This document shows, in pieces, positions 1 to 49,795 of a stretch of DNA of 49,795 nt (position 1 is the stretch's first letter; each line of letters begins with the position of its first letter). Origin of the DNA: an uncultured Pseudobdellovibrionaceae bacterium (GTDB taxonomy: Bacteria > Pseudomonadota > Alphaproteobacteria > Micavibrionales > Micavibrionaceae). The translations under genes were made by a program, and so were the position numbers. The notes under the pieces were generated by a model. That model was not told the origin of the DNA. It made no database searches and saw nothing but the letters and a program-made list of their open reading frames with translations. The stretch lies in NCBI GenBank assembly GCA_964409255.1, contig CAYPCP010000001.1, positions 1 to 49,795 on the forward strand, in the 5' to 3' direction.

Positions 1-3000
1 AAACGTTCACGCCTCCCGCCGTTGCGCAGGTGTTGGGAGAGTTGACGATACAAACCAAGCGCTGTGCTGTGTTGCAGGCGAGCATATCTCCCGCCCATCC
101 ATCATGAATCCAGCGGTTTTCGTTTGTTTTATTTGAATTACCGTACAGACCACTATTGCCAGAAGAAGAGTTTTCCCAACCCTCGCAAGTCCAACCGTCT
201 GAATCATCATTTGGTTCATTTTCCCAATAATTTGAAGATCCATAGACGTCGCCGCGATTGGTCCAGTAATTTACGTTTCCACCAAAATATGTTGCCCCGG
301 ACCAATTATTTGCGTTATTGGGGCCCTTACCCATACTGTTTGTTGTAAAGGTCGCCCCGCCGACAGTAGCAGAGCCGGACCTCGCAAATTTATAAGACGT
401 AGAGGGCATAAGGCTGTTGCATTCATCACGACTACAAAGGAAAGCCTTAACTGTTGACGCGTTCAATGTCGCTGAACTTTTTCCAAGCCACGGATTAGCC
501 TGAAGGTCTGCCAAACATTTGTTGTTCGCCCCACTCAGGCCTCCTAAGTTTCCATTCCAGGTGCCAGAGGTCAAAACGAAGTATGGATCTTGACCGCCGC
601 TGCCTGCAAATTCGCAAGAACAAGCGCGTCTTGTGCCAGAGGCGGCCGCCGCTTCTAAGGTAGCCGTGGTTCCGCGTCTTCTTGTGCTTCCGCTTACCTG
701 ACAGCCCATAGTATTGGTTATGTTGCTGGAGTTGCCGCTGCCAGATGCAGAAAGCGCAGTAAGGACAGAACCGCAATTGGCATTGCTCCCCCCGCTACCG
801 GCGTAGGTTACTGTGGGTCCGCTGGCATTGTATGTTCCACCGACCGCGGTACACATGTCACCGCAACCCTGATTGTCTTCGGCTAGGAACCAGCATGCGC
901 CACCCACTTCGACTCCGCCACTTGTAGCGCAGGTGGGTCCTGTGGGCATTGCGGGCGGGTTACAAGCGCAGGCGCGGTGGGCGGTCCCTGATGAGTAAGC
1001 TGCGGTTGTCGTTGCTGTACCGCGATAACGACCTGCGTTTGCTTCGCTAATATAACATCCGCCAGCATTCGATATGGTCGTTGTAGAATTTCCACCGGCA
1101 CCAAATGCGTCCATGATGGCATCGCAATTCGTGTTTAGTCCGCCGCTGCCGCCATAAGACTCGGTGGCTGAATTATATGTGCCGCCAATTCCTGCGCAGA
1201 CGGTCGTACAAGTCTGGTTGACATCGCCAAGGAACCAGCATGCACCACCCACTTCATATCCGCCCGCATACGTACAATCGTTGGTCGATGATGCGTTGCT
1301 CGGGTGTACCATGCACACATAACGGTTGGTAAAGTTACAATATGCAGACTGAGTATTAAATCGGTCGCCATTCGTGTTGTTTGGTCCGCCAAGAAGCCCC
1401 ATGGAGCTCATCGAGCCATCAGTCCAATCCGTACACGAGGAATACAGGCCGCTTCCCGCGCCCCATTTGGTGGAACTGGATGCCAGACGTCCCGACCAAT
1501 AATTACCCGTTGTCCCGAAATGGGTTGCCGAAGACCAGTTATTGGCATTATTGGGTCCGATCCCGCTTGCATCTGCTGTCATAGACGCGCCGCCAGTCGA
1601 CAAACTGCCCATGGCCCCAAAGAAATACTCTTTATTTGGCTTAAGATTGTTGCAAACACTTGGATCGGTGAGCGTATCTGTGCACAGGAATGCTTTAACG
1701 GTCGTGCTGTTTAAGGTTGCGTTAGACTTTCCTTTCCACAATTTTGTTTTGAGGTTTGCAAGACACAGGGAGTTTGCAGCGGCGATCCCTCTGAAGTCAC
1801 CATTTTTAACTGTATCGGAAATTACAAAGTAGCCTGGTGTGGGCACCAAAGGTACATTGCCCAAATCGCAAGCGCAGGCCTGTTGGATGTTGGGTGCGTA
1901 TGCCGAGCAGCTTGTCGTCGGAGACGTTATGCGCGAACGTTCGCCGGATCCGTCCCAGTTGCAAGCCAGTCCAAAATAAGAGGTGCTGTCTGTTACAGAT
2001 CCGCTTCCCGTTTTGCCCAGAGCATTCAGAATGTTAAGGCAATTTGTATTCGATCCACCCGAACCGGCGTAATCTTTGGTGCCGGAAAGGTTGCAGGTAG
2101 AGCCTGCCGCAGAACATGTCTGGTCGCAGCTTTTGTTCGCGCCGGATTTAATCCAGCAGAATCCGCCGATGTATTTCCCGCCTGCTTCTTCGCAAGGGCT
2201 CAATCCAGGGCATGTCCAAGGTTCAATGCTTTTATATGTTCCACTGGTATTTGTGCCGTTCCCCACTGCTACGGGCGTTGAGACATCATACCCTGAACCA
2301 CCGCCCAGATTTCCGCCTGCTGCGGCCCCGCCGCCCCAGCAATATTGTCTGTTATTCGTACCGATGGCGCAGGTGACATAACTTCCTGCCGCGATGTTTT
2401 TATATGTGCCGCTGCTGTTGGCGCCATTCAAAACCAAGGTGGGCGCAAAGGCGGTCGATGTCCCGCCGTTACCAATCCCGCCATACGTATTATTTCCCCA
2501 GCAGTAAGCTTTATCGTCCGTGGCGATACCGCATGAATGAACGTTGCCAGAACTAATTTGTTTGAATGTTGATGGTCCTCCACCATTGGTGGCTGCGACA
2601 GGGGTGATCTGGTCCGTTCCGTATGATCCCGCGAGTAGGCCGCCGCCGCCGCTGCCCCAACAATAAACGTAATCATTCATGCCGATCCCGCAGGTAACTC
2701 CGTCGCCTGTACTGATCTGCTTGTATGTACCCGTTGGGTTGGCACCGTTGCGGGCAAGAACTGGTGAATTTCTTTGGGTTTTGGAATTATCGCCGACTTG
2801 CCCGCTGCCGTTTTTGCCCCAACAATAAACTTTGCTATCCATGCCTAAGCCGCAGCTATGGTCATAGGCAACGCTGATCTGCTTGTATGTGCCCGTGGGG
2901 TTTTCGCCGTTAAGAACGGCAACAGGAGTGGTTCTTGATACAGCGCTGCCATCCCCGATCTGGCCGCCGTCGCCCCGCCCCCAGCAATACGCCTTGCCAT

Positions 3001-5107
3001 TCATATCAAGGCCGCATGTGTGCTGGTTGGCGCTGAGCTGTTTATACGTTCCTGAAGCATTCGCGCCGTTGCTGACCGCCACGGCTGTATGTGTGCTGGT
3101 TGCAGTTCCATCGCCAAGCGCGCCATAATTATGGTCACCCCAGCAATACGCCTTATTATCTGCGCCAATGGCACAGCTATGACCTGTGCCGCCGACGACT
3201 TGCTGGAACATGCCGGACGAGTTGGCGCCGTTCAGGACGGTAGCCGGTGCTGTGCGGTTGGCTGTCGTACCGTCGCCAAGCCTTTGCACTCCCGTTCCTT
3301 GCCTACCCCAACAATATGTTTTGTAATCCGCGCCAATCGCACAAGCATGCGCCCCACCCATCGCGATAATGGGCTTAAAGGCCTTTTCGCATCCTTCGCT
3401 GTCCTCTGATGCCGGGCATGTGCCCGTCGCGGCATCCTGTGATACGGCGCAGAGAAGATAGCGTTGGTTGTTACATTGCTGCGCGCTTCCTTGAACAAAG
3501 CGTCCATCGTCTGTTGAGTTCGCCAATCCATGTACACCCATGTACGATGTCGTACCATCAGTATAACCATTGCATTTGTATGCGTTCGTTGTAGCAAACT
3601 CTGTGTTGTTCCAACCGTTTCCTGTATGTGAACGGTTCATCCAGTAAGTCACGGGTCCTAAAACAGTGCTCCAATTGTCGCTGTTATTGGGACCGAATCC
3701 ATTGCTATCCGTCGTGAAGGGAAGCCCGTACTTAGACGGATCTCCCGAGACAGCGAGGTTGTAAGTTTTGTTGGCACTCAGGCTGTTACATGTCCCGCCT
3801 GCGCAGAAGAATGCCTTGACCGTCGTGCTGTTCAGCGTGACGGCTGATTTCCCTTGCCAGTCATTGGCCTGAAGGTCGGCCAGACATTTCGCGGTTGCTC
3901 CGGCAAGGCCGCCCAGATTTCCGTTCCATGTCGCTGCGGTTCTGACCAGAAAGTGAGAATCCTGTTTTGTTTTCACGCAATTTTCGCATGCCGTTGCCGA
4001 TGAACCTGCCGGCCCGCCGGAAAGGACCGCTGTCTTCGTTCCGACACAGGCATTGGTGCCCGTAACATGAGAGCAGCATGTCGCGCCCGCGTCCTCGCAC
4101 AATGCGGCGCATTGCGATTTGTTGACGCCGCCAGTGTACTGGAACAACACTTGTTGCGGATCAGAGGCGCTGGTGCATGTGTTGCTTTCTACAAATGATG
4201 CATAACACGCGGTTTCAGCCAGCGGCTGTTTAACGCCTTCGGCGACCTGCCGGATGGAAACAGTCAGGTATGTTTCATTTACACCTGCGGCGCTGGCGGC
4301 CCGGCCAAGGCCGTATGCGCCGCCGGTGGTCGTTTCGTAATGCTGTATCTTGATGGTCGACGTACCGCTTAAAACGAACGTGCCGCGAATAACGCTGTGA
4401 GGGCTTTGTCCGCCCGTGGTTCCATTAAGAAGCGCAGTATTGCTCGTCTGATTGAAAAGCCGGGTCCCGACAACGCCGCCGCTGTAAAGGGGGACTGTCG
4501 CGTCGATATAATACGTACCGGCTGGCAAGGAGATGAGGTTCGTCGCCAGGCCTGCGCCAGACACCGTGTTGAGCAGAACGGTGCTCAGCGCATGATCCAC
4601 CCAGCTATTAAGCGCGCCGGAAGCAACGGAGGTGCCCGAAGAACGTTGGTCGATTGCGATAAATATTCCGGGAGTCAGTCCATCCGGGTCATCGGTGGTG
4701 CAATTTACGAGCGTTCCATCACCAACGCACCATTTGCCCGCTGTCAAAGTGCCGACCTGCGGATCTGTTTCCGCTGTGCCCGACAATGAATCAAGATATG
4801 CTTTATTGGCGGCATCCGTGCCGTCTACGGGTGCTCCAAGATTGATGATTTTCGATCCTGCAGCATCAAGGTTTTGTTTGGCTATGTGATTTCCCAAACT
4901 ATCGCCTGAGCCTTCCCCGCCTTCGACGCGGGCCATCCCGATCCAGATCGATCCATTGCAAAACTGCATCAGATTGCTGGTGGAATTATAAACCTGATCG
5001 CCTTCAAGACCGGCAGGATTGTCGCAAGCGGCGTATGCAGGGTTTGCGATAGCAAGCCCTATGAATGTAAAAACAACAGCTAAAAATTTTATTTTCAAAC
5101 CTTGCAT
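1..5107 (-). CDS. Giant secreted mosaic fibre/adhesin-like protein, N-terminal 1702 codons (C-terminus beyond the left window edge); absent from the supplied ORF track
   Basis: Manual minus-strand translation from ATG (cat at 5105-5107) is open for all 1702 codons down to nt 2. No listed minus-strand ORF uses this frame (end coordinate = 1 mod 3) in 1-5107. The track evidently omits ORFs with no stop inside the window. N-terminus MQGLKIKFLAVVFTFIGLAIANPAYA/ACDNPAGLEGDQVYNSTSNLMQFCNGSIWIGM is a signal peptide plus the Cys motif shared with the next two genes. Then: LGNHIAKQNLDAAGSKIINLGAPVDGTDAANKAYLD (tail-fibre collar-like); LPAGTYYIDA module; seven YCWG-centred RCC1-like repeats (about nt 2228-3376); three F(L/V)V..(T/K)(W/.)NGNLGGL.GA..KCLADL modules (DUF1554/endostatin-like; about 3443-3955, 1307-1834, 44-586); three Cys-rich ~105-aa modules (1868-2215, 962-1276, 614-931), with a fourth starting at the edge. 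Confidence 0.85.
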   Translation of the reverse strand, partial: MQGLKIKFLAVVFTFIGLAIANPAYAACDNPAGLEGDQVYNSTSNLMQFCNGSIWIGMARVEGGEGSGDSLGNHIAKQNLDAAGSKIINLGAPVDGTDAANKAYLDSLSGTAETDPQVGTLTAGKWCVGDGTLVNCTTDDPDGLTPGIFIAIDQRSSGTSVASGALNSWVDHALSTVLLNTVSGAGLATNLISLPAGTYYIDATVPLYSGGVVGTRLFNQTSNTALLNGTTGGQSPHSVIRGTFVLSGTSTIKIQHYETTTGGAYGLGRAASAAGVNETYLTVSIRQVAEGVKQPLAETACYASFVESNTCTSASDPQQVLFQYTGGVNKSQCAALCEDAGATCCSHVTGTNACVGTKTAVLSGGPAGSSATACENCVKTKQDSHFLVRTAATWNGNLGGLAGATAKCLADLQANDWQGKSAVTLNSTTVKAFFCAGGTCNSLSANKTYNLAVSGDPSKYGLPFTTDSNGFGPNNSDNWSTVLGPVTYWMNRSHTGNGWNNTEFATTNAYKCNGYTDGTTSYMGVHGLANSTDDGRFVQGSAQQCNNQRYLLCAVSQDAATGTCPASEDSEGCEKAFKPIIAMGGAHACAIGADYKTYCWGRQGTGVQRLGDGTTANRTAPATVLNGANSSGMFQQVVGGTGHSCAIGADNKAYCWGDHNYGALGDGTATSTHTAVAVSNGANASGTYKQLSANQHTCGLDMNGKAYCWGRGDGGQIGDGSAVSRTTPVAVLNGENPTGTYKQISVAYDHSCGLGMDSKVYCWGKNGSGQVGDNSKTQRNSPVLARNGANPTGTYKQISTGDGVTCGIGMNDYVYCWGSGGGGLLAGSYGTDQITPVAATNGGGPSTFKQISSGNVHSCGIATDDKAYCWGNNTYGGIGNGGTSTAFAPTLVLNGANSSGTYKNIAAGSYVTCAIGTNNRQYCWGGGAAAGGNLGGGSGYDVSTPVAVGNGTNTSGTYKSIEPWTCPGLSPCEEAGGKYIGGFCWIKSGANKSCDQTCSAAGSTCNLSGTKDYAGSGGSNTNCLNILNALGKTGSGSVTDSTSYFGLACNWDGSGERSRITSPTTSCSAYAPNIQQACACDLGNVPLVPTPGYFVISDTVKNGDFRGIAAANSLCLANLKTKLWKGKSNATLNSTTVKAFLCTDTLTDPSVCNNLKPNKEYFFGAMGSLSTGGASMTADASGIGPNNANNWSSATHFGTTGNYWSGRLASSSTKWGAGSGLYSSCTDWTDGSMSSMGLLGGPNNTNGDRFNTQSAYCNFTNRYVCMVHPSNASSTNDCTYAGGYEVGGACWFLGDVNQTCTTVCAGIGGTYNSATESYGGSGGLNTNCDAIMDAFGAGGNSTTTISNAGGCYISEANAGRYRGTATTTAAYSSGTAHRACACNPPAMPTGPTCATSGGVEVGGACWFLAEDNQGCGDMCTAVGGTYNASGPTVTYAGSGGSNANCGSVLTALSASGSGNSSNITNTMGCQVSGSTRRRGTTATLEAAAASGTRRACSCEFAGSGGQDPYFVLTSGTWNGNLGGLSGANNKCLADLQANPWLGKSSATLNASTVKAFLCSRDECNSLMPSTSYKFARSGSATVGGATFTTNSMGKGPNNANNWSGATYFGGNVNYWTNRGDVYGSSNYWENEPNDDSDGWTCEGWENSSSGNSGLYGNSNKTNENRWIHDGWAGDMLACNTAQRLVCIVNSPNTCATAGGVNV

Positions 5108-5132
5108 TGCGGATCTCTTAAATTTTTATCTG

Positions 5133-6059
5133 TTATGGTTCCGGTGTAGAGGAGATTTTCTTGATATAGATAGTAGATACGATGTCATCACCTGCGCCAA
5201 CGCCGATACCCAAATCGTTGTTTCCTGAATTCGTTGTGCCGTAATAATACTGAAGATCGATTGTGCCCGGCGCTTCCATATTGACATAGCCGGATGCGCG
5301 GCTATGGCCTGTTACGGCAAGCATGTAGATGGTCGTTCCATCTATGACCGGTGTTGATGTGTTTTTGACGATACGCGCCCGCGCATATTTTGCAATGCCA
5401 TAGAAAGCGGAATAGGCATCAATATAGTAACGGCCAACCGGAAGAGAGATGCTGCCGCTCGACAATGTAACGCCGGTAAGACCTTCGCAGGTTATGTTCG
5501 TCATGCTTCTTTTGGTCCATGCCGCAGATACGGCGGTTCCGCCATTACCGGCGGTTGGTATTGTCTGTATCGCTACGCATATTCCTCGCGGCGTAGCGCT
5601 AATCGCGGGCGGATCTGAGGTACAGACAATTTTCTCTCCGGCGGCGTCGGATTTACACCATTTTCCATTCGTTAAAGTTCCCACTTTGGGGTCGGCTTCC
5701 GATGTGCCGGTGCGCGCGTCGACGTAAGCTTTGGTTACCGCATCGCCTGGATCGGAAGGCGTGCCAAGATTAATCACCTTAAACCCGCCCATATCAAGAT
5801 TCTTGATTGCGGTGTGGTTGCCGAGGTCGTCAGGCCGCGGCTTAACAACCACACTCCCGTCCATCGATATCCAGTCGGCGCCGTCGCAAAACTGCATAAC
5901 ATTTTCTGTTGAGTTGTAAATCTGCGATCCTTCCGTTCCGATAGGCCCGCTGCAATTCGCGTAGGAAGAGGTCGGCGCACAGACAAGCAATCCCGCAATC
6001 GCTATAAGCGTTTGCAGTAATGGCTGTACCTGTCTGTGCTTTTCTACCATCTCGTCCAT
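5133..6059 (-). CDS. Short secreted fibre-like protein (minimal paralog of the two giant neighbours)
   Basis: 308-aa ORF; its ATG lies 3 nt after the upstream stop (6063). Hydrophobic N-terminus, then CSGPIGTEGSQIYNSTENVMQFCDGADWISM, DDLGNHTAIKNLDMGGFKVINLGTPSDPGDAVTKAYVDARTGTSEADPKVG..KWC (collar-like), and a C-terminal module LPVGRYYIDA...IDLQYYY...STIYIKKI shared with 1..5107 and 6063..10502. Confidence 0.8.
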   Translation of the reverse strand: MDEMVEKHRQVQPLLQTLIAIAGLLVCAPTSSYANCSGPIGTEGSQIYNSTENVMQFCDGADWISMDGSVVVKPRPDDLGNHTAIKNLDMGGFKVINLGTPSDPGDAVTKAYVDARTGTSEADPKVGTLTNGKWCKSDAAGEKIVCTSDPPAISATPRGICVAIQTIPTAGNGGTAVSAAWTKRSMTNITCEGLTGVTLSSGSISLPVGRYYIDAYSAFYGIAKYARARIVKNTSTPVIDGTTIYMLAVTGHSRASGYVNMEAPGTIDLQYYYGTTNSGNNDLGIGVGAGDDIVSTIYIKKISSTPEP

Positions 6060-6062
6060 CGG

Positions 6063-9000
6063 TTAATTTATTTTCTCTATCTTAAGAATGCCGTACGTTT
6101 CCGGCCCCGCAGCGTTCGGCATGCCGAACGGGGTGGGATCGGTCGAAGGTGTTCCGCTGATCAACACGGTCTGAAGTTTAATTGTGGCGGTCGACGATAA
6201 TGTGAATATTCCGCGCACATAGCTGTAAGTGATATGCCCCATCATAGGGGGAACAACGCCGGATCCGTTATAAGAAGGTGTTCCAGTGGCAAGAACGGCA
6301 CCGGCACTTGAATTGTACAAGCGGGCCTTTGCCGAACCATTCCGGGCAAACGGAACAACAGCATCGACATAATATTTTCCAGCAGGAAGCCTGATACCGC
6401 CATCGGTCATGATAATCTCCAGACTGTTTTGTCTGAGACGGTTTAGCGGATAATCGTACCAAGTTCCCGGTGTCATGCCGGTGGCCAGTCCTGCTGAACT
6501 GCCTTGAGTTTTTTCGCGCGCAGCAATCACAGTAAGCGGTGTTTCAGTGCCGCCAATGCTGGTCGCTGGTCCGCTTGGCGGGGCGACGGCGCAGAGAAGA
6601 TAATGTCCTGTGCTGCAAATAATACCACCTACGGGCTGCTCCCAGCGCGCGCTGTTGTTATAATTAGTGGCAATACCTGTCCCGCCTTTTTCAGGTCCGG
6701 TTGCGTTGGTCCAGTTACTGCAATGTGCAGTATTCGGTCCCGCTCCCCATTTTGTGCTTGTTCCCGTCGCGCGGTTTGTAAAGAAGCGACCGCTGTGCTG
6801 CGTTAATGCTTCTGTGTCTCCACCCCACGCATTTGAATCGTTCGGGCCAAGACCAGCGGCATCCGTCGTAAATGATTTACCCCCCTGAGTAGGTTCATCC
6901 GCCGCGGCAAAGGTATATTTTGTGTTGGGGGCGAGATCCTGACAAGTCGTGCTGTCGCAAAGCCATGCTTTGACTGTCGAGCTATTCAACGTAGCTTCGG
7001 ATTTCCCCTTCCAGTCAAAATCCTGAAGATCATCCAGACATTTCTGATTTGCTCCGGAAAGCCCGCCCAAATTGCCGGTATAAAGCCGCCTGCCCAGTAC
7101 AAAATATCCCGTTGGCCCGCTATCCGGATCTTTGTCGCAATTGATGACGCCGGAATTGGTCGCACACCATTTGCTTGCAGTGACAGCGCCAATCTTGGGA
7201 TCGGTTTCATTCGTGCCAGTGCGTGCGTCGATATACGCCTTGGTCGCGATATCCGTACCTGCCGACGGCGCACCCACATTGATGATGCGGTTGTTGTTCA
7301 TATTGATGTCTTTTGTCGCGGTATGATTCCCGAGATCGTCACCACCGACTTTACAAGCGCAGGCGCGCTGCACGCCGGCGGTGGCGGATAATTCCGTCGT
7401 CGCTAACGTCCCTCTGTAACGCAACGATCCGCTCAAGTAACAACCATGCGCGTTCGACGCGTTGGCGGCCGTCGTGCCTGCGGCGCCGAGCGCCGTCATG
7501 ACCGCCTGACAATTGGCTGCGTTACCGCCGCTCCCGGCATAGGTCAGTGTCGTATCATCATAAAGTCCGAAATTATCTTCGCATACTTTTTTGCAGCTAC
7601 GCCCGTTTCCGCCCAAGAACCAGCACGCATTGCCAACAAAATCACCTTCGGCATTGTCGCAACGCTCTTCCGCCGTTATATCGACGCTGCCGGTGCCAGC
7701 GCCATCGCCGAAAAATCCTGAACTTGCGCCGTTGGCGACTTTTGTCGGCACATTGCGGCTAATATTGTTGCCATCGCCAATTGAGTAATTTCCGCCACCA
7801 CCCCAGCAATACGCTTTGTTGTCGCTGGCAATGCCACAGACCGTACTACTGCTGCTGCTTTCTATGGTCCTGAAGCCTCCCGAGCTTTCGCCATTTAAAA
7901 CGGCGACCGGTGTAGGGCTGTCAACATTCGTGCCGTTGCCCAATGACCCTTGCGAGCCCATGCCCCAGCAATAGACTTTGTTATCAGTGCCGATAGCGCA
8001 CGTCTGCGCTTCCCCGGCAGTTATTTCTTTGTAGGTCCCGGGACCTTCGCCATTATTTACCAGCACTGGAATCAGACTATCCGCTGCAGGCCCTGTTGTG
8101 CCTAGCTGGCCACTAGAGTCGCTACCCCAACAATATGCTTTATCATCGGTACCAATGGCGCATGTATGTCCTTGACCGGTCGCAATTTTTTTAAACGTTC
8201 CTGGCGACGCGCCATTCAGGACAAGTGTCGGCGGCCCGCCTGCGGTTTGTGTTGTTGTATTATTTCCTAATTGTCCGCTGGAATTATAACCCCAGCAATA
8301 GGCTTTATTATCTGTACCAATCGCGCAGTGGCTGGCGGTTGAAGTAGATCCTAGATATTTGTATGTTCCTGCAGCATTCGCGCCATTTGAAACCACGCGT
8401 GGTACGGCGCTGCTTCCACCCGGACTTCCCATACCCCATGTCAAACCCCAGCAGTAAACTTTATTGTCAGTTGCAAGGCCGCAGGCTGTGTAAGCCGAAA
8501 CGGATAAAGATGTAAACGTTCCCGGCGATCCGCCGTTTTGAACCAATACGGGTTTATGGCTTGTAACGCCCTCGGCATTGTTTCCCAGTTCACCGTAATT
8601 GTTTAATCCGCCCCAGCAATATGTACTGTTGTTTGTATGTATGGCGCAGGTCTGATAATCAGTTTCGATAAGTTTATAGCTGTTGGAGACGTCCTCGCTT
8701 GATACTTCCACCGCCGTCGCTCTGTTCGTGGTGGTGTTGTCACCGACCGTACCTCGTGCGTTATAACCCCAGCAATAAGCCTTTCCGTCCGTGCCTATGG
8801 CGCAGCTTGTCTGACTCCCAGTCGATATTTTACCACGCTCCATAAGGGCGTTGCTTTCGCCGCCACTTGTGTCGGGGATCTGCTTCATACACCGCAAAAT
8901 TCTTGATGTACCAGTTCTGTTGCTGTTCCCCTTTGCGCCGTCGCTAAAACGTTGAATGACTTGGTTGATGGCATTTTCAGTTGAAGACCAGTAATAAGTT

Positions 9001-10502
9001 CCCGTCGTATTGATTCCCAGTGCGCTAAGATCAAGCAGGCCGCCTTGAGTTGTGCTATTTATCCAAAGAAGATTAAGTTCATCTTCAGATGGTATGTTCC
9101 ATTCCGCGCCAACAGTTCTACAATTACTGGCAGCAGGGTGCGAACCAGCGCCAGCTGCAATCATAGCATCCGTATTAACCTTGCCGTCGGTTGTTCCTGT
9201 CGTGCCTGGAGTTGATGTATTTACCGTCTTTAGGGTAACGCTGGCTGTTTCTTGATTACGCATTAAAATGCGGTTTGCACCGATTTTACCGATGTAAATG
9301 GAGCCATCGCTGCAAGCGGAGCCAATCGCACCCGTTGTGCAGTCACTGGTGCCACCACTTTCGCTGGTTCCGCAATCTTTGATATAAAGACCACCCCCTG
9401 GGCGACCTGCAAACATGACATTGCCATCACCAGAAACTGTGCCGCTGAACCATTGGCCTGTTCCCAGAATTGTTTCTTCATTCCATGCCACGCCACCATT
9501 AACGGAGGTAAAATATTTTTGACCACTGCCGCCTCCGCCCGCAATTAACGTCATGCCATCGTCAGATGAACTAAGGATGTTCCACGTCTGTACAGGAGAA
9601 TTAGTTTGTTCTGACCAAGTATCCCCCCCATCTGTAGAGGTGAATAATTTCTCACCGCTAGCGCCCGCGATAAGACGCATACCATTGGCTGAAGAGGCAA
9701 CTACTGCCCAGCTTTTGTTCCCGGCTGTAGGGCGTGTCGTCCATGTGTTTCCACTGTCTGTCGATATATAAATATAGTTAGTGCCTGCTGCGATAACTCT
9801 CTGACCGTTGGCAGACATTGCAAGACTTTTCCAAAAACCGGAACCGGGGTTGGACAATGCCGTCCAATTATCCCCACCATCCGTTGATCGGTATATAGTT
9901 CCGCTACCAGCTCCTGAATTTGTTGCATAGATGATTTGGCCGTTCGGTGACATCGTGATGGCATTGAAGCGTCCCGAGGGCGCACCGCCACCAGAGATCA
10001 TTGTCCAATTTTTTCCTGAATCGATTGAACGATAAAGTCTTCCGGCTACGGCGCTATTTCCTGCGATAACTCTCACCCCATCTGCGGAGCTTGCCAAGGG
10101 ATACCACTGCGAAGCACTGCCTCCAGAGTCAGGTGGCGCCCATGATTGCCCTCGATTCGTAGAAACGGCGAAGTCAGAACCATTGGCAGCAGCAACAATC
10201 TTTGATCCATCGGTAGAGGATGCGATACCACGCCAGACTCGCGTACCAAGTGAGGTTACTTCTTCCCATTCACAACTGCCTCCCCCGCTGCCACCGCTGC
10301 CGGGAAGGCCCAGCGAATTCCCCCACATCGGGATCCATTTTGCGCCGTTGCAATATTGCATGACTTTGGATGTGGAATTGTAAATCTGGTCGCCGGCGTA
10401 CCCGGTCGGGCCAGAGCATGCGGCCAGCGCTTCGCGCGTTGGCGATCCCAACGCAAGCAGCATGATCAGGCTCAGTGCCCCTCCCGCGGCGAGGAGGCGC
10501 AT
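6063..10502 (-). CDS. Giant secreted mosaic protein: BNR/Asp-box propeller + DUF1566-like + 7x RCC1-like + Cys-rich module + tail-fibre collar + DUF1554/endostatin-like + C-terminal beta-module
   Basis: Track ORF is 6063..10595. I prefer ATG 10502 (MRLLAAGGALSLIMLLALGSPTREALAA/CSGPTGYAGDQIYNSTSKVMQYCNGAKWIPM), 4 nt after the upstream TAA (10507-10509). Six Asp-boxes spaced ~42-45 aa (STNRGQSW, SIDSGKNW, STDGGDNW, STDSGNTW, STDGGDTW, SVNGGVAW; about 9381-10274). EWNIPSEDELNLLW...YYWSSTE...SRILRCMK is DUF1566/Lcl-C-like (8880-9323). Seven YCWG repeats of ~52-55 aa period (7716-8828). Cys-rich module 7353-7661. DDLGNHTATKDINMNNNRIINVGAPSAGTDIATKAYIDARTG at 7146-7340. YFVLGRRLYTGNLGGLSGANQKCLDDL...HYLLCAV at 6588-7109. 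LPAGKYYVDA...ILKIEKIN at 6066-6548. Confidence 0.9.
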   Translation of the reverse strand: MRLLAAGGALSLIMLLALGSPTREALAACSGPTGYAGDQIYNSTSKVMQYCNGAKWIPMWGNSLGLPGSGGSGGGSCEWEEVTSLGTRVWRGIASSTDGSKIVAAANGSDFAVSTNRGQSWAPPDSGGSASQWYPLASSADGVRVIAGNSAVAGRLYRSIDSGKNWTMISGGGAPSGRFNAITMSPNGQIIYATNSGAGSGTIYRSTDGGDNWTALSNPGSGFWKSLAMSANGQRVIAAGTNYIYISTDSGNTWTTRPTAGNKSWAVVASSANGMRLIAGASGEKLFTSTDGGDTWSEQTNSPVQTWNILSSSDDGMTLIAGGGGSGQKYFTSVNGGVAWNEETILGTGQWFSGTVSGDGNVMFAGRPGGGLYIKDCGTSESGGTSDCTTGAIGSACSDGSIYIGKIGANRILMRNQETASVTLKTVNTSTPGTTGTTDGKVNTDAMIAAGAGSHPAASNCRTVGAEWNIPSEDELNLLWINSTTQGGLLDLSALGINTTGTYYWSSTENAINQVIQRFSDGAKGNSNRTGTSRILRCMKQIPDTSGGESNALMERGKISTGSQTSCAIGTDGKAYCWGYNARGTVGDNTTTNRATAVEVSSEDVSNSYKLIETDYQTCAIHTNNSTYCWGGLNNYGELGNNAEGVTSHKPVLVQNGGSPGTFTSLSVSAYTACGLATDNKVYCWGLTWGMGSPGGSSAVPRVVSNGANAAGTYKYLGSTSTASHCAIGTDNKAYCWGYNSSGQLGNNTTTQTAGGPPTLVLNGASPGTFKKIATGQGHTCAIGTDDKAYCWGSDSSGQLGTTGPAADSLIPVLVNNGEGPGTYKEITAGEAQTCAIGTDNKVYCWGMGSQGSLGNGTNVDSPTPVAVLNGESSGGFRTIESSSSSTVCGIASDNKAYCWGGGGNYSIGDGNNISRNVPTKVANGASSGFFGDGAGTGSVDITAEERCDNAEGDFVGNACWFLGGNGRSCKKVCEDNFGLYDDTTLTYAGSGGNAANCQAVMTALGAAGTTAANASNAHGCYLSGSLRYRGTLATTELSATAGVQRACACKVGGDDLGNHTATKDINMNNNRIINVGAPSAGTDIATKAYIDARTGTNETDPKIGAVTASKWCATNSGVINCDKDPDSGPTGYFVLGRRLYTGNLGGLSGANQKCLDDLQDFDWKGKSEATLNSSTVKAWLCDSTTCQDLAPNTKYTFAAADEPTQGGKSFTTDAAGLGPNDSNAWGGDTEALTQHSGRFFTNRATGTSTKWGAGPNTAHCSNWTNATGPEKGGTGIATNYNNSARWEQPVGGIICSTGHYLLCAVAPPSGPATSIGGTETPLTVIAAREKTQGSSAGLATGMTPGTWYDYPLNRLRQNSLEIIMTDGGIRLPAGKYYVDAVVPFARNGSAKARLYNSSAGAVLATGTPSYNGSGVVPPMMGHITYSYVRGIFTLSSTATIKLQTVLISGTPSTDPTPFGMPNAAGPETYGILKIEKIN

Positions 10503-10506
10503 CCTG

Positions 10507-11829
10507 TTACCGGTCCTGTTTAAGTGCATCGATATCTTTCCGCAGCGTTGCATTTTCGTCCCTGAGCTGCTTGACGGCTTCGATGAGAGGCGCAATCAAC
10601 TGGTCGTATTCCACAGACTTCACGCCGTTGCTGTCGGTTGCGACGGCCTCGGGCATAACGGTTTCAACATCCTGCGCGATCACGCCGAAGGCGGGCGCGC
10701 CGTTTCTTTTCCAGACGTAATGTTTCCCGTGGATGGCATCGAGCAGGGTGAACGGGTCTGCGATGTCGGTGATTTTATCTTTCAGGTTTCGGTCGGAGGA
10801 GTGCAGGTACGCCGCCGCCGTCACCGTGTCAGCGCCCAGAACCTTGAAGCCGGACATGTTCAAATCCTGCGTCGCGGTATGATCGCCGAGATTGTCGGAG
10901 CCGCCACCGCCGCCACCGCCGCCGCCCGAGGCGCCGCCTTCCGGCGGGTCGCCGGGAATAAGCGGGAAGCGTAACGGCGAATCCATCGCGACCGTGCCGT
11001 TAAGCGTTTTGGATTGAATGGAATCGGTTTTGATCGCCATGAATTCCCCGATCCCCTGTTCGCTGTCGAGGCTGAAGCTGACGACGCCGCTGCTGTCGCG
11101 GACCTCAAGGTCTTTTTGAATCTGCGCCGTGTTGGAATCGCCCGATTTCAAATTCCACAGACCGCCGCCCGCGCTGTTCGCTTCGGCATAGGTGTAGCTA
11201 TGGATGACGTCGTCCGATCCCGGCACGCGGATCAATGTCGGTTCGTTGTCTTCGACCACGCCGTTTCCGTTCCCGGCGGCGTCGGCCGCGGCGGCGGAAA
11301 TACAGCTTGTCTGGAATTGTCTGTCAGGACCGGCGGAGATAACCGCGATGGAAATAAGGTTTTGCTGGTTGGCGCCGGCGAGGCGGTGATTGGTGCCCGG
11401 CGGGCTTTCGCATGCGGCCTGCATGGTCGCGGTGCCGTGGTCCCATACGCAGTACCCGTAACGGTTCTGCCACGGATCCTGCAACGACGCGCCGATCGAC
11501 GCGGGCAGGTGACCCCCGCCGCTTGGCGCCGGAAGACTCGACGCCGGTTCGAACATCACGGGTTCGATCATCGTGTCGTTGTCGCAATCCCCGCCATCCG
11601 CGCCCGCGGTCGCGCCCATCACGGCGAGTTTTGATGAGGCCATCATATTGTTTTCGGCAATGGTGCGCTTGGTCACTTCGGACATGCTGCGCACGGGGCC
11701 TTTCATGATCTGCATCGACGCAGCGCCGACAGCCCCGACCAGGGCCACGGCCCCGAACATGGTGAAGAAAATATTCCCTGACTGGCTGTCTCTCAAGCCA
11801 TTGATAAGGCTGAAAATCCCCTTGCCCAT
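10507..11829 (-). CDS. Pilin-like N-terminus fused to a tail-fibre-like stalk and a C-terminal peptidase-S74 intramolecular chaperone domain
   Basis: 440-aa ORF with AAGGAG 7 nt upstream of the ATG. N-terminal ..SQSG/NIFFTMFGAVALVGAVGAASMQIM hydrophobic helix, plus DPWQNRYGYCVW and ISAGPDRQFQT (GspG/pseudopilin-like motifs). Gly8 run, then DNLGDHTATQDLNMSGFKVLG (collar-like). The end SSDRNLKDKITDIADPFTLLDAIHGKHYVWKRNGAPAFGVIAQDVETVMPEAV...VEYDQLIAPLIEAVKQLRDENATLRKDIDALK matches the endosialidase/tail-fibre chaperone (S-DRxLK autocleavage site) as I remember the family. Confidence 0.9.
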   Translation of the reverse strand: MGKGIFSLINGLRDSQSGNIFFTMFGAVALVGAVGAASMQIMKGPVRSMSEVTKRTIAENNMMASSKLAVMGATAGADGGDCDNDTMIEPVMFEPASSLPAPSGGGHLPASIGASLQDPWQNRYGYCVWDHGTATMQAACESPPGTNHRLAGANQQNLISIAVISAGPDRQFQTSCISAAAADAAGNGNGVVEDNEPTLIRVPGSDDVIHSYTYAEANSAGGGLWNLKSGDSNTAQIQKDLEVRDSSGVVSFSLDSEQGIGEFMAIKTDSIQSKTLNGTVAMDSPLRFPLIPGDPPEGGASGGGGGGGGGSDNLGDHTATQDLNMSGFKVLGADTVTAAAYLHSSDRNLKDKITDIADPFTLLDAIHGKHYVWKRNGAPAFGVIAQDVETVMPEAVATDSNGVKSVEYDQLIAPLIEAVKQLRDENATLRKDIDALKQDR

Positions 11830-12096
11830 CCGTTGCTCCTTCGGCGAGGCCGCCCCTGACTGACGGCTAAAACCCTCTTATCCCTTAACAATTCTGACAC
11901 GGATGTATTTAAATAAAATTAATACTATCCGGGTGTGCAAGAGAGACGGAAGGCTTATGTATTTGATAAATAAATAAAAACTTAGAGGACCTAAAAGAAT
12001 CGCGAAATCGTTAACGCAAAAAGGAAAATGCGTTTCGACTACGCCTGACGCCTAGTCTATCAAAGAAACAGCCTGTGGAAAAGTCTTTGGAACGGC

Positions 12097-12603
12097 TTAG
12101 TTTTTGGTCTCGCCCTGCGCGTACTGCGCGACATACATGCTCCGGAAATCGACCGGGTTGAGCATAAGGGGCGGGAATCCGCCGCTGGCCGTGGCCTGGG
12201 CGATGACCTGGCGCGCGAACGGGAACAGCATTTGCGGCACTTCGACGAACAACATCGGGCGGATATGGGCCGGATTGACGTCCTTGGCGAGCGAAACCAG
12301 CGCACCGTACACGCATTCGATCAAAAATGCGGTGCCGATCTCACGTTTGGCGGTGATATTGATGCGAATGGTGACTTCATAGAGCTGCGGATTGGTTTCA
12401 TCCTCGATTTTATGGGCATCGAGATGGAAATTCATGTCCATTTGCGGCGCTGTGCCGCCGCGCTTGAAAATCTGCGGTGAATTGGGGCTTTCGTACGACA
12501 GGTCCTTAAGATATTGCGCGTGAACCGTGATCGGAAGCGCGGGGGCCTCGACGTCGATACGCTTGTCCTGCGGGATTTCTTTGCTTTTGTCTTTTTCGCT
12601 CAT
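12097..12603 (-). CDS. secB: Protein-export chaperone SecB
   Basis: 168 aa. ITVHAQYLKDLSYESPNSP, FLIECVYGALV and MLFPFARQVIAQATASGGFPPLMLNPVDFRSMY match the SecB family pattern (..LFPYARE...GGFP.L.L.PVNF..LY) from memory. Confidence 0.93.
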   Translation of the reverse strand: MSEKDKSKEIPQDKRIDVEAPALPITVHAQYLKDLSYESPNSPQIFKRGGTAPQMDMNFHLDAHKIEDETNPQLYEVTIRINITAKREIGTAFLIECVYGALVSLAKDVNPAHIRPMLFVEVPQMLFPFARQVIAQATASGGFPPLMLNPVDFRSMYVAQYAQGETKN

Positions 12604-12635
12604 GCCCTAGGACGTAGCATGGAAAATACAGGCCC

Positions 12636-13106
12636 TCAAGGCCCTATCCGGCGGTCCGGGCCGGGGGTTTCATCTACGCGCTCAAAGGTGCCGTCGACGA
12701 TACCCGGATCGCGATCGCGGGATGTGTAACCCGATCCATACGTTTCAACGCGGACATCCATGTTCGCCCCGAGGAAACGGCGCAGCGCGTCCCGCACCGG
12801 CGGTATCAAAAGGGCGAAGCCCACCCCATCCGATACAAATCCCGGCAATATAAGGAGCGCCCCCGCCACGACGATGCAGAACCCGTCGAACATGGCCTGC
12901 CCCGGGAACTGCCCGGCTTCCAGCGCTTCGCGCCCTTTGAAAAGCGTGTCAAAGCCCTGTTTCTGCACAATCATCCATCCCGCCGCCGCCGACAGGATGC
13001 ACAGCGCCAGCGTCGCGAAAACCCCGATCGCGTCGCCGACCACGATAAAGGTCGCGATTTCGAGCGCGGGCAGAATGAAAAACAGCCCCAGAAGAATAAA
13101 CGGCAT
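12636..13106 (-). CDS. fxsA: FxsA family membrane protein
   Basis: Track ORF is 12636..13148. I prefer ATG 13106 (MPFILLGLFFILPALEIATFIVVGD), preceded by AAAGGACAAGGA. Hydrophobic helices and LILPGFVSDGVGFALLIPPVR are typical of FxsA/UPF0716. Confidence 0.8.
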   Translation of the reverse strand: MPFILLGLFFILPALEIATFIVVGDAIGVFATLALCILSAAAGWMIVQKQGFDTLFKGREALEAGQFPGQAMFDGFCIVVAGALLILPGFVSDGVGFALLIPPVRDALRRFLGANMDVRVETYGSGYTSRDRDPGIVDGTFERVDETPGPDRRIGP

Positions 13107-13233
13107 TCCTTGTCCTTTCACCGCCGCGCAACATATCAGGTAGAGCACGGCGCGCGGCCCGCCGCCTTATGCTATGCTTATGATATAATGTAAAGTCATT
13201 GCCAAGAAAGCCCGCGCGCTGTAGGAAAAAAGT

Positions 13234-13968
13234 ATGAACGGATTACCTGTCGATATTCTTCTTTATGCGCTGGTTGCCGCCGGTCTTGTTTTCTGGCTGC
13301 GCAGCGTGATCGGGACCCGCCATGGCGACGAGCGCGAGCGCCCCAATCCCTTTACATCCGCTCCGGCGGAAAAACCGGCCTTCGAAGGAACCGATGCGGC
13401 AAAGACGCTCGACCTTCCCGCCATCACCGACGGCGCGATGTTGCCGCGCAACGCCAGCATTTCGGGTCCCGCGAGCGAACAGGGGCTGGAAGATATCGCG
13501 CAGGCCGACCGCGCGTTCGATCCCGTGTCCTTTATCACCGCCGCGCAGGAAGCATTCGCGATCGTCGTCGAAGCATTTGCGAAAGGCGACCGCGAAACGC
13601 TGCGCGATCTTCTGGCCGATCCCGTTTACAACGCTTTCGACGGCGCGCTGAAAGCGCGCGAGCGCAGCGGCGAAACCGTATCGACGGAAATTCATGCCGT
13701 GCGTCACGCCGATATCGTCGATGCCCGCCTGACGGGACGCGATGCCTATATCACCATTCGCTTTACGGCGGATGAAACCTGCGTGATCCGCGATCGTGAC
13801 AATAACATCGTCTCCGGCGATCCCGACCGCATCACGGAAATGGTCGATATCTGGACATTCACGCGCAATGTGAAATCGCGCGATCCGCGCTGGCTGCTGT
13901 GTGAAACGCGCGATGGCGATGTTGTCGAAGAACACAAAACGCCGCTGCCTGACGCCTCTATCCATTAA
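13234..13968 (+). CDS. Tim44-like domain protein
   Basis: 244 aa with an N-terminal TM helix. C-terminal FDPVSFITAAQEAFAIVVEAFAKGDRETLRDLL...YITIRFTADE...WTFTRNVKSRDPRWLLCET looks like the Tim44 C-terminal domain. Its position between fxsA/secB and mltA is typical of Alphaproteobacteria. Confidence 0.85.
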   Translation: MNGLPVDILLYALVAAGLVFWLRSVIGTRHGDERERPNPFTSAPAEKPAFEGTDAAKTLDLPAITDGAMLPRNASISGPASEQGLEDIAQADRAFDPVSFITAAQEAFAIVVEAFAKGDRETLRDLLADPVYNAFDGALKARERSGETVSTEIHAVRHADIVDARLTGRDAYITIRFTADETCVIRDRDNNIVSGDPDRITEMVDIWTFTRNVKSRDPRWLLCETRDGDVVEEHKTPLPDASIH

Positions 13969-14009
13969 TTCCGCTTAAGCGCCGCGATATCGTGTGGTTT
14001 AATAAAGCC

Positions 14010-15191
14010 ATGCGATTCGTATCCCTCATCCTTGTTTTGTTGCTGGCCGCGTGTGCAACGCCGCCGCAAAAACCCACCGCCGACGCCGATAAAAAAGAAG
14101 ACGCGCCGCTCGTTATCACGCGCAGCTCTTATGCCGCGCTGCCCGGTTGGGGCGGCGATAATTTCGACGGCTGGCGTCAGGCGCTCTCGCGCAGCTGTGA
14201 AAAGGTCGCCGTCCTAAAACCCGATGCGAATTTCGGCCCCGATGCGCGTTTCGGCACCGCCGCCGCGTGGCAGGATGCGTGTCTGCGCTTCATGGAAATG
14301 TCTTCCACCGCTCCGCAAGGCTACAAGGCGTATTTCGAACGCATGTTCACGCCATATGAAGTGCGCGCGGGCAATGACACCGAAGGTCTCTTCACGGGTT
14401 ATTACGAAGCGTCGCTGCGTGGCTCCCTGACGAAACAGGGAAAATATAACGTGCCGCTGCATGCGCGCCCGTCCGATCTTGTCATGGTCAATCTGGGTGA
14501 GTTTCGCGACGAACTGAAAGGTCAGCGCATCGCCGGCCGCGTGAAAGACGGCAATCTGAAACCGTATGAAACGCGCGAACAAATCCTCGCCGGAAAATTG
14601 CCGCCCGCACAGGATAAAGTGCTTGTCTGGGTCGATGATCCTGTCGAGGCGTTCTTTGTTCAGGTGCAGGGGTCGGGCGTCGTGCAGCTTGATGACGGCA
14701 AGGTCATGCGCATCGGCTATGACGGTCAGAACGGCCACATCTATTACGCCATTGGCCGCGAGCTGGTGAAACGCGGCGAGCTGACGAAAGACAACGTATC
14801 GATGCAGGCGATCCGCGGCTGGCTGGAAACCCATCCCGATCAGGCGGCGGAGCTGATGAACACGAACAGATCCTATGTGTTCTTCCGCGCGCTGACGGGA
14901 GAGGGGCCGATCGGCGGACAAAACGTTGCGCTGACGCCGGGCCGTTCGCTGGCGATCGACCGCTCGCTGCTGCCGTACGGCATGCCGGTGTGGCTCGATT
15001 CCGCGCCGCCGGGCGATCAGGGTGAACGCATTCGCAAGATGATGATCACGCAGGATACGGGCGGCGCGATCCGCGGCCCCGTGCGCGGCGATTATTTCTG
15101 GGGCTTCGGCGCGGATGCCGAACACAATGCGGGCCTGATGAAATCAAAGGGCCGTTACTGGGTGCTGATCCCGTCAACCGTCACGCCATAA
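14010..15191 (+). CDS. mltA: Membrane-bound lytic murein transglycosylase A
   Basis: Track ORF starts at GTG 13992. ATG 14010 gives the lipoprotein signal MRFVSLILVLLLAAC. MltA-like motifs: GYYEASLRGS, GYDGQNGHIYYAIGRELV, AIDRSLLPYGMPVWLD, QDTGGAIRGPVRGDYFWGFG. Confidence 0.9.
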   Translation: MRFVSLILVLLLAACATPPQKPTADADKKEDAPLVITRSSYAALPGWGGDNFDGWRQALSRSCEKVAVLKPDANFGPDARFGTAAAWQDACLRFMEMSSTAPQGYKAYFERMFTPYEVRAGNDTEGLFTGYYEASLRGSLTKQGKYNVPLHARPSDLVMVNLGEFRDELKGQRIAGRVKDGNLKPYETREQILAGKLPPAQDKVLVWVDDPVEAFFVQVQGSGVVQLDDGKVMRIGYDGQNGHIYYAIGRELVKRGELTKDNVSMQAIRGWLETHPDQAAELMNTNRSYVFFRALTGEGPIGGQNVALTPGRSLAIDRSLLPYGMPVWLDSAPPGDQGERIRKMMITQDTGGAIRGPVRGDYFWGFGADAEHNAGLMKSKGRYWVLIPSTVTP

Positions 15192-15371
15192 ATAAAGGAA
15201 ACCCCCAAAGCTTCTTCTGAAGCCCGGGGGGTCTCTGATGTCGTCGTCTTATACGAGAAAGACGGCAAGAAACTAAATCCGAAATAAAAGCATCGCGCCC
15301 GTTATACGGGGGAACTCCAACATTCCTTGGCTGGGCTTATGGGGCGTTTGTAACAGCCCCGGGCCGATTTT

Positions 15372-16601
15372 TCAAGATTTATGTAACCCGCCGGTGCGGA
15401 AAGACAAGCTCGTCAGCGCAAAAAGCGCCAGAAGAAGGCCGATCTGCCAGCTCTGCCATAGGCCGTAACCTGTATTCATCACGGCGAGCATGCCGATCAG
15501 CACGCCCAGCCCCACGCGTTGTTCCAGCGGCGGCGCCATCCATAAGCGCTTTAAAATATAAAGAAACAACGCGCATCCGAGCAGGATGCCGACAATCCCG
15601 AACTCCACCCACAGCTGCAGCGCCGCGTTGTGCGGGTGAAGCATGTTGTTGGCGTTCGGCAGCACCAGCCATTGTTCCGATTTGATGTAGCGGACCGCTT
15701 CGATGCCTTGTCCGTACAGCGGGCTTTTGAGCGCTTCGGCCGCCACGAAATTCCACACCTCCAGACGGTGCGGAATGCTCGCCGCGCGCATGATGCCGGA
15801 AATTTCTTCCTGGCTTTGCTGCGGGACGATGCTGAAAAGATATTGCGCGAACCATGGCGCGGCGATCGCCAGCGCGCAGACAAGCGCCGCCATGACAACC
15901 CATGCCGTGCGCACGCGCACCGGGAAAAGCGCGGCGACGATCACCGCAAGGATAAGAAGCATCTGCGCGCTCTGGCTTTCCGTCGGCACAAGACCGGCGA
16001 GAAGCGCGATGGCCGATGCGCCGCCCAACACCCATTTTGTTTTCGGCGAAAGATCCGCCCGGTAGAGCATCAGCATCATCGGCAGAAAGAAGGCCGCGGC
16101 GACGACCATGCTGCGGTTCATCATGACAATCGATACCGGCGTCTCCGGCGGTATGGCGTTCACAAGACGGTAGATTTTTACATCCCAGAAAATCTCCAGC
16201 GCGATGCCCGCGCAAATGACGGCATACATCGTCACCAGCATCGCGACGAAACGCGGCTTGATATCCTGCGCCGTCATGGCGCGGGCCGCGGCGATAAAGA
16301 CGACACCGAAAATCAGCATCGGGGCGAGCTTTGCGCCGCGTTCCATCGCGAAAGGCGGATCGATCGCCCATAAGGCGCTCAGCGCGGCCAGCGCGGGAAC
16401 CGCCAGCGCGAAAAACAACTCGCCTTTGGTTGGCTTAAGACAGGTGCCGCGTCCCGCCCACCATGTAACGAGCATGATCAATCCCGCCACGGGCGCCGCA
16501 AACGAAGCAGCGCGCGGCGCGATCACCGACAGGCCGATAACGAAAGTGAAAAGACCAAAAAAGACAGGGGTGCAATATGCTGCGGCAAAAGAACGGATCA
16601 T
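15372..16601 (-). CDS. O-antigen ligase (Wzy_C) family membrane protein
   Basis: 409 aa, polytopic. NMLHPHNAALQLWVEFGIVGILLG matches the H.HN..LQ...E.GI.G motif of WaaL/Wzy_C-type proteins. Confidence 0.8.
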   Translation of the reverse strand: MIRSFAAAYCTPVFFGLFTFVIGLSVIAPRAASFAAPVAGLIMLVTWWAGRGTCLKPTKGELFFALAVPALAALSALWAIDPPFAMERGAKLAPMLIFGVVFIAAARAMTAQDIKPRFVAMLVTMYAVICAGIALEIFWDVKIYRLVNAIPPETPVSIVMMNRSMVVAAAFFLPMMLMLYRADLSPKTKWVLGGASAIALLAGLVPTESQSAQMLLILAVIVAALFPVRVRTAWVVMAALVCALAIAAPWFAQYLFSIVPQQSQEEISGIMRAASIPHRLEVWNFVAAEALKSPLYGQGIEAVRYIKSEQWLVLPNANNMLHPHNAALQLWVEFGIVGILLGCALFLYILKRLWMAPPLEQRVGLGVLIGMLAVMNTGYGLWQSWQIGLLLALFALTSLSFRTGGLHKS

Positions 16602-16655
16602 GCCCCATTCCAGCCCGCCGCCGCGCTTAACTCAAGAGAAATATGGTGTGATGGA

Positions 16656-16994
16656 TTAATTGTCCTGCGGCGTCGCCGGATCGACGGGCGTCGTCTGCGC
16701 TTCGGCATCTTCCAGCGCGGAAGGCGCGGTGTTGCCAAATCCGCCGGACAACGTGCTGGTGTCCTGTGCCGGGGCGCCGGCGCCTGCTGCGCTTTCAATC
16801 GCGTTAAGCGTATCGGCGGACGGTTCCTGCGGCAATTCCGCGAATGCGTCCGTGGTTTCCGGTGCAACCGCCTGTGTGGCGGCGGCCAATGTCTCGGCGC
16901 GCTGATCGGCGATCCCGTCGGCGATATTGATCAGGGGAATGGCGGCCAGTGACAGCGCCATGACAGCCATGCAGAAAAATATAAAACGCACCAT
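16656..16994 (-). CDS. Hypothetical membrane-anchored or secreted acidic Ala/Pro-rich protein
   Basis: 112 aa with AGGAGAATAAC directly upstream of the ATG. N-terminal hydrophobic helix MVRFIFFCMAVMALSLAAIPL; the rest is low complexity. Confidence 0.55.
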   Translation of the reverse strand: MVRFIFFCMAVMALSLAAIPLINIADGIADQRAETLAAATQAVAPETTDAFAELPQEPSADTLNAIESAAGAGAPAQDTSTLSGGFGNTAPSALEDAEAQTTPVDPATPQDN

Positions 16995-17017
16995 GTTATT
17001 CTCCTCTTATTGCGATC

Positions 17018-17149
17018 CTAGAACGTGTCCTGGATCCATCCTCCGGCGTTTTCAACGTCGCGGCCCGCGCCTTCGAACGTATTGCTGCAACCGGATACAA
17101 AGCCACAAACCATGACAATAGCGAGAAGGGCGACAAAGGTTCTGGTCAT
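17018..17149 (-). CDS. Entericidin A/B-family small lipoprotein (43 aa; below the ORF-track size cutoff)
   Basis: Manual translation: MTRTFVALLAIVMVCGFVSGCSNTFEGAGRDVENAGGWIQDTF*. Lipobox VSGC, then N-T-.-.-G-.-G-.-D-V..aG..I as in EcnA/EcnB. AAGGAAG lies 7 nt upstream of the ATG. Confidence 0.7.
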   Translation of the reverse strand: MTRTFVALLAIVMVCGFVSGCSNTFEGAGRDVENAGGWIQDTF

Positions 17150-17299
17150 GAAAATCTTCCTTAATATGGTTGGTACAAAAAGATGTAACAAACACACGCC
17201 CGAAACGGAAGCTTTTACACGCCGGGAAGATTCGCCCTCCCACTCTTTAATTGTAGAGAATTAGCAGCTGGCGACACAAATTTCCATATTTATTTACAA

Positions 17300-17334
17300 A
17301 AACCCGAAAAGAACCGCAGGGGCGGCTTCGCCCC
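17300..17334 (-). terminator. Putative intrinsic terminator downstream of tRNA-Ala
   Basis: Stem GGGGCG (17319-17324) / CGCCCC (17329-17334) with loop GCTT. On the minus strand it is followed by a T-rich tract (TGCGGTTCTTTTCGGGTTTTT). Confidence 0.45.
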
Positions 17335-17374
17335 GGCTGCGATAATCTTTATCGATTGATATGTATGAGAAAAA

Positions 17375-17450
17375 TGGTGGAGACGAGGAGGATCGAACTC
17401 CCGACCTTCGCAATGCCATCGCGACGCTCTCCCAGCTGAGCTACGTCCCC
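17375..17450 (-). tRNA. tRNA-Ala (anticodon GGC)
   Basis: Reverse complement GGGGACGTAGCTCAGCTGGGAGAGCGTCGCGATGGCATTGCGAAGGTCGGGAGTTCGATCCTCCTCGTCTCCACCA folds as a 76-nt cloverleaf. G3:U70 Ala identity pair, anticodon loop AT-GGC-AT, GTTCGATCC T-loop, encoded CCA. Confidence 0.95.
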
Positions 17451-17502
17451 TTGCTGGATACAGGGCTGCAAAATAGGCAAAACCCGCCCGGAATACAAGC
17501 GT

Positions 17503-17527
17503 AAAAAAAGCGGCCCCGCAGGGCCGC
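17503..17527 (-). terminator. Rho-independent terminator of mscL
   Basis: Stem GCGGCCC (17510-17516) / GGGCCGC (17521-17527), 4-nt loop. On the minus strand a run of 7 T follows (A-run 17503-17509). It sits 12 nt after the mscL stop. Confidence 0.7.
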
Positions 17528-17538
17528 CTTCGAATGGT

Positions 17539-17943
17539 TTATTTCTTCAGGAGATCGCGGATCTCGGTCAGAAGCTTTACGTCCGCCGGCGGTTCTGCCG
17601 GGGCGGCGGCTTCCTGCTTCTTCAGGCGGTTGACCTGTTTGACCAGCATGAAGATCACGAAAGCCACGATCATGAAATTGATGACCGCGTTGATGAATAC
17701 ACCATAGGTGATGATCGGCGCGCCTGCGTCTTTTGCGGCTTTGAGATTGGCGTAGGTCTGGCCGTCCAGCGCGACGAATTTATCGGCGAAATCCACGCCG
17801 CTCGTCAAAACGCCGATGAGCGGCATGATCAGGTCGCCGACCATCGAATTGACGATCGCGGTAAATGCTGCGCCCATGATGATACCGACGGCCATGTCGA
17901 ATACGTTGCCGCGCGCAATAAAATCCCTAAATTCCTTAAGCAT
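17539..17943 (-). CDS. mscL: Large-conductance mechanosensitive channel MscL
   Basis: Internal ATG 17943 has AGGAGAC 5 nt upstream. [44 protein letters not shown]... is the canonical MscL N-terminus; 134 aa. The upstream 129 codons of the track ORF are Arg/Pro-rich and overlap the neighbouring gene. Confidence 0.95.
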
Positions 17944-18016
17944 AAAAAGTCTCCTGCAGGGGTGTGAAAGTTGCCCCACGCTATCCTCCCCGCGCAAAAC
18001 GGTCAAGAGCAGGGGG

Positions 18017-19066
18017 TCAACGCCCTTCCCAGGACAGGCGCTTGCGGTAGATGGTGGAAGGGGAGATTTCCAGCAGCGCGGCGGCTTGCGGCACATTGCC
18101 GCCGCATAGCTCGATGGCGTGTTCGATGGCGTCCTTTTCGCTGCGCCAGAGCGGCTGGATGGCGGGCCTGGCCGTCGCCGGCTCGCTGCGGGCGGGGGCG
18201 TGGCCCTGATGCTGCGCCGCCGCCTGACGCAGCCACCGCGCCTCGACATATGCCGCGTCGTGCAGCACGACGATCGACCGGATGGTGTTCTGCAGTTCGC
18301 GCACATTCCCCGGCCATGCATGCGCGACAAGAAAGGCCTCCGCCTCGCCGGAAAACCCGGTAAAGCTCTTGCCTTCCTCCGCCGTGTAAAGACGGAGATA
18401 ATAATCCGCCAGATCGAGGATATCCTCCGCCCGGCCCCGCAGCGGCGGCATCGTCACCGGCACGACGTGGAGCCGGTAATATAAATCCTGCCGGAACCGC
18501 CCGCTGGCGATATCGGCAACCGGATCGCGGTTGGTCGCGCAGATAATGCGCACGTCGCTTTTTTCCTCGCGGCTGCCGCCGACCTTGGTGTAGCTGAGGG
18601 TCTGGAGAAAGCGCAGCAATTTCGATTGCATCTCCGGCGCCATGTCGCAGATTTCATCGAGGAACAGGGTCCCGCCCTGCGCCCGTCGCACCGCGCCCTC
18701 GCGGTTTTCGATGGCGCCGGTGAACGCGCCTTTCACATGCCCGAACAATTCGGATTCCAGAAGGCCCGCCGGGATCGCGGCGCAGTTAAGGGCGACGAAC
18801 GGGCCGTCGGCCCGCGGCGATAAACGGTGGATGGTCTGCGCGCACACATCCTTTCCCGTGCCGGATTCCCCGGTAATGAACACGGTCGCCCGGCTGGGCG
18901 CGGCGCTTTCGATGATGTCGTAAAGATGCCGCATGGCGGCGGAGGTGCCGATAAAAAACGCGGATGGAACGGCGCCTTGTCCAGCCATGGAAGGAGGCAG
19001 GCTGGTTGCCTCTGTCGTGACGATACGGCGCGGCGCGGCCGCTCCGGCTCCTGTGTCTTCCCTCAC
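18017..19066 (-). CDS. Sigma54-dependent transcriptional activator (bEBP) without an N-terminal sensory/receiver domain
   Basis: [12 protein letters not shown] (Walker A), [15 protein letters not shown] (GAFTGA loop), LFLDEI (Walker B), C-terminal Fis-type [23 protein letters not shown]. Only ~45-70 aa precede the AAA+ core. The start is uncertain (GTG 19066 or ATG 18988). Confidence 0.9.
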
Positions 19067-19188
19067 TCAAAACCCCCGGGGCGCATGCCCCATCAAATCA
19101 GATTGGTCACACAACCTTGAATTGATACCACTTTGTATTTTTTTTATGGCCTATACAAATTAGAATACAAATGTGTGACGAAACCATT

Positions 19189-19215
19189 AAAAAACCCGGC
19201 TTTTTACGGCCGGGT
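19189..19215 (-). terminator. Rho-independent terminator of the BI-1/YccA gene
   Basis: Stem ACCCGGC (19194-19200) / GCCGGGT (19209-19215), 8-nt loop. A T-run follows on the minus strand (A-run 19189-19194). It lies ~80 nt after the stop at 19294. Confidence 0.65.
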
Positions 19216-19293
19216 TTCTCAATTAATGATTGTGCATCGCACTATTAGTGAGTGGGCGATTCACGCTTATGTTTGCACAGAAGCGATCGCGCA

Positions 19294-20013
19294 CTATTCG
19301 CGGTTGCCCACGAAGTGCAGGATGTACTGGAAGATCGCGATAAAGCTGATGTACAGCGTCAGCGCCGCGGCCCAGGCCGAACGGTTGTTGGCGTCATCGC
19401 CGTACGACGCGGAATACATTTCCTTCGTCGTTTGCGTCTGCCACGCCGTCACGCCGGAGAAGGCCAGAAGGCCCAGACCCGCGATGATGTTCTGCATGCC
19501 CGACGTTTCGACGCCGAACAGGCCCGCGACCATCGTGCCGATGGCAAGGATGAACACGGCCCATACGCCCATCACGGCAAAGGTGCCCAGACCGTCGAGG
19601 TTTTTCTTCGTCACGTAACCGAAGACGCTCAATCCCCCGAACAAGGCGGCGGCCATGAAGAACGCGCGCGCGATGCTCTCACCCGTAAAGGCGAGAAGGA
19701 TGACCGAGAAGCTGATCCCGTACAGGACGCAGAGCGCGCCGAACGACAGGCGCAATGTTGACGGCTGCATCGTTTCAGGACGGAAGCCGAACCACACGAT
19801 AGCGAGCGGTGCGAGCATCACGATATACGCTTGCGGGCCGCCCATAAGCAGCGACAGAAGCGCCGGCGTGCTGGATACGAACCACGCCGTCAGCGCGGTG
19901 ATCAGGACGCCTACCGTCATCCGGTTGTAAACGCGCTGCATATGCGCGCGCAGACCGGCGTCATAGGACACGGCCCGCGATTCAGATGAGGTCGTAAAGT
20001 TATTCGGTTGCAT
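19294..20013 (-). CDS. Bax-inhibitor-1/YccA family membrane protein
   Basis: Preferred ATG 20013 (AGGAGAAAAAATACA upstream). MQPNNFTTSSESRAVSYDAGLRAHMQRVYNRMTVGVLITA..., seven hydrophobic segments, typical BI-1/YbhL layout. Confidence 0.85.
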   Translation of the reverse strand: MQPNNFTTSSESRAVSYDAGLRAHMQRVYNRMTVGVLITALTAWFVSSTPALLSLLMGGPQAYIVMLAPLAIVWFGFRPETMQPSTLRLSFGALCVLYGISFSVILLAFTGESIARAFFMAAALFGGLSVFGYVTKKNLDGLGTFAVMGVWAVFILAIGTMVAGLFGVETSGMQNIIAGLGLLAFSGVTAWQTQTTKEMYSASYGDDANNRSAWAAALTLYISFIAIFQYILHFVGNRE

Positions 20014-20122
20014 TGTATTTTTTCTCCTAACGCGGGGGGTTGGCCCGCTCTTCATAAATATATAGTGCCACGTTCAGATTCCAAGGGAAAACGGACACAG
20101 GCTTTCGTGTTTTTTCAGAGGC

Positions 20123-21211
20123 TTAGCGCACCCACGGATTCGACGGGCGGCGCCCGGCGAAACGCTGGCGCGTGGTCCAGTTGGCGCGGCCGTCGGCGGG
20201 TGCCTGAAACCGGTCGGCGTCATCCGCCCTTGCCTTGGGCGGCAGGGACGGGATCGGGGAGTGCGTCAATTGCGCAATCGCCCGCACGCGGTCCTGAATC
20301 GGCGGATGCGTGGCGAACAGCCCCAGAAACGGCTGGCGGTTTTCGATGCACATCATCTGGATATCGCCGGGCATGGCGGGAACGGCGTCCATCCCCGCGA
20401 TCCGCATCAACGCGCGCATCATGCCGTCGGGGTTTTTCGTCATCTGCACCGCGCCCGCGTCTGCCATGTATTCGCGGCGGCGCGACAGCGCGAACCGCAT
20501 GAACAGGGTTGCGAAATATCCCACCCACAGCACGATCAAAAGACCGAAGACGATCAAAAGCGCGCCGCCCCGGTTGTTGTTATTGCTGCCGGACGAGCGC
20601 GGAACATAAAGCGAGTAACGCATATTCGACCACAAAAGCTGCGCGGCAAACCCGAGCATCCCGGTGAAAATCACGCACACCATCATCAGCCGCACATCGC
20701 GGTTAAGGATGTGGGTAAGCTCATGCGCCAATACGGCCTCCAGCTCGTCCTTCGACAGCGACTGCATCAACCCGCGCGTGACGGTGACGCAATAACTGCG
20801 GTCGTCAATGCCGCTGGCGAACGCGTTCCTCGCGTGGCTTTCGATGATCTCCAGGCGCGGGGTTTTCATGCCCTGCGCGATGCAGAGATTTTCAAACAGG
20901 TTGTAAAGCGCCGGCTCCTGCGCCCGCGTGACGGGATACGAATGCGAGAGTTTTCGGATCATCGATCCATGGAACATCCACGAAATCATGAACCAGACGG
21001 CGACGACCGTTAAGATGACCGGCCAATATTGATAGACGAACGAAAAGGCGAAATCGCTGGCCGCGCCCATGTCGGGTGCGGATGCGGCGCTCGCGCCGAC
21101 AACGGCGGCCCCCGCCCAGATGACGGCGCCCAATATGAACGGATACGCCGCCAGAAGCGCGATGGATTTAAGATTATTGTTCCAGATATGCGTTTGAAGG
21201 CCGGCGGCCAT
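20123..21211 (-). CDS. M48-family (HtpX-like) zinc metallopeptidase
   Basis: 362 aa with TM helices and HELTHILNRD (HExxH). Adjacent to lemA, a common pairing. Confidence 0.85.
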   Translation of the reverse strand: MAAGLQTHIWNNNLKSIALLAAYPFILGAVIWAGAAVVGASAASAPDMGAASDFAFSFVYQYWPVILTVVAVWFMISWMFHGSMIRKLSHSYPVTRAQEPALYNLFENLCIAQGMKTPRLEIIESHARNAFASGIDDRSYCVTVTRGLMQSLSKDELEAVLAHELTHILNRDVRLMMVCVIFTGMLGFAAQLLWSNMRYSLYVPRSSGSNNNNRGGALLIVFGLLIVLWVGYFATLFMRFALSRRREYMADAGAVQMTKNPDGMMRALMRIAGMDAVPAMPGDIQMMCIENRQPFLGLFATHPPIQDRVRAIAQLTHSPIPSLPPKARADDADRFQAPADGRANWTTRQRFAGRRPSNPWVR

Positions 21212-21262
21212 ATTTTTAAAGGGCCTCAGGCGGGCAGGCCCGCGACGGCCGCGCTCCTAAAA

Positions 21263-21829
21263 TCAGGTTCCAAATTTAACTTCAGGCGGTTTGTTCAGGG
21301 TCTGGCGCTCCGCCTCATCCACTTCAAAGAAAGTTTCTTCGCGGAAACCGAATTTCGGCGCAATCACATTGGCCGGGAATTGCTGTACGGCGGTGTTATA
21401 TTCCGACGTGGCATTGTTGAAGAAACGCCGCGCCGCCGCGATCTTGTTTTCGATGTCGGACAATTCGCTCATCAGCTTTTGAAAATTCGCATCGGCCTTG
21501 AGGGCGGGATAATTCTCCGCGACCGCGTAAAATCCCGCCATGGCCCGGCCCATGATCGTTTCTGCGGCAAGGCGCTGCTCGGGTGTGGCGGCCTGCTGCA
21601 CGCCGGAACGGGCGGCGGTCACCTGTTGAAACAGGTTTGTCTCATGGGCCGCATAACCCTTGACCGTTTCCACCAGCGGCGGAACGAGATCCAGACGCTG
21701 TTTAAGCTGCACGTCGATATCCGAAAATGCCTGCCCCCGGTTCTGTCGTAACGCCACAAGCCGGTTGTAAATCGTGATGATGAACAGCACTAATGCCGCC
21801 AGAACGCCCAGAATAATAAGCCATTCCAT
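21263..21829 (-). CDS. lemA: LemA family protein
   Basis: 188 aa. N-terminal TM MEWLIILGVLAALVLFIITIYNRLV, then ...IDVQLKQRLDLVPPLVETVKGYAAHE...YPALKADANFQKLMSEL...RRFFN, typical of LemA. Confidence 0.9.
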   Translation of the reverse strand: MEWLIILGVLAALVLFIITIYNRLVALRQNRGQAFSDIDVQLKQRLDLVPPLVETVKGYAAHETNLFQQVTAARSGVQQAATPEQRLAAETIMGRAMAGFYAVAENYPALKADANFQKLMSELSDIENKIAAARRFFNNATSEYNTAVQQFPANVIAPKFGFREETFFEVDEAERQTLNKPPEVKFGT

Positions 21830-21915
21830 GATATCTCTCCTTTGGCAAAATCTGGTGCAGTGTAACAGAACATCAAGCCTTTGTATGGTTTTTTAAACGG
21901 TCTATACTGGCGGCC

Positions 21916-23148
21916 ATGACGTCCTTGTTTACATCCACCCGATTTGCCAGCGCCGCCTCCGACGGGACCGACTGGCGCGACACCAGCAAGAAAGTGCTCG
22001 AAACGCTCTCCGGCGCGCGGACGCCGGGCGATCGTTTCAATCTGGGTTTTATTTATATCTCCGATCTTCTCGCCGAAGACGCGCAGAGCATCCTGTCGCT
22101 TTTCAAATCGGTGACGGGCATCGACAACTGGATCGGCTCCTGCGGCATGGCGGTGGCGGGGTGCGGCGAAGCCTTCGTCGACCGGCCCGCGATCAGCGCG
22201 ATGATCGCGCATATCGATCCCGGCCATTACCACACGTTCTTTGCCGAAACCTCCGAACACAACGAAATCAAAAAAGGCGTCAAGCCGTGGCTGGAAAAAC
22301 ACGATCCGATGCTGGTCGTGATGCACGGCAATTCGATCACCGAACGCAACCCCGATTTTTCCATCTCCCTGATCGCGCAGCATCTGGGCGGGTTTGTGGC
22401 GGGCGGGCTGACGTCTGCGCGTCAGCGTCACGTGCATTTCGCCACCGACCCGCGTGAGGAAGGGTTCAGCGGCGCGGTCTTCTCCACCGATATCGCGGTG
22501 AGCGCCGCGATGAGCCAGGGCTGCATCCCCATCAGCGACACGATGACCATCACCAAGGCCGACGGCCATGTCATCATGGAGATCGACGGCAAGAAACCTT
22601 TCGACGTCTTCAGCGATACGCTGCGCGAGATGGCCCGCAAAAAAACCGGCAAGGACCCCAACGATATCCTGATGAAGGTGGCGGGCGGCGCGCCCGACAT
22701 CCCCGAAGACCTGCGTGCGCTGTTCAAGGGCGAGGTGCATATCGCGCTGCCCGTCGCCGGCAGCGATACGCAGGATTACATGGTGCGCGATATCGTCGGC
22801 ATCGATCCCGACGAAGGCGTGATGGCCGTGGCGCAGAAAATGGAATCCGGCGACCGCATCATGTTCGTCCACCGCGACGACGATACGGTGCGCGCCGACC
22901 TGACCCAGATGCTGCTGTCTTTGCGCGACCGCACGCTGCATGAACGCGGCGTCTTCGCGCCGCTGGGCGCGCTGTATTTTTCCTGTATCGCCCGCGCGCA
23001 GATGCCGTTCACGGTCGATGGCCGCGACGAACTGGCGCTGGTGCGCGAGGTGATCGGCGATATTCCCCTGACGGGTTTTTATGCCAATGGCGAAATCGTG
23101 GGCGGGCGGCTGTACCGCTATACAGGCGTTTTAATCCTGTTCCTGTAA
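21916..23148 (+). CDS. FIST (N+C) domain signal-transduction protein
   Basis: 410 aa with FIST-like layout. The C-terminal ...LTGFYANGEI... ending is typical of FIST_C. Confidence 0.75.
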   Translation: MTSLFTSTRFASAASDGTDWRDTSKKVLETLSGARTPGDRFNLGFIYISDLLAEDAQSILSLFKSVTGIDNWIGSCGMAVAGCGEAFVDRPAISAMIAHIDPGHYHTFFAETSEHNEIKKGVKPWLEKHDPMLVVMHGNSITERNPDFSISLIAQHLGGFVAGGLTSARQRHVHFATDPREEGFSGAVFSTDIAVSAAMSQGCIPISDTMTITKADGHVIMEIDGKKPFDVFSDTLREMARKKTGKDPNDILMKVAGGAPDIPEDLRALFKGEVHIALPVAGSDTQDYMVRDIVGIDPDEGVMAVAQKMESGDRIMFVHRDDDTVRADLTQMLLSLRDRTLHERGVFAPLGALYFSCIARAQMPFTVDGRDELALVREVIGDIPLTGFYANGEIVGGRLYRYTGVLILFL

Positions 23149-23222
23149 CTTCTTCAGAGTTTGCCCTGAATACAGGGATAGCTTAAGATACGAAGATCAC
23201 TCACCCAAAGGGACCGCCTTCC

Positions 23223-24071
23223 ATGATGCTCCTCCGCCTTTCCGTTTTCCTGCTGGCCTTGTCACTTCCGGCGATGGCTTTCGCCCAGAACGCGACCAAA
23301 CTTCCCGAAGTGCCCGCCGCCATTCAGGACCTCGTCGATCGCGGCGCGCAGATCCGCTATCTGGGCAAAAAACACGGCATGGACGGCTGGATCACGATCT
23401 ATCAGGGGCAGGAGCAATATTATTACGTCACCCCCGACAAACAGGGGTTCGTGATGGGCGTCCTGTTCGACAAGGACGGCGCGATGGCCACCGTCGAACA
23501 GGTGCGTAAGCTGCAGGCCGAAGGCGGCGATGTGCTCGACTTCCTCGCGATGGATGCGCCCGCCAAGCCCGAACCCGCCCTGAAATCCGTCGGTGATGTG
23601 AAAAATCCCGCCACCCCGGCTGAAAAAATGCTGGCCGACGTCGAAAACAGCAATTCGATCGCGCTGGGCAATAAAGACGCGCCGGTCATCTATTCCTTCG
23701 TCGATCCGAACTGCCCGCACTGCCATGATTTCATGAACGACCTGCGCAAGGACTATATCGAAAAAGGCCTGATCCAGGTGCGCATCATCCCGGTCGGTTT
23801 CAACGAAATGTCGCTCTCTCAGGCCGCTTTCCTGCTGGCCGCGCCCGATGCCGCGGACCGCTGGTTCAAGCATCTCGATGGCGACACGGCGGCCCTGCCG
23901 ACCGACAGCAATGTCAGCACCCAGGGCGTTCAGAAAAATCTCGCCCTGATGCAGGCGTGGAAATTCACCGTCACGCCGCTTTCGGTTTACAAGGGCCGCA
24001 ACGGCGATATCAAGATCGTCCGGGGCCGGGTGAAGGACCTCAACGCCCTTTTGGCCGATCTGCCGTCGTAA
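23223..24071 (+). CDS. Periplasmic thiol:disulfide interchange protein, DsbC/DsbG-like
   Basis: Signal peptide MMLLRLSVFLLALSLPAMAFA. N-terminal dimerisation-like region (IRYLGKKHGMDGWITIY...YYVTPDKQGFVMGVLFDKDG). Thioredoxin fold with the CPHC active site (FVDPNCPHCHDF). Confidence 0.75.
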   Translation: MMLLRLSVFLLALSLPAMAFAQNATKLPEVPAAIQDLVDRGAQIRYLGKKHGMDGWITIYQGQEQYYYVTPDKQGFVMGVLFDKDGAMATVEQVRKLQAEGGDVLDFLAMDAPAKPEPALKSVGDVKNPATPAEKMLADVENSNSIALGNKDAPVIYSFVDPNCPHCHDFMNDLRKDYIEKGLIQVRIIPVGFNEMSLSQAAFLLAAPDAADRWFKHLDGDTAALPTDSNVSTQGVQKNLALMQAWKFTVTPLSVYKGRNGDIKIVRGRVKDLNALLADLPS

Positions 24072-24184
24072 AACCCGCCTTCCATAGGCTTTGACGGGCA
24101 CGGCAAAGGGACATAATATAGTGTCCCGAAGCGGGCCGTGTCGGTTTCCGCCATAAATGTGAGAGTTTTCTAAAAACACCCGCC

Positions 24185-25303
24185 ATGGCCATGGACCAAC
24201 GAAGCGCCTTCCTCATCGAACTCCTCGACAAGCTCGGCGTCCCGCTGATGGAAGCGGTGCAGGCGCATTCCCGCCCGGATTCACCGCCGGCGCAGGAAGC
24301 GGGCACGCTGGCCGCGCTGCTGGGGCAATCGGTGCAGCTCGGCCTGTCCGTGGCACAAAAGCTCGATCTTCGTGAAGGGCAGGGGGATGCCGACGCCGTC
24401 CGTCTGGCGCTGGCCGCGATGTCCGCCAAGCTGGTGGGCGAAAGCTACCGCCTTCAGGGCCGCGTCCCGGCGGAAAACGATACCGCGCGCCTGACCCGCG
24501 CACTCGAAGCCGTGCTGACATTTGCCGACAATTTCACCCCCTCCGCCGAACATACCGCCCGTCTGCGCACCGCGGGCGCGGAAAAGCCGCTTTTCGACAT
24601 GGCGCAAAGCCAGGTTTTTTACCTGAGCGCGATGGAGCCTGTCCTCGGCGCGATCGCGGAATTCCCCTTCGGCCAGAACGAAACGGCGATGATCCAGACG
24701 ACCGCCGAACGGCTGCAGCAACGCGCCGCCATGCTGCGCGAGGCGATGATCGGCGCGTCCGCCGAAAAGGCCGAAAGCAGCTTCGCCGAATTGATGATAT
24801 TGCAGTCTCTGGCCCGGATTTACGCCGATTGCCACCGTGGCGAAACCGCCCGTGTGGCGGCCTCGAACGGGGATGTCAGCCCGTCCGTGGACCCGGTGTG
24901 GAAAGCGTTCGATCTGCGTCTGGCCATGCTGGAAACGCTGCTGAATGTTGCGGTTCCGGGCGATGCGCCAGAGGCCGCCGCGCCCCCGCCCCCGCAGCAA
25001 AACGTGCCCATCAATCCCCCCGCTCAGATGACGGTCCCGGCCCCTGAAATGGTGCAGCCGGAACCTGTCCCAATGCCGCAGCAAAACCTCGCCCCGGTGC
25101 AGCAATCCGCCCCTGCGGCCCCGCCCGCCGCCGGCGGCCCGATGGGCTTTTTTGCAAAAAAACCGGCCGATGCGGTACCGTCGGCTCCGCCGGTGCAAAA
25201 CGATCAACCTGCGGCGCCTGCCGCCCCGTCCGCGCCGCCCGAACCGGGTAATCCGATGTCCTTCTTCAAGGGCGGCAAAAAGGACGAATCTTCCGGCCAA
25301 TAG
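24185..25303 (+). CDS. Hypothetical protein (helical N-terminal half, Pro/Ala/Gln-rich C-terminal half)
   Basis: 372 aa. The plus-strand frame reads like protein, while the antisense 24281..25369 frame is Arg/Gly/His-rich noise. Repeated PMGFFAKKP / PMSFFKGGKK motifs near the C-terminus. No family recognised. Confidence 0.65.
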   Translation: MAMDQRSAFLIELLDKLGVPLMEAVQAHSRPDSPPAQEAGTLAALLGQSVQLGLSVAQKLDLREGQGDADAVRLALAAMSAKLVGESYRLQGRVPAENDTARLTRALEAVLTFADNFTPSAEHTARLRTAGAEKPLFDMAQSQVFYLSAMEPVLGAIAEFPFGQNETAMIQTTAERLQQRAAMLREAMIGASAEKAESSFAELMILQSLARIYADCHRGETARVAASNGDVSPSVDPVWKAFDLRLAMLETLLNVAVPGDAPEAAAPPPPQQNVPINPPAQMTVPAPEMVQPEPVPMPQQNLAPVQQSAPAAPPAAGGPMGFFAKKPADAVPSAPPVQNDQPAAPAAPSAPPEPGNPMSFFKGGKKDESSGQ

Positions 25304-25340
25304 ATAAAATTTTAAGTATTTTGAGATAGAGTAATTAAAT

Positions 25341-25760
25341 ATGACAAAAATCCTTGCCGCATGCCTCATGCTCGCTGCGCAGACCTACGCGGTCCCGCCG
25401 GCGGTGCTCGTGGGCATCCATCAGGTCGAAGGCGGCAAGATCGGGCAGGCGGTCGGCCCCAATGAAAACGGCACCTATGACCTCGGCCCGATGCAGATCA
25501 ACACCCTCTGGATCCCCGAACTGTCCCAGAACTGGGGCGTCAGCGAACAAACCGCCCTCAAATGGGTGCGGGACGATCCCTGTACAAATATGGGGGTCGC
25601 CGCATGGATCCTGCGCGGCCATATCGACGAAACCAAATCCCTGTCCAAGGCGATCGCGCATTATCATTCCCGCACGCCGCATCATGGCTCCGCCTATAAA
25701 TCCAAGGTCGTGAGCGCCATGCGCAGCAAAGGCCTGATCCGCGACAGCGCCACCCGCTGA
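25341..25760 (+). CDS. Secretion-system-associated lytic transglycosylase (SLT/VirB1-like)
   Basis: Signal peptide MTKILAACLMLAAQTYA. HQVEGGKIGQAVGPNENGTYDLGPMQINTLWIPEL matches the E...N.NG(S/T).D.G.MQIN pattern of VirB1/TrbN-type muramidases. Confidence 0.8.
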   Translation: MTKILAACLMLAAQTYAVPPAVLVGIHQVEGGKIGQAVGPNENGTYDLGPMQINTLWIPELSQNWGVSEQTALKWVRDDPCTNMGVAAWILRGHIDETKSLSKAIAHYHSRTPHHGSAYKSKVVSAMRSKGLIRDSATR

Positions 25761-25914
25761 CCCCGTTACGTCCAATTTGCCAAACCCGCCGGAAAAGTCA
25801 TACGATGGGGTCGCAATTGATTGAAAACAGACCATTTAACCTGTTGGCAAAACGGCGCAGACCGCTTGTGGTGCAATGGGTTAGGGGATAGTCTGCTAAA
25901 GGTTTAACCATCTA

Positions 25915-26445
25915 ATGCCGGGACGCATGATTCGGGGTTTCACAGACATTTTTTCTGGTTCTACACTCGCGCTGATTGGCGCGGTGTGTGCCGTTGGCCT
26001 TGCCGGGTGCGAACCCATCAAGCGCGATCCGCAGGTTGTCGCGACGCCGGATAAGGTTTCGCTCATGATGGCGGAAGCCGCGGACAAGGCCTCCAACGCC
26101 CTTGAAACGCTGGCCGCCGTCGAACAAAACAAATCGCCGGGCGTCGCCGTCCAGCCTATTCACAACGCGCCGCCGGAACTGCAGCGCGCCGTGACGGTGA
26201 ACTGGGTCGGCCCGCCGGAACAGGTCACGAAAACGCTCGCCGAACGCGCCAGCTATTCTTTTATCGCTGTGGGGAATCGCCCGCCGGTGCCGCCGATCGT
26301 GAATATCGACGTTGAAGGCGAACCGGTTATCGACGTCCTGCGCGACGTCGGCCTGCAGCTCGGCGTGCGCGGCGACATCAAGGTCGACAGCGTCCGCAAA
26401 ATCATTGAACTTCATTACGCGCCGGTGACCGGGCTGGGGGGCTGA
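25915..26445 (+). CDS. dotD: Type IVB secretion lipoprotein DotD (TraH-like)
   Basis: Lipobox LAGC. The C-terminal VTVNWVGPPEQVTKTLAERASYSFIAVGNRPPVPPIVNIDVEGEPVIDVLRDVGLQLGVRGDIKVDSVRKIIELHY parallels Legionella DotD (...VDWSGPIEELTARIAKAAHFRFRVLGKSPSVPVLISISTKDESLAEILRDIDYQAGKKASIHVYPNSQVVELRY, from memory). Confidence 0.9.
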   Translation: MPGRMIRGFTDIFSGSTLALIGAVCAVGLAGCEPIKRDPQVVATPDKVSLMMAEAADKASNALETLAAVEQNKSPGVAVQPIHNAPPELQRAVTVNWVGPPEQVTKTLAERASYSFIAVGNRPPVPPIVNIDVEGEPVIDVLRDVGLQLGVRGDIKVDSVRKIIELHYAPVTGLGG

Positions 26446-26449
26446 CCGT

Positions 26450-27301
26450 ATGCGCTCGCCATTCGCTCCGCGTTTTCTCCTGACATTGATCGCCGCTCTG
26501 GCGATCGGTGCCGTTGCATGCGCGGGCGCGGCGTCGGCGTCGCTTCTGGATGATGCGGATGATCCGCCGCCGCCATCGCTCAGCGAACTGCAATCCCTGC
26601 CCAAGGAAAATAAAAACATCGAAAGCGGCATGCCGATCGATATTCGCGGCGACGCGATGAAAGAATCCGCGCTGTCTTATGGCGCCCGTGGCGGTCTTGC
26701 GTGGCGCACGTTTGAAATTCGTCAGGAAATGGAAACCCGCGCCCGTTACATGGACAAGGTGTTCGATTTCCGCCAGCTGTTGATCCCCGCGCAATCGGGC
26801 CTGCTGATCGAACCGCCGGTAATCTCCGAACAGCTCGATGCGATGATCATCGATTCAAGCGGTCAGAACGCCGCCGTGGCGGATCAGGTGCTTAATATCG
26901 GCCGCAATGCCCGCATCGTTTCCGCGCCGCGCACATGGCGTGCCTATCTGGAACGCCAATGGGGCGATGTTTCGCCGCCGCCCGATATCCTGCGTCCTGA
27001 AAACCCGCTGGAACGCGATCAATGGAATGCCGCCGTTGCCGAAGGCTGGAAAGCCGGCGTTCAACAGGCCGATGATATTTTCCAAACCGATCTGAATAAA
27101 CTGGTTGCCGATTACCAAGGGATGATCCGGTATCGCACCCTTCTTTCCCAGGGCATGGTATCGCCGCCTTATGCGCTTCAAACCGACCGCGGTGTCACCG
27201 GCGGCGGTAGCGAAATGCGCGTTGGCGACCGTGCCTTGACCATCACCGCGCCCCCCGCCCTCAAGCCCCAGTATAATCAATGGTCGCCCGCAGACCGATA
27301 A
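26450..27301 (+). CDS. dotC: Type IVB secretion lipoprotein DotC (TraI-like)
   Basis: N-terminal signal with Cys (AIGAVAC). ALSYGARGGLAWR, LLIEPPVISE, RTWRAYL, MIRYRTLLSQGMVSPPYALQTDRGVTGGGSEMRVGDRALTITAPPAL parallels Legionella DotC (..MILYRKLLAMNMVSPPYVSHTDLGVTGDGSEIHIDDRVLRITALPEL, from memory). It starts 4 nt after the dotD stop. Confidence 0.92.
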   Translation: MRSPFAPRFLLTLIAALAIGAVACAGAASASLLDDADDPPPPSLSELQSLPKENKNIESGMPIDIRGDAMKESALSYGARGGLAWRTFEIRQEMETRARYMDKVFDFRQLLIPAQSGLLIEPPVISEQLDAMIIDSSGQNAAVADQVLNIGRNARIVSAPRTWRAYLERQWGDVSPPPDILRPENPLERDQWNAAVAEGWKAGVQQADDIFQTDLNKLVADYQGMIRYRTLLSQGMVSPPYALQTDRGVTGGGSEMRVGDRALTITAPPALKPQYNQWSPADR

Positions 27302-28449
27302 GCCTTCTTAAATCGAAGGACAGCGTCGCCGAAACATGGATCGATGAACCCACGCGGTTTACCGATGCGCATGTCGATCCGTTCATTCTGTGGTGCGTGA
27401 AGAAAAACTCGTCCGATATTTCCATCCAGACCGACCGGCCGATTTACAACGAAATTTACGGCACGCTCTATCCCGGCACGTTCCGCCCGATCGACGCGGC
27501 CGACATGGGCGTGTTCCTGCATAAAATTTACGGGCCGGATGCCACTGCGCGTCTGGCGTCGGGAACCGATCTCGATCTGTCTTACGAAATCCGCCCCGAT
27601 CGTTATACGCGCGTGCGCTTTCGTGTGAACGTTACGCCGATCCTGTCCCGTGGCCGTGATTCTGCGCAGATCACAATGCGCGTCCTACCCAGCGAACCGC
27701 CGACGATGGAAGATCTCAACGTCGAAGAGGCGATTATCAAGGCCTGGAATCCGCGGCAGGGCATGGTCGTTATCACCGGCCCGACGGGTTCGGGGAAAAC
27801 CACGCTGCTTGCCGCCGGTATCCGCATGTTGATCGAGCGCAAGCGCGGGGCCGGAAAAATCGTCTGTTACGAAGCGCCGATCGAATATGTGTATGACGCG
27901 ATCAAATCGCCGCGCTCCCTGATTTCACAAACTGAAATTCCGCGCCACCTGCCGGACTTCGCCCGCGGCGTGCGCAACGCGCTGCGCCGTAAACCGAACA
28001 TCATCCTGGTGGGTGAGGCGCGGGACAAGGAAACGATTTCCGCCGCGATCGAAGCCTCGCAAACCGGCCACACCGTGTATACGACGACCCACACGGTCGG
28101 CGTGTCCGCGACGATCCAGCGTATGGTCGCCACCTTCGATCCGGGCGAGCGTTCCGAACGCGCGTACGCGCTCATGGAAACGATCCGCCTGATCGTGACC
28201 CAGACGCTGGTGCCGAAGGTTGGCGGGGGCCGTCTGGGCGTGCGGGAATGGATGGTGTTCTCGGACGAGGTCCGCGATAAATTCCTGTCCATGGACTTCA
28301 AGCTCTGGCCCGCCGAGATCCAGCGTATTATCCAGTTCAACGGCCGCACCATGGCCAATTCCGCCGGTATCGCCTTCGATGCCGGATTAATCGACCGCCG
28401 CACTTATATTATGCTATCATCGAGTACGGGCGCCGGTGGCGGCGATTAA
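27280..28449 (+). CDS. dotB: Type IVB secretion ATPase DotB (PilT/TraJ-like)
   Basis: IDEPTRFTDAHVDPF, ITGPTGSGKTTLLAA (Walker A), SQTEIPRHLPDFARGVRNALRRKPNIILVGEARD, TGHTVYTTTHT. Near-colinear with Legionella DotB as I remember it. Overlaps the dotC 3' end by 22 nt. Confidence 0.95.
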   Translation: MVARRPISLLKSKDSVAETWIDEPTRFTDAHVDPFILWCVKKNSSDISIQTDRPIYNEIYGTLYPGTFRPIDAADMGVFLHKIYGPDATARLASGTDLDLSYEIRPDRYTRVRFRVNVTPILSRGRDSAQITMRVLPSEPPTMEDLNVEEAIIKAWNPRQGMVVITGPTGSGKTTLLAAGIRMLIERKRGAGKIVCYEAPIEYVYDAIKSPRSLISQTEIPRHLPDFARGVRNALRRKPNIILVGEARDKETISAAIEASQTGHTVYTTTHTVGVSATIQRMVATFDPGERSERAYALMETIRLIVTQTLVPKVGGGRLGVREWMVFSDEVRDKFLSMDFKLWPAEIQRIIQFNGRTMANSAGIAFDAGLIDRRTYIMLSSSTGAGGGD

Positions 28450-28470
28450 CCTTTTCCATCAGGGGCTTGT

Positions 28471-28770
28471 ATGGGCGTCAGAGAAGATACAGAAGAAGAA
28501 CGGGTCAACTGGCACTGGCGGAATACCATGCGCCCGGTCCGCTTTTTCGGCCTTGATGCCCGCGCCGCGTGGCCGTTTTGTGTGCTTTTGGTCTATTTCC
28601 GTCCGATTTCCCTGTTTCTGACCATCGTGATTACGGTCGTCTTCGTCCAACTGGAACGAAAAGGCCTGTCCTTCGATTCCGCTCTGCGCGCGTTCCGGAA
28701 CTGGATATTGGGCCAGCGCCGCCCGGCCTGGTTGTCCGTGCGCCGCCGCCGCATGGTCGATTACGGCTAA
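28471..28770 (+). CDS. icmT: Type IVB secretion protein IcmT (TraK-like)
   Basis: 99 aa. HWRNTMRPVRFFGLDARAAWPFCVLLVYFRPISLFLTIVITVVFVQLERKGLSFDSALRAFRNWILG parallels the IcmT/TraK pattern HWRDSAR..KFF..DA.AAFPLLLFLLHI..WTF....LER.....VFLRWLR. Confidence 0.8.
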   Translation: MGVREDTEEERVNWHWRNTMRPVRFFGLDARAAWPFCVLLVYFRPISLFLTIVITVVFVQLERKGLSFDSALRAFRNWILGQRRPAWLSVRRRRMVDYG

Positions 28771-28871
28771 AATCCGCCAGAAAATCATCCCCTTGAGTCT
28801 TGTCATTTGGTGCGTGCCGTTCTATCGTGCGGCTATTCTTTCAGCCGCCAAAAATTCAAGGGATGTGCCGC

Positions 28872-29957
28872 ATGATGCGCTCGATCGCAATGTCTTCCGT
28901 TTTTGCTCTGGGTCTTTTCGCCGCCGCGCCCGCGTTGGCCGGTTTTGAATGGGTTCCCCCCGCGCAGGCGCCCGCCCCCGTGCCGCAGCAACAGGCCGCG
29001 CAGCCTGACATGCAATCGATGCCGTCCTACGGCTACGCGCCGCAGGGCCAGATGATGCAGCCGACGCCGATGCCCGCGCCCGCCATGACGATGCACTACC
29101 CGCCGATGCAGGAACAAGGTTATTACGCCGGGGCGCAGGCCTTCGCGAATCCGGTTCCGCCCGCGCCGGTCCCGTCCGCTTCCGCCGGCGGCCTGACGAT
29201 CAATCCCTATCCGCTGGTTCAGGCGGGCTATGCGCCCACGATGATGAATACCGGCACGGTCGAAGGCGCGATGCTGTCCGCCTCGAACACGCTCAATCCG
29301 GTGCAACTGGGTAACGGCATGACCACGGGCGGCAAGGCGCGTCCGATCGCGCCAAGCATTCCCGCCGCCGCGCCGCAGATGATGCAACAGGGCGCCGCGA
29401 TGCAGCCATCGATCAATATGGGTATGGCACCCACCGCCGGGACAAGCCTTAGCGCGATGCCCGGTGGCAATCCCGCGCCGATGGCGGTCTATGGTTATGA
29501 TGGCCAGCCTGTATCCGGTGCGTATGCCGCGCCGCAGGTCATGCGCGCGCCGATCGCGCCGCCCCCGGCGCCGGTTGCGGCCGCCCCGCTGACGCCGCCG
29601 CCCGCTGTGATGGATCGCGGACAGGCCGATAATAATTATCCCGTCCACGCCCAGACGGCGATGATGCAGCCGCCGGTGGAAACGCCGCGTCCGCCAATGG
29701 CGCAACCGGCATCGCTGCCCGCGCAAAGCAATCTTCCCGACGCTGTCGGTTTCGGCAAAGACCTGCCGCTGGCGCTGGCCCTGTCGCAGATCATTCCCGG
29801 CGATTACGCCCTGTTCTTTGAAAGCGCGGTCGATTCCGAAACGACCGTGTCGTGGCAAGGCGGCAAGGCCTGGGATCAGGTGCTTCAGGAAATGCTCGCG
29901 CCGCTGGGTCTGCGCGCTGTCATTCAACCCAACCTCGTGATGATCCGCAGTGCTTAG
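28872..29957 (+). CDS. Secreted Pro/Gln/Ala/Met-rich protein with a C-terminal TcpQ/PilL-like domain (tentative)
   Basis: Track ORF starts at TTG 28800. ATG 28872 (AAGGGA 10 nt upstream) gives the signal peptide MMRSIAMSSVFALGLFAAAPALA. A long low-complexity middle, then DAVGFGKDLPLALALSQIIPGDYALFFESAVDSETTVSWQGGKAWDQVLQEMLAPLGLRAVIQPNLVMIR, which resembles the TcpQ/PilL C-terminal domain. The antisense ORF 28833..29927 is Arg/His-rich. Confidence 0.6.
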   Translation: MMRSIAMSSVFALGLFAAAPALAGFEWVPPAQAPAPVPQQQAAQPDMQSMPSYGYAPQGQMMQPTPMPAPAMTMHYPPMQEQGYYAGAQAFANPVPPAPVPSASAGGLTINPYPLVQAGYAPTMMNTGTVEGAMLSASNTLNPVQLGNGMTTGGKARPIAPSIPAAAPQMMQQGAAMQPSINMGMAPTAGTSLSAMPGGNPAPMAVYGYDGQPVSGAYAAPQVMRAPIAPPPAPVAAAPLTPPPAVMDRGQADNNYPVHAQTAMMQPPVETPRPPMAQPASLPAQSNLPDAVGFGKDLPLALALSQIIPGDYALFFESAVDSETTVSWQGGKAWDQVLQEMLAPLGLRAVIQPNLVMIRSA

Positions 29958-30408
29958 GCCTTCGCCGGAAAAACCGCGTTTTTCGCTGCCGGAAACGGCG
30001 CTGGTGATTATCGTCGCCGCGGTGCTGATCGGCGGAATTTACGGCCTGACCAATCTTTTCATGCGCAATGACCGTGTCGAGGCCGCGCTCGCGACGCTCG
30101 CATGGCTGCAGCAAAATCCGCAAAGCCCCGAAGCCGATCCGATGGACCCGTGGGGGAAACCGATCGCCGTCGTCATGACGGATCAGAATTTTTCCGTGAC
30201 GTTTGCCGCCGTGCCGCCCGGCGCATGCAAAAAGATGGCGAAAAACTTCAACCGTTCGGATGCGTCGTTCATTTCATTGAGCATCAACAGCACGGTATTC
30301 CGCGAAGGGGCGGAGGAATTCAACGCCCAGCCGATCGCCAAAGCCTGCAGCGAAAAAGAGAACGCCATCATGATATGGACGTTCTCTCTTCTCGTTGAGC
30401 CTGCCTGA
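29950..30408 (+). CDS. Type IV pilin/pseudopilin-like protein (non-canonical leader)
   Basis: GTG start overlaps the upstream stop. ..EKPR/FSLPETALVIIVAAVLIGGIYGL has Glu at +5 and a hydrophobic helix, but Arg rather than Gly at -1. DPMDPWGKPI (pseudopilin DPWG motif). C-terminal Cys pair (GACKKM....KACSEKE). Confidence 0.55.
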   Translation: MLRPSPEKPRFSLPETALVIIVAAVLIGGIYGLTNLFMRNDRVEAALATLAWLQQNPQSPEADPMDPWGKPIAVVMTDQNFSVTFAAVPPGACKKMAKNFNRSDASFISLSINSTVFREGAEEFNAQPIAKACSEKENAIMIWTFSLLVEPA

Positions 30409-30415
30409 TTTATTT

Positions 30416-31540
30416 CTAGATATACCGCGTCATCGACAGTTCGGAGAGCATCGCCGTTACGCGGTATGATGCGTCGAGCTGCGTTTGCATCTGCAAGATC
30501 TTGGCCGCGACATCGGTTTCATCGACGTTCTCGATATCGCTGATAATGCTGACCAGCGAATTGATGTCCGTCTGGTGGCTTACCTTGATGGTCGTGATCT
30601 GCGCGTGAACCTGCGAGAGCTTGAAGCTCTGGTCGTCGAGCTTGTCGAGCGCGTTATTGATAACCGTTGATAGATCTTTGATCACCGCAAAGAAATTGTC
30701 CTGCTTTTCGCGCGGCGGGAAAGGCGGCGTATCTTCCGGCAATGTCGTTGCCGTTGCATCGTTCAATGCGCCCGGCGCGTGTTCGACCGGCGGCAGGGAC
30801 TTCAGGACGTTGAACGCCATGATAAGATCTTTCATGCCCGGCGTGTCGGCCAGAACCGTGTAATCGAATTCGGCATTGTCATCGACGCGGACAAAAACCT
30901 TGCCCGCCGTGTTATTCGTCAGCGACGCCGAATAACCCATGATGGTTTCGTTCGTGCCCTTGTACGATGCCATGAACTGCTCGGTCGTGATCGTGCCGTC
31001 GCCCCATTGCCCCACGACGCCCGACGCCACGAGCGGCGGATTTGTCAGGTCGGTTGCATCGGGAACGAATTGTCCTAAAAAGCTTTCGAAAAGGCCCGTA
31101 TCGCTGATGGGTTTGGTCTTGCTGTCTGCGCCGGAAAAAAGATAACGGTCGCCATCGCGGATATTCATCGTATCGACTACAAAGTCGAGGGTGTTCTTCA
31201 CCAGCGCCTGAATGGTTTCCAGTTCCGGGTAGTCGCCTTCCTGCACGGCGACGACAAGCGCGTCGGCGATATTGTCCGCCTGTTTCTTGATGTCTTCGAT
31301 GGCATTCATCATCAGCTTCAGGCGGCGGTCCGCGTGCGTGATGTTGTTGACATAGGTTTCCAGCGCCGACGCGTCCGTCCGCGCGCGTTGCGATGCGATA
31401 ATATCGCCGCCCAGACCGGAAAAAACCTGCGTCTTTTTGCCGGTCGCCTGTTGCATCAGGAGATGGTCCATCGTCAGACGCTGCGTTTTCAGACGCGCGA
31501 TCTGGTCAAGGGCCTGACCGAGGGATGAAATATTTGCCAT
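30416..31540 (-). CDS. flgL: Flagellar hook-associated protein 3, FlgL
   Basis: 374 aa with AAGGAGACGTTGTC upstream of the ATG. Flagellin-like N-terminus (MANISSLGQALDQIARLKTQRLTMDHLLMQQATGKK) and C-terminus (DVAAKILQMQTQLDASYRVTAMLSELSMTRYI). It follows flgK by 30 nt. Confidence 0.85.
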   Translation of the reverse strand: MANISSLGQALDQIARLKTQRLTMDHLLMQQATGKKTQVFSGLGGDIIASQRARTDASALETYVNNITHADRRLKLMMNAIEDIKKQADNIADALVVAVQEGDYPELETIQALVKNTLDFVVDTMNIRDGDRYLFSGADSKTKPISDTGLFESFLGQFVPDATDLTNPPLVASGVVGQWGDGTITTEQFMASYKGTNETIMGYSASLTNNTAGKVFVRVDDNAEFDYTVLADTPGMKDLIMAFNVLKSLPPVEHAPGALNDATATTLPEDTPPFPPREKQDNFFAVIKDLSTVINNALDKLDDQSFKLSQVHAQITTIKVSHQTDINSLVSIISDIENVDETDVAAKILQMQTQLDASYRVTAMLSELSMTRYI

Positions 31541-31570
31541 GACAACGTCTCCTTAAAAAAATTCTACCGC

Positions 31571-34021
31571 TTAACGCACCGCGTTGAGCAATTCCTGAAA
31601 CATCTCATCCGCCGCAGTAACGGCGCGCGCGGCCGCCGCATATGCGGTCTGAACGATGATAAGATGCGATAATTCTTCGTCGATATTCACGCCGCTTTCG
31701 TCGAGAAGCTGGCGCTGCAAAAGATCGCGCAGCGTGCCTTCGTCTTCGGTCTGGTTTTGAACGGTAATCAGGTCCTGCATCTGCGCGTTGATCATTTTCT
31801 GGCCGAAATCCAGGATGTTGATCCCCGTGACGATACCCGTGCGGATATTCGCGCCGGGGCCCAGATACTGGGTGCGGAACGGGGCATAAGTGTTCGATCC
31901 CGCCGTGATTTCCGATTCATAAAAAACATCCGTCAGCGGCGATTGTTCCGTTACCGTTCCGCCCGACACGGCATAGCTGCCGAAAATGGCGCCCACGATT
32001 CCCACCGATGCCGGCAGGGCGGCCAGCGCAGGGTTGACCGCGCCGTTGGTCGAGAACGGACCGCCGATGATGCGCAGATCGCCGCCATAGCTCGGGCCGC
32101 CGTTCGAATCGTCGATTCCCGGACGGATCGTCAGGCGGCCGGTCAACGCGTCGAAATCGACATGCAATCCCGGAACGCCGGTCTGCGTCGCCAGGTCCCA
32201 TTCCAGCTTGTCGATCAGGTTCGTCTGCGTATCGCCCGGTTCGATGGTGATGCGCATGCGCGCGCCGTTGCCGACCTGAATGTCGAAATACGGATCTTCC
32301 GCGGCATAGGCCTGTTCCTGAAAGCCCAGAACGGCGAGGGCGTCGCTGCCCATCGATCCGGCAAAACTGCTGCCGTCGAACGACACGTCGCCGCGCGATT
32401 CGATGACAAGCTGGCCATGCGAATTGCGCGTCGCCTGCGCGGCAAGATCGGCGGGCACGCCCGACAGGGCGATCTGGCTGTTGATTTCCGATATGATCTG
32501 GTCGAGCGCGTCATTCACGCCCGGCCCGATGGGGAAGTTCGTCGACGCGTCGCTCAGGTCGATCGTGATCGTCGTCGTGCCCGGTCCGGTGCGGTTGTTG
32601 AACGTGATGCGGAACTGGTCGTCCGCCGGCCAGTTGGGGAAATATTCGTCCAGCGCCTCGGCAATATCCGTGTTGCTGCCGACGATGGCGTCATCGATCT
32701 GCGGGAACGACCCGAGATTGACGCCGCCCACCACCCGGTTCTGCGAATAAAGCCCAAGCCATTCCTGAAGATCCGTTGCGGGCGCCGTGATGTTCAGGTC
32801 GGTGGTTCCCGCCGCTTCCATGTAGGAAACGTCGCCGAACGTGAATTCAAGGACGCGGCGTATGACCTCGTTCGATCCGGTCGGCAACTCAACGTCTGCC
32901 GTGTATGTCCCGCGCTGGAGCAGCGTGATGTCGTTGATGATATTGGTGTTGACCTGAATGACGCCGGAAAATCCGACATATTCGACGGCTACCGGCGGCG
33001 GTCCTGCATTCGGGTCTGGCGGCGTGTTCGCCGGGATCTGACCCGACGAATCTGTGAACAGGCGCAGGCCCTGCGCATCGAAGCGCAGCGCGAGCTTGTG
33101 CGCCAGCTCGTCCATCTGCGCCTGATACCGCGGCAGAATGTCGTCGCGCAGTTCGAGAAGACCGCCCAGCTTGCCGCCGATATTCGTGTCGGCGATGTCG
33201 TACGCCGTGACGATGCGGGTGGGGTCGCCGCCGACATACAGCCCGGCCGCGGAATCGGGATAAGACGATGTCGGGCCGATCATGGTCGGGTTGAAGAAAA
33301 GAACTTCGGGATTTTCATCCGCGAGCTGCACGCCCGTGCGCGTCTGCACGACAAGCACGCCGTCGCCGCGCTGGAAGAAGGAAATCTCGATAAGCTCGGA
33401 AAGCTTCTTGATGGCTTCGTCGCGCTGGTCTTCGATATTGGCGGTCGGGCGGTTGAGGTTCGCCGCGCCCTTGATGTCGCGGTTGAACGCGGAAATCTGT
33501 TTGAGCAGCGTGTTGACGGTATCCACCGTCAGGGACATTTCGTCCTGCGCGTCGCTGCGCTGCTGCGTGATCAGGCGCTGGAAGCCGTTGAACTTGCGGG
33601 CGACATCGCCGGCCTGATCCAGGACGGCCTGAAGCTGGAACCCGTCTTCGGGCGCGTCGGCGAGGGCGGCAAAAGCGTCCTTGAGTTCGGAAATTTGTGC
33701 CGCGATCGACAGGCCCTTGTCCGGCGGCCCGTGAAAGGCCTCGATATTGGAAAGATAGGTCTCTTTGACGTTCAGGGCGCTGACCGAGCTGATCTGCGTC
33801 CACAGGTCGCGGGACAGGTCGAGACTGACATTACGCAGAATCGTGTGGGACCGGACACCGATGCTTTCCCCTGTGCCTTGAATGACTTGGGTCGATTGCG
33901 GCAATATTTTCCGCGAATACCCGGGGGTATTCACGTTGGATACGTTGCTGGAAATCGTATTCAGCTGCTGCTGCGCGATCCGCAGGCCGCTCAGGGCGGC
34001 GTTCAGGGCCTGAAAAGACAT
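31571..34021 (-). CDS. flgK: Flagellar hook-associated protein 1, FlgK
   Basis: Preferred ATG 34021: MSFQALNAALSGLRIAQQQLNTISSNVSNVNTPGYSRK (canonical FlgK N-terminus). C-terminus GVNIDEELSHLIIVQTAYAAAARAVTAADEMFQELLNAV. 816 aa. Confidence 0.92.
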   Translation of the reverse strand: MSFQALNAALSGLRIAQQQLNTISSNVSNVNTPGYSRKILPQSTQVIQGTGESIGVRSHTILRNVSLDLSRDLWTQISSVSALNVKETYLSNIEAFHGPPDKGLSIAAQISELKDAFAALADAPEDGFQLQAVLDQAGDVARKFNGFQRLITQQRSDAQDEMSLTVDTVNTLLKQISAFNRDIKGAANLNRPTANIEDQRDEAIKKLSELIEISFFQRGDGVLVVQTRTGVQLADENPEVLFFNPTMIGPTSSYPDSAAGLYVGGDPTRIVTAYDIADTNIGGKLGGLLELRDDILPRYQAQMDELAHKLALRFDAQGLRLFTDSSGQIPANTPPDPNAGPPPVAVEYVGFSGVIQVNTNIINDITLLQRGTYTADVELPTGSNEVIRRVLEFTFGDVSYMEAAGTTDLNITAPATDLQEWLGLYSQNRVVGGVNLGSFPQIDDAIVGSNTDIAEALDEYFPNWPADDQFRITFNNRTGPGTTTITIDLSDASTNFPIGPGVNDALDQIISEINSQIALSGVPADLAAQATRNSHGQLVIESRGDVSFDGSSFAGSMGSDALAVLGFQEQAYAAEDPYFDIQVGNGARMRITIEPGDTQTNLIDKLEWDLATQTGVPGLHVDFDALTGRLTIRPGIDDSNGGPSYGGDLRIIGGPFSTNGAVNPALAALPASVGIVGAIFGSYAVSGGTVTEQSPLTDVFYESEITAGSNTYAPFRTQYLGPGANIRTGIVTGINILDFGQKMINAQMQDLITVQNQTEDEGTLRDLLQRQLLDESGVNIDEELSHLIIVQTAYAAAARAVTAADEMFQELLNAVR

Positions 34022-34079
34022 AAATCCGTGCCTTTCGACGTTCCGGGGCCGCACCGTACGGCCCTTCGAAAGGGATAAA

Positions 34080-34095
34080 TGCAAGGATGGTGCCA
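34080..34095 (-). promoter_or_regulatory. Sigma54 (-24/-12) promoter upstream of flgK
   Basis: The minus strand reads TGGCAC-CATCC-TTGCA, matching the TGGCAC-N5-TTGCW consensus at every position. It lies in the 103-nt gap between the stop of 34125..36095 and the flgK ATG, leaving a ~50-nt leader. Confidence 0.65.
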
Positions 34096-34124
34096 GTCCG
34101 GCGGGCGGCCCGGGTCCCGGGGCC

Positions 34125-36095
34125 TTATTTGCCCTTGGTCGGGCCGGTGCTCGAACGGTAGAGATTATTGCGGATTTCGTTCAGAACGGTGCTCTGGTGC
34201 TGGCGTATGCGGATTTCGAGGATCATGGACAATAACATCTCGCGGCGCATCATGGCCTCGTGGATGTCGCGGTCCTGCATGGATTTGATGGCCGCCATGG
34301 ATGTGCGGATACGCGCGACGTTGGCCGGCTTGTCGTACAGGTTCACGATGAAATTCGGGTCCTGATAGATTTTTTTGGTCAGGATTTCCATCTGCGCGTA
34401 ATAGCTCGGGCGGTCGCCGAGAAGCTTGAGGATCTCTTCCTCCTCCAGCCCCATTTCCTTGATCAGCGCGCGCATGTACGGCGCGGAATTGCCGGTATGA
34501 TCGGGCCCTTGCGTTTTCTGCGCGATAATGGCGGCAATGCTGTTGCGGGCGACCCCGCGCATCGCCACGACAGAGCGCAGCTTCTGGAACGGCTCGCTGA
34601 AGACTTTCAGCGTCGTGTACGATTCCGCGACGGCCGGGAACGGGCGGTGCATGAACAGGTTGTTGACCAGCGCGAAAAGATTTTCCTCGTCCTCCGTCAC
34701 TTTCCCGTCGTCGATGTCGATCTCCAGCGACAGCGGGTTGTCGAGCGTGGTGGTGTAATCGACGTCGCGGTTGGCGCGCACCGGCTTGGAGTCTTTCTGT
34801 TTGCAGAAATAATCGGCTTCGGTGCCGTTATCCTCGACGTTACAGAACACGTCGCGCAGCTGTTTCGCGCGGGATTTCAGATCTGATTTGTCGCTCTCCA
34901 GCGTGGTGCTCTCACCCGACGACAATTCCCGTTTCAGGATGCGGCGCGCAATCGCGAGGTGCGACATTTCCATCGCCTTTTCCGTGTTGGAAAGATTGCG
35001 GACCATCGTGCCGATTTCACACATCTGCACCGACGGCTGGTAATCCTTGTGCGCCTCCGCGGTTTTTTGCTGCAGCAGGCGCTGCAGCTCCAGCTGGTTC
35101 TTCGCATCGAGGAACGTGCCGATCGCCTTGACCTGATCCATCATCGCGGTCATGAGCTGGCTGGTCATGATCTGCAGCGACGCGACCCAGATCTGGCGCA
35201 ACCCCGTCGTCAGCTCGCTCAGATGGTGTTCGGTCGGCCCGCCCGGAAGGTCCCCGCCCGACACGTCCGGGTAATTATCGTAGTCGGTGTTGTACCGCCC
35301 GGCGCCCGTATCGCTCATGCCCTGGCCGCCTTCGCAGTTTTTCTGCGTGTCGTCGCCGCACTTCCCGTCCGTGCCGCCGGAATCGTTACAGGACGAATCG
35401 CCCGGCGCCACCACGCTGCAAATCGAATAGCCTTTGAAACAGCACACATACGCGCCGATCGACGTGCCGTATTTGTCCGAGGCGCCCGCGCCCGTCTTGT
35501 TGGTGTAACCGCACACCCCGTTATTTCTCTTCTCGCTGCCCGCGCCGCCAAGGTGGCCGCCGCCCAGAATACCGGACAGGGTGATGTTACAGGACTTGCC
35601 CGGCGCCTGTTTGCCGATATTCTGATGGCACCATTTGGTCTGGTTATAGAGCTTGATCATATGCTCTTTGAATGCGGCCTTTTGTGCTTCGGGATTTTTA
35701 AGGAAGTCCTGGATGGAATTGACGCCGTGATTCTTCGCCTTCTGGCACCACTGGCCGGAGAAAGACTGGTACGCGCCCGATTTCACCGGCTGGCTGCAAT
35801 ACCACCCGATTTCCTGCAGGCGTCCTTCCCCGAACTGGAAATAACCGGCGTAACCGATGTCGTTTCTCGCCTGCGGGTTGTTCGTACTTTCGCGTTTTGC
35901 TACCGCGCCCATGAATTGTTCCCACCCGCACGAGCTTGACGGCGTGCCGGTGGTTCCGCTCGGGCTTTCGGCGATGGTGCCGTCCTCGTTCTTAACGCTC
36001 GCGTGCCCGCCGCCGATCGGCATGACAAACGCGGCCGCGACAACAAGAACGGTCAAAAGGCGCAGGGCGCTATGCGTGAAACGATGCATCATCAT
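34125..36095 (-). CDS. Paralog A of the secreted Cys-cluster core family; N-terminal lysozyme/SLT-like module (tentative)
   Basis: 656 aa with signal-like MMMHRFTHSALRLLTVLVVAAAFVMPIGGGHA. AVAKRESTNNPQARNDIGYAGYFQFGEGRL is muramidase-like. Core motifs: MTSQLMTAMMDQVKAIGTFLDAKNQLELQRLLQ, AHKDYQPSVQMCEIGT, NRDVDYTTTLD, PSYYAQMEILTKKIYQDPNFIVNLYDKPANVAR, MQDRDIHEAMMRRE. Confidence 0.85.
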   Translation of the reverse strand: MMMHRFTHSALRLLTVLVVAAAFVMPIGGGHASVKNEDGTIAESPSGTTGTPSSSCGWEQFMGAVAKRESTNNPQARNDIGYAGYFQFGEGRLQEIGWYCSQPVKSGAYQSFSGQWCQKAKNHGVNSIQDFLKNPEAQKAAFKEHMIKLYNQTKWCHQNIGKQAPGKSCNITLSGILGGGHLGGAGSEKRNNGVCGYTNKTGAGASDKYGTSIGAYVCCFKGYSICSVVAPGDSSCNDSGGTDGKCGDDTQKNCEGGQGMSDTGAGRYNTDYDNYPDVSGGDLPGGPTEHHLSELTTGLRQIWVASLQIMTSQLMTAMMDQVKAIGTFLDAKNQLELQRLLQQKTAEAHKDYQPSVQMCEIGTMVRNLSNTEKAMEMSHLAIARRILKRELSSGESTTLESDKSDLKSRAKQLRDVFCNVEDNGTEADYFCKQKDSKPVRANRDVDYTTTLDNPLSLEIDIDDGKVTEDEENLFALVNNLFMHRPFPAVAESYTTLKVFSEPFQKLRSVVAMRGVARNSIAAIIAQKTQGPDHTGNSAPYMRALIKEMGLEEEEILKLLGDRPSYYAQMEILTKKIYQDPNFIVNLYDKPANVARIRTSMAAIKSMQDRDIHEAMMRREMLLSMILEIRIRQHQSTVLNEIRNNLYRSSTGPTKGK

Positions 36096-37555
36096 GGAAT
36101 CGGCCTGACCGTCCCTTCCTGATCCATACGTTCGATTTCGCTGGCCAGCGGCTCCTGAATTTTCATCAATTCCATTTCAAGCCAGACCGCCATCGTGGCT
36201 TCGGAACGCAGCATGCTGCGGTAAATGTCGCGTTTCTGCATATTGCCGATGGCGCGCATGGCCACGTTTTTACGCGCGACGTTGGCGGGCTTGTCGTACA
36301 GGTTGGTGTAGAAATTCGGGTCCTGATAGATTTTCTTGGTCAGGATATCCATCTGCGCGTAATAGCTCGGCTTGTCGGACAGCATTTCTTCGATGTCCTT
36401 GTCCGGGATGCCGATTTCTTTCAGCAGCGCTTCCATATACGGCTTCACTTCTTCGCCGCCCTTGGTGCGCATCGCGGCAATGGCGGCGAAGCTGTTCTGC
36501 GCCACCGACCGTTTCGCCGCGAGGGACCGCAGGTCCATGATCGCAAACGCGCCCGCTTCCTTCTGGTTGCCGTCATTGTCGGCGATAAAGATCTCCGGCA
36601 GCGGGAAGGGCAGGGTATGGCCGTACATGTTGGCGGCCAGAGCGAAGATGTCTTCCTCGTCCGCGCTGGCGCCGCGGTCCGTGTGCTTGGCGTCGCCCTG
36701 CGGGGTGAAATCGATTTCCAACGTATCGGCGCGGTCGATCGTGGTGGCGAAATCGACGTCCTTGTTACGGCGTTTTTTGTCGCCGCCCGCGCCGCACAGC
36801 TTGGAGAAACCCTTGGCGTTGTCGTTCGGGTCGCAGTAAACGCTCATGAATTGTTCAAGGCGGCTTTCAAGGTCGGAACCCGACCCGCTCGACAGCACGT
36901 CGGCGGAAATAAGCTGGCGCTGCAACATCCGATTTCCGATCACGATGTGGCTGAGCTGGCTGTTCTGGTCCGCGATGGCCAGGCTGCGCGTATTCGTCCC
37001 GAACATACAGACGCCTTCGCTGACCTGGTAATCCTTGTGCGCTTCGGCGTGAAGCTCCTGGAACAATGCCTGACTCTCCAGCTGGTGCTTCGCGTCGTAC
37101 AGCATGCCGATCATCGTGATGTGTTGCATCGCCGCCGCCGTCAGCTGTTCCGTCATCAACATCATGGCCGGCAGCATATGCGCTTCCCACACGATCTTCA
37201 CCAGCCATTCGCGGTGGATCAGGAATTCGTCCGTGATATACGGAATGGTGATCTTCGTCTGCTCCGCATCGGTACACGCGCAATCCTGGCCGCAGGCGGT
37301 CTGAAGCGGGCAGCAGCGGCAGCACGCGACGCACGGGCACGGGTTGCACGGGCAGTTTCCGCTGACCGTCTGGGTGTTGTCCGTGCCGATGCCGATGGTG
37401 ATCGTAATCTTCGGGCCTTCCTGCGGTTTCTCCGCGCCCGCATCCTCGGCGGCATGGGCCGACAGGCCGGCGGCGGCCAGCATCAACGCAACCGCCAGCG
37501 CGGTTAACATCTTCGCCCTGAACCCGCCCAGTCTTTCCAGCATCGCCTTCATCAT
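36092..37555 (-). CDS. Paralog B of the secreted Cys-cluster core family
   Basis: 487 aa with signal peptide ..LMLAAAGLSAHA. Cys cluster CPCNPCPCVACCRCCPLQTACGQDCAC (37274-37354). Core: LYDAKHQLESQALFQELHAEAHKDYQVSEGVCMFGT, DLRSLAAKRSVAQNSFAAI, PSYYAQMDILTKKIYQDPNFYTNLYDKPANVARK, MQKRDIYRSMLRSE. 4-nt overlaps at both ends. Confidence 0.85.
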   Translation of the reverse strand: MMKAMLERLGGFRAKMLTALAVALMLAAAGLSAHAAEDAGAEKPQEGPKITITIGIGTDNTQTVSGNCPCNPCPCVACCRCCPLQTACGQDCACTDAEQTKITIPYITDEFLIHREWLVKIVWEAHMLPAMMLMTEQLTAAAMQHITMIGMLYDAKHQLESQALFQELHAEAHKDYQVSEGVCMFGTNTRSLAIADQNSQLSHIVIGNRMLQRQLISADVLSSGSGSDLESRLEQFMSVYCDPNDNAKGFSKLCGAGGDKKRRNKDVDFATTIDRADTLEIDFTPQGDAKHTDRGASADEEDIFALAANMYGHTLPFPLPEIFIADNDGNQKEAGAFAIMDLRSLAAKRSVAQNSFAAIAAMRTKGGEEVKPYMEALLKEIGIPDKDIEEMLSDKPSYYAQMDILTKKIYQDPNFYTNLYDKPANVARKNVAMRAIGNMQKRDIYRSMLRSEATMAVWLEMELMKIQEPLASEIERMDQEGTVRPIP

Positions 37556-38922
37556 TCCAGTGGCTCCACGGTGCCTTCCTGGTCGAGGCGGCTGATTTCG
37601 TTCTGGATCTCTTCCTGACGGTCCATCAGCGACGTTTCAAGGATCACGGAAAACAGCGTTTCGCTGCGCAGAAGGCTGCGGTAGATGTCGCGCTTCTGCA
37701 TCAGGTTGACGGCCTGCATCGCCGCTTCCTTGCGCATGACGTTGGCCGGCTTGTCGTACAGCTCGGTGAAGAAGCCCGGGTGCTGGTAAATCTTCTTGGT
37801 CAGCATCTCCATCTGCGCGTTATAGCTCGGGTTGGTGCCGAGATATTTTTCAATCTCCTCGGCTTCCAGCGCGCCGTTGCTCATTTCCTTCATCGCCGCG
37901 TACAGGAACGGCGTGACATCCGGCGTGCCCTGCGCCCGCTGGCCGACGATCGCGGCGAAGCTGTTCTGCGCCACCGACCGCTTTGCCGCCAGCGCCCGGA
38001 CATCGAGAACTTTCAGCGCGCCTTCGGACGGATCCCCGTCTTGGTCGAGCAATTCGCCCGGCAGGACGGTCGGTAATGGATCGTTTGCGTAGAGGTTCGA
38101 CGCCAGCGCGAATACGTTTTCCTCGTCCTTCGTCATGGCCTTTTTGTCCGGCGTGAAATCGACGTCGAGCGTCAGCGGGAAATCCACCGACGCCGTGAAG
38201 TCCACGTCGCGGTTATACCGCGTCTTGTCCGTTCCGCCGCCCTTGCAAAGGTTCTCGAGGCCCAGGCCGTTATCCTTGGGATTACAGAAGATCGCGCGGA
38301 ATTGTTTCAGGCGGCTCCAGAAATCCGATTCATCCGACGCCGCGGTCGAAACGGTGCCGGACAACAACTGCCGTTCGTTCATGCGGTTGGCAAGGGCGAT
38401 CTGCGTAAGCGTGCCGCGGCGCTCCGCCGTCGCGATACCCTGCGTTGCGGTGCCGAATTCGCACAGGCCTTCGCTCGGCTGATAATCCCTGTGCGCTTCC
38501 GCCGTCATCATCTGGAACAGGCGCTGCGTTTCCATCTGGTGCTTGGCGTCGAGCATCGAACCGACCATCAGCACCTGCAGATTCATCGTCGCGGTCAACT
38601 GGCTGGCCATGATCTGCATCGCGGCCAGCATGCCGGGGATCGTGTGGTGGTCGCTTGAATTGCCGACGCGGTCATCCTTGAAGAAAATATCGACCATCCA
38701 CTGGCGGTGGCGGCGGAACGCCTCCGTGATGTGGTCGGTGGTGATCTTGGTCTGTTTGTTGGACGTGCATACGCACGTCTTGGCGCAGGTCTTGATCGGG
38801 TCGCAACACGCGCCGCAACCGCAACTCGCCATCGCGGGCGACGGACCGGCGACCGGCCCCACCGATACCGGCGCGGCGATCAGAACAAATGCGACGAACA
38901 GGCTGCGCAGGAAGGTCGTCAT
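37552..38922 (-). CDS. Paralog C of the secreted Cys-cluster core family (shortest, near core-only)
   Basis: 456 aa with a signal peptide. CGCGACCDPIKTCAKTCVC (38767-38823). MLDAKHQMETQRLFQMMTAEAHRDYQPSEGLCEFGT, FCNPKDNGLGLENLCK, VRALAAKRSVAQNSFAAI, PSYNAQMEMLTKKIYQHPGFFTELYDKPANVMRK, MQKRDIYRSLLRSE. Confidence 0.85.
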   Translation of the reverse strand: MTTFLRSLFVAFVLIAAPVSVGPVAGPSPAMASCGCGACCDPIKTCAKTCVCTSNKQTKITTDHITEAFRRHRQWMVDIFFKDDRVGNSSDHHTIPGMLAAMQIMASQLTATMNLQVLMVGSMLDAKHQMETQRLFQMMTAEAHRDYQPSEGLCEFGTATQGIATAERRGTLTQIALANRMNERQLLSGTVSTAASDESDFWSRLKQFRAIFCNPKDNGLGLENLCKGGGTDKTRYNRDVDFTASVDFPLTLDVDFTPDKKAMTKDEENVFALASNLYANDPLPTVLPGELLDQDGDPSEGALKVLDVRALAAKRSVAQNSFAAIVGQRAQGTPDVTPFLYAAMKEMSNGALEAEEIEKYLGTNPSYNAQMEMLTKKIYQHPGFFTELYDKPANVMRKEAAMQAVNLMQKRDIYRSLLRSETLFSVILETSLMDRQEEIQNEISRLDQEGTVEPLE

Positions 38923-41741
38923 TACGGCGTTCCTCCCTGATTCATGATTTTCAGTCCGGGCCCGCCTTCGGGCGTGATTCTGCTTTTCACTTTGGTCTGC
39001 TGTTCGGTCAGCAGGGCTTCGAGAAGCACTGAACCGATCATCTCGCTGCGCAGAAGGCTTTGGTAAATGTCGCGGTCCTGCATCATGCCGATGGCTTTAA
39101 GGGCGGCGGCCTTGCGCGCGACGTTGGCCGGCTTGTCGTACAGCTCGGTGTAGAATACCGGGTTTTCGTACGCTTTCTTGGTCAGCACTTCCATCTGCGC
39201 GAAATAGCTCGGGTTCTTGCCGACGATCAGTTCGACCTGTCCTTCCGGCACGCCCAGTTCCGCGATCATGCGCTTGAGGAACGGCGCGGATTCCTTTTCC
39301 CCGCTGATGCGCTCGCCGATGATGGACGACAGCGAGTTCGACGCGACCGACCGTTTCGCGGCAACCGCGCGCAGATCCAAATAATACGGAACGGAATCGA
39401 GCCGGATGTTTCCATCGCCGTCGGCATAGACGCTCGGTGTGCGCGTCGGCAGGACGTCATGCCCGATCAGGTTGGAAACAAGCGCGGTTACGTTCTCATA
39501 ATCCTTGCTTCGCGCCGTGCCTTCACCGCCGACACTGCCATCTTCGGCGCCGACGGAATTTTCATCGGGCGTGCCGCCGGCCTGGTCGTCATCGTCACCC
39601 GTGCCTCCGTTATCATCGCCGTTGCCGGTGCCATCGCCGTTGCCCGTGCCGCCGGTGCCCCCTGTTCCTCCCGTACCCCCGGTCCCGCCGGTACCTCCTG
39701 TGCCGCCCGTTCCACCGGTTCCGCCCGTGCTGTCGCCACCGAAAACGATGATGATCCTTGCCGTGGCGCTGCCGATCAGCGTCGTGTTCAGCGTGTACGT
39801 AAAGACGTCGTCGTGCTCCTTCAGTCCCGTGTCGATCAGGTTATAGGTGAAACTGCCCGAGGCGCGGATGGTCAGCGTTCCGTAACGGCCTTCGATGGTG
39901 ACGCCCCCTTCGGCCGGCACGTCCTTGGTGATGACCTGCTCGGTCTTATAGTCATACGCGCTGATCTGCGTGACCTTGGAATTGTAAATGTCGTACAGGT
40001 CGTTCTCCAGCGCGTTGCCGGTAACCGTCGTCTTTCCTTTCTCGATGCCGCGTATGTCGTCGACGGGCACGGGCGGCTGCGATACGGACCACGAGGATGA
40101 GGAAGAGCCGGACGCCAGCGTCAGCGCCGGATGGCGCGCGCGCGCCGCGTCGCCCAGTCCGGGCATGCGGTGCGAGCCAGTCAGGCGCGACAGCTCGCCG
40201 TCATGCCGCGCGCGTTGAACGTAACGGGTGAAGTCTTTTTGCGCGGCCGGGGCGACGGCGGCGAATTTTGTGGCCTCGTCATCGCCGTCCTGCGGCAGGA
40301 AGAACGCGCCTTTCTGGCCGGTGCCGGCGTCGAGCAGGTCGATCTCCAGCGTCAGTTTCGTCTCAATGCTGCGAATGAAATCGACGTCGCGGTTCTGGCG
40401 GTCTTTCGGCGCGCTTTTCTTGCACAGGCTCTGAAGGCCGTTGGCGTTGTCCTTGATGTTGCAGAATTTAAATTTGAACTGCGCCAGACGGCTGAGCCTG
40501 TCGGATGCAGGGCCCTGCTGCGCCTGCGTTTCGCCCGATCCCAGCATGCGCTTTAACGAATCTTCGGCGAACGCCATCTTGGCCAGATCGGCGCGGCGGC
40601 TCGACGCCAGAAGGCTGCGGGACAGCGTGCCGAATTCGCACAGCCCTTCGCTCGGCTGGAAATCCTTGTGCGCGCGCACCGACATGCGCTGGAACAGGCG
40701 CTGTGTTTCAAGCTGGTGTTTCGCGTCGAGGAAATTGCCGAACATGCGAACCTGCTCGATCCCGACGGCGGTCAGCTGGCTCGTCATCATCATCATCGCG
40801 CGCAGGATGTGCTGCTGGAAGAAGGTGAGCGCCATCCACTTGCGATGCTCTTCGAATTCGCTGGCTTCGTTCGACTTGTCGAATTCGTCGACGTGGCGGC
40901 GGATGCGTTTGTGGTCGTTGATGATCGGCTGCGTACACGGGCAACAGCAGGATGTACACCCGTCGTTGTTGTTTTGCGCGTTGACGAACGGGTCGCTCTG
41001 CGGATTGTTGGCAACGACGCCGCCCGTGCCGTTCGAATTATTGTTGTTATTGTTATTTGTGTTGTTGGTGTTCGTATTGTTCGTATTCGTTTCGGTGATG
41101 GTGTTGTTGCCGGTGGTGGCGGCATTGGTGGTGGCGTTGGCCACGGCGACCTGCCCGCCCGCGGACGCCACCAGGTTGGGCGCGACGGTGGATGCCGCCT
41201 GAACGAATTGCTGGACCGACGCCGGGTTGGTCGCCAGCGAGGTCGCCAGCGATGCGGCCGAGGCGATTTTCGCGACATTGCCGATGGCGTCGGCGATGCC
41301 GCCCGCGCCCAGCTGGCCCGCGATCGCACCCAGACCTTGTTGTATGTTGCTGTTGCCCAGAACCTTGGCGAGGTCCTGCACGTTGCTGATGTTGCCCAGC
41401 CCGCTGATCCCCGCAAGGCCCAGCGCCGTCTGCGGATTAATCGACCCGCCCATGACGCTGTCCAGAACGCCCGCCATTGCGGTCGGCGACACATTGCTGT
41501 TGCCGGTGAACGTATTGATAAGGGACGTCGCATCATTCAGGCTGATCTTGCCGCTGCCGGCGAGCGTCGAGGCCGCCTGGCCCGCGTTCATGGTGCCGTT
41601 GCCCAGATTGATGGTGATGTTAAGCCCGTTCTGCGCCATCGCGGGCGTGGCGAATGTCAGGCACGCCCCCGTCATAACGATCAATGCCGCGCGGGTCACG
41701 CGCTGCGCAAGGGTGGGGGCGGCGCGGCGTTCCTGCATCAT
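38922..41741 (-). CDS. Paralog D of the secreted Cys-cluster core family, with an N-terminal low-complexity module and a ~265-aa internal insertion (Ig/VCBS-like + GGT repeats)
   Basis: 939 aa with signal-like ..ALIVMTGACLTFATPAMA. Asn/Thr run; CTSCCCPC (40935-40958). FLDAKHQLETQRLFQRMSVRAHKDFQPSEGLCEFGT. Insertion TVTGNALENDLYD...GRYGTLTIRASGSFTYNL...DDVFTYTLN...ARIIIVF followed by (GGT)9. Then LRAVAAKRSVASNSLSSI, PSYFAQMEVLTKKAYENPVFYTELYDKPANVARK, MQDRDIYQSLLRSE. Confidence 0.85.
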   Translation of the reverse strand: MMQERRAAPTLAQRVTRAALIVMTGACLTFATPAMAQNGLNITINLGNGTMNAGQAASTLAGSGKISLNDATSLINTFTGNSNVSPTAMAGVLDSVMGGSINPQTALGLAGISGLGNISNVQDLAKVLGNSNIQQGLGAIAGQLGAGGIADAIGNVAKIASAASLATSLATNPASVQQFVQAASTVAPNLVASAGGQVAVANATTNAATTGNNTITETNTNNTNTNNTNNNNNNNSNGTGGVVANNPQSDPFVNAQNNNDGCTSCCCPCTQPIINDHKRIRRHVDEFDKSNEASEFEEHRKWMALTFFQQHILRAMMMMTSQLTAVGIEQVRMFGNFLDAKHQLETQRLFQRMSVRAHKDFQPSEGLCEFGTLSRSLLASSRRADLAKMAFAEDSLKRMLGSGETQAQQGPASDRLSRLAQFKFKFCNIKDNANGLQSLCKKSAPKDRQNRDVDFIRSIETKLTLEIDLLDAGTGQKGAFFLPQDGDDEATKFAAVAPAAQKDFTRYVQRARHDGELSRLTGSHRMPGLGDAARARHPALTLASGSSSSSWSVSQPPVPVDDIRGIEKGKTTVTGNALENDLYDIYNSKVTQISAYDYKTEQVITKDVPAEGGVTIEGRYGTLTIRASGSFTYNLIDTGLKEHDDVFTYTLNTTLIGSATARIIIVFGGDSTGGTGGTGGTGGTGGTGGTGGTGGTGGTGNGDGTGNGDDNGGTGDDDDQAGGTPDENSVGAEDGSVGGEGTARSKDYENVTALVSNLIGHDVLPTRTPSVYADGDGNIRLDSVPYYLDLRAVAAKRSVASNSLSSIIGERISGEKESAPFLKRMIAELGVPEGQVELIVGKNPSYFAQMEVLTKKAYENPVFYTELYDKPANVARKAAALKAIGMMQDRDIYQSLLRSEMIGSVLLEALLTEQQTKVKSRITPEGGPGLKIMNQGGTP
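39645..39725 (-). repeat. Nine imperfect 9-bp tandem units encoding (Gly-Gly-Thr)9 inside paralog D
   Basis: The minus strand reads GGCGGAACC GGTGGAACG GGCGGCACA GGAGGTACC GGCGGGACC GGGGGTACG GGAGGAACA GGGGGCACC GGCGGCACG. Codon usage varies between units. Confidence 0.9.
41031..41090 (-). repeat. Low-complexity AAT/AAC/ACN tract encoding an Asn/Thr run (TNTNNTNTNNTNNNNNNNSN) in paralog D
   Basis: A visibly AT-rich island (attattgttgttattgttatttgtgttgttggtgttcgtattgttcgtattcg) in an otherwise GC-rich gene. Confidence 0.8.
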
Positions 41742-43762
41742 GGGCTGCCTCCCGTCTTGATGGGCGCGCCCGTTTTCGTGATGATGGCGATTTCGCTGCT
41801 GACGGTTTCCTGCTCTTTTTCAAGCAGCGTTTCAAGGAACACCGCAAGGATCGCCTCGCCGCGCAGGAGGCTGTCGTAAATATCGCGGTCCTGCATGATC
41901 TCAAGCGCTTCCATCACGGCGATCTTGCGCTCGACGTTGGCGGGCTTGTCATACAGCTCGGTGTAGAAAACCGGGTCCTCGTAAATCTTTTTCGTCAGCA
42001 CTTCCATCTGCGCGAAATAGCTCGGCTCTTCCCCGATAAGCTTGTTGATCTCCTCGACGTCGAGGCCGAGGTCGCGGATGAACGCCTTCATGAACGGCGC
42101 GACTTCCTTGGCGCCGCGCGACTTCATCGCCGCGATCGCCGCGACGGAGTTCTGCCCGACCGACCGTTTCGCCGTCAATGCCCGCAGGTCCATATAGAAA
42201 GGATATGCGTCGGGGCGGACGTCGCCCTTGTCGTTCGCCAAAAGGGAACGGTTCATTTTTTCCGGCACGTCGTGCGCGTACAGATTGGACGACATGGCGA
42301 AAATGTCTTTTTCGTCATTCGTGTTTTCCGGCTTGGTGAAATCGACATCGAGGCTCAGCGGCACGTCGAGCGTGTTGGTGAAATCGATGTCACGGTTCTT
42401 GCGCGCGGCGGGAATGTTTTTCTTGCACAATATTTCAAGCCCGGCCTTGCCTTCCGGGCCTTCGCCGTTGTCGTTCTTGTCGCAATATTCATCAAGGAAT
42501 TGCTGCAGGCGGCTGAGCTTGTCGGAATCGCCGCCGGTCTGCGAAACGACGTCGCCGGATTTAAGCGAGCGTTTGAGCATGTGCTGCGCGAACGCGACCT
42601 TCGAAAGATCGGCGCGGCGTTCGGATGCGGCAAGGCTTTGCGACGCGGTGCCGAATTCGCACAGGCCTTCGCTCGGGTGGTAATCCTTGTGCGCTTTCGC
42701 CGTCATGTGCTGGAACAGGCGCTGCGTTTCCATCTGGTGTTTCGCGTCGAAAAACTGGCCGAACATTTCCACCTGATTGTAAGCCGCGGCGGTCATCTGC
42801 GAGGTCATGATCATGAGCGCGGGGACCATGTTCTCGATATACCATTTCGACACGAGCCACGTGCGGTACGTTTCAAACTCGTTGGTCATCAACGCGCGGA
42901 TGTTTTTATGGTCTTCGACGATCGGGCGGTGACAGTTGCAGCAGCTCGGGCACGTCTTCTCGCACATCGCGTTGGCGTTCTGGATGTTGTGCTGCGTGGA
43001 AATCTTTCCGGTCAGAAGATTGAGCGTCAGGCCGTTCAGGTTGAAGCTGAGGTTGATGTTCAGCCCCTTCATGATCGCATCCGTCAAACCTTTCAGGCCG
43101 CCCAGCGCCTGCGTGATGTTGCCGCCCAGCGCGCTGCCCAGCGCTTTGGTCAGGCTCTCCGCCAGCTTGGTGTCCTTCATGATGTCGGTCATCAGCTTCG
43201 ATGCGCTCGCGCCGCCGAGCGCCGCGCCGAGCTGCTTGGTGAATTCCTGCACGCCGCCCGATTGCAGCGCGGCCTGCAGCCCTTGCGAAATTCCCGGGAT
43301 TTTCGCGATGTCGGCGAGCTGGCCGATGTCTGTGATCTTGCCCAGGTTCGGCAGCGCGGTGAGCGCCGTCGACAGCGACGAATTCAGCTGCCCGCGCATC
43401 GCGCTGTTGATGACCTGACCGAGAGAGCCGAGGTCGGCGCCCATATTGGCCACGATATTCTTGGTAAGCGCTTCCGCCGTCGGCAGCGAGATATTGCCGC
43501 TTTCGACAAGCGCGTTCGTGAATTGCTCCGGCGTGAGTTTTCCGGCGGCGAAATTATTGACGAGCTGCTCGCCGATATTGTTGGGAAGGCCCGTGCCGAT
43601 CTTGGAGATGTCGAACGATGGCGAACCGCCTGTCGTGCCCGTGCTGCCGCCGGCATTCGCGGTCAGCGGTAACGCGGCCGCGAACAGAAGCAGGATCATG
43701 CAAAAAGCATGTCCCCATCCCCGGCGCTTGGTGGCGCCTGTTGCCCCGGACCACATTATCAT
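41738..43762 (-). CDS. Paralog E of the secreted Cys-cluster core family, with an N-terminal Gly/Leu/Ala/Asn-rich module homologous to that of D
   Basis: Track ORF is 41738..43828. Its first 22 codons are AT-rich, so I prefer ATG 43762 (MIMWSGATGATKRRGWGHAFCMILLLFAAALPLTANA); the start is uncertain. CEKTCPSCCNC (42932-42964). FFDAKHQMETQRLFQHMTAKAHKDYHPSEGLCEFGT, LRALTAKRSVGQNSVAAI, PSYFAQMEVLTKKIYEDPVFYTELYDKPANVERK, MQDRDIYDSLLRGE. Confidence 0.85.
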   Translation of the reverse strand: MIMWSGATGATKRRGWGHAFCMILLLFAAALPLTANAGGSTGTTGGSPSFDISKIGTGLPNNIGEQLVNNFAAGKLTPEQFTNALVESGNISLPTAEALTKNIVANMGADLGSLGQVINSAMRGQLNSSLSTALTALPNLGKITDIGQLADIAKIPGISQGLQAALQSGGVQEFTKQLGAALGGASASKLMTDIMKDTKLAESLTKALGSALGGNITQALGGLKGLTDAIMKGLNINLSFNLNGLTLNLLTGKISTQHNIQNANAMCEKTCPSCCNCHRPIVEDHKNIRALMTNEFETYRTWLVSKWYIENMVPALMIMTSQMTAAAYNQVEMFGQFFDAKHQMETQRLFQHMTAKAHKDYHPSEGLCEFGTASQSLAASERRADLSKVAFAQHMLKRSLKSGDVVSQTGGDSDKLSRLQQFLDEYCDKNDNGEGPEGKAGLEILCKKNIPAARKNRDIDFTNTLDVPLSLDVDFTKPENTNDEKDIFAMSSNLYAHDVPEKMNRSLLANDKGDVRPDAYPFYMDLRALTAKRSVGQNSVAAIAAMKSRGAKEVAPFMKAFIRDLGLDVEEINKLIGEEPSYFAQMEVLTKKIYEDPVFYTELYDKPANVERKIAVMEALEIMQDRDIYDSLLRGEAILAVFLETLLEKEQETVSSEIAIITKTGAPIKTGGSP

Positions 43763-43982
43763 TCTGATTTTTTTATAACTTCTCCAACTACAGAAAATTT
43801 TATCATATTCAAAAAGCAAAACGCACATTCATTTCCGCCGACGCGCGGAGAAGGGGCTTATGGAATTTGTGCGGAGCCTTTCGAATATGGTCAAATAACA
43901 ATATAAAGTGGTTTTTTACTTCGCGCATCTGATACATAATGGAATCAGATCATTTTTGTCCTGTCCGGACGATTAGGAATTC

Positions 43983-44717
43983 ATGAGCGACTCTAGCGAT
44001 AAATCTGCCAACCCGCGGAACATCCGGCCGGCGCCCCGCGGCCCGGCGGCGGGCGTGCCGAAAAAAGGCGCGAAGGTAAAGCCTGACGCCAAGGATGTCA
44101 GCTCGCTGGGCAAGGTCGTCCTGCGCAATGAATTCTACCGTGACGGGTACCGCCTGGCGCTGCGCGTCGCGGTTATCCAGTGTTTCATCATTGTCGGCTT
44201 GATTGCCGTAATGTTCTACGTGGTCAAGGTGCATCAACCGGAAAACCGTTATTTCGCAACGACCGAGGATGGCCGCCTGATCCCGATGGTGTCCCTGACC
44301 CAGCCGAACCTGTCGACCCCCGCGCTGATGTCGTGGGTGGCCCAGTCGGCGACCGAGGTCATGACCTTCGGCTTCAACGATTACCGCCGCAGGTTGCAGG
44401 AAGCCTCGCGCCATTTCACCCGCCGCGGCTGGGAAAGCTTCACCACCGCGCTTCAGCGCGCCCGCATCATCGAATCGATCGAGGAAAATTCCCAGGTCGT
44501 CACCGCCGCGCCGCGCGGCGCGCCGATCCTTCAATCCGAAGGCATCATCGGCGGGCAATATCAATGGGTCGTTCAGATCCCCATGGTTCTCACCTATCAA
44601 TCCGGGTCGAAAACACGTTCCGATTACTGGATCGTGACGCTGGTGGTGGTGCGCGTGCCGCGCCTCGAAAGCCCCAACGGTGTCGGCATCGCGCAATGGA
44701 TCGCCGCGCCGGGCTGA
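43983..44717 (+). CDS. icmL: Type IVB secretion protein IcmL/DotI (TraM-like)
   Basis: 244 aa. LRNEFYRDGYRLALRVAVIQCFIIVGLIAVMF (the FYRD.YR + TM hallmark), ...WVAQSATEVMTFGFNDYRRRLQEASRHFTRRGWESF..., ...VVRVPRLESPNGVGIAQW, colinear with Legionella IcmL as I remember it. Confidence 0.9.
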   Translation: MSDSSDKSANPRNIRPAPRGPAAGVPKKGAKVKPDAKDVSSLGKVVLRNEFYRDGYRLALRVAVIQCFIIVGLIAVMFYVVKVHQPENRYFATTEDGRLIPMVSLTQPNLSTPALMSWVAQSATEVMTFGFNDYRRRLQEASRHFTRRGWESFTTALQRARIIESIEENSQVVTAAPRGAPILQSEGIIGGQYQWVVQIPMVLTYQSGSKTRSDYWIVTLVVVRVPRLESPNGVGIAQWIAAPG

Positions 44718-44846
44718 TCGGACGCCTTTCTTGGCTGAGGGTAACCTGCGCGCAAGGCATATACAGGGCGGCTTTCCCGCGATATGGTAGGGCGGGGCAT
44801 GCAGATTCGCATTCGGCCTTTCTTTAGGTGTACGGTAATTTTCGAC

Positions 44847-46247
44847 ATGATTTCCAGACGGTTTCTTTACGGATTTTTTGCGCTGCTTACCTCGGTCTCG
44901 CTGCTCTCGGCGGTCGGGGGCGTTCATGCGCAGGACCCCGTCACGCCCCAGCAATCGCAACAATCGCCCGCGCCCTCCGAAAACGCGTTGATCGATCCCG
45001 AAGCCGCCGCTGCCGCTGCCTTGCAAAGGGTCCCGGCCCTGCCGGACGGCACCTCCGCCACGCCGGAGGCGGACGCCGCCGCCGCTGCGGCTGCCGCCGC
45101 GATGCAATCCCCGGCGCCCGCCGCGACAACGCCCGCGGATCAGGCCGTGCCCGGCACCGCGCTGCCGTCCACGCCCGCGCAACAGGCGCAGCAGGCCTAT
45201 ATACAAACGTCGCCCGAAACCGAAACCGTAGCGCCCGCGCCCTCCGCTGAACGCCCGGTCGTGCCGCTTTCCGCCCCCGGGGATTCACCCGAAGCTCAGG
45301 CCGCCGCCGCGCAGGCCGCGAACGACGCGCTGCCGATCTCCCGCGTGCGCATCAACACCGAAGGTTTCGGTCTGGCGGGCACACGTAATATAGATGTCTA
45401 TCCGGGCGACAACCCGGCATCCGACGTCGATAACGAAGCGCTGCAGGCCGAAATCCGTCAGGAAGCCTTCGACGCCGCGACCACGGGCCTTTTCCCGCTG
45501 TCGCCCGACCATATCCGCGAATTGCTGCGTCAATATGACGACACCCAGCGCGCGGCGCAGTCCCCGCCCTACGACATGCCGAAACCCGAAGTCGTCGTGC
45601 AGACCGTCTCGATGGACCCCGGCGTCGCGCCACCCGTCATTAAAACCGCCGTCGGTCACGTGACGACGGTGAACATGCTCGATCTGACGGGCGCGCCATG
45701 GCCGGTGCAGGACATTACATGGGCCGGCGATTTCGAAGTCGTCGAACCGGAAGAGGGCGGGCACATCATCCGCATCACGCCGATGGGGAAATTCACCTAC
45801 GGCAACATGGCCGTGCGCCTTCTCACGCTGAAAACGCCGATCACGTTTACATTGCGCGTTGAGCGCGACACCGTTCATTACCGCGTTGATGCGCGCATCC
45901 CGGAACTGGGACCCTTCGCGCAGGCGCAGCTGATGGAAGGCTCCGCCCAGCTTGCGGCGGGGAATTCGACGCTGACCACCGTGCTGGACGGTGTACCGCC
46001 GAGCGGCTCCGTCCGTCTGGCCGTGGCGGGCGCCGATGGCCGCACCACCGCCTATAAAGTCGGCGCGCTCACCTATGTGCGCACGCCGCTGACGCTGCTC
46101 TCGCCGGGATGGCAAAGCTCCGTTTCCTCCGCCGACGGCATGAATGTTTATGCGCTCGAAGACACGCCCGTCCTGCTGTTGTCGGATCAGGGAAATTTCC
46201 TGCGCGCGAAGCTAAGCGAAGAAAAGGATCTCTTCGATGACCAATAA
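44847..46247 (+). CDS. icmK: Type IVB secretion outer-membrane-complex protein IcmK/DotH (TraN-like)
   Basis: Preferred ATG 44847 (MISRRFLYGFFALLTSVSLLSAVGGVHA). A long Ala/Pro/Gln-rich linker, then the DotH-like body: VGHVTTVNMLDLTGAPWPVQDITWAGDFEVVEPEEGGHIIRITPMGKFTYGNMAVRLLTLKTPITFTLRVERDTVHYRVDARIPELGP. Confidence 0.88.
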   Translation: MISRRFLYGFFALLTSVSLLSAVGGVHAQDPVTPQQSQQSPAPSENALIDPEAAAAAALQRVPALPDGTSATPEADAAAAAAAAAMQSPAPAATTPADQAVPGTALPSTPAQQAQQAYIQTSPETETVAPAPSAERPVVPLSAPGDSPEAQAAAAQAANDALPISRVRINTEGFGLAGTRNIDVYPGDNPASDVDNEALQAEIRQEAFDAATTGLFPLSPDHIRELLRQYDDTQRAAQSPPYDMPKPEVVVQTVSMDPGVAPPVIKTAVGHVTTVNMLDLTGAPWPVQDITWAGDFEVVEPEEGGHIIRITPMGKFTYGNMAVRLLTLKTPITFTLRVERDTVHYRVDARIPELGPFAQAQLMEGSAQLAAGNSTLTTVLDGVPPSGSVRLAVAGADGRTTAYKVGALTYVRTPLTLLSPGWQSSVSSADGMNVYALEDTPVLLLSDQGNFLRAKLSEEKDLFDDQ

Positions 46248-47676
46248 TAACGACAACGACGTCGATAACGACCTCGATCTGGATCTCGACGAACTCGACA
46301 GCGACAGCGGCTTCGACGATTTCAGCAAGAAAGGCACGCTCGGCGACCTCTGGCGCAACAACCCGATGGTCAAGGTCGGCGTTATCCTCGCCGCGTTCGT
46401 CGTCATCGTCGCGGGCGTCATCCTGTTCGGCGGCAAGGGTGAAAAACTGCCGCCCTCGCGCCTGAGCGGCACGTCCGATGTCACCGAAGCGCCCGGTTCC
46501 AACGAAGTTTCCGCCTCCTATGCGCAGGCGATCGAAGAAGAAAACACTCGCCGCATCGAAGAAGCGCTGCGCCAGAACGACAGCGCCGTGCCGATGCCGG
46601 TCGAGCCGCCCAAAGGCACGCTCGGCCTGCAGGTTGACGAACCCGCCGAAGAAGATCCTCTCGACCGCTGGCGCCGCATGCAGGAAGAACGCATCCAGCA
46701 GCAGCAGATCGTGAATCAGGAAATGGTCGAACCGCCCGCGCCGCCGGAACCGGTCGATACGAAAACCCCCGCCGTGAACGCGATGGCGCAGGCGATGTCG
46801 ATGCAGATGGAATCGGTCCTTTCCAATCAGGAAATCAAAGGCCCGCACGTGAAAAGCATCAGCACGATGGCCTATCTCGAAGGGCTGGAGGAAAAGAAAC
46901 GCGCCGCGCGCGAAGCTGAACTCGCCCGTCAGCAGCAGCTGATCGGCGGCGTCGGCGGCAGCCAGATCGAAAACATCATCATCCCCGCGGGCACGATCGA
47001 ATACGCCCAGCTGATTACCGAAGCGAATACCGATGCGCCCGGCCCGATCATGGCCCAGATCGCTTCCGGCCCGCTGGCGGGTGCGCGCCTGATCGGTTCT
47101 TTCCGTTCGACCGAAGAATATCTGACGCTGCAATTCAATACGGTCGTGATCGACGGCGTGGCCGAAGGCGCGAACGCCGTGGCGATCGACCCGAACACGA
47201 CGCTTCCGGGCATGGTCACGGAAATCGACCGCCGTTACTGGAAACGCATTATCCTTCCGGCGGCGGGCGCGTTCGTCGAGGGCCTGGCCTCCGCGATTTC
47301 CGATTCCGGCTCGACCAGCATTTATATCTCCGACAATAACGTCGTCCAGAGCACCGCGAACCGCGACAACCGCGAGGAAGTGGCCTCCGGTATCGCCGAG
47401 GCGGGCGAGGAGCTGCGCGACATTCTCGAAGACGAAGCCGACGCGACCCGCCCGATGCTGCGCGTGGCGGCGGGAACGCCGATCGGCGTGCTGTTCGTCT
47501 CCCCGGTGATCGAGGGCGACGACCTCGTCGAACAGAACCAGCGCGAGCAGGACCGCCTGATCCAGATGCAGCAATTCCAGCAGCTTCAGCAGCCCTTTGT
47601 CCCGGCTTTCCCCTTTGGCGACACCAGCCCCTCCGCGGGTTCCGGCATGCAAACCACCGGGACCGGTATACAATGA
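46237..47676 (+). CDS. icmE: Type IVB secretion protein IcmE/DotG (TraO-like; VirB10/TrbI-type C-terminal domain)
   Basis: 479 aa. Acidic N-terminus, TM helix VKVGVILAAFVVIVAGVILFG, and the VirB10-like domain IIIPAGTIEYAQLITEANTDAPGPIMAQIASGPLAGARLIGSF...VAIDPNTTLPGMVTEIDRRYWKRIILPAAGAFVEGL. Overlaps the icmK 3' end by 11 nt. Confidence 0.88.
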   Translation: MTNNNDNDVDNDLDLDLDELDSDSGFDDFSKKGTLGDLWRNNPMVKVGVILAAFVVIVAGVILFGGKGEKLPPSRLSGTSDVTEAPGSNEVSASYAQAIEEENTRRIEEALRQNDSAVPMPVEPPKGTLGLQVDEPAEEDPLDRWRRMQEERIQQQQIVNQEMVEPPAPPEPVDTKTPAVNAMAQAMSMQMESVLSNQEIKGPHVKSISTMAYLEGLEEKKRAAREAELARQQQLIGGVGGSQIENIIIPAGTIEYAQLITEANTDAPGPIMAQIASGPLAGARLIGSFRSTEEYLTLQFNTVVIDGVAEGANAVAIDPNTTLPGMVTEIDRRYWKRIILPAAGAFVEGLASAISDSGSTSIYISDNNVVQSTANRDNREEVASGIAEAGEELRDILEDEADATRPMLRVAAGTPIGVLFVSPVIEGDDLVEQNQREQDRLIQMQQFQQLQQPFVPAFPFGDTSPSAGSGMQTTGTGIQ

Positions 47677-47768
47677 TCCCCAGCGCCTTGAAGCGACGGG
47701 GCTTTTCCGATAAAAGGAAAGCTTAAAAAACAGCCAGCGGCCTTACGGTGCGCGGCCTTTGCCGGATA

Positions 47769-49496
47769 ATGACGATGCAGGAAAAACCCGAAAACGACCC
47801 GACCTTCACCGACGATCTCGACGATGAATTCATCGACGATGAATTCGGCGACGAATACGCGGACGATCTCGGCGACGATGCGGCCTATGACGCCGACGCG
47901 GATCACGACGCTGTCGGCGGCGGCGATGGCGACGACATGGCCTATCTCGACGATGAATTCGGCGACGAAGACTGGGAAGATGAGGAAGAAGACGGCGTGG
48001 CCGCTCCCCTCACTGGCGCCGGTGCGCAAAAAGAAAAGAAAAAAGGCGGCCTCGATCTCAGCTTCAATACCAAGGTGATCGCCGGCGCCGTTATCGTCGG
48101 CGTGTGCGTTCTCGTCTGGCAGGTCGTCACCAAAAAACCGCAGATGATCGAAAACTTCACGACGGCGCTCAGCATGACAGGCGCGACCGACGGTCCTGTG
48201 TTCGGCGACAATCAGCCGCCGCCGCCTGAAGCGCCCGCGCCGATTCCGGCCGATGAAAACAATCCCGCGCTGCTCGACGGTCCGGACATGGCGGGCGACA
48301 ATGTTCCCCCGATGCCCGCGCCCGTCACGCCGCCCGAAGCGATGAGCCCCGAAGAACAGGCGAACGCCGAGGTCCTGACGCCGATGCCGGACCCGAATGC
48401 GCCGGATGGCGCGCAGGTTCCGCGCTCGCCCGATCAATCGCCGCCGACGCCCGTTTATTCGATCGACGCGCGGAGCAGCAATAACGACGACGCGCCGAAC
48501 AAGGCCGAAGAGATGCTGAAATCCCGCCTTGCCGCGCGCGAACAGCAAAACGCGTCCGCAGACGCGTTTGGCGAAGAAACACCAGCCCCTGTGCCGCCGC
48601 CTGCCGCCGACGTTATTCCCCCGGCCCCGACGCCGGATGTTGTGGTGGAAGCGCCGCCTGCGCCTGAAGTCGTGCCGCCTGCCGCGATGCAGGTTGTCGT
48701 GCCCGTGCCGCCCGAAAATCTCGCCGCCGCCGAAGCCGCCACGGCTGAGCTGAACCAGAAAATGGACAGCATCATCCAGGGCTTCTCCCAGATTGGCACG
48801 CGTATCGACGAGATCAATAACAACAGTAACAATCAGATCAACGCGCTGCGCGACGAACTGAAAAACGAAATCGCTTCCGTCCGCGACGAAGTGAAAAACG
48901 CGCCCGCTCCCGCGCCGTCGGCCGATAACAACGCCGCCGCCGTGAACGAACAGGTGACGCAGCAGATCACCGCCGTGCGTGAGGAAATGAAAACCGCGCT
49001 CAGCCAGATCAAGGAAGAAATCAAAAACGCGCCTGCACCCGCTGCCGCGCCAGCGCCCGCATCATCCGGCGTGAGCGAGCAGCAGCTCAGCGACATGCGT
49101 CAGGAAATGCAAAATCAATTCGCGAAAATGCGCGAAGAGATGAAATCCGAAATCGCGAAAGTGCCCGCCGCCGCACCGGCCCCGGCACCTGTACGTGAAG
49201 CTGCGCCCGCGCCGCGTCAGGACGCCGAACAAAAACCCGCGCCTGTAAAACAGGCCGAAGCACCGAAACAGGCCGCGCCGAAAAAAGCCGCCGCACCGTC
49301 CACCGCATCGCGCGGCGGCGCCTGGCAGCTCAAAGCCGCGAAGCCGGGCAAGGCCTGGGTATCGCGCGCCGGATCGAACAATATTCAGGGCGTGAGCGTT
49401 GGCGACACGCTCGACGGGATCGGCCGCATCACCGCGATCAGTTTCGCGGGCGGCCGCTGGGTCGTTCAGGGCACCAATGGGCGCATCAATCAGTAG
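47769..49496 (+). CDS. icmG: IcmG/DotF-like (TraP-like) protein, strongly expanded
   Basis: Track ORF starts at GTG 47748; ATG 47769 or 47775 is plausible. Very acidic N-terminus (DDLDDEFIDDEFGDEYADD...), one TM helix (VIAGAVIVGVCVLVWQVV), a Pro-rich region, three helical repeats each ending K(N/V)(A/P)PAPA. The C-terminal GAWQLKAAKPGKAWVSRAGSNNIQGVSVGDTLDGIGRITAISFAGGRWVVQGTNGRI resembles the DotF C-terminal domain (W.(I/L)RA..PG(R/K)AW(L/V)......V..G..(I/L).G.G.(I/V)..I). Its position after icmE fits. Confidence 0.6.
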   Translation: MTMQEKPENDPTFTDDLDDEFIDDEFGDEYADDLGDDAAYDADADHDAVGGGDGDDMAYLDDEFGDEDWEDEEEDGVAAPLTGAGAQKEKKKGGLDLSFNTKVIAGAVIVGVCVLVWQVVTKKPQMIENFTTALSMTGATDGPVFGDNQPPPPEAPAPIPADENNPALLDGPDMAGDNVPPMPAPVTPPEAMSPEEQANAEVLTPMPDPNAPDGAQVPRSPDQSPPTPVYSIDARSSNNDDAPNKAEEMLKSRLAAREQQNASADAFGEETPAPVPPPAADVIPPAPTPDVVVEAPPAPEVVPPAAMQVVVPVPPENLAAAEAATAELNQKMDSIIQGFSQIGTRIDEINNNSNNQINALRDELKNEIASVRDEVKNAPAPAPSADNNAAAVNEQVTQQITAVREEMKTALSQIKEEIKNAPAPAAAPAPASSGVSEQQLSDMRQEMQNQFAKMREEMKSEIAKVPAAAPAPAPVREAAPAPRQDAEQKPAPVKQAEAPKQAAPKKAAAPSTASRGGAWQLKAAKPGKAWVSRAGSNNIQGVSVGDTLDGIGRITAISFAGGRWVVQGTNGRINQ

Positions 49497-49525
49497 GCGA
49501 AAAGGTCCCAAAAAGACCTTTTGCC
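49497..49525 (+). terminator. Possible weak intrinsic terminator after icmG
   Basis: Stem AAAAGGTC (49500-49507) / GACCTTTT (49515-49522), 7-nt loop, directly after the icmG TAG. The stem is AU-rich and there is no separate T-run, so this is weak. Confidence 0.3.
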
Positions 49526-49795
49526 ACATTTGCGCCTTAATTCGGAAAAGCGCTGCCCAAATTCCATAAAATAAATTACCTTAAAAAACACATTTAAATC
49601 AATATGTTATACCAAGTTTGGCAAAAGGCGTTCTCACAAATTTGCCTTATTTGGATCGATTGTGATTAAATATAATTATGACGACAGGACAGGATCGAAC
49701 GGGCTTAAAACCCTATCCACCCCATCGTCGTGAGGGCAAAATCGCATTGTGCGAACCAAATGGTGTACACTGGTCCTGTAACTGATAAACAGGAC

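Follow-up and report, generated by a model that had tools for sequence, protein, structure and literature searches.

The mosaic adhesive trimer (MAT) fibres of the predator Bdellovibrio bacteriovorus (Caulton et al. 2024, PMC10769870) are cell-encoded, signal-peptide-bearing proteins resembling phage tail fibres, which occur in S74 and non-S74 subtypes and in multiple copies within the predator lineage. They join a constant N-terminal module, a beta-rich domain of ~130 aa after the signal peptide, to variable mosaic tips (PMC10769870). Related building blocks are found in S74 phage fibres and tailspikes (K1F endosialidase, PDB 3gw6; the T5 L-shaped fibre; the phage S16/T4-type distal fibre, 6f45), which carry S74 with an SDxxxK motif, and in phage fibres that display a collar and DAxxKxYVD repeat (gp47, 8vbx) or C1q-type tips. 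Another point of comparison are the type IVb minor pilin adhesins and their secreted partners (CofB-CofJ, TcpB-TcpF), where an N-terminally anchored trimeric tip protein is encoded beside secreted proteins with a conserved extreme N-terminus, together with the R64 PilV shufflon and the S. sanguinis PilB-like modular pilins, with variable C-terminal adhesin ends. Bacillus BclA and F-BclA as well as the NC1 domains of collagens VIII and X display a tip of the C1q/TNF type at the end of a trimeric stalk.

We analysed a stretch of 49,795 nucleotides (hereafter the window) from an uncultured Micavibrio-like alphaproteobacterium, in which four contiguous minus-strand genes, P1 to P4, code for proteins resembling phage tail fibres. 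Our preferred reading, to which we assign a probability of roughly 0.7, is that the cluster encodes a chromosomal, mosaic set of extracytoplasmic trimeric adhesins akin to phage tail fibres and expressed as one transcription unit. A literature search found no published description of this four-gene system, and the earlier note had likewise not recognised the combination.

The proteins most likely serve as cell-surface adhesins with exchangeable parts, similar to the Bdellovibrio fibre adhesins yet distinct from them. As in MATs, several copies are present in a predator lineage, export signals and a constant N-terminal module are combined with variable mosaic tips, and the proteins end either in S74 (P1) or in an alternative adhesive tip (P3, similar to the tips of Bd2734 and Bd2439). 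However, compared with the published description of MATs, the N-terminal module of P1 is a 290-aa helix-plus-beta domain and that of P2-P4 a 35-aa disulfide knob, the host belongs to the Alphaproteobacteria and not to the Bdellovibrionota, the gene set has a fixed 1+3 arrangement next to secB, and propellers, lectin-like domains and other cargo can precede the collar or come after the tip. Unlike phage fibres, the proteins carry export signals and are encoded at a chromosomal housekeeping site without virion genes in the window, and P1 would retain just a ~30-aa fibre stub after cleavage. The parallel with type IVb pilin systems concerns working logic only, since P1 differs from such pilins in its class III signal peptide consensus, Glu5, pilin HMM or fold match and nearby pilus operon, all of which are missing. 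BclA and the collagens share the fold of the tip (TM-score to target 0.6-0.7, probability 1.0), but the stalk is here a tail-fibre collar instead of collagen, and P4 continues beyond its head for more than 1400 aa with additional domains.

Gene layout and chromosomal setting

The features of the cluster are as follows (AF2, AlphaFold2; NTD, N-terminal domain of P1).

11830..12096, minus strand: AT-rich spacer of 267 nt from secB to P1, likely promoter region of the cluster (judged from sequence)
10507..11829, minus strand: P1, 440 aa, conserved first gene of the cluster; putative N-terminal anchor domain (NTD), Gly linker, short collar and S74 chaperone (ORF; orthologs)
10960..11829, minus strand: P1 NTD, aa 1-290; hydrophobic helix with the conserved SGNIFFTMFGAVALVGAVGAASM, leading into an alpha/beta domain in which four Cys are nearly invariant (AF2 model; family alignment)
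10798..10938, minus strand: P1 Gly-rich linker and collar stub, aa 298-344, GGGGGGGGSDNLGDHTATQDLNMSGFKVLGADTVTAAAYLHS (similarity to the P2-P4 collars, repeat D7)
10510..10797, minus strand: P1 Peptidase_S74 intramolecular chaperone/autoprotease domain, aa 345-440, SDRNLK with Ser345 and Lys350 (Pfam, PHROG, Foldseek, profile)
6063..10502, minus strand: P2, 1479 aa; signal peptide, Cys-knob, cargo, collar, DUF1554-like domain and C1q/TNF-like tip (ORF, Pfam, BLAST)
10320..10421, minus strand: P2 Cys-knob, aa 28-61, right after the predicted AxA signal-peptidase I site, ALA↓ACSGPTGYAGDQIYNSTSKVMQYCNGAKW (sequence, knob HMM)
7353..10280, minus strand: P2 cargo, aa ~75-1050; BNR/Sortilin-type propeller, Lcl_C-like domain, RCC1 propeller and a Cys-rich module of ~105 aa (Pfam)
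6066..7343, minus strand: P2 core, aa 1054-1479; collar, KAYID extension, TDP-KWC hairpin, inserted DUF1554-like domain and C1q/TNF-like tip (BLAST to P3, CORE HMM)
5133..6059, minus strand: P3, 308 aa, the minimal form; signal peptide, Cys-knob (5856-5957), collar/stalk (5607-5831) and C1q/TNF-like tip (5151-5582) (ORF, PDB, PHROG, AF2)
2..5107, minus strand: P4, >1702 aa, with its 3' end outside the window start (<2); signal peptide, Cys-knob (4928-5029), collar/stalk (4664-4906), C1q/TNF-like tip (4238-4660) and cargo (2-4237) (ORF, Pfam, BLAST)

The ORF coordinates agree with the tight spacing that the earlier note had reported, with intergenic gaps of 4 nt (P1/P2), 3 nt (P2/P3) and 25 nt (P3/P4). 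The P1 stop lies at 10507 and the P2 start ATG at 10502; an alternative in-frame ATG at 10553, which is the start used for the gene in the related locus L004, would make P2 overlap P1 by 47 nt. With secB directly upstream of the cluster, P1 is its first gene and is preceded by a GAAGGAG Shine-Dalgarno sequence 6 nt upstream of its ATG, while a promoter consensus scan of the secB-P1 spacer gave no match above background. From this layout, with its translational-coupling distances, we infer that the four genes most likely form a single transcription unit. The GC content of P2-P4 is 50-54% versus 58-64% in the rest of the window.

A tail-fibre collar in all four proteins

The LG(N/D)HxA collar is found in P1 (LGDHTATQDLNMSGFKVLG, with a shorter variant of the second half), P2 (LGNHTATKDINMNNNRIINVG), P3 (LGNHTAIKNLDMGGFKVINLG) and P4 (LGNHIAKQNLDAAGSKIINLG), just as the earlier note had listed it, and its regular expression matches no other window ORF of at least 120 aa (chance expectation in the window ~0.1 matches, a rough estimate). 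The similarity of P1 to the other three proteins is limited to this collar of ~25-45 aa (E ~1e-4 in a four-protein database), and P2, P3 and P4 also have in common the P....D...KAY(I/V/L)D extension, the N-terminal Cys motif and the LP(A/V)GxYY(I/V)DA module ascribed to them before. The collar extension of P3 matches tail fibre gp47 (PDB 8vbx) at E 8e-6, with further matches of the collar or DAxxKxYVD repeat in 23sh gp9 and the tail fibres phrog_2710, phrog_11393 and phrog_26630; thousands of proteins with multiple DAxxKxYVD repeats were found in a representative search. Judged by these sequence matches, the collar is a phage tail-fibre motif, which bears out the proposed kinship.

P1 joins a new N-terminal family to an S74 chaperone domain

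Full-length orthologs of P1 share 62-79% identity and lie at the same site after secB. With its Pfam match, Ser-Lys dyad motif and fold, the P1 C-terminus is a genuine S74 tail-fibre chaperone domain: residues 345-396 match PF13884 with 44.3 bits (cut-off 22), PHROG tail-fibre C-termini match down to E 2e-29, a profile search aligns the domain to phage fibre 6f45 (E 9e-13), and Foldseek retrieves the MyRF ICA domain (7dc3, E 1.8e-5, TM-score to target 0.57-0.60), with K1F 3gw6 and 3gud also listed. The dyad lies in the SDxxxK motif at the start of the domain (S345-D-R-N-L-K350 in AYLHS↓SDRNLKDKI), and SDRNLK aligns with SSDRRIK of 6f45. Autoproteolytic release is a predicted activity, after which the linker and collar stub, disordered in the AF2 model, would form the C-terminus of P1.

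The NTD defines an undescribed protein family, with no match in Pfam or the PDB. Its AF2 model (pLDDT >90 for residues 50-220) shows a helix of 56 residues (20-75) followed by strands, and the hydrophobic helix, with a Gly just before it, is the most conserved part of the family. The 111 relatives in GTDB genomes come mostly from Micavibrio-labelled MAGs and range from 400 to 3600 aa; their C-termini vary between S74 (PF13884 match in 26 of 70 members), Shufflon_N, YadA head, Lcl_C and TSP1, and some members lie on conjugative elements.

Three secreted mosaic paralogs share a knob, a collar and a tip

P2, P3 and P4 are true paralogs with similarity far beyond chance. P3 and residues 1-289 of P4 are 37% identical over 291 aa (E 6e-53), P2 and P4 match at E 8e-109, and P2 aligns with P3 in three separate blocks, the knob (E 3e-11), the collar (E 2e-23) and the tip (E 8e-8). 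Their Sec signal peptides, together with conserved pairs of Cys, point to a location of P2-P4 outside the cytoplasm. BLAST and module comparison thereby uphold their description as secreted mosaic paralogs with very large insertions, which amount to about 1000 aa between knob and collar in P2 and more than 1400 aa after the tip domain in P4.

The P2 insertion matches WD40_RLD (7e-71), RCC1, Sortilin-Vps10 (2.5e-15), BNR and, below its cut-off, Lcl_C (4e-5); its RCC1 region is made of 162-nt repeats, and its Cys-rich module of ~105 aa had no match in Pfam. The P2 core is hit by the CORE HMM in two blocks and by DUF1554 (6e-5). P4 carries Cys-rich modules, three DUF1554/endostatin-like domains (LenA/B-like) and an RCC1 propeller.

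The LPxGxYY module common to P2-P4 is a jelly roll with the fold of TNF/C1q-like trimers. The AF2 model of the P3 tip (pLDDT 80-95) has as its best Foldseek match in the PDB the tip of the Bdellovibrio MAT fibre Bd2734 (8okw, E 1.8e-5), followed by the TNF/C1q/BclA family; the 86 PDB matches at E up to 1e-3 include EDA, TNF, C1q-like domains, collagen X NC1 and BclA (TM-score to target up to 0.71), and Bd2439 (8ol4) and the phage 1358 RBP are also matched. The tip further matches tail fibre phrog_24210 (E 2e-7), and C1q-type domains occur in phage and giant-virus fibres as well. Given this best match and the concentration of the P1 family in Micavibrio-labelled MAGs, the likeness to fibres of predatory bacteria that the earlier note had drawn in concept goes beyond concept. 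Since AF2 modelled the P3 stalk poorly as a monomer (pLDDT <50 for residues 67-119), we infer its trimeric state from homologs.

Cargo is exchanged at a conserved chromosomal site

An NTD-family gene follows secB in the window and in 19 related loci, and the location flanked by secB on one side and dnaQ-coaE-aroE-maf on the other has persisted through deep divergence (Tim44 identity of only 40-84%). In at least 17 loci, NTD genes have knob genes immediately downstream. L004 and L005 repeat the 1+3 layout, as does L085 at another place in the chromosome, where a core was detectable in only one of the three knob proteins; L001 and L002, both cut off upstream, hold the same three core-bearing paralogs. 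Knob gene number and NTD protein length are inversely related: three knob genes stand behind short NTD proteins (440-534 aa) in loci that show the complete cluster and none to two behind long ones (1000-2300 aa), and one or two knob genes are found in L007, L010, L012, L035, L045 and L088.

Across loci the positional types are kept (cargo before the collar, a minimal form, cargo after the tip), while orthologous loci differ in their cargo, with RCC1/BNR in the window, LVIVD and Lectin_C in L005 and DUF1554 in L004. A constant first gene, core and chromosomal position combined with exchanged cargo is what diversifying selection on receptor-binding proteins would be expected to produce, and it substantiates the suggestion that receptor-binding parts have been swapped.

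Proposed mechanism and alternative readings

In our preferred reading, P1 would be a conserved anchor or adaptor whose hydrophobic helix is probably retained in the mature protein and would sit in the membrane or a filament-like assembly. Its S74 chaperone would fold the ~30-aa collar stub into a trimer and then cut itself off at Ser345. P2-P4 would be exported by Sec and cleaved at AxA↓xC, leaving the 35-aa disulfide-closed knob as mature N-terminus, and each would combine the common tail-fibre collar/stalk with a TNF/C1q-like trimerising head, to which P2 and P4 would add differing binding cargo (RCC1/BNR propellers, lectin/endostatin-like domains, Cys-rich modules). Displayed at the surface, such adhesins would probably bind the surfaces of other cells, prey or partner, and could serve in prey recognition. 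Docking of the P2-P4 knobs onto the P1 stub is speculative, and it is not generally required because knob proteins also occur without an NTD neighbour, for example in L089 on a conjugative element.

The earlier note had called P1 a pilin/tail-fibre hybrid, of which the tail-fibre half stands with the S74 domain and collar and the pilin half finds no support in sequence and fold comparisons with type IV pilins. We nevertheless weighed, as an unlikely contender, that P1 is a true type IV pilin or pseudopilin-like subunit, namely a tip-located minor pilin without Glu5 that forms a trimer at the filament tip and exports or displays P2-P4 via their knobs with the help of a T4P, T2SS or Tad-type machine elsewhere. 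Parallels would be the ETEC CofB trimer, which engages secreted CofJ at its N-terminus, and TcpB of V. cholerae, which binds TcpF; the extreme mature N-terminus is where the knobs lie, as it is in CofJ and TcpF (PMC6048534, PMC9565799). The helix-then-sheet topology of the AF2 model and the conservation of the helix and its preceding Gly fit this idea, as do genuine N_methyl and S74 fusions (P0106, P0110), the PilV-type Shufflon_N ends of some NTD members, and an hhalign comparison that aligns SQSG↓NIFF with RQRG↓FTLLE, the cleavage site of the PulG prepilin (40% probability, 23 columns only). The DPW..Y.Y and S.G.D motifs recall GspG. However, the likeness is limited to general topology and the Gly in cleavage register: in SQSG↓NIFFTMFG the -1 residue is Gly, but +1 is Asn and +5 is Thr, a pattern conserved across the family that departs from the class III signal peptide with its Phe/Met at +1 and Glu at +5. 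No N_methyl, T2SSG or other pilin HMM matched any of 70 NTD-family members at E up to 1 (Pfam), and pilins were absent from a PDB profile search with the NTD at E up to 10 and from the top 50 Foldseek PDB matches to the P1 model. No pilus or T2SS assembly operon was seen in the window, whose sole T2SSE-type ATPase looks Dot/Icm-type because it adjoins T4SS_TraI, and no classical prepilin gene (GFTLIE-type ORF) was found in the window or 85 related loci, nor did any of the loci have pilus genes close by; NTD members of up to 3600 aa would moreover be extraordinary pilins.

C1q/TNF folds are known to form heterotrimers, so P2, P3 and P4 might instead contribute one chain each to a single fibre, joined by collars and heads like the A, B and C chains of C1q and carrying three cargo sets. 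The exact set of three core-bearing paralogs, after a short P1 in the window, L004 and L005 and again in L001 and L002, and their conserved positional types would suit such a fibre, but the loci with only one or two knob genes, the single detectable core in L085 and the homotrimeric state of phage fibres and MATs (PMC10769870) make it a doubtful proposition. Very unlikely is that the genes are a leftover or cargo of a phage, GTA or tailocin and that their fibres are used on a particle and not on the cell. Every shared module (S74, collar repeat, C1q-type tips) does have phage counterparts and the GC content is lower than that of the flanks, yet virion fibres assembled in the cytoplasm lack Sec signal peptides or hydrophobic N-termini such as those of P2-P4 and P1, the site beside secB is conserved over deep divergence, and the window ORFs submitted to Pfam included no capsid, terminase, tail or integrase genes.

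A more far-reaching, tentative and on balance improbable reading would be a split multi-subunit fibre in which the short P1, from a new pilin-like but non-canonical NTD family, acts as a membrane- or filament-anchored trimeric adaptor and P2-P4 plug in via their knobs or first form a C1q-like heterotrimer. If so, an uncultured Micavibrio-like predator would possess an exchangeable prey-recognition apparatus that evolved independently of, and in parallel to, the MATs of Bdellovibrio. NTD-family genes are also present in cultured, non-predatory Hyphomicrobiales and in Stella, and the family is therefore not predator-specific.

Organization of the gene cluster

The best-supported reading of the four tail fiber-like genes that directly follow secB (P1–P4) is that they constitute a chromosomal set of extracytoplasmic trimeric fiber adhesins made of phage tail fiber parts, in which P1 would be the conserved anchor gene and P2–P4 would encode three secreted fibers with exchangeable binding cargo. 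We describe the proteins by their modules: P1 and its relatives carry an N-terminal domain (NTD) of ~290 aa, while P2–P4 have a core composed of a 35-aa N-terminal cysteine module (the knob), a collar with an LG(N/D)HxA motif, and a C1q/TNF-like tip domain with an LPxGxYY motif, besides variable binding modules (the cargo).

Genes of the cluster downstream of secB, with domain order from the N-terminus for P2–P4
10507–11829, minus strand: P1, open reading frame of 440 aa
6063–10502, minus strand: P2, open reading frame of 1479 aa counted from the ATG at 10502; knob, cargo, collar, tip
5133–6059, minus strand: P3, open reading frame of 308 aa; knob, collar, tip
<2–5107, minus strand: P4, >1702 aa, cut at the window start; knob, collar, tip, cargo

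The open reading frame coordinates bear out the gaps of 4, 3, and 25 nt (P1/P2, P2/P3, and P3/P4) that the earlier note had listed for these minus-strand genes, and from this tight spacing we infer that P1–P4 probably form one operon. An alternative P2 start at ATG 10553, the one called in the related locus L004, results in a 47-nt overlap with P1, and P2 and P1 would be tightly coupled with either start. The spacer between secB and P1 is 267 nt long and AT-rich, a ribosome-binding site (GAAGGAG) precedes P1, and scans for promoter and terminator consensus sequences gave no signal over shuffled background. The GC content of P2–P4 is 50–54% compared to 58–64% in the rest of the window; for the three variable fiber genes (window positions 1–10000), this low GC is compatible with a foreign or recombinant origin or with a strong bias for Gly, Ser, Thr, and Asn.

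Phage tail fiber modules in P1–P4

The C-terminus of P1 is a Peptidase_S74 intramolecular chaperone (Pfam, 44.3 bits) with an SDRNLK dyad motif that matches PHROG tail fibers with E-values down to 2e-29, phage fiber 6f45 at the profile level (E 9e-13), and the intramolecular chaperone auto-processing (ICA) domain of MyRF in Foldseek (E 1.8e-5). As initially read from the sequence, the collar LG(N/D)HxA...L(N/D)(M/A) is common to all four proteins, and the KAY(I/V/L)D extension, the N-terminal Cys motif, and LP(A/V)GxYY(I/V)DA are common to P2–P4. The proposed kinship of the collar with phage tail fibers is upheld by matches of its extension to the solved tail fiber 8vbx gp47 (E 8e-6) and to several PHROG tail fiber families. 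The P3 tip (aa 160–303) is modeled by AF2 as a TNF/C1q-like jelly roll (pLDDT 80–95) whose best PDB match is the tip of Bd2734 (8okw; E 1.8e-5), a mosaic adhesive trimer (MAT) of Bdellovibrio, followed by EDA, TNF, C1q-like proteins, collagen X NC1, BclA, Bd2439, and the receptor-binding protein (RBP) of phage 1358; in BFVD, it matches C1q-type fibers of phages and giant viruses. Three features, namely S74, collar, and C1q/TNF fold, lead us to infer that the fibers trimerize. A prophage or GTA origin of the cluster was judged unlikely given the lack of phage genes among the window's open reading frames submitted to Pfam, the conserved housekeeping synteny, and the export signals.

The view of P2–P4 as paralogs is confirmed by BLAST, which aligned P3 to residues 1–289 of P4 (37% identity, E 6e-53) and P2 to P3 in three separated blocks; similarity of P1 to P2–P4 is confined to the collar. 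A DNA-level repeat comparison of the paralogs returned only 42-nt collar stretches of 69–76% identity and a 162-nt RCC1 periodicity, and DNA-level cassettes or recent gene conversion between them were rejected in the absence of long near-identical repeats. The signal peptides of P2–P4 end with AxA, and a cysteine stands at the second position after it; this is a signal peptidase I site rather than a lipobox, so that the 35-aa knob is placed at the extreme mature N-terminus. A lipoprotein cysteine was rejected on this conserved pattern (AxA/xC, cleavage at the slash) and on the residue at −1, which is A, N, Q, D, L, or V. The cargo of P2 and P4 includes RCC1 propellers, a BNR/Sortilin propeller, Lcl_C-like and DUF1554/endostatin-like domains (with weak or below-threshold matches), and two kinds of Cys-rich module, neither in a Pfam family; searches of Pfam, NCBIfam, and the PDB with the knob and the Cys-rich modules found no family.

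The N-terminal domain of P1

In the AF2 model of P1, aa 20–75 form a 56-residue helix that leads into a beta domain, with pLDDT >90 at residues 50–220. The most conserved part of the NTD family is the hydrophobic segment SGNIFFxMFGAVALVGxxGAAxM, and four cysteines are nearly invariant. This strong conservation of the hydrophobic segment argues against a disposable signal peptide and for a helix that the mature protein retains. The earlier note had described P1 as a pilin/tail fiber hybrid, but the pilin half of this description failed in sequence, Pfam, PDB profile, and Foldseek comparisons. There is neither a Glu at +5 nor a Phe or Met at +1 of the NTD, pilin Pfam families gave 0 matches to 70 family members at E up to 1, the family profile retrieved no pilin from PDB sequences at E up to 10, and no pilin was among the top 50 Foldseek hits of P1. 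Classical prepilin open reading frames were absent from 85 related loci, and an hhalign comparison with PulG covered only 23 columns (40% probability), although these were in register with the Gly at which prepilins are cleaved. P1 was therefore rejected as a classical pilin, and we regard its NTD as a module for anchoring that has a pilin-like topology and belongs to no described family. Elsewhere, genuine pilin/S74 fusions seem to exist, as suggested by P0110 (752 aa; locus L086, 10001–12259), a protein encoded in housekeeping surroundings that has S74 together with a weak prepilin signal of the N_methyl type.

A conserved site with variable cargo

Full-length orthologs of P1 share 62–79% identity, and ~60 further proteins match it in the NTD only, with C-termini as different as S74, Shufflon_N, YadA head, Lcl_C, TSP1, and Gly_rich_2. 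The NTD is encoded in 111 stretches of GTDB contigs (one genome per species), the majority in MAGs labeled Micavibrio or Alphaproteobacteria and others in Hyphomicrobium, Mesorhizobium, Nitratireductor, Stappia, Brucella gallinifaecis, Falsochrobactrum, Aquamicrobium, and Stella, with protein sizes of 400–3600 aa. Tandem triplets are common (e.g., L043, L049, L058, and L072 of Micavibrio MAGs); in these loci and the likewise Micavibrio-labeled L046, they consist of large NTD...S74 proteins of ~1700, ~1300, and ~1100 aa, and the NTD of each first member is split or duplicated.

The order of secB followed by an NTD gene is found in the window and 19 related loci, where Tim44 is 40–84% identical to that of the window, and the far border of the cluster, where visible, is dnaQ-GATase-coaE-aroE-maf. 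The insertion site next to secB is old and fixed. At least 17 loci have knob genes immediately downstream of NTD genes, and a search of related genomes for the four-gene architecture recovered a P1-type gene with three knob genes in L004, L005, and L085, the last of which lies elsewhere on the chromosome and has a P1 of only 49% identity. Where the cluster can be seen in full, short NTD proteins (440–534 aa) have three knob genes behind them; long NTD proteins (1000–2300 aa) have none to two. The earlier suggestion of swapped binding parts agrees with the comparison of orthologous loci: The core of knob, collar, and tip is kept (P3 is 46–75% identical to its positional orthologs), while the cargo changes from RCC1 and BNR in the window to LVIVD and Lectin_C in L005 and DUF1554 repeats in L004. 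The full core architecture is rare: A word-indexed search across 5.8 billion proteins gave 25 matches, and the best 150 entries listed by an exhaustive search included about a dozen representatives of full length. Single core modules are common (14,319 representatives at E up to 1e-3), and the knob is nearly always N-terminal.

Proposed fiber assembly and comparison with known systems

More speculatively, P2–P4 might dock via their knobs onto a P1 stub exposed by S74 cleavage. Such docking would fit the linkage of NTD and knob genes, the inverse relation between NTD protein length and knob gene number, and the stalk modules common to both kinds of protein (collar, KAYVD, and a TDP-KWC hairpin), but knob proteins without an NTD neighbor exist, e.g., in L089 on a conjugative element. 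There, at 7369–11152 of an integrative/conjugative element, an 881-aa PTL_trimer and S74 fiber whose N-terminus resembles the knob precedes and overlaps the knob protein P0008, and an NTD gene is absent nearby. It is also a possibility that P2, P3, and P4 form a C1q-style heterotrimer. NTD genes on conjugative elements adjoin relaxase and TraG genes, which suggests that the general job of the family is the binding of other bacterial cells. Two of them (P0039 at L084 9248–11959 and P0038 at L087 9036–11776) lie directly beside a serine recombinase gene (Resolvase and HTH_7) in conjugative surroundings (ArdA, KlcB, relaxase, and TraG/TrwB), a layout that recalls the PilV shufflon. Shufflon- or Gin-like inversion at these sites was not supported, as only short and imperfect inverted repeats were found.

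To our knowledge, the mechanism by which epibiotic predators such as Micavibrio recognize and hold their prey is unknown, and we know of no characterized predator fiber adhesins other than the Bdellovibrio MATs described in 2024. The secB locus points to a second, alphaproteobacterial fiber family with the same phage-derived parts but other N-terminal anchoring modules, i.e., a 290-aa uncharacterized domain without Pfam model and a 35-aa disulfide knob, and to the secB flank as a fixed chromosomal hot spot of cargo exchange. The MAT family is the closest characterized system (PMC10769870). Like the fibers of the secB locus, MATs come in subtypes with and without S74, pair an N-terminus that is constant with mosaic tips, and have a phage ancestry, and the fold of the P3 tip recurs in one MAT tip. 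However, MATs and P1–P4 differ in N-terminal modules (that of the MATs being set apart by description), phylum, the multi-gene 1+3 organization, and cargo placement. CofB-CofJ and TcpB-TcpF of type IVb systems (PMC6048534, PMC9565799) serve as working analogies, not as relatives. Searches of a paper library found no such family described in Micavibrio or other alphaproteobacteria, and the M. aeruginosavorus genome paper discusses only RTX proteins and pil genes. P1–P4 would be specific proteins to consider for the binding of prey or partner cells and for a new means of surface anchoring, and they bear on predation and adhesin biology in a case that is entirely computational. The NTD family, which is also present on conjugative elements and in cultured Hyphomicrobiales, would be open to genetic study there; its tractable carriers include Stappia sp. 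WLB 29, Stella vacuolata ATCC 43931, Falsochrobactrum ovis, and M. aeruginosavorus.

Other features of the window

The window is a piece of alphaproteobacterial chromosome with secB, fxsA, a Tim44-like gene, mltA, flgK, and Dot/Icm-type secretion genes, and Rfam and tRNA scans detected a single RNA gene, tRNA-Ala (GGC), at 17375–17450 on the minus strand. Five tandem paralogs of 656, 487, 456, 939, and 696 aa (34125–43828, minus strand) lie between flgK and Dot/Icm-type genes. They have signal peptides and densely clustered cysteines (e.g., CPCNPCPCVACCRCCP); a core, '...DAKHQLETQRLFQ..AHKDYQPSEGLCEFGT...', is conserved among them, as is a C-terminal 'PSYYAQMEILTKKIYQDP.F...LYDKPANV', and none of the five had a Pfam match. 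A DsbC-like gene is found at 23223–24071. Parts of a type IVB (Dot/Icm or IncI-type) secretion system are encoded at 26450–28449 and 44784–47676, including T4SS_TraI/DotC-like (E 4e-80), DotH/IcmK (E 7e-83), T2SSE-family ATPase, and TrbI/DotG-like genes, and this system is split by flagellar genes (flgK, 31571–34084) and the five Cys-rich paralogs.

Follow-up and report, generated by a model that had tools for sequence, protein, structure and literature searches.

A probable surface-fibre protein that looks like a very degenerate pilin-like front half joined to a phage-type, self-cleaving trimerisation tail

Introduction

To our knowledge, no mechanism has been described by which Micavibrio, an epibiotic predator, recognises its prey and keeps hold of it. 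In Bdellovibrio, this role turned out to belong to mosaic trimers that resemble tail fibres and form a family (Caulton et al., 2024; PMC10769870). These mosaic adhesive trimer (MAT) fibres start with a cleavable signal peptide followed by a beta-rich N-domain of about 130 aa, comprise S74 (SDxxxK) and non-S74 subfamilies and bear mosaic tips (Caulton et al., 2024; PMC10769870). Homotrimeric tips also exist on pili: CofB and TcpB are described as homotrimeric type IVb minor pilins of the pilus tip (PMC6048534; PMC5207764). An architecture combining a pilin N-methylation domain with S74, IPR012902-IPR030392, has been listed by Raynaud et al. (2021; PMC8179133). Finally, both pil genes and proteins of the prepilin type have been reported from Micavibrio ARL-13 (PMC3189940).

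The gene analysed here, hereafter the target, lies in a stretch of DNA of 49,795 nucleotides (the window) from an uncultured Pseudobdellovibrionaceae bacterium. A preliminary description presented it as the fusion of a pilin- or pseudopilin-like N-terminal half to a tail-fibre collar and a self-cleaving S74 chaperone, and was aware of no described pilin-to-S74 fusion. That claim of novelty does not hold, given the architecture listed in PMC8179133 and two canonical N_methyl and S74 proteins, P0093 and P0097, found in the present work. The target protein looks like a membrane-anchored protein made of a very degenerate pilin-like front half and a phage-type self-cleaving trimerisation tail, and it is one of the shortest members of a large family, as yet without annotation, of probable surface fibres that occur in Micavibrio-like predators and on conjugative elements.

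Results

Gene, operon and window

A single 440-aa reading frame is confirmed on the minus strand (Table 1), and the motifs quoted in the preliminary description are present in it. The target is the first gene of a four-gene minus-strand operon located downstream of secB. The start of gene 2 overlaps it by 47 nt, an overlap that is equal in locus L080. The three proteins encoded downstream have in common a Sec signal, a Cys-loop and a collar module, the latter being also found in relatives of the target. Their signal peptides are of the classical AxA type; lipoprotein anchoring was considered for these proteins and rejected, as the peptides are of the AxA↓xC type and have no lipobox.

Orthologues found at the same place in L003, L080 and L081 are 62–79% identical to the target, and the operon layout is kept in these loci and in L082, with a conserved first gene and variable downstream genes. 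At least 13 loci keep the position downstream of secB, and the genomes concerned are divergent, SecB being only 40–52% identical among them. The window also contains Dot/Icm-like genes (TraI/DotC, a DotB-like ATPase and a TrbI/DotG-like gene), at least 14 kb from the target and with housekeeping genes between. Neither a DotA homologue nor a recombinase is found in the window, no phage gene is present around the target, and the window has no pilin or pilus-assembly gene except the DotB-like ATPase beside DotC.

Table 1. Features of the target gene and of its operon (positions in the window)
Feature	Positions	Strand	Residues	Basis or remark
Target ORF, 440 aa	10507–11829	-	1–440	Stop codon 10507–10509; orthologues at equivalent site in L003, L080, L081
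Shine-Dalgarno AAGGAG, 7 nt 5' of ATG	11836–11841	-		Read from sequence
Leader, MGKGIFSLINGLRDSQSG, basic and variable, last residue family-invariant Gly18	11776–11829	-	1–18	Family alignment
Conserved hydrophobic segment, NIFFTMFGAVALVGAVGAASMQIMK	11701–11775	-	19–43	Conservation and hydropathy
Predicted unbroken N-terminal alpha-helix	11605–11772	-	20–75	AlphaFold2 models
Beta-rich head of N-terminal module	10960–11604	-	76–290	AlphaFold2 and alignment
DPWQNRYGYCVWDHG, pairs with GspG DPWGxxYQLLSPGxxG	11434–11478	-	118–132	hhalign
ISAGPDRQFQT, pairs with GspG (D)IFSLGPDG	11308–11340	-	164–174	hhalign
GSDDV, pairs with GspG ..NDDI..	11206–11220	-	204–208	hhalign
Gly-rich linker, EGGASGGGGGGGGGS	10897–10941	-	297–311	Sequence; pLDDT <50 in monomer model
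Tail-fibre 'LGxHTA' collar, 33 residues, DNLGDHTATQDLNMSGFKVLGADTVTAAAYLHS	10798–10896	-	312–344	Module recurrence and PHROG alignments
Peptidase_S74 / intramolecular chaperone auto-processing domain	10510–10797	-	345–440	Pfam, PHROGs, Foldseek
Ser345 codon	10795–10797	-	345	S74 domain
Lys350 codon	10780–10782	-	350	S74 domain
Gene 2, ~1,496 aa, Sec-secreted, BNR/sortilin-like and RCC1 propellers, internal LGNHTA	6063–10553	-		
Gene 3, 308 aa, Sec-secreted, N-terminal Cys-loop motif, LGNHTA module	5133–6059	-		
Gene 4, >1,700 aa, Sec signal, N-terminal Cys-loop, LGNH module, RCC1 repeats	1–5107	-		Runs off window

S74 chaperone and cleavage site

The intramolecular chaperone proposed for the C-terminus is borne out by profile and fold comparisons. 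Pfam PF13884 matches residues 345–396 (E 2.2e-11; 44.3 bits against a cut-off of 22), and more than 25 PHROG tail-fibre families span residues ~315–440 (best E 2e-29), their alignments beginning at ~315–335, inside the collar. Foldseek pairs the C-terminus with structures of intramolecular chaperone (ICA) domains (7dc3, with E 1.8e-5 and probability 1.00; 3gw6; 3gud), and in the AlphaFold2 full-length model the C-terminal helix spans residues 409–439, with a pLDDT of ~90 or more across the S74 domain. The Ser-Lys dyad motif is present as S345-D-R-N-L-K350 and pairs with SSDRRIK of 6f45. The C-terminus is confirmed as a Peptidase_S74 intramolecular chaperone with a Ser345/Lys350 dyad.

Cleavage by the Ser-Lys dyad of ICA domains is trimer-dependent (PMC8326128; PMC10769870). 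MyRF is cleaved at P586↓S587, its S587/K592 being equivalent to S911/K916 of endoNF (PMC8326128). As the ICA precedent is a cut N-terminal to the catalytic Ser, the scissile bond is predicted to be that of ..YLHS344↓S345DRNLK350. Of the cleavage 'before DRNLK' put forward previously, the S74 motif is thus retained and the site is moved one residue upstream, to S344↓S345, where autocleavage of the target is predicted by analogy. The 33-residue collar would be the only fibre segment left after this cleavage.

Leader and N-terminal helix

The target N-terminus reads ..SQSG18↓N19-I-F-F-T23, with Asn at +1 and Thr at +5, and contains one strongly hydrophobic segment at residues 20–38 (19-residue Kyte-Doolittle mean 1.97). 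The preliminary description was right both on the hydrophobic segment following SQSG and on Thr23 standing where Glu is canonical. Gly32 is at +14, and an invariant Gly44-Pro45 directly follows the hydrophobic segment. AlphaFold2 predicts a helix at residues 20–75 (20–74 in the full-length model), that is an alpha1 of 56 residues, followed by the beta-rich head, with a pLDDT of 85 for the N-terminal module (N-module).

Across the family, the leader shows no conservation (the top residue has a mean frequency of 0.25) and ends on the boundary consensus [QE]-[SR]-G↓[NS]-[VI]-F-F (Q/E at -3, S/R at -2, G at -1), in which Gly18 is invariant. A short basic leader, Gly at -1 and then directly a hydrophobic stretch of some 20 residues are the marks of a class III signal, and the family shows all of them. 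The conservation of the hydrophobic segment (0.65) is comparable with that of the core motifs (0.71). Signal peptides are normally poorly conserved; a variable leader followed by a hydrophobic segment that matches the core in conservation is unlike a Sec signal peptide.

Gly-1, Gly+14 and Gly+26-Pro+27 occur in 141/141 unique N-termini collected by a motif search that itself demanded Gly-1, Gly+14 and Gly-Pro; the three are independently invariant in the 19-sequence family alignment. Glu+5 occurs in none of these 141 N-termini, +5 being A, T, M, V, L or I, and +1 Asn or Ser. Among pilins, the lack of Glu+5 is known from some minor pilins of the tip alone, for instance GspK. When N-terminal segments were aligned to GspG by hhalign, G-1 fell on G-1 and G14 on G14, with a score equalled by 1/100 shuffles (not significant). 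The 'R-G-N-V/I' start, which we took to resemble TadG-type N-termini, also led to a TadG-type reading, which was dropped as no Tad-family HMM matched in the Pfam scan.

Head of the N-module and its resemblance to GspG

The head carries a GDCDxDxxxEP motif at residues 80–90 and four Cys (82, 127, 140 and 176), and S165, G167, D206 and D207 are invariant in the family alignment. In GspG, the ..NDDI.. loop binds calcium. An hhalign comparison of the family with 124 GspG sequences aligned 56 columns with a score of 33.1 (local P 3.7e-4, probability 36%), in register across DPW..Y, S-x-G-P-D, DD-I and W, while column shuffles (n = 150) gave a mean of 13.1 (sd 2.4) and a maximum of 21.7. In an earlier hhalign run with just four PDB-verified GspG sequences, the DPW motif alone aligned. 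The GspG template profile is narrow (Neff 2.3), because the homologue search gave sequences at least 74% identical. Only when profile is compared with profile does the resemblance to GspG appear to exceed chance.

The N-terminal half has no pilin, pseudopilin or Tad profile match in Pfam and NCBIfam at E ≤ 1, nor have 61 family members at E ≤ 0.01. The N-methylation HMM (PF07963 / IPR012902) matches neither the target (E ≤ 1) nor the 61 relatives (E ≤ 0.01), whereas the positive controls P0093 and P0097 do match it. The N-terminal half is equally without matches to the N_methyl, T2SSG, TadE/Tad and Shufflon_N models or to PHROGs. PDB sequence searches, with the single sequence and with the family profile, gave no pilin and no real match, the sole match of the N-module being a chance hydrophobic one to NuoJ (E 5.2). 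Foldseek of the N-module model against PDB and BFVD gave nothing significant and no pilin fold, and that of the full-length model against PDB gave ICA domains only, and no pilin.

HMM searches for a pilin N-methylation or GspG-like domain had been named beforehand as a check on the pilin-like reading, and their outcome, taken literally, refutes it. What stands of this reading is the layout, Gly-1, Gly+14 and the hhalign match to GspG; HMMs, PDB, Foldseek, the residue at +5 and the gene neighbours speak against it. The N-terminal half may thus bear to pilins and pseudopilins a remote, sub-threshold relationship only.

A large family with interchangeable tips

The N-module heads at least 1,111 protein clusters (50% identity, E ≤ 1e-3), or 721 at E ≤ 1e-30; 169 clusters form a weak tail with E between 1e-3 and 1e-10. 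It is always N-terminal, in proteins of 238 to 6,785 aa. The family, carried by roughly 100 genomes, is concentrated in Micavibrio-like ones, and its C-termini are hypervariable. Cultured carriers include Falsochrobactrum ovis DSM 26720, Brucella gallinifaecis and Stella vacuolata. The C-terminal ends can replace one another, and most are of a trimeric or adhesive kind: S74, C1q, YadA head, Gp34 trimer, T7 tail fibre, TSP1, Lcl_C and the C-part of PilV 'Shufflon_N'. In longer paralogues, the adhesin is fused directly onto the same anchor module.

Serine invertases adjoin family genes at 20/84 loci, which suggests a surface structure under selection. Short inverted repeats lie between the invertase and the start of the family gene, and the small serine invertase upstream of relatives probably acts as a promoter switch. 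Relatives such as L053, L057, L031 and L063 have upstream segments of 113–126 nt, or ~150 bp when the inverted repeats on either side are counted. A shufflon-style inversion of C-terminal cassettes at L001 was rejected, as no convincing inverted repeats are found downstream of the homologue.

At eight Micavibrio loci, the family gene is flanked, among housekeeping genes, by one to three tandem DotA/TraY paralogues (TIGR04346, E 2.7e-67 to 4.7e-80). A relaxase and/or T4CP lies within 10 kb at seven loci together (five each), and ArdA/KlcB at others. In the 1.24 Mb flanking 84 family loci and in the window, no canonical prepilin motif, GspG-like gene or T2SSE ATPase was found, and no pilus gene is among the conserved neighbours of the family loci. 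The genomic associations of the relatives point to type IV secretion or conjugation rather than to T2SS or T4P. A scan of 2.9 million viral contigs gave one N-module relative, on a contig carrying a relaxase and a T4CP, like L083. The family is cellular and not viral, because 108 genome loci stand against one IMG/VR locus.

Discussion

A base subunit with a diverged pilin module

The explanation that we favour, tentatively and with a little less than even confidence, is that the target forms the base of a system of surface fibres, as its conserved subunit next to the cell, the N-module being a diverged pilin/GspG derivative. A trimeric fibre anchored by a pilin-type helix, as first proposed, is the best available reading, and it is partly supported that the target is a variant of modular pilin-like trimeric fibre adhesins with a putative export route.

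The preprotein would enter the inner membrane via its single N-terminal hydrophobic helix, and the remainder, with its four conserved Cys, would sit outside the cytoplasm. By the mechanism of its family, the C-terminal S74 chaperone would gather three chains, fold the LGxHTA collar into a trimer and then cleave itself off between S344 and S345 via the Ser345/Lys350 dyad, leaving a mature protein of ~33–35 kDa; the predicted fragments are ~35 kDa (1–344) and 10.7 kDa (345–440). The 270-aa N-module could be a strongly diverged type IV pilin or GspG pseudopilin fold, because of its class-III-like leader up to Gly, its conserved alpha1 and its DPW, SxGPD and DD motifs; it lacks Glu+5, as do tip pilins such as GspK. 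Such a module could let the trimer leave the membrane and be shown on the end of a filament or of a secretion apparatus whose genes lie elsewhere, a display modelled on the homotrimeric tip pilins CofB and TcpB. More speculatively, the three co-transcribed, Sec-secreted variable proteins with a collar would be its likely exchangeable distal or adhesive parts. Against this explanation stand, among other points, the fibre part left after the predicted cleavage, only 33 residues long, and the recurrent neighbours of the family, which are DotA/TraY, relaxase/T4CP and invertase genes and not T4P or T2SS genes.

Alternative explanations

The target could instead be a T4SS-associated envelope fibre and not a pilin, which we regard as rather unlikely. 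The helix would then be a permanent signal-anchor or dock into a DotA/TraY-like partner, the head would bind a component of type IV secretion or conjugation, and the protein would position variable adhesins for prey or recipient contact, the GspG-like motifs being convergent or vestigial. The tandem DotA/TraY paralogues flanking eight Micavibrio loci, the relaxase and/or T4CP near seven loci and ArdA/KlcB near others, the Dot/Icm-like genes of the window itself and the lack of any T4P/T2SS gene linked to the family, or of any pilin HMM or fold match, are all in its favour. However, the window has no DotA homologue and its T4BSS genes are at least 14 kb off, beyond housekeeping genes, and the adjacency to DotA may go back to a single island that is conserved within one genus. 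This explanation also leaves the invariant Gly-1 at the leader boundary and the collinear GspG motifs unexplained, and an inner-membrane anchor alone cannot display an adhesin at the surface of a diderm.

A bolder proposal, which we consider unlikely, keeps both the pilin fold and type IV secretion: the N-module would be an unrecognised Glu5-less branch of the pilin fold, serving as the universal anchor of more than 1,000 clusters of trimeric adhesins with tail-fibre tips, coupled to type IV secretion. The coupling would be to DotA/TraY paralogues in predatory Micavibrio, and to relaxase/T4CP with invertase switches in Hyphomicrobiales and relatives. In function, the family would then be analogous to the PilV shufflon of R64, setting prey or recipient range, and the 440-aa protein would be its minimal conserved base and the docking site for the three downstream secreted proteins.

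It is distinctly improbable that the target is an ordinary Sec-secreted trimeric fibre of the MAT kind, with a cleavable signal peptide (e.g. ..VGAA37↓S) and an N-domain binding a cell-surface element non-covalently. The small-x-small motif G-A-A does follow the hydrophobic core, the three neighbouring genes carry classical AxA signal peptides, and the architecture is parallel: numerous paralogues in a predatory host combine a conserved N-domain with variable tips, S74 or not (PMC10769870). Nevertheless, the hydrophobic segment equals the core motifs in conservation and is continuous with the conserved helix up to residue 75, the boundary Gly-1 is invariant, and the layout differs from that of the MAT N-domain, described as ~130 aa, beta-rich and following a signal peptide (PMC10769870).

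Finally, the target might be what is left of a prophage or tailocin tail fibre, its N-terminus being hydrophobic by chance. Dozens of phage tail-fibre families do match the last 125 residues, but this reading is highly implausible and was rejected on genomic context and the viral-contig scan, as there are no phage genes nearby, the place downstream of secB is kept in at least 13 divergent-genome loci, and the N-module has one relative in 2.9 million viral contigs and no BFVD match.

Significance

Next to the Bdellovibrio trimers, a comparably large modular family built on a different, unannotated anchor is a concrete candidate for the recognition of prey or recipients. Should the anchor be a degenerate pilin, as in the explanation that we favour, the sequence space of type IV filament subunits would extend past IPR012902-based surveys, and there would be a testable case of a pilus-tip fibre that is homotrimeric and owes its maturation to a chaperone of the phage type. 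Should it work with DotA/TraY instead, no earlier adhesin module would be known to be linked to type IVB secretion.

Comparison with known systems

With the canonical pilin-S74 proteins, which are known from sequence alone, the target shares a helix-anchored N-terminal carrier, a linker or fibre and a C-terminal Peptidase_S74, and the S74 parts of P0093 and P0097 are homologous to its own (E 1.7e-8 and 7e-8). P0093 and P0097 nevertheless start with G↓FTLIE and pass the N_methyl HMM, whereas the target family has G↓N-I/V-F-F, lacks Glu+5 and fails it.

The T2SS major pseudopilins GspG/PulG (PF08334; 5wda, 1t92, 3g20, 3fu1) resemble the target by a basic leader up to -Q-x-G, by Gly+14 and by a long alpha1, which in the target is predicted, and by the motifs DPWxxxY, hhSxGPD, DDI and W, which hhalign finds collinear with those of the target family. 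In contrast to GspG, the target has a head ~3x larger with long insertions, has neither Glu+5 nor an HMM, PDB-sequence or Foldseek match, lies outside a gsp operon and bears a fibre collar and an S74 domain.

CofB and TcpB are close in concept, with a pilin module, a flexible linker and a trimerising C-terminal region at the pilus tip. The PDB sequences, among which theirs should figure, gave no sequence similarity of the target or its family to them. The prepilin N-termini of CofB and TcpB are canonical. Both are encoded within a pilus operon and trimerise without an S74 chaperone.

As in R64 PilV (PF04917), a constant N-terminal anchor bears interchangeable C-terminal receptor-binding ends, in association with conjugation/T4BSS and site-specific recombinases. 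The C-terminal parts of the family members P0034, P0054 and P0058 match positions ~203–309 of the Shufflon_N model, the segment in P0034 and P0054 corresponding to ~207–309, and the target itself has no PF04917 match in Pfam. Relatives differ from R64 PilV in using a small upstream serine invertase and not Rci-mediated C-terminal shuffling.

With MAT fibres, the target and its relatives have in common a family of tail-fibre-like proteins, predicted to be trimers in the case of the target, a predatory host, an invariant cell-proximal N-domain, a split between S74 and non-S74 members and mosaic tips. The target is set apart from the layout described for MAT by its conserved hydrophobic helix and its head of ~215 aa.

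The C-terminal chaperone and its predicted self-cleavage

The C-terminal S74 intramolecular chaperone that the preliminary description had recognised in the 440-aa target is borne out by searches with Pfam, PHROG, phmmer against the PDB, and Foldseek. Peptidase_S74 (PF13884) matches residues 345-396 (E 2.2e-11, 44.3 bits for a threshold of 22), over 25 PHROG families of tail-fibre or baseplate proteins cover residues ~315-440 (E down to 2e-29), and phmmer retrieves 6f45, a phage long-tail-fibre distal subunit, in which SSDRRIK pairs with the SSDRNLK of the target. In the full-length AlphaFold2 model, which is closed by a long helix (409-439), the S74 domain (~351-440) has a pLDDT of ~90 or more; with this model, Foldseek finds the chaperone domains of MyRF (7dc3, E 1.8e-5), of endosialidase (3gw6) and of 3gud.

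Ser345 and Lys350 are spaced like S587/K592 of MyRF and S911/K916 of endoNF. As these two proteins are cut N-terminally to the catalytic Ser (between P586 and S587 in MyRF), and in the trimer only (PMC8326128), the target is predicted to cleave between S344 and S345, with calculated fragments of 35.0 kDa (1-344) and 10.7 kDa (345-440). A comparable residue is S782 in Bd3182 (PMC10769870). The strings quoted earlier are all present in the translation and the S74 motif stands, but cleavage had been placed before DRNLK, one residue downstream of the predicted bond. Only the linker and the collar (see table) part the chaperone from the N-terminal module, and both are disordered in the monomer model.

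A large, unannotated N-terminal module

The N-module (residues ~1-290) contains the single strongly hydrophobic segment of the target (20-38, Kyte-Doolittle mean 1.97) and its four Cys (82, 127, 140 and 176). Pfam and NCBIfam models give no match to residues 1-300 even at E<=1, and neither phmmer nor a family profile finds the module among PDB sequences. When it is modelled on its own with AlphaFold2 (residues 1-290, 61-sequence alignment, pLDDT 85), Foldseek returns nothing with E<1 in the PDB and nothing with E<=0.001 in BFVD (best 0.18).

The module is nevertheless highly conserved as well as widespread. It is common to 64 of 101 word-index matches, and an exhaustive HMM search yields 1,111 clusters (50% identity) at E<=1e-3, 721 of them at E<=1e-30, always at the extreme N-terminus of proteins of 238 to 6,785 aa, the target being among the shortest forms. 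S74 lies behind it in 15 of 61 relatives; the other swappable modules are C1q, YadA head, Gp34 trimer, T7 tail fibre, TSP1, Lcl_C, Hint, Gly-rich segments and the C-terminal part of the PilV 'Shufflon_N' model. Among GTDB species genomes, the 108 relatives are mostly from Micavibrio or 'Pseudobdellovibrionaceae' MAGs, frequently with several copies per genome; the remaining carriers are Hyphomicrobium, Mesorhizobium, Nitratireductor, Stappia, Brucella gallinifaecis, Falsochrobactrum, Stella and Aquamicrobium. A single viral contig in 2.9 million carries the module, and it bears a relaxase and a T4CP. This contig (L084, IMGVR_UViG_3300037313_002204) has homologues of the relaxase, T4CP, ArdA, Fic and recombinase of a conjugative-element locus, L083, and probably represents a conjugative element that was wrongly classed as viral.

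Relation of the N-module to pilins

The N-terminal half had been likened to a pilin or pseudopilin. The N-terminal consensus of 141 unique N-termini is R-x-x-[QE]-[SR]-G/[NS]-[VI]-F-F-x-L-F-[GA]-A-V-A-[LM]-V-G(+14)-x-x-G-...-[KR]-G-P, the slash marking the putative prepilin-type boundary after Gly-1. These N-termini fit a motif search that itself demanded Gly-1, Gly+14 and Gly+26-Pro+27, and the same residues are also invariant in an independent 19-sequence alignment. The leader is variable and basic: the mean top-residue frequency is 0.25 there, 0.65 in the hydrophobic segment and 0.71 in the core motifs. A hydrophobic segment conserved to the level of the core, behind a variable leader, is the pilin pattern and would be unexpected for a Sec signal peptide. 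Furthermore, the AlphaFold2 prediction is of a single unbroken helix (20-75) with a beta-rich head behind it.

The family alignment was compared by hhalign with 124 GspG sequences, a set anchored on the PDB-verified PulG and EpsG. Over 56 columns the score is 33.1 (P 3.7e-4, probability 36%), with DPWxxxY, hhSxGPD, (S/N)DD(I/V) and a subsequent Trp in register, as against a mean of 13.1 (sd 2.4, maximum 21.7) for 150 column-shuffled templates; a Gumbel fit to the shuffle values suggests a P of ~1e-5. Q-x-G/ falls over Q-R-G/FTLLE and Gly+14 over Gly+14, but this N-terminal segment taken alone does not align significantly with GspG, since 1 of 100 shuffles equalled its score.

Models of pilins (N-methylation included), pseudopilins (GspG-like domains included), Tad and Shufflon match neither the target nor any of the 61 relatives in this region, and the N-module is not a member of the curated pilin families. 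Neither canonical prepilin motifs nor GspG homologues nor T2SSE ATPases were found in the window and the flanks of the 84 family loci, 1.24 Mb of sequence (for the DotB-like ATPase of the window, see table). Position +5 is never Glu in the 141 N-termini, and +1 is Asn or Ser; the target reads SQSG18/N19IFFT23, with the Thr at +5 that had been noted. GspK offers a precedent, being a tip pilin without Glu5. A likeness to pilins is suggested by Gly-1, the conserved, predicted helix and the collinear GspG motifs, but not by HMM or fold matches or by Glu+5, and the N-module is probably, by a modest margin of belief, a very diverged pilin-fold derivative.

Operon and chromosomal setting

Three minus-strand genes (genes 2-4, within 1-10553) lie downstream, tightly coupled to the target. 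The overlap of the target with the start of gene 2, which recurs in other loci (47 nt in L080, 23 nt in L003), implies translational coupling. Genes 2-4 each encode a large Sec-secreted protein in which an AxA site is followed by the motif C-x-x-P-x-G-x-x-G-x-Q-x-Y-N-x5-M-Q-[YF]-C-[ND]..W, by the same LGNHTA collar module in all three, ahead of propellers of the RCC1 or BNR kind and further domains. The AxA site and two-Cys motif open 12 of 12 downstream operon proteins (window, L003, L080 and L081), followed by an 'LGNHTA...DA.TKAYVD...ETDP.VG....KWC' module. This Cys-loop, which has no Pfam match, also stands directly behind the N-module in some family members.

L003, L080 and L081 share the layout of the window (secB, conserved S74 gene, three variable secreted genes, dnaQ), and L082 has the same four-gene arrangement at a different locus. 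The secB-adjacent position is kept in at least 13 loci, among which SecB is only 40-52% identical; the target is therefore an old chromosomal resident, and a prophage origin is very unlikely given this conserved position.

Elsewhere in the window, Dot/Icm-like type IVB secretion genes are present (see table); no DotA homologue was found in the window and the ORFs flanking these genes have no family matches. The Micavibrio ARL-13 genome paper reports no type IV secretion system (PMC3189940). The region 31571-43828 (-) holds a FlgK-like hook-associated protein (837 aa, 31571-34084) and then five large ORFs (656, 487, 456, 939 and 696 aa) with strong AT skew and no Pfam match at E<=1e-5.

Neighbours of the relatives

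Of 84 loci, 20 contain a serine recombinase of ~200 aa, which as a rule lies directly upstream of the family gene in divergent orientation. In several of them, the stretch that separates the recombinase from the start of the family gene contains 113-126 nt enclosed by inverted repeats of 14-18 nt, an arrangement that suggests a promoter switch and resembles the Hin-type invertible one. No recombinase adjoins the target in the window.

In 8 Micavibrio loci, one to three tandem DotA/TraY paralogues (TIGR04346, E 2.7e-67 to 4.7e-80; ~900-1,030 aa) abut the family gene, in islands otherwise surrounded by housekeeping genes and with no other Dot/Icm genes nearby. The adjoining short member (440-498 aa) carries a C-terminal Cys-rich domain of ~90 aa in place of S74. 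Finally, a relaxase and/or a T4CP lies within 10 kb in 7 loci (5 each), and ArdA/KlcB occurs near the family gene in others.

Features of the target, of the window and of related loci
Feature	Position	Strand	Remark
Target ORF, 440 aa	10507-11829	-	single ORF read from sequence
Shine-Dalgarno AAGGAG	7 nt before target ATG	-	read from sequence
DPWQNRYGYCVWDHG	target residues 118-132	-	present in translation
ISAGPDRQFQT	target residues 164-174	-	present in translation
Gly-rich linker	target residues 297-311	-	between N-module and chaperone
'LGxHTA' collar, 33 residues	target residues 312-344	-	between N-module and chaperone
SSDRNLK	target residues 344-350	-	present in translation
Overlap, target stop-proximal 47 nt with gene 2 start (MQRCGKISMHL..)	10507-10553		
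secB, fxsA, Tim44-like gene, mltA	upstream of target		
Dot/Icm-like type IVB secretion regions	25915-30408 and 44784-49496	+	
TraI/DotC	26450-27301	+	PF16932, E 4e-80
DotB-like ATPase	27280-28449	+	T2SSE family
TrbI/DotG-like gene	46237-47676	+	
Inverted repeats, L053 and L057	9661-9678 / 9792-9809		same coordinates in both loci
Inverted repeats, L031	9592-9605 / 9730-9743		
Inverted repeats, L063	9580-9595 / 9722-9737		
DotA/TraY islands	L014 911-9374; L019 1103-9654; L023 1040-9691; L021 1-5679		also L013, L018, L020, L038

Proposed assembly

The domain composition, catalytic dyad, family-wide conservation pattern and operon structure of the target are observed, and the following scheme could be built upon them. 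The N-terminal helix would insert the target in the membrane, leaving the head with its Cys residues on the non-cytoplasmic side, S74 would trimerise the collar, and autocleavage between S344 and S345 would leave a mature trimer whose three pilin-like modules form the cell-proximal base of a fibre. More speculatively, the three downstream proteins might dock onto this trimeric base, and export might run through the machinery of a type IV filament, or else along a route tied to a T4SS and involving DotA/TraY.

Comparison with known systems

CofB/TcpB provide a precedent for trimeric pilin-based tips (PMC6048534). The preliminary description was not aware of a pilin-to-S74 fusion; the architecture was in fact already noted bioinformatically (Raynaud et al., 2021, PMC8179133), and two metagenome proteins, P0093 (476 aa) and P0097 (752 aa), combine N_methyl above the curated threshold at ~6-29 with a C-terminal Peptidase_S74. 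By their sequence, both are canonical prepilins and genuine fusions, of the sort that Raynaud et al. list. A full-text literature search on 'Micavibrio' with 'tail fiber' gave no paper describing the N-module family. What is new here is the anchor module, a large, unannotated, Glu5-less and GspG-like family whose distribution centres on Micavibrio and which is linked to invertases and T4SS. In Bdellovibrio, mosaic fibres of both the S74 and the non-S74 type are already established (PMC10769870); the N-module family likewise has both forms.

Follow-up and report, generated by a model that had tools for sequence, protein, structure and literature searches.

A chromosomal Dot/Icm-type locus of Micavibrio-like bacteria with a fixed block of putative IcmX-like paralogs and flgK–flgL

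The 49,795-nucleotide stretch of DNA analysed here (the window), from an uncultured Micavibrio-like alphaproteobacterium, carries a chromosomal Dot/Icm-type (type IVB) secretion locus at positions 23223–49496. Exactly as described in the initial annotation, the colinear plus-strand genes are split between icmT and icmL by a minus-strand block (30416–43828) that encodes a FlgL-like protein, FlgK and five paralogs. We found this 13.4-kb block to be a clade-wide fixture of the locus. We favour, at a probability of about 0.68, a vertically inherited chromosomal Dot/Icm-like system in which the fixed block combines an IcmX-like operon with an independent flgK–flgL. The features of the locus are as follows.

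23223..24071, plus strand: DsbC/DsbG-like periplasmic disulfide isomerase, first gene of the locus (NF008657 DsbG, 2e-36, above cutoff; Thioredoxin_4, DsbC_N)
24185..25303, plus strand: conserved unknown protein, 372 aa, Pro/Ala-rich C terminus (sub-threshold DUF7096 match only)
25341..25760, plus strand: lytic transglycosylase (SLT, TrbN/IagB-like; PF01464, 5e-8; TrbN, 6e-25)
25915..26445, plus strand: DotD/TraH lipoprotein (PF16816, 2.3e-34; NF033882, 6e-28)
26450..27301, plus strand: DotC/TraI (PF16932, 4e-80; Legionella DotC chain 6x62_AC, 6.7e-43)
27280..28449, plus strand: DotB ATPase (TIGR02524, 3.6e-118, 395 bits; DotB chain 6geb, 3.8e-106)
28471..28770, plus strand: IcmT/TraK (NF038220, 1.9e-24, above cutoff)
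28800..29957, plus strand: secreted Pro/Met/Gln-rich protein with a C-terminal STN (secretin-N/TcpQ-type) domain (STN, 1e-4, below cutoff)
29950..30408, plus strand: PilS-type pilin-like protein (PF08805, 2e-6, 28.2 bits against a cutoff of 22)
30416..31540, minus strand: FlgL-like hook-filament junction protein (HAP3; NF006489, 9e-30, and TIGR02550, 4e-14, both below cutoff)
31571..34021, minus strand: FlgK (HAP1), 816 aa (TIGR02492, 2.4e-77, above cutoff; Flg_bb_rod, FlgK_D1 and Flg_bbr_C domains)
34081..34095, minus strand: sigma-54 -24/-12 promoter box TGGCACCATCCTTGC, upstream of flgK, the sole perfect match in the window
34107..34124, no strand assigned: GC-rich hairpin, palindrome GGCCCGGGTCCCGGGGCC, in the gap separating PAR1, the last paralog, from the flgK promoter, immediately 3' of the paralog's stop codon
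34125..36095, minus strand: IcmX-like paralog 1 (PAR1), 656 aa (family alignment; AggPromo_Cterm, 4e-3, weak)
36092..37555, minus strand: IcmX-like paralog 2, 487 aa (AF2 pLDDT 76.8; best Foldseek match IcmX, 9ngy_AP1)
37552..38922, minus strand: IcmX-like paralog 3, 456 aa, minimal form (AF2 pLDDT 78.7; best Foldseek match IcmX, 9ngy_AP1)
38922..41741, minus strand: IcmX-like paralog 4, 939 aa (family alignment; BapA/LapF-type domain, 5.6e-14, below cutoff)
41738..43828, minus strand: IcmX-like paralog 5 (PAR5), with a long N-terminal helical-repeat extension (family alignment)
43983..44717, plus strand: IcmL/DotI (PF11393, 2e-65; NF038072, 7e-60, above cutoff)
44784..46247, plus strand: IcmK/DotH (PF12293, 7e-83; Legionella IcmK chain 6x62_DH, 9.6e-51)
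46237..47676, plus strand: IcmE/DotG (TraO) (TrbI domain, 5.5e-10; DotG model 4.4e-47 against TraO 3e-26)
47748..49496, plus strand: coiled-coil protein in the IcmG/DotF (TraP) position (position; weak matches of homologues)

Profile HMMs and Legionella structure chains confirmed the type IVB locus and its reading frames. The proposed dotD, dotC, dotB, icmT, icmL, icmK and icmE were all borne out by HMM profiles, and DotB, IcmK and DotC by structure chains as well; only the start first given for icmK (44847) was wrong, being internal to a frame that begins at 44784. The call of icmG holds by position and by weak matches of homologues in relatives to the IcmG_DotF model (8.5e-6 and 1.9e-4), but the 47748–49496 frame itself has no direct DotF/IcmG match in profile searches. 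In a distant locus (L144) its positional equivalent matches IncI TraP (3.6e-5). Judged by score, the locus proteins appear nearer to Legionella Dot/Icm than to IncI Tra: DotB reaches 395 bits with the Dot/Icm profile and 241 bits with TraJ, and DotG 161 bits as against 93 bits with TraO. Among PDB chains of DotB, the window protein scores 358 bits to 6geb, presumably the Legionella chain, and 196 bits to 6gef.

Several further plus-strand genes accompany the core. The DsbC/DsbG-like isomerase has a homologue adjoining the locus in L042, where a homologue of the 372-aa protein is also present, and the lytic transglycosylase beside dotD is kept in relatives. The TcpQ-like label initially given to 28800–29957 survives as a weak C-terminal STN-type domain, the TcpQ model itself being unmatched. 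The neighbouring pilin-like call is upheld by a PilS match above cutoff; this gene is lineage-specific, occurring only in the closest relatives (L002 and L003).

The left flank consists of housekeeping genes including SecB–FxsA–Tim44–MltA, as had been read initially, and all relatives of the locus are Micavibrio-like MAGs; the locus is thereby placed on an alphaproteobacterial chromosome, rather than in Legionellales or on a plasmid. The scanned ORFs showed neither a relaxase nor an integrase domain. Within the window no gene is visible downstream of icmG. Of the remaining core genes, expected to lie to the right, relatives carry only icmC-like, icmD-sized, icmJ and icmB/dotO genes there, after which housekeeping genes resume; DotA, DotL and DotM are absent from the locus including this continuation and were not located in the lineage, and none of IcmS, IcmW, IcmQ and IcmR was detected. 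Certain lineages have a solitary dotO or icmO among gyrB, secA, suf genes and similar.

An alphaproteobacterial host had been thought unusual for such a system, yet there are precedents: DotH homologues are present on Bosea and Roseomonas plasmids, and Needham et al. (2022, PMC9418006) report pT4SSi, as detected by MacSyFinder, for seven marine Micavibrionales MAGs, a call based on VirB4/IcmB together with six or more accessory genes in the absence of a relaxase. That one-line survey result, which comes without a locus description, paralog array or embedded flgKL, probably concerns the same system as the window locus. Type IVB secretion in Micavibrionales is already known from this single mention, and we came across no published account of the IcmX-like array.

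We surveyed the layout in 74 species-level genomes, most of which share the arrangement of dotDCB–icmT, opposite-strand block and icmLKEG. The icmL–paralog junction is present in 64/74, a paralog leads into flgK in 58/74, and flgL–STN protein–icmT, with the STN homologue directly after icmT, occurs in 46/74; all three are found together in 42 of the 74. Absent junctions often fall at contig ends, and at least six loci with enough sequence lack one. In L117 and L129, for example, flgKL directly adjoins icmL with no paralog between them in the available sequence; L069, L059, L008 and L078, described below, also depart from the layout.

The five window paralogs are 40–50% identical to each other and belong to a family of about 1,260 clusters that has no Pfam family. 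All carry a Sec signal peptide and combine a middle domain, flanked by long helices on its N- and C-terminal sides, with variable additional domains; the proteins are Cys-rich and have an N-terminal Cys cluster. PAR1 has an extra, weakly lysozyme-like N-terminal domain, in paralog 4 an adhesin-type domain is inserted and a linker of GGT repeats is present, and the true start of paralog 5 is probably near 43760. The operon diverges from icmL-K-E-G. Relatives carry 3, 4 or 5 copies per locus with positional orthology, the PAR1 type being the flgK-proximal copy and the PAR5 type the icmL-proximal copy in most, and median identities to relatives range from 35% to 46%.

Two paralogs were modelled separately by AlphaFold and searched with Foldseek among 350,542 PDB chains. 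IcmX (9ngy chain AP1) is the only outlying match for both: E 1.8e-3 and probability 1.00 for paralog 2 (runner-up E >1), and E 6.7e-3 and probability 1.00 over 321 columns for paralog 3 (runner-up E >0.5), at low TM-scores of 0.18–0.29. Chain AP1 was assigned to IcmX by elimination, because DotA is chain FP1, and from the entry title. The paralog architecture fits that published for IcmX, namely a signal peptide, N-helix, extended domain and C-helices (bioRxiv 10.1101/2025.06.23.660953). No sequence similarity to IcmX was detected by NCBIfam, Pfam or PDB profile search, nor to IncI TraW by hhalign. TraW is the reported IncI counterpart of IcmX. DotA, the partner that an IcmX would be expected to have, is among the proteins not located. 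On these models, the paralogs are most probably homologous or analogous to IcmX, the tip of the DotA–IcmX protochannel, and the array is likely to be a component of the T4BSS.

The same proteins could instead be substrates or toxins, secreted by this system or through a Sec/T2SS route, with a shared delivery or scaffold domain of ~400 aa and variable N-terminal payloads. Family N-terminal extensions do vary greatly, up to about 660 aa, some members carry GDSL lipase, M23 peptidase or C1q domains besides the BapA-like one, and the lack of sequence similarity to IcmX would fit as well. However, three positional types persist clade-wide, including minimal forms without payload, and the fold search singles out IcmX. 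Dot/Icm effectors normally lack Sec signal peptides, whereas IcmX has one. We regard a substrate role as unlikely.

The block is two separate units, the paralog operon and a separately promoted flgK–flgL. The box TGGCA[CT]N5TTGC occurs upstream of flgK in 63/63 relatives, compared with a background rate of 0.024 per 400 nt, and in only 1/64 of the icmL–paralog regions in each direction. The true start of flgK is probably the ATG at 34021, although the ORF reaches 34084; an identical 816-aa FlgK is in the database (P0121), and median identity to relatives is 51%. In relatives flgL invariably follows flgK. The hairpin GGCCCGGGTCCCGGGGCC is followed by a T-rich tail on the plus strand; it is only a putative terminator of the paralog operon, because the sequence that follows on the minus strand is not T-rich. 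Most likely, flgK–flgL is the ordinary late flagellar operon of the cell, permanently lodged in the locus.

It would also be conceivable that the paralogs are themselves periplasmic or outer flagellar components of a new kind, and that the block is a flagellar island that happens to sit inside a T4BSS locus. They lie on the same strand directly upstream of flgK at the 58 loci counted above, in L069 paralogs and flgKL stay together beside secB while the flanks contain no T4BSS genes, and hook-filament junction proteins rank second to fourth in the fold search. Those ranks are non-significant (E about 1), however, the sigma-54 promoter is specific to flgK, and in the window the two units are set apart by the hairpin. 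Moreover, there is no flgKL between paralogs and STN protein in L059 and no flgK in the 6–8 kb past the paralogs in L008 and L078; in these and in L060, where flgKL has moved or is not at its usual site, the paralogs stay next to icmL. We consider a flagellar role of the array very improbable.

Slimmer still is the chance that the cargo or accessory slot proposed in the initial annotation holds a module unrelated to the machine, inserted into a permissive icmT–icmL interval like sog in IncI plasmids. The interval does correspond to TraK/TraL, which a large LPD7-domain gene fills in an annotated IncK/Z plasmid, the block is on the opposite strand, and flgKL is functionally foreign to a T4SS. 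Nevertheless, the reading is unsupported because the block recurs at the same place in most of the 74 relatives with positionally orthologous paralogs, a synteny that largely refutes it; its edges show no mobile-element genes, repeats or composition break, and the paralog fold matches IcmX. Least credible is that an IncI-type conjugative element or ICE has decayed here and no longer works, which the missing DotA, DotL and DotM and the lack of a visible gene after icmG in the window might suggest, but which is at odds with genes intact and conserved over dozens of species (median identity of DotB 79%, 93% to the nearest relative, and of IcmL 72%), with dotO 59–82% identical among Micavibrio-type metagenome loci, with abundant intact icmO/dotL homologues in alphaproteobacterial MAGs and with no relaxase or integrase seen among the scanned ORFs.

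Under the preferred reading, that of a chromosomal type IVB system with an IcmX-like array, this would be the main locus of the system, inherited vertically. The paralogs may function as IcmX does and supply alternative or mixed tip or channel subunits with adhesin-like or envelope-degrading modules, the DsbC/G-like isomerase encoded in the locus might help them to fold, and flgK–flgL would be transcribed from its own sigma-54 promoter, independently of the paralog operon. We suppose that the machine serves to deliver proteins into a target cell, perhaps a prey bacterium or a eukaryote, rather than conjugating DNA.

The locus resembles Legionella Dot/Icm in its DotD, DotC, DotB, IcmT, IcmL, IcmK and IcmE homologues, in the IcmC-like, IcmJ and IcmB/DotO of its relatives, in a right half that matches the order icmL-K-E-G-C-D-J-B, and in having no relaxase seen. 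It differs in its Micavibrio-like rather than Legionellales host, in the head-on fusion of dotDCB–icmT with icmLKEG, in 3–5 IcmX-like paralogs as against one icmX, in the embedded flgKL, in DotA, DotL and DotM that are non-adjacent, and in IcmS, IcmW, IcmQ and IcmR that are undetected. The IncI gene order claimed initially also stands, the right half fitting the Legionella order equally: IncI1/IncK plasmids (R64 Tra/Trb, MPF type I) have a colinear TraH(DotD)-TraI-TraJ-TraK ... TraM-TraN-TraO-TraP with a variable interval after TraK, an order confirmed on the annotated IncK/Z plasmid, which also shares the DsbC-family gene, lytic transglycosylase and PilS-type pilin. In contrast to these plasmids, the window locus is chromosomal and vertically conserved, with no relaxase or oriT seen, DotH identity is only about 31%, and the interval holds IcmX-like genes and flgKL instead of a primase-type cargo gene.

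Like IcmX (PDB 9ngy, a VirB5 analogue), the paralogs have a Sec signal peptide, a size of about 450 aa, long terminal helices around a middle domain and, for two of them, IcmX as the single outlying fold match; they are encoded near dotDCB, as is icmX, which lies next to dotDCB in Legionella region I. Unlike IcmX, they form 3–5 ancient copies without detectable sequence similarity to it, with an N-terminal Cys cluster and large variable extensions. A parallel is offered by the Rickettsiales vir homologue (rvh), a chromosomal, non-conjugative T4SS with 3–5 divergent tandem VirB6 paralogs bearing extra domains. Both are alphaproteobacterial chromosomal T4SSs in which a central channel component is multiplied into a tandem array, although rvh is of type IVA (VirB) and its multiplied part is VirB6, the analogue of DotA, rather than the VirB5/IcmX analogue.

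We assigned the plus-strand genes by searching the ORF map with Pfam and NCBIfam profiles, and searched the chains of solved structures as well. The initial annotation had read dotD, dotC, dotB, icmT, icmL, icmK and icmE from the nucleotide sequence; the ORF map has genes at those places, and the profiles for all seven products match. These genes belong to a conserved and intact chromosomal Dot/Icm-like set, that is, a type IVB secretion system (T4BSS), laid out as follows.

23223–24071, plus strand: DsbC/G-like isomerase, first gene of the locus (Pfam/NCBIfam)
Second gene of the locus, plus strand: 372-aa protein without known function
Third gene of the locus, plus strand: SLT/TrbN-like transglycosylase (Pfam/NCBIfam)
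25915–26445, plus strand: DotD (PF16816, 2e-34)
26450–27301, plus strand: DotC/TraI (PF16932, 4e-80; Legionella DotC chain, 6.7e-43)
27280–28449, plus strand: DotB (dot_icm_DotB TIGR02524, 4e-118; PDB 6geb, 3.8e-106)
28471–28770, plus strand: IcmT/TraK (NF038220, 2e-24, above cutoff)
28800–29957, plus strand: secreted protein with a C-terminal STN-type domain (STN protein)
30416–43828, minus strand: flgL-like gene, flgK and five secreted paralogs (paralogs 1–5, 34125–43828)
43983–44717, plus strand: IcmL/DotI (Pfam, 2e-65; NF038072, 7e-60)
44784–46247, plus strand: IcmK/DotH (PF12293, 7e-83; Legionella IcmK chain, 9.6e-51)
46237–47676, plus strand: IcmE/DotG (TrbI domain; DotG model, 4e-47)
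47748–49496, plus strand: ORF in the icmG position (placed by position; homologues in relatives match the IcmG_DotF model weakly)

The window holds the outer-membrane core set of a T4BSS (DotC, DotD, DotH and DotG with a TrbI-like C terminus) and an inner-membrane/ATPase set (DotB/TraJ, IcmT/TraK and IcmL/DotI), and a DsbC/G-like gene is part of the locus. The ORF in the icmG position gave no direct DotF match in profile or structure-chain searches. Immediately 3′ of it (49497–49795) lie a hairpin (AAAAGGTC...GACCTTTT), an AT-rich spacer of ~190 nt and a 35-codon ORF; in relatives, a TraQ/IcmC-like gene begins within about 100–250 nt of the icmG-position gene. The gene at 28800–29957 had been called ‘TcpQ-like’, a label for which we found nothing beyond a weak STN domain.

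The chromosomal, alphaproteobacterial setting proposed at the outset holds: housekeeping genes flank the locus on both sides (to the left in the window, and after dotO in relatives), and all relatives found are metagenome-assembled genomes (MAGs) labelled Micavibrio, Alphaproteobacteria or similar. The left flank encodes SecB, FxsA, a Tim44-like protein, MltA, an O-antigen ligase, tRNA-Ala and MscL, as well as a sigma-54 activator, Bax1-I, an M48 peptidase, LemA and a FIST protein. A conjugative IncI-type element or ICE fits poorly with these flanks, with the lack of relaxase and integrase domains in the window ORFs scanned, where there is no composition break either, and with conservation of the locus in 74 species-level genomes. 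The species of the window is not represented among GTDB representatives, in which the best paralog identity is 50%; the nearest metagenome contigs reach 64–72%.

At the left end of the window is a lower-GC cluster (0.50–0.55) of genes for large surface proteins. One minus-strand frame of 1–5107 is stop-free, its sole stop lying just upstream of a putative start near 5107; this giant ORF (>1,700 aa) runs past the left end of the window and encodes a Cys/Gly/Thr-rich protein with a signal peptide. It is joined by a 1,510-aa secreted protein with RCC1 and BNR/sortilin-type repeats (6063–10595, minus strand), a repeat content that rules out its earlier labelling as ‘GltB’, and by an adjoining 440-aa protein with a Peptidase_S74 (tail-fibre/endosialidase chaperone) domain (10507–11829, minus strand).

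In an annotated IncK/Z plasmid, the gene order is TraH(DotD)-TraI-TraJ-TraK-(large LPD7-domain gene)-TraL-TraM(DotI)-TraN(DotH)-TraO-TraP-TraQ...TraU-TraW-TraX-TraY, so the IncI order and the variable slot after TraK were given correctly in the initial annotation. By score, the window proteins are nearer to Dot/Icm than to IncI (DotB, 395 bits versus 241 for TraJ; DotG, 161 versus 93 for TraO). Against PDB chains, DotB scores 358 bits with 6geb, which we take to be the Legionella protein, and 196 bits with 6gef, presumably of plasmid type. DotH shares only ~31% identity with its plasmid homologues. Beyond icmE, the right half of the locus in relatives runs on through genes for IcmG-like and TraQ/IcmC-like proteins, a 128–140-aa gene, IcmJ/DotN (1e-27) and IcmB/DotO, matching the Legionella order icmL-K-E-G-C-D-J-B. 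IcmB/DotO, a VirB4-family ATPase encoded 3′ of icmJ in relatives and outside the window, is 28% identical to IncI TraU over 780 aa (2e-79) and is present in 80 metagenome loci.

After dotO, Micavibrio-type metagenome loci continue with a ~199-aa ORF and then RNase T, a histidine kinase, queC/E/F and an aminotransferase; DotA, DotL and DotM are therefore absent from the locus. In relatives, the expectation that the remaining core genes would lie to the right was thus correct for the icmC-like gene, the gene in the position and of the size of icmD, icmJ and icmB/dotO, and wrong for these three. The ~199-aa ORF directly 3′ of dotO is conserved (13003–13599 of relative locus L088 and 35 other loci; no Pfam match) and could be an additional part of the machinery. 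Neither DotL/IcmO (TrbC) nor DotM was found in the window or in the Micavibrio-type loci examined; DotA is absent from the window, and a phmmer search with IncI TraY over 160 loci, which is insensitive, came back empty. TrbC/DotL occurs near dotO in a sister lineage (L124, 1e-107), and a search for IcmO/DotL recovered coupling protein (T4CP) genes that stand alone, with suf, lpxI and secF genes around them, in further MAGs of Alphaproteobacteria (L161 and L162). None of the assemblies found ties a T4CP or DotA to the same genome as a paralog array. Single T4BSS genes are scattered round the chromosome, among housekeeping genes that include PBP1, in several alphaproteobacterial lineages, and in some of them dotO stands alone among gyrB, degP, secA, ilvB, hisS and relA (L121, L123 and L158). 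Such scattering fits a long-domesticated chromosomal system.

Between icmT and icmL, the initial annotation saw an opposite-strand interruption in a plausible cargo or accessory slot. A scan of one genome per species with the paralog alignment yielded 74 loci, to which we mapped the window’s proteins. The 30.4–43.8 kb block is present at the same place in most of them, and this recurrence of one layout across species largely refutes the insertion reading; the block is a fixture of the locus. A paralog diverges from icmL in 64 of 74 loci, paralogs are followed by flgK in 58, flgL abuts the side formed by the STN protein, icmT and dotB in 46, and all three junctions occur together in 42. Absent junctions often coincide with contig ends, and at least six loci lack a junction despite sufficient sequence. 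Complete arrays hold three (28 loci), four (5 loci) or five copies (20 loci), and the copies have positional types, the paralog 5 type adjoining icmL and the paralog 1 type adjoining flgK. Median identity to the window falls from 79% for DotB through 72% (IcmL), 60% (IcmK) and 51% (FlgK) to 35–46% for the paralogs.

Some loci depart from this layout. In one relative (L069, 1–8600), the paralogs and flgKL sit beside secB-fxsA-tim44-mltA, and the flanks are free of T4BSS genes. In the window, this housekeeping cluster (12097–15191) is ~8–11 kb to the left of the T4BSS locus, which points to a common ancestral chromosomal neighbourhood. One locus is without flgKL (L059), another has flgKL relocated beside icmG (L060), and in two more flgK was not found in the 6–8 kb after the paralogs (L008 and L078). 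On two metagenome contigs of 785 kb and 621 kb (L117 and L129), from a lineage in which DotO is ~60% identical, flgL-flgK diverges directly from icmL with no paralog between them in the sequence examined, and the linkage of flgKL to the T4BSS therefore reaches beyond the paralog-bearing layout.

The flgK gene retains the N- and C-terminal axial-protein motifs needed for export by the flagellar apparatus (Flg_bb_rod, 8e-9; FlgK_D1, 8e-36; Flg_bbr_C, 3.5e-11; TIGR02492, above cutoff); the FlgL-like gene is matched more weakly (4e-14, below cutoff). The sole perfect sigma-54 –24/–12 box in the window (TGGCACCATCCTTGC, 34081–34095, minus strand; pattern TGGCAC-N5-TTGC) lies ~60 nt upstream of the flgK ATG at 34021, and dsbC, dotD and the remaining operons of the window have none upstream. 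All 63 relatives with the corresponding sequence have TGGCA[CT]N5TTGC upstream of flgK (expected, 0.024 per 400 nt), and a box occurs, in either direction, in 1 of 64 regions between icmL and the paralogs. A GC-rich hairpin just 3′ of the stop of the last paralog precedes the box, the T-rich tail in the scan being on the plus strand, so that it is at most a putative terminator of the paralog operon; a generic promoter and terminator scan of the block gave background levels. The flgKL genes form a separate sigma-54 operon. Sigma-54-type promoters are typical of alphaproteobacterial class III (late flagellar) genes, and on the simplest reading flgKL is the cell’s late flagellar operon sited in the locus. 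The best 120 FlgK homologues listed resemble the T4BSS-linked orthologues in length and identity. A sigma-54 enhancer-binding protein encoded 4 kb to the left of the T4BSS locus (18017–19066, minus strand) has AAA+ and HTH_8 domains only, with no receiver or sensor domain, and is a candidate activator of the flgK promoter.

The five paralogs are 40–50% identical to one another. Each begins with a hydrophobic Sec-type leader that terminates at an AxA-type site and also contains a Cys cluster; the ~400-aa core, in which four cysteines are invariant, is conserved. Searching 1.84 billion representatives with a profile put the family at ~1,260 clusters (50% identity); neither Pfam nor NCBIfam has a model for it, and none of its members is named. 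Many family members among the best 150 matches listed carry N-terminal extensions of 200–660 aa, a few of which include a C1q, GDSL-lipase, M23 or GA domain. Of the window copies, paralog 4 contains an inserted BapA-type domain, and the N-terminal domain of paralog 1, which is weakly lysozyme-like, matched no PDB sequence. The paralogs matched no PDB entry with either single-sequence phmmer or a 113-sequence profile, and no plasmid by tblastn; hhalign to IncI TraW gave a probability of 0.3%. No sequence-level search revealed homology to IcmX or TraW, and IncI TraW as a query itself found no IcmX match in the PDB.

Structure prediction suggests what these proteins resemble. AlphaFold (AF2) models of paralog 3 (pLDDT 78.7) and paralog 2 (pLDDT 76.8) are helical throughout, a middle domain being framed by long helices at the two termini. 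Among 350,542 PDB chains searched with Foldseek, chain 9ngy_AP1 was top and the sole outlier for both (E = 6.7e-3 for paralog 3 and 1.8e-3 for paralog 2; probability 1.00, with low TM-scores of 0.18–0.29), the runners-up having E above 0.5. PDB 9ngy is the Legionella DotA–IcmX protochannel entry, and we take AP1 to be IcmX because DotA is chain FP1, by elimination from the entry title. IcmX is described as a signal peptide, N-helix, extended domain and C-helices; it assembles on DotA as a VirB5-like pentamer, which is proposed to be driven outwards as far as the host membrane (bioRxiv 10.1101/2025.06.23.660953). The paralog layout fits this description, with a leader in all five and predicted helices in the two modelled. 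We conclude that an array of conserved secreted paralogs, with a predicted IcmX-like fold, diverges from icmLKEG.

On this model, the paralogs would act as IcmX, capping a DotA channel, and the tip would owe to their variable domains its fit to a target, which may be bacterial prey or a eukaryote. Because no relaxase was found, the transported substrate would be protein and not DNA. A bolder and, in our estimation, improbable proposal is that the three to five paralogs form hetero-pentameric or interchangeable tips, that their lysozyme-like, lipase, M23, adhesin and C1q modules bind and breach the envelope of another bacterium, and that linkage to flgKL reflects joint deployment in a motile attack phase. 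Were this true, type IVB systems, otherwise directed at eukaryotic hosts or conjugation, would have here their first example dedicated to bacterial predation or epibiosis.

The contact of the central DotA–IcmX channel with a target membrane was resolved only in 2025. The genome paper on Micavibrio aeruginosavorus ARL-13 reports no type III or IV system (PMC3189940), and a marine survey mentions pT4SSi in seven Micavibrionales MAGs in one sentence (PMC9418006). Full-text literature searches returned no account of how the locus is laid out, of its paralog array or of flgKL within it. The locus reveals that small, uncultured Micavibrio-like alphaproteobacteria, which form a large clade, carry a domesticated Dot/Icm-like machine on the chromosome, with its presumed tip protein multiplied into three to five ancient paralogs with swappable outer domains; the analysis also gives a name to the family. 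If the fold assignment holds, the arrays are a natural experiment on T4BSS tip diversification and a candidate explanation of the way in which some epibiotic predators or parasites deliver material into their targets. To our knowledge, Dot/Icm systems are known almost solely from Legionellales pathogens and IncI-type plasmids; the nearest analogy to the array is the rvh system of Rickettsiales, with its tandem VirB6 paralogs.

What the first reader, a model, noticed from the sequence alone, without database searches (positions are those of the whole stretch)
34125..43828. Five tandem, translationally coupled paralogs of an unrecognised secreted Cys-cluster protein family inside the T4BSS locus
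Minus-strand genes E (41738..43762), D (38922..41741), C (37552..38922), B (36092..37555) and A (34125..36095) encode proteins of 696 (track ORF from 43828), 939, 456, 487 and 656 aa.

Each has a signal-like N-terminus and a shared core of roughly 380 aa that I cannot place in any family I know:
- ..MTSQ(L/M)TA....G..LDAK(H/N)Q(L/M)E.Q.L(F/L)Q....AH(K/R)D(Y/F)(Q/H)(P/V)S(E/V)..C.(F/I)GT..
- ..FCN..DN..G....(L/F)CK......NRD(V/I)D(F/Y)..
- ..(L/V)R(A/S)(L/V).AKRSV..NS...I.. (absent or degenerate in A)
- ..PSY(Y/F/N)AQM(E/D).LTKK.Y..P.F...LYDKPANV.R....(M/L).A....MQ.RDI(Y/H)....R.E..

LYDKPANV is identical in all five. The N-terminal modules differ: A is lysozyme-like, D and E have a related Gly/Asn/Leu-rich module, and B and C have almost none.

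Gene junctions overlap: tcat at 36092-36095, 37552-37555 and 41738-41741, and TAATG at 38920-38924. This implies one coupled operon.

The array sits exactly between icmT and icmL, on the opposite strand to the Dot/Icm genes and directly upstream of flgK. It could be a novel periplasmic or extracellular T4BSS accessory or substrate family, or a flagellum-associated family. Nothing in the sequence decides between these.
Basis: partly seen in the sequence, partly recalled or inferred. Interest (0 to 1): 0.9.

Follow-up and report, generated by a model that had tools for sequence, protein, structure and literature searches.

The report
Five tandem IcmX/TraW-like secretion-system genes
The five overlapping genes are real, but they are not a new protein family: they are very divergent copies of IcmX/TraW, the VirB5-like central-channel or tip protein of type IVB secretion systems. 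What is unusual is that they are multiplied 3-6 fold, with different add-on modules, in the Micavibrio group, which includes predatory bacteria.

Summary
Observation confirmed. Five minus-strand genes (34125-43762) overlap by ATGA or TAATG. All have Sec-type signal peptides and share a ~350-400 aa core at 41-54% identity.

Interpretation partly wrong. The core has no Pfam, NCBIfam or PDB sequence hit, but it is homologous to IncI-plasmid TraW, the counterpart of Legionella IcmX and of VirB5:
- A profile of 73 diverse TraW-like proteins matches family members end to end, up to 56 bits.
- That profile hit 167 of 284 family ORFs and none of about 2,066 other ORFs.
- hhalign gives 98.7% probability, E 2e-16; a reversed control gives 0.1%.
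- Two AlphaFold models both have IcmX in the Legionella DotA-IcmX structure (9ngy) as the only credible Foldseek hit (prob 0.97 and 0.99).

The array of 3-6 paralogs is conserved in position-specific order next to icmL in 74 Micavibrio-like loci.

The adjacent flgK-flgL has its own conserved sigma-54 promoter (57 of 58 loci), so the flagellar link looks positional only.

Best reading: a diversified set of IcmX-like channel or tip subunits. D carries an adhesin-type insertion and A possibly a lysozyme-like module.

Verdict: a new variant of a known kind, of moderate interest.

The parts
41738..43762 (-). Paralog E. IcmX/TraW-like core plus a ~270 aa Gly/Asn/Leu-rich N-terminal module. The longest ORF runs to 43828; the likely start is the ATG at 43762.
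   Evidence: ORF. Family HMM covers residues 277-693. TraW-superfamily profile scores 20.7 bits. N-terminal module related to that of D, E 4e-8. Closest relatives sit at array positions 1-2 in other loci.
38922..41741 (-). Paralog D. IcmX/TraW-like core split by a ~300 aa insertion in the middle (loop-rich) domain, with an N-terminal module like that of E.
   Evidence: ORF. Alignment shows the insertion. Family HMM covers residues 258-925. TraW profile scores only 3.7 bits because the core is split. Family membership rests on 45-54% identity to E and C.
39756..40094 (-). Adhesin-type (BapA/LapF-like) domain inside the D insertion, D residues ~550-662.
   Evidence: NCBIfam NF045619 adhes_GNV_Cterm, E 5.6e-14, residues 550-662. 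This is a single domain, below the cut-off set for the whole protein.
39614..39730 (.). DNA tandem repeat (periods 18, 27 and 36) encoding the (Gly-Gly-Thr)n linker of D.
   Evidence: Tandem Repeats Finder. Translation.
37552..38922 (-). Paralog C. Core only: signal peptide, Cys cluster, long N-terminal helices, loop-rich middle domain, C-terminal helices.
   Evidence: TraW-superfamily profile scores 36.3 bits and aligns residues 13-432 to profile positions 10-399. AF2 models have pLDDT 69 and 79. Foldseek top hit is IcmX, 9ngy_AP1.
36092..37555 (-). Paralog B. Core only, with a longer Cys-rich N-terminal linker.
   Evidence: ORF. TraW profile scores 21.8 bits, residues 135-456. Closest to position-4 genes of other 5-gene arrays.
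34125..36095 (-). Paralog A. Always the last gene of the array. It lacks the Cys cluster and first helix of the core and carries a ~250 aa Cys-rich N-terminal domain instead.
   Evidence: ORF. TraW profile scores 16.9 bits. In other loci the last gene always starts at about family-HMM position 95 and has a 220-330 aa N-terminal extension. Closest to last-position genes elsewhere.
35406..35933 (-). N-terminal domain of A. Possibly lysozyme-like or transglycosylase-like (motif RES...GYxGYFQF). Assignment weak.
   Evidence: NCBIfam AggPromo_Cterm, E 0.0044, residues 63-101. PF06737 Transglycosylase-like hit in 1 of 35 orthologous domains, E 0.0065. No PDB sequence hit. Only one outside homolog, P0390, an RTX-type protein labelled 'serralysin'.
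34107..34124 (.). GC-rich hairpin immediately after the stop codon of A.
   Evidence: Terminator-like scan. Sequence. On the minus strand it lacks a U-tract, so termination is not shown.
34081..34095 (-). Sigma-54-type -24/-12 promoter element TGGCACCATCCTTGC, upstream of flgK. It marks the boundary of the array's transcription unit.
   Evidence: Pattern found here and in the equivalent gap of 57 of 58 loci. Those 57 are most of the 65 occurrences in 2.6 Mb searched.
43983..44717 (+). icmL/dotI, transcribed divergently from E. It is followed by icmK/dotH (44784-46247), a TrbI-family gene in the icmE/dotG position (46237-47676) and a possible icmG/dotF (47748-49496).
   Evidence: Pfam T4BSS_DotI_IcmL 2e-65, T4BSS_DotH_IcmK 7e-83, TrbI 5.5e-10. 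The fourth gene has no specific Pfam hit.
25915..28770 (+). dotD (25915-26445), dotC/traI (26450-27301), dotB/traJ ATPase (27280-28449) and icmT (28471-28770): the other arm of the same T4BSS locus.
   Evidence: Pfam DotD 2e-34, T4SS_TraI 4e-80 and T2SSE 6e-38. The icmT ORF matches the gene carrying PF28014 IcmT_2 in L001.

Best explanation
The five genes encode paralogous, highly divergent members of the IcmX/TraW family. This is the VirB5-class subunit of type IVB (Dot/Icm, IncI-type) secretion systems. They belong to a chromosomal T4BSS of a Micavibrio-like alphaproteobacterium.

**Shown here.**
- Homology to TraW, by reciprocal profile evidence with controls.
- Best structural match to Legionella IcmX.
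- Sec-type signal peptides.
- Overlapping genes consistent with translational coupling.
- Conserved placement beside icmL.
- Ancient orthology between genes at the same position in different arrays.

**Inferred from what is known of IcmX and VirB5** (bioRxiv 10.1101/2025.06.23.660953; PMC12857230).
- Each protein is exported to the periplasm by Sec.
- It oligomerises, presumably as pentamers, through its long N- and C-terminal helices.
[quoted passage not shown] It forms the distal part of the channel, which is pushed outward on contact with a target cell.

**Inferred for the paralog set.** Multiplication into 3-6 maintained paralogs with different surface modules points to a set of alternative or mixed channel and tip subunits. 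These would diversify what the machine touches or does at the target surface.
- E and D carry a Gly/Asn/Leu-rich N-terminal module.
- D carries a Bap-type adhesin domain inserted in the exposed middle domain.
- A carries a possibly lysozyme-like N-terminal domain that replaces the first helix.

Bartonella Trw, with its several variable VirB5 copies, is the precedent.

flgK-flgL downstream is a separate, sigma-54-driven flagellar unit.
For: **Homology to TraW, forward direction.**
- An HMM of 73 full-length, diverse TraW-like representatives was built from the hits. None of them is a family member: the family HMM scores them at most 9.8 bits.
- That HMM matches family ORFs over their whole length, up to 56.2 bits, E 5e-17. 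It scores window C at 36.3 bits, B 21.8, E 20.7 and A 16.9.
- The alignment is collinear. It pairs the family's conserved motifs with TraW's conserved positions:
  - ETQRL...AHKDY.PSE..C
  - (F/Y)C..DN......C
  - N.D(V/I)
  - EE..FAL..NL
  - AKRSVA
  - PSY.AQME.LTKK.YQ.P.F...LYDKPANV.R

**Specificity.** Among 2,350 ORFs of at least 100 aa from the window and 76 loci, the profile hit 167 at E <= 1e-3. All 167 are family members; none lies outside.

**Profile against profile.**
- hhalign of A2 against A4 gives probability 97.9%, E 4e-13, over 311 columns.
- With 267 family cores it gives 98.7%, E 2.3e-16. A reversed-sequence control gives 0.1%.

**Reciprocal direction.** The family HMM ranks 9 TraW-like proteins above every one of about 2,066 decoy ORFs, best E 1.6e-7.

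**Cysteine spacing.** IncI TraW has C108, C167 and C181. Paralog C has C154, C213 and C226. The gaps are 59 and 14 against 59 and 13 residues.

**Structure.**
- Both AF2 models of C are all-alpha, with long N- and C-terminal helices around a loop-rich middle domain. This is the layout described for IcmX.
- Foldseek against the PDB puts IcmX (9ngy_AP1) first both times: E 0.057, prob 0.97 and E 0.0083, prob 0.99.

**Sequence link to IcmX itself.** A combined family plus TraW profile reaches IcmX at E 0.13. The match is collinear with the AKRSV and LYDKPANV motifs.

**Equivalence in the literature.** VirB5 = TrwJ = TraW (R64) = IcmX is tabulated in PMC12624023.

**Genomic context.**
- Where the flanks are long enough, nearly all of the 74 loci read icmG?-icmE-icmK-icmL | array | flgK-flgL | STN-domain gene-icmT-dotB-dotC-dotD.
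- Every locus with enough sequence holds 3-6 paralogs, and the A-type gene is always last.
- Each window paralog is closer to the gene at the same position in other arrays (55-57% identity) than to its own neighbours (41-54%).
Against: - No direct significant sequence match to Legionella IcmX. The TraW profile alone misses it and the combined profile reaches only E 0.13.
- Foldseek TM-scores are low (0.23-0.29). The structural match is local and topological, not a good rigid superposition.
- Pfam's own TraW model (PF28212) is not among the precomputed Pfam hits for any listed family member.
- D on its own scores only 3.7 bits against the TraW profile.
- DotA/TraY, the expected partner, lies outside the window and outside all fetched flanks. 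Its presence in these genomes was not verified.
- Whether a second, more canonical TraW/IcmX gene exists elsewhere in these genomes was not checked.
- Known IcmX and TraW are single-copy. Nothing here shows that all five proteins assemble into the machine.
- An N-terminal domain ahead of, or replacing, the N-terminal helix (A, D, E) might not fit the helix bundle that IcmX forms.
- Expression, oligomeric state and localisation are untested.
Confidence: 0.8

Rival explanations
1. The proteins descend from IcmX/TraW but no longer act as machine subunits. Most or all of the paralogs would be secreted cargo: adhesins, cell-wall hydrolases or toxins released through Sec and then the T4BSS or another route. 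This would resemble the way IcmX itself is shed into culture supernatant.
For: - The variable modules look like effectors or adhesins. D has a Bap-type domain.
- The only outside homolog of the A N-terminal domain is an RTX-type protein labelled 'serralysin'.
- IcmX is released into the medium in a Dot/Icm-dependent way.
- Five copies are more than a single structural role needs.
Against: - The helical core, including the C-terminal helices that build the IcmX oligomer, is the most conserved part in all paralogs.
- The paralogs keep fixed positions and orthology across the order, as expected for stoichiometric parts.
- No other IcmX/TraW candidate was found among the 2,350 ORFs of the locus regions. 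At least one paralog should therefore fill the structural role.
Confidence: 0.12
2. The array is a flagellum-associated family co-expressed with flgK-flgL, for example periplasmic or hook-junction accessory proteins or a FlgJ-like rod/PG-hydrolase set. On this reading it merely sits inside the T4BSS locus.
For: - The array lies directly upstream of flgK-flgL on the same strand in most loci.
- In L069 the array and flgKL lie together with no icm genes within 10 kb.
- A has a possibly lysozyme-like domain in the position where flgJ sits in enterobacterial flg operons.
- There are weak Foldseek hits to hook-filament junction chains.
Against: - The family is homologous to TraW/IcmX.
- flgK has its own conserved sigma-54 promoter after a hairpin.
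- In L059 and L060 the array stays with icmL while flgKL is absent or relocated.
- Sec signal peptides do not fit export through the flagellar type III pathway.
- The Foldseek flagellar hits have probability at most 0.08.
- M. aeruginosavorus ARL-13 is listed with a single flgK (GMV2433) and a separate FlgJ-like gene (GMV1724), so flgK here is simply the flagellar gene.
Confidence: 0.03
3. The match to TraW/IcmX is a false positive driven by long amphipathic helices and conserved cysteines. On this reading the family really is new and of unknown fold.
For: - Foldseek TM-scores are low.
- There is no Pfam, NCBIfam or PDB sequence hit.
- hhalign against a shallow TraW alignment was not significant.
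Against: - The match is end-to-end and collinear, not a coiled-coil patch.
- No off-family ORF among about 2,066 was hit.
- The reversed-profile control fails at 0.1% probability.
- The reciprocal search ranks TraW-like proteins above all decoys.
- Cysteine spacing is conserved.
- The genomic context is a T4BSS in which no other TraW/IcmX candidate was found in the regions examined.
Confidence: 0.05

Closest known systems
TraW of IncI1-type conjugative plasmids (R64, UniProt Q9WW97; Pfam PF28212)
   Same: - Homologous by profile and by profile-profile comparison over about 310-390 positions.
- N-terminal export signal.
- Three conserved cysteines with the same spacing.
- A conserved C-terminal motif: SxxE..xxEVxRRYxNxxW in TraW against PSYxAQMExLTKKxYQxPxF in the family.
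- Encoded in a T4BSS locus.
   Different: - TraW is single-copy, about 400 aa, and labelled a lipoprotein by one database source.
- It lies next to traX and traY (dotA).
- The window proteins share only about 11-17% identity with TraW-like proteins and are not recognised by the Pfam model.
- They have signal-peptidase-I-type signals.
- They carry an extra N-terminal Cys cluster.
- They occur as 3-6 tandem paralogs next to icmL, with added modules.
IcmX of the Legionella/Coxiella Dot/Icm system (PDB 9ngy; pentamer on DotA)
   Same: - Best and only credible structural match for two models.
- Similar size: 456-487 aa for C and B against 466 aa.
- Same layout: signal peptide, N-terminal helices, loop-rich middle domain, C-terminal helices.
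- A weak collinear sequence match at the two C-terminal motifs.
- The same kind of secretion system.
   Different: - No significant direct sequence similarity, and TM-scores of only 0.23-0.29.
- IcmX is single-copy and encoded with icmW, icmV and dotA, from my own knowledge of the Legionella locus.
- Here there are five paralogs, three of them with large extra modules.
- The organism's relatives in the Micavibrio group include predators of bacteria, not an intracellular pathogen of eukaryotes.
VirB5/TrwJ, and in particular the multiplied, sequence-variable trwJ (virB5) copies of the Bartonella Trw T4SS
   Same: - The same structural role class: a pentameric stalk or tip subunit sitting on VirB6 or DotA.
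- Bartonella Trw is the precedent for tandem amplification of this subunit to vary the surface-exposed end (PMC12857230).
   Different: - Trw is a type IVA system, and its VirB5 proteins are small.
- Its copies are proposed to serve antigenic and host-range variation.
- Here the paralogs are old: orthologs at the same array position are closer than in-genome paralogs.
- The paralogs differ in architecture, which points to division of labour rather than simple variation.

Membership tests
IcmX/TraW (VirB5-class subunit of T4BSS) | Detectable sequence homology to TraW-family proteins | tested here: met
   - The TraW-superfamily HMM hits 167 of 284 family ORFs and no other ORF; best score 56 bits, window C 36 bits.
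- hhalign gives 97.9-98.7% probability; the reversed control gives 0.1%.
- The reciprocal search is positive.
IcmX/TraW (VirB5-class subunit of T4BSS) | Recognised by the curated family model (Pfam PF28212 TraW) | tested here: not met
   - The precomputed Pfam column is '-' for all 120 listed family members, while every listed TraW homolog carries PF28212.
- The local Pfam copy lacks this model, so only the precomputed result is available.
- This places the family outside the current curated boundary. It does not argue against homology.
IcmX/TraW (VirB5-class subunit of T4BSS) | IcmX-like fold: long N- and C-terminal helices flanking an extended loop-rich domain | tested here: inconclusive
   - The AF2 secondary structure fits the description of IcmX.
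- IcmX (9ngy_AP1) is the top Foldseek hit twice, prob 0.97 and 0.99, E 0.057 and 0.0083.
- TM-scores are only 0.23-0.29 and rmsd is 10-20 A.
IcmX/TraW (VirB5-class subunit of T4BSS) | Direct sequence similarity to Legionella IcmX | tested here: inconclusive
   The family profile and the TraW profile each find no hit. The combined profile reaches E 0.13, 14.5 bits, and is collinear with two conserved motifs.
IcmX/TraW (VirB5-class subunit of T4BSS) | Sec-dependent export to the periplasm (cleavable N-terminal signal) | tested here: met
   All five N-termini have a basic stretch, a hydrophobic stretch and an AxA-type motif, read from the sequences. The signal region aligns with the signal region of the TraW profile. 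No dedicated signal-peptide predictor was available.
IcmX/TraW (VirB5-class subunit of T4BSS) | Encoded within a T4BSS gene cluster | tested here: met
   The array is flanked by icmL, icmK and icmE on one side and by icmT, dotB, dotC and dotD on the other, in the window and in nearly all 74 loci.
IcmX/TraW (VirB5-class subunit of T4BSS) | [quoted passage not shown] | not testable with these tools
   DotA/TraY was not found in the window or in the 10-kb flanks, and whole genomes could not be fetched. Oligomeric state needs experiment or multimer modelling.
Flagellar hook-associated or FlgJ-type proteins | Fold or sequence similarity to FlgK, FlgL or FlgJ; export by the flagellar T3SS; co-transcription with flg genes | tested here: not met
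   - There are no Pfam flagellar hits.
- Foldseek hits to the hook-junction complex have probability at most 0.08.
- The Sec signal peptides do not fit flagellar T3SS export.
- flgK has its own sigma-54 promoter in 57 of 58 loci.
Lysozyme-like or lytic-transglycosylase domain (VirB1-like role), for the N-terminus of A only | Significant match to a GH23, Rpf or transglycosylase-like model, with a catalytic Glu motif | tested here: inconclusive
   - An RES...GYxGYFQF motif is present.
- NCBIfam AggPromo_Cterm matches at E 0.0044.
- PF06737 matches 1 of 35 orthologous domains at E 0.0065.
- The PDB profile search finds nothing.
Bap/LapF-type adhesin repeat, for the insertion in D only | Match to an adhesin Ig-like repeat model | tested here: met
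   NF045619 matches at E 5.6e-14 over D residues 550-662. This is similarity to one domain only; the whole-protein cut-off of 180 bits is not reached, as expected for a single domain.

The most novel reading that the evidence does not exclude
The Micavibrio-group T4BSS may be a predation device, and its distal end may be built from a fixed set of specialised IcmX-like subunits.
- The 3-5 paralogs would co-assemble into a hetero-oligomeric channel tip, possibly hetero-pentameric, or would swap in as alternative tips.
- The tip would carry its own adhesin (D) and its own cell-wall hydrolase (A).
- The machine could then bind prey bacteria and breach their envelope.

This would be the first T4BSS with a multi-subunit, enzyme-bearing VirB5-class tip, and a candidate mechanism for how these predators attach to and tap their prey.
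Probability: 0.15. Interest if true: 0.8.

Novelty: new variant of a known kind. Interest (0 to 1): 0.5.

Why it matters
**For annotation.** More than a thousand database proteins, all labelled 'hypothetical', can now be named as IcmX/TraW-family (VirB5-class) T4BSS subunits. This extends the known sequence range of a family that current models miss.

**For T4SS biology.**
- IcmX was only recently shown to form the pentameric distal part of the Dot/Icm channel.
- A lineage that keeps 3-6 ancient paralogs with different exposed modules is a natural experiment on which part of IcmX is structural and which part meets the target.
- It is also a type IVB parallel to the multiplied VirB5 genes of Bartonella Trw.

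**For predator biology.**
- The locus is a chromosomal Dot/Icm-like system, conserved in gene order in all 74 Micavibrio-like loci fetched.
- The 2011 genome paper on M. aeruginosavorus reported no evidence for a type IV secretion system.
- No paper in the searchable library links Micavibrio with a T4BSS.
- The system and its diversified tip proteins are therefore testable candidates for prey contact.

Tried and rejected
**Direct library searches of the five proteins found nothing useful.**
- Pfam and NCBIfam gave nothing, apart from the D adhesin domain and weak hits for A.
- PDB sequence searches with the 5-sequence and 36-sequence profiles gave nothing.
- tblastn against 72,556 plasmids found no match.

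**Early comparisons with TraW were not significant.**
- hhalign against a single TraW sequence gave 4.6% probability, and against a shallow alignment (at least 63% identity) 0.8%.
- Only the ETQRL...C motif aligned. This was kept as a lead and resolved after collecting diverse TraW relatives.

**Looking for an annotated IcmX.**
- The accession AP005147 (R64) is not in the plasmid collection.
- The Piscirickettsia Dot/Icm plasmid has no annotated IcmX to borrow.
- The TraW-only profile does not reach Legionella IcmX in the PDB.
- None of the TraW-like representatives looked up is named IcmX.

**The N-terminal domain of A.**
- The PDB profile search found nothing.
- Pfam on 35 orthologous domains gave one weak hit.
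- The homolog search returned a single protein.

**Expression data.** I looked in the M. aeruginosavorus RNA-seq supplement for the genes around flgK (GMV2433). The stored table is truncated and lacks those rows.

**Clustering.** UPGMA clustering of 267 cores did not separate clean orthogroups. Nearest-neighbour analysis did.

**DotA.** tblastn with IncI TraY and Piscirickettsia DotA found nothing in the window or the loci. It found only IcmB/TraU and IcmJ/TraT homologs beyond icmG.

**Considered and rejected.** A flagellar role, and a spurious coiled-coil match. See the rival explanations.

Full report
**1.

The window carries five consecutive minus-strand ORFs:
- A: 34125-36095, 656 aa.
- B: 36092-37555, 487 aa.
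- C: 37552-38922, 456 aa.
- D: 38922-41741, 939 aa.
- E: 41738-43828. The ATG at 43762 is the likely start, because it gives an N-terminus of the signal-peptide kind.

The junctions are ATGA overlaps at E/D, C/B and B/A, and TAATG at D/C. Shine-Dalgarno-like GGAGG or GGAAGG sequences lie upstream.

The five proteins share a core of about 350-400 residues:
- Identity to C is 40-50%; identity over the shared columns is 41-54%.
- LYDKPANV is invariant, along with several other blocks and three invariant cysteines.

All five begin with a basic and then hydrophobic segment ending in an AxA-type motif, as expected for Sec signal peptides.

The N-terminal modules of D and E are related to each other (26% identity over 160 aa, E 4e-8).

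D has a large insertion. It contains a Bap/LapF-type adhesin domain (NCBIfam NF045619, E 5.6e-14) and a (Gly-Gly-Thr)n stretch encoded by a DNA tandem repeat at 39614-39730.

**2. Standard libraries do not recognise the core**

- Pfam and NCBIfam gave nothing for the core.
- PDB sequence searches with 5- and 36-sequence profiles gave nothing.
- No plasmid in PLSDB encodes a relative detectable by tblastn.
- The protein database holds more than 1,186 relatives. None carries an informative name ('hypothetical protein' or no name) and none has a precomputed Pfam domain. Some come from Micavibrio MAGs.

**3. Genomic context**

A scan of one genome for each of 185,579 species found 249 relatives. 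All of the 74 loci kept are in Micavibrio or Micavibrio-like alphaproteobacterial MAGs.

Where the flanks are long enough, nearly every locus has the same map:

icmG?-icmE-icmK-icmL (one strand) | 3-6 family genes, then flgK-flgL (other strand) | STN-domain gene-icmT-dotB-dotC-dotD

The window has the same arrangement:
- dotD at 25915-26445.
- dotC/traI at 26450-27301.
- dotB at 27280-28449.
- icmT at 28471-28770.
- icmL at 43983-44717.
- icmK at 44784-46247.
- A TrbI-family gene in the icmE position at 46237-47676.

The left part of the window holds housekeeping genes (secB, fxsA, a Tim44-like gene, mltA, mscL). The system is therefore chromosomal.

Every locus with enough sequence has at least three paralogs. 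The gene next to flgK is always of the A type. It lacks the Cys cluster and first helix, starting at about family-HMM position 95, and has a 220-330 aa N-terminal domain.

Each window paralog is most similar to the gene at the same array position in other 5-gene arrays (55-57% identity). It is less similar to its own neighbours (41-54%). The paralogs are therefore old and individually maintained, not recent duplicates.

**4. What the family is**

The first AlphaFold model of C (36-sequence alignment, pLDDT 69) is all-helical. It has long N- and C-terminal helices around a loop-rich middle region.

Its top PDB match by Foldseek was a chain of the Legionella DotA-IcmX protochannel, 9ngy_AP1 (E 0.057, prob 0.97). 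A later search confirmed that this chain is IcmX.

The published description of IcmX has the same layout: signal peptide, conserved N-terminal helix, extended domain at residues 90-290, and C-terminal helices. IcmX forms a pentamer on top of DotA and is VirB5-like (bioRxiv 10.1101/2025.06.23.660953).

I then took TraW, the IncI-plasmid counterpart of IcmX, from an annotated IncI plasmid (L003:28476-29678). The equivalence VirB5 = TrwJ = TraW (R64) = IcmX comes from the table in PMC12624023.

Against one TraW sequence, or a shallow TraW alignment, hhalign was not significant. It did align ETQRL...A(R/H)K..(F/Y).(V/P)..(S/E)..C. The three conserved cysteines also have the same spacing: 59 and 14 residues in TraW, 59 and 13 in the family.

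To obtain diversity I searched 1.84 billion representative proteins with the TraW profile. This gave 176 hits at E <= 1e-3. I kept the 73 full-length ones as alignment A4. None of these is a member of the family under test: the family HMM scores them at most 9.8 bits.

This diverse TraW profile gave the following:
- It matches the family end to end. For window C, profile positions 10-399 align to residues 13-432.
- Scores reach 56 bits (E 5e-17 in that 284-sequence search). Window C scores 36.3 bits, B 21.8, E 20.7, A 16.9 and D 3.7; D's core is split by its insertion.
- Every conserved family block falls on a conserved TraW position.

Controls:
- Among all 2,350 ORFs of at least 100 aa from the window and the loci, the profile hit 167 at E <= 1e-3. 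All are family members; none lies outside.
- hhalign of A2 against A4 gives 97.9% probability, E 4e-13, over 311 columns.
- With 267 family cores it gives 98.7%, E 2.3e-16. The reversed A4 gives 0.1%.
- In the reciprocal search, the family HMM ranks nine TraW-like proteins above every one of about 2,066 decoy ORFs.

A second model of C from a 123-sequence alignment (pLDDT 79.2) again has IcmX as its top Foldseek hit (E 0.0083, prob 0.99). No other hit exceeds probability 0.13.

A combined family plus TraW profile reaches the IcmX sequence itself only at E 0.13. That match is collinear with the AKRSV and LYDKPANV motifs.

I conclude that the family is a very divergent branch of IcmX/TraW. The link to TraW is statistically solid. 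The link to Legionella IcmX rests on structure, on the published equivalence, and on a sub-threshold collinear sequence match.

**5. The flagellar neighbours**

flgK (31571-34021 from its ATG) and flgL (30416-31540) have normal flagellar domains.

Between the stop of A and flgK lie two features:
- A GC-rich hairpin at 34107-34124.
- A sigma-54-type -24/-12 element, TGGCACCATCCTTGC, at 34095-34081.

The same element, TGGCA[CT]-N5-TTGC, occupies the equivalent gap in 57 of 58 loci. Those 57 sites account for most of the 65 occurrences in 2.6 Mb searched. flgK-flgL is therefore its own flagellar-type transcription unit.

Rearranged loci point both ways:
- In L059 the array stays next to icmL while flgKL is absent, and in L060 it stays there while flgKL is moved.
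- In L069 the array and flgKL lie together away from any icm gene.

The M. aeruginosavorus ARL-13 genome paper lists a single flgK (GMV2433), located away from the main flagellar clusters. This fits the idea that the flgK here is the ordinary flagellar gene. Whether GMV2433 itself lies in a T4BSS locus was not checked.

Together with the homology result, the flagellar association looks positional only.

**6. How it most likely works**

Shown:
- Homology to TraW.
- IcmX-like predicted architecture.
- Sec-type signals.
- Overlapping genes.
- Membership of the T4BSS locus.
- Ancient, position-specific paralogy.

Inferred from IcmX and VirB5 biology:
- The proteins are exported to the periplasm and oligomerise through their terminal helices.
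- They sit on the DotA/TraY platform as the distal part of the central channel.
- That part is extruded toward the target cell on activation.

Inferred for the paralog set: the paralogs provide alternative or mixed distal subunits with different exposed modules.
- E and D carry the Gly/Asn/Leu-rich module.
- D carries a Bap-type adhesin domain inserted in the exposed middle domain.
- A carries a Cys-rich domain with a weak lysozyme or transglycosylase signature, which replaces the first helix.

The closest precedent is the Bartonella Trw system, with several variable VirB5 copies (PMC12857230).

**7. What remains open**

- DotA was not seen. It lies beyond the window and beyond the fetched flanks.
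- I could not check for a second TraW/IcmX gene elsewhere in these genomes.
- Oligomeric state, expression and localisation are untested.
- The hydrolase assignment for A is weak.

**8. Novelty and score**

What remains new:
- The family lies outside current curated models.
- It is multiplied into a conserved 3-6-gene array with distinct modules.
- It belongs to a chromosomal Dot/Icm-like system in the group that includes the predator Micavibrio. The 2011 ARL-13 genome paper reported no evidence for a type IV system, and the searchable literature does not link Micavibrio with a T4BSS.

I rate it a new variant of a known kind, interest 0.5.

The most novel reading not excluded is a hetero-oligomeric IcmX tip, bearing an adhesin and a hydrolase, used for prey contact. 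I give it about 15% probability; it would be of high interest if true.

Noticed in passing
window 34081-34095 (minus strand), and the A-flgK gap of loci L005-L077: A sigma-54-type -24/-12 promoter element (TGGCACCATCCTTGC) lies about 60 nt upstream of the flgK ATG. It is conserved in 57 of 58 Micavibrio-like loci. A sigma-54 activator gene lies at 18017-19066 (minus strand) in the same window.
   Followed up: yes
window 25915-30408 and 43983-49496; loci L001-L078: This is a chromosomal Dot/Icm- or IncI-like T4BSS, conserved in gene order in all 74 Micavibrio-like loci fetched. The 2011 M. aeruginosavorus ARL-13 genome paper states there is no evidence for a type IV secretion system. No paper in the searchable library links Micavibrio with a T4BSS.
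   Followed up: partly
window 30416-34021: flgK-flgL, apparently the ordinary flagellar hook-associated genes, are embedded in the T4BSS locus in nearly all of the loci, away from other flagellar genes. The ARL-13 paper lists only one flgK. The FlgK here is large (816 aa from its ATG), with a long middle insertion. Why this placement is conserved is unexplained.
   Followed up: partly
window 28800-30408: Next to icmT lies a 385 aa Pro/Ala/Gln-rich protein ending in an STN (secretin/TonB N-terminal) domain. It is conserved in most loci. It is followed by a 152 aa ORF with a PilS-type (IncI thin-pilus) pilin match, E 2e-6. The pilin-like ORF was not among the called genes of L001 or L002.
   Followed up: no
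window 23223-25303: A DsbC-like thiol:disulfide isomerase (23223-24071) and a 372 aa protein of unknown function (24185-25303) sit at the edge of the T4BSS locus. In L042 both sit directly after flgL instead. From my own knowledge, IncI TrbB is DsbC-like. Such an enzyme could serve the Cys-rich IcmX paralogs.
   Followed up: no
window 6063-11829: A 1,510 aa protein with BNR/sortilin and RCC1-like beta-propeller repeats is followed by a 440 aa protein ending in a Peptidase_S74 domain (the intramolecular chaperone of tail-fibre and endosialidase proteins). These look like fibre or surface-recognition proteins.
   Followed up: no
window 39614-39730: A tandem DNA repeat (periods 18, 27 and 36) inside gene D encodes (Gly-Gly-Thr)n. 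It is a possible site of length variation by slippage.
   Followed up: no
L060:9240-10543: One array member in this locus is split into 251 aa and 164 aa fragments, probably a pseudogene or a sequencing frameshift. In the same locus flgL-flgK lies on the far side of icmG.
   Followed up: no
window 35256-35990 (A N-terminal domain): The only database homolog found for the N-terminal domain of A is P0390, a 322 aa protein labelled 'serralysin' with RTX calcium-binding repeats (35% identity, E 1.5e-16). This hints that the module also occurs on type-I-secreted proteins.
   Followed up: no
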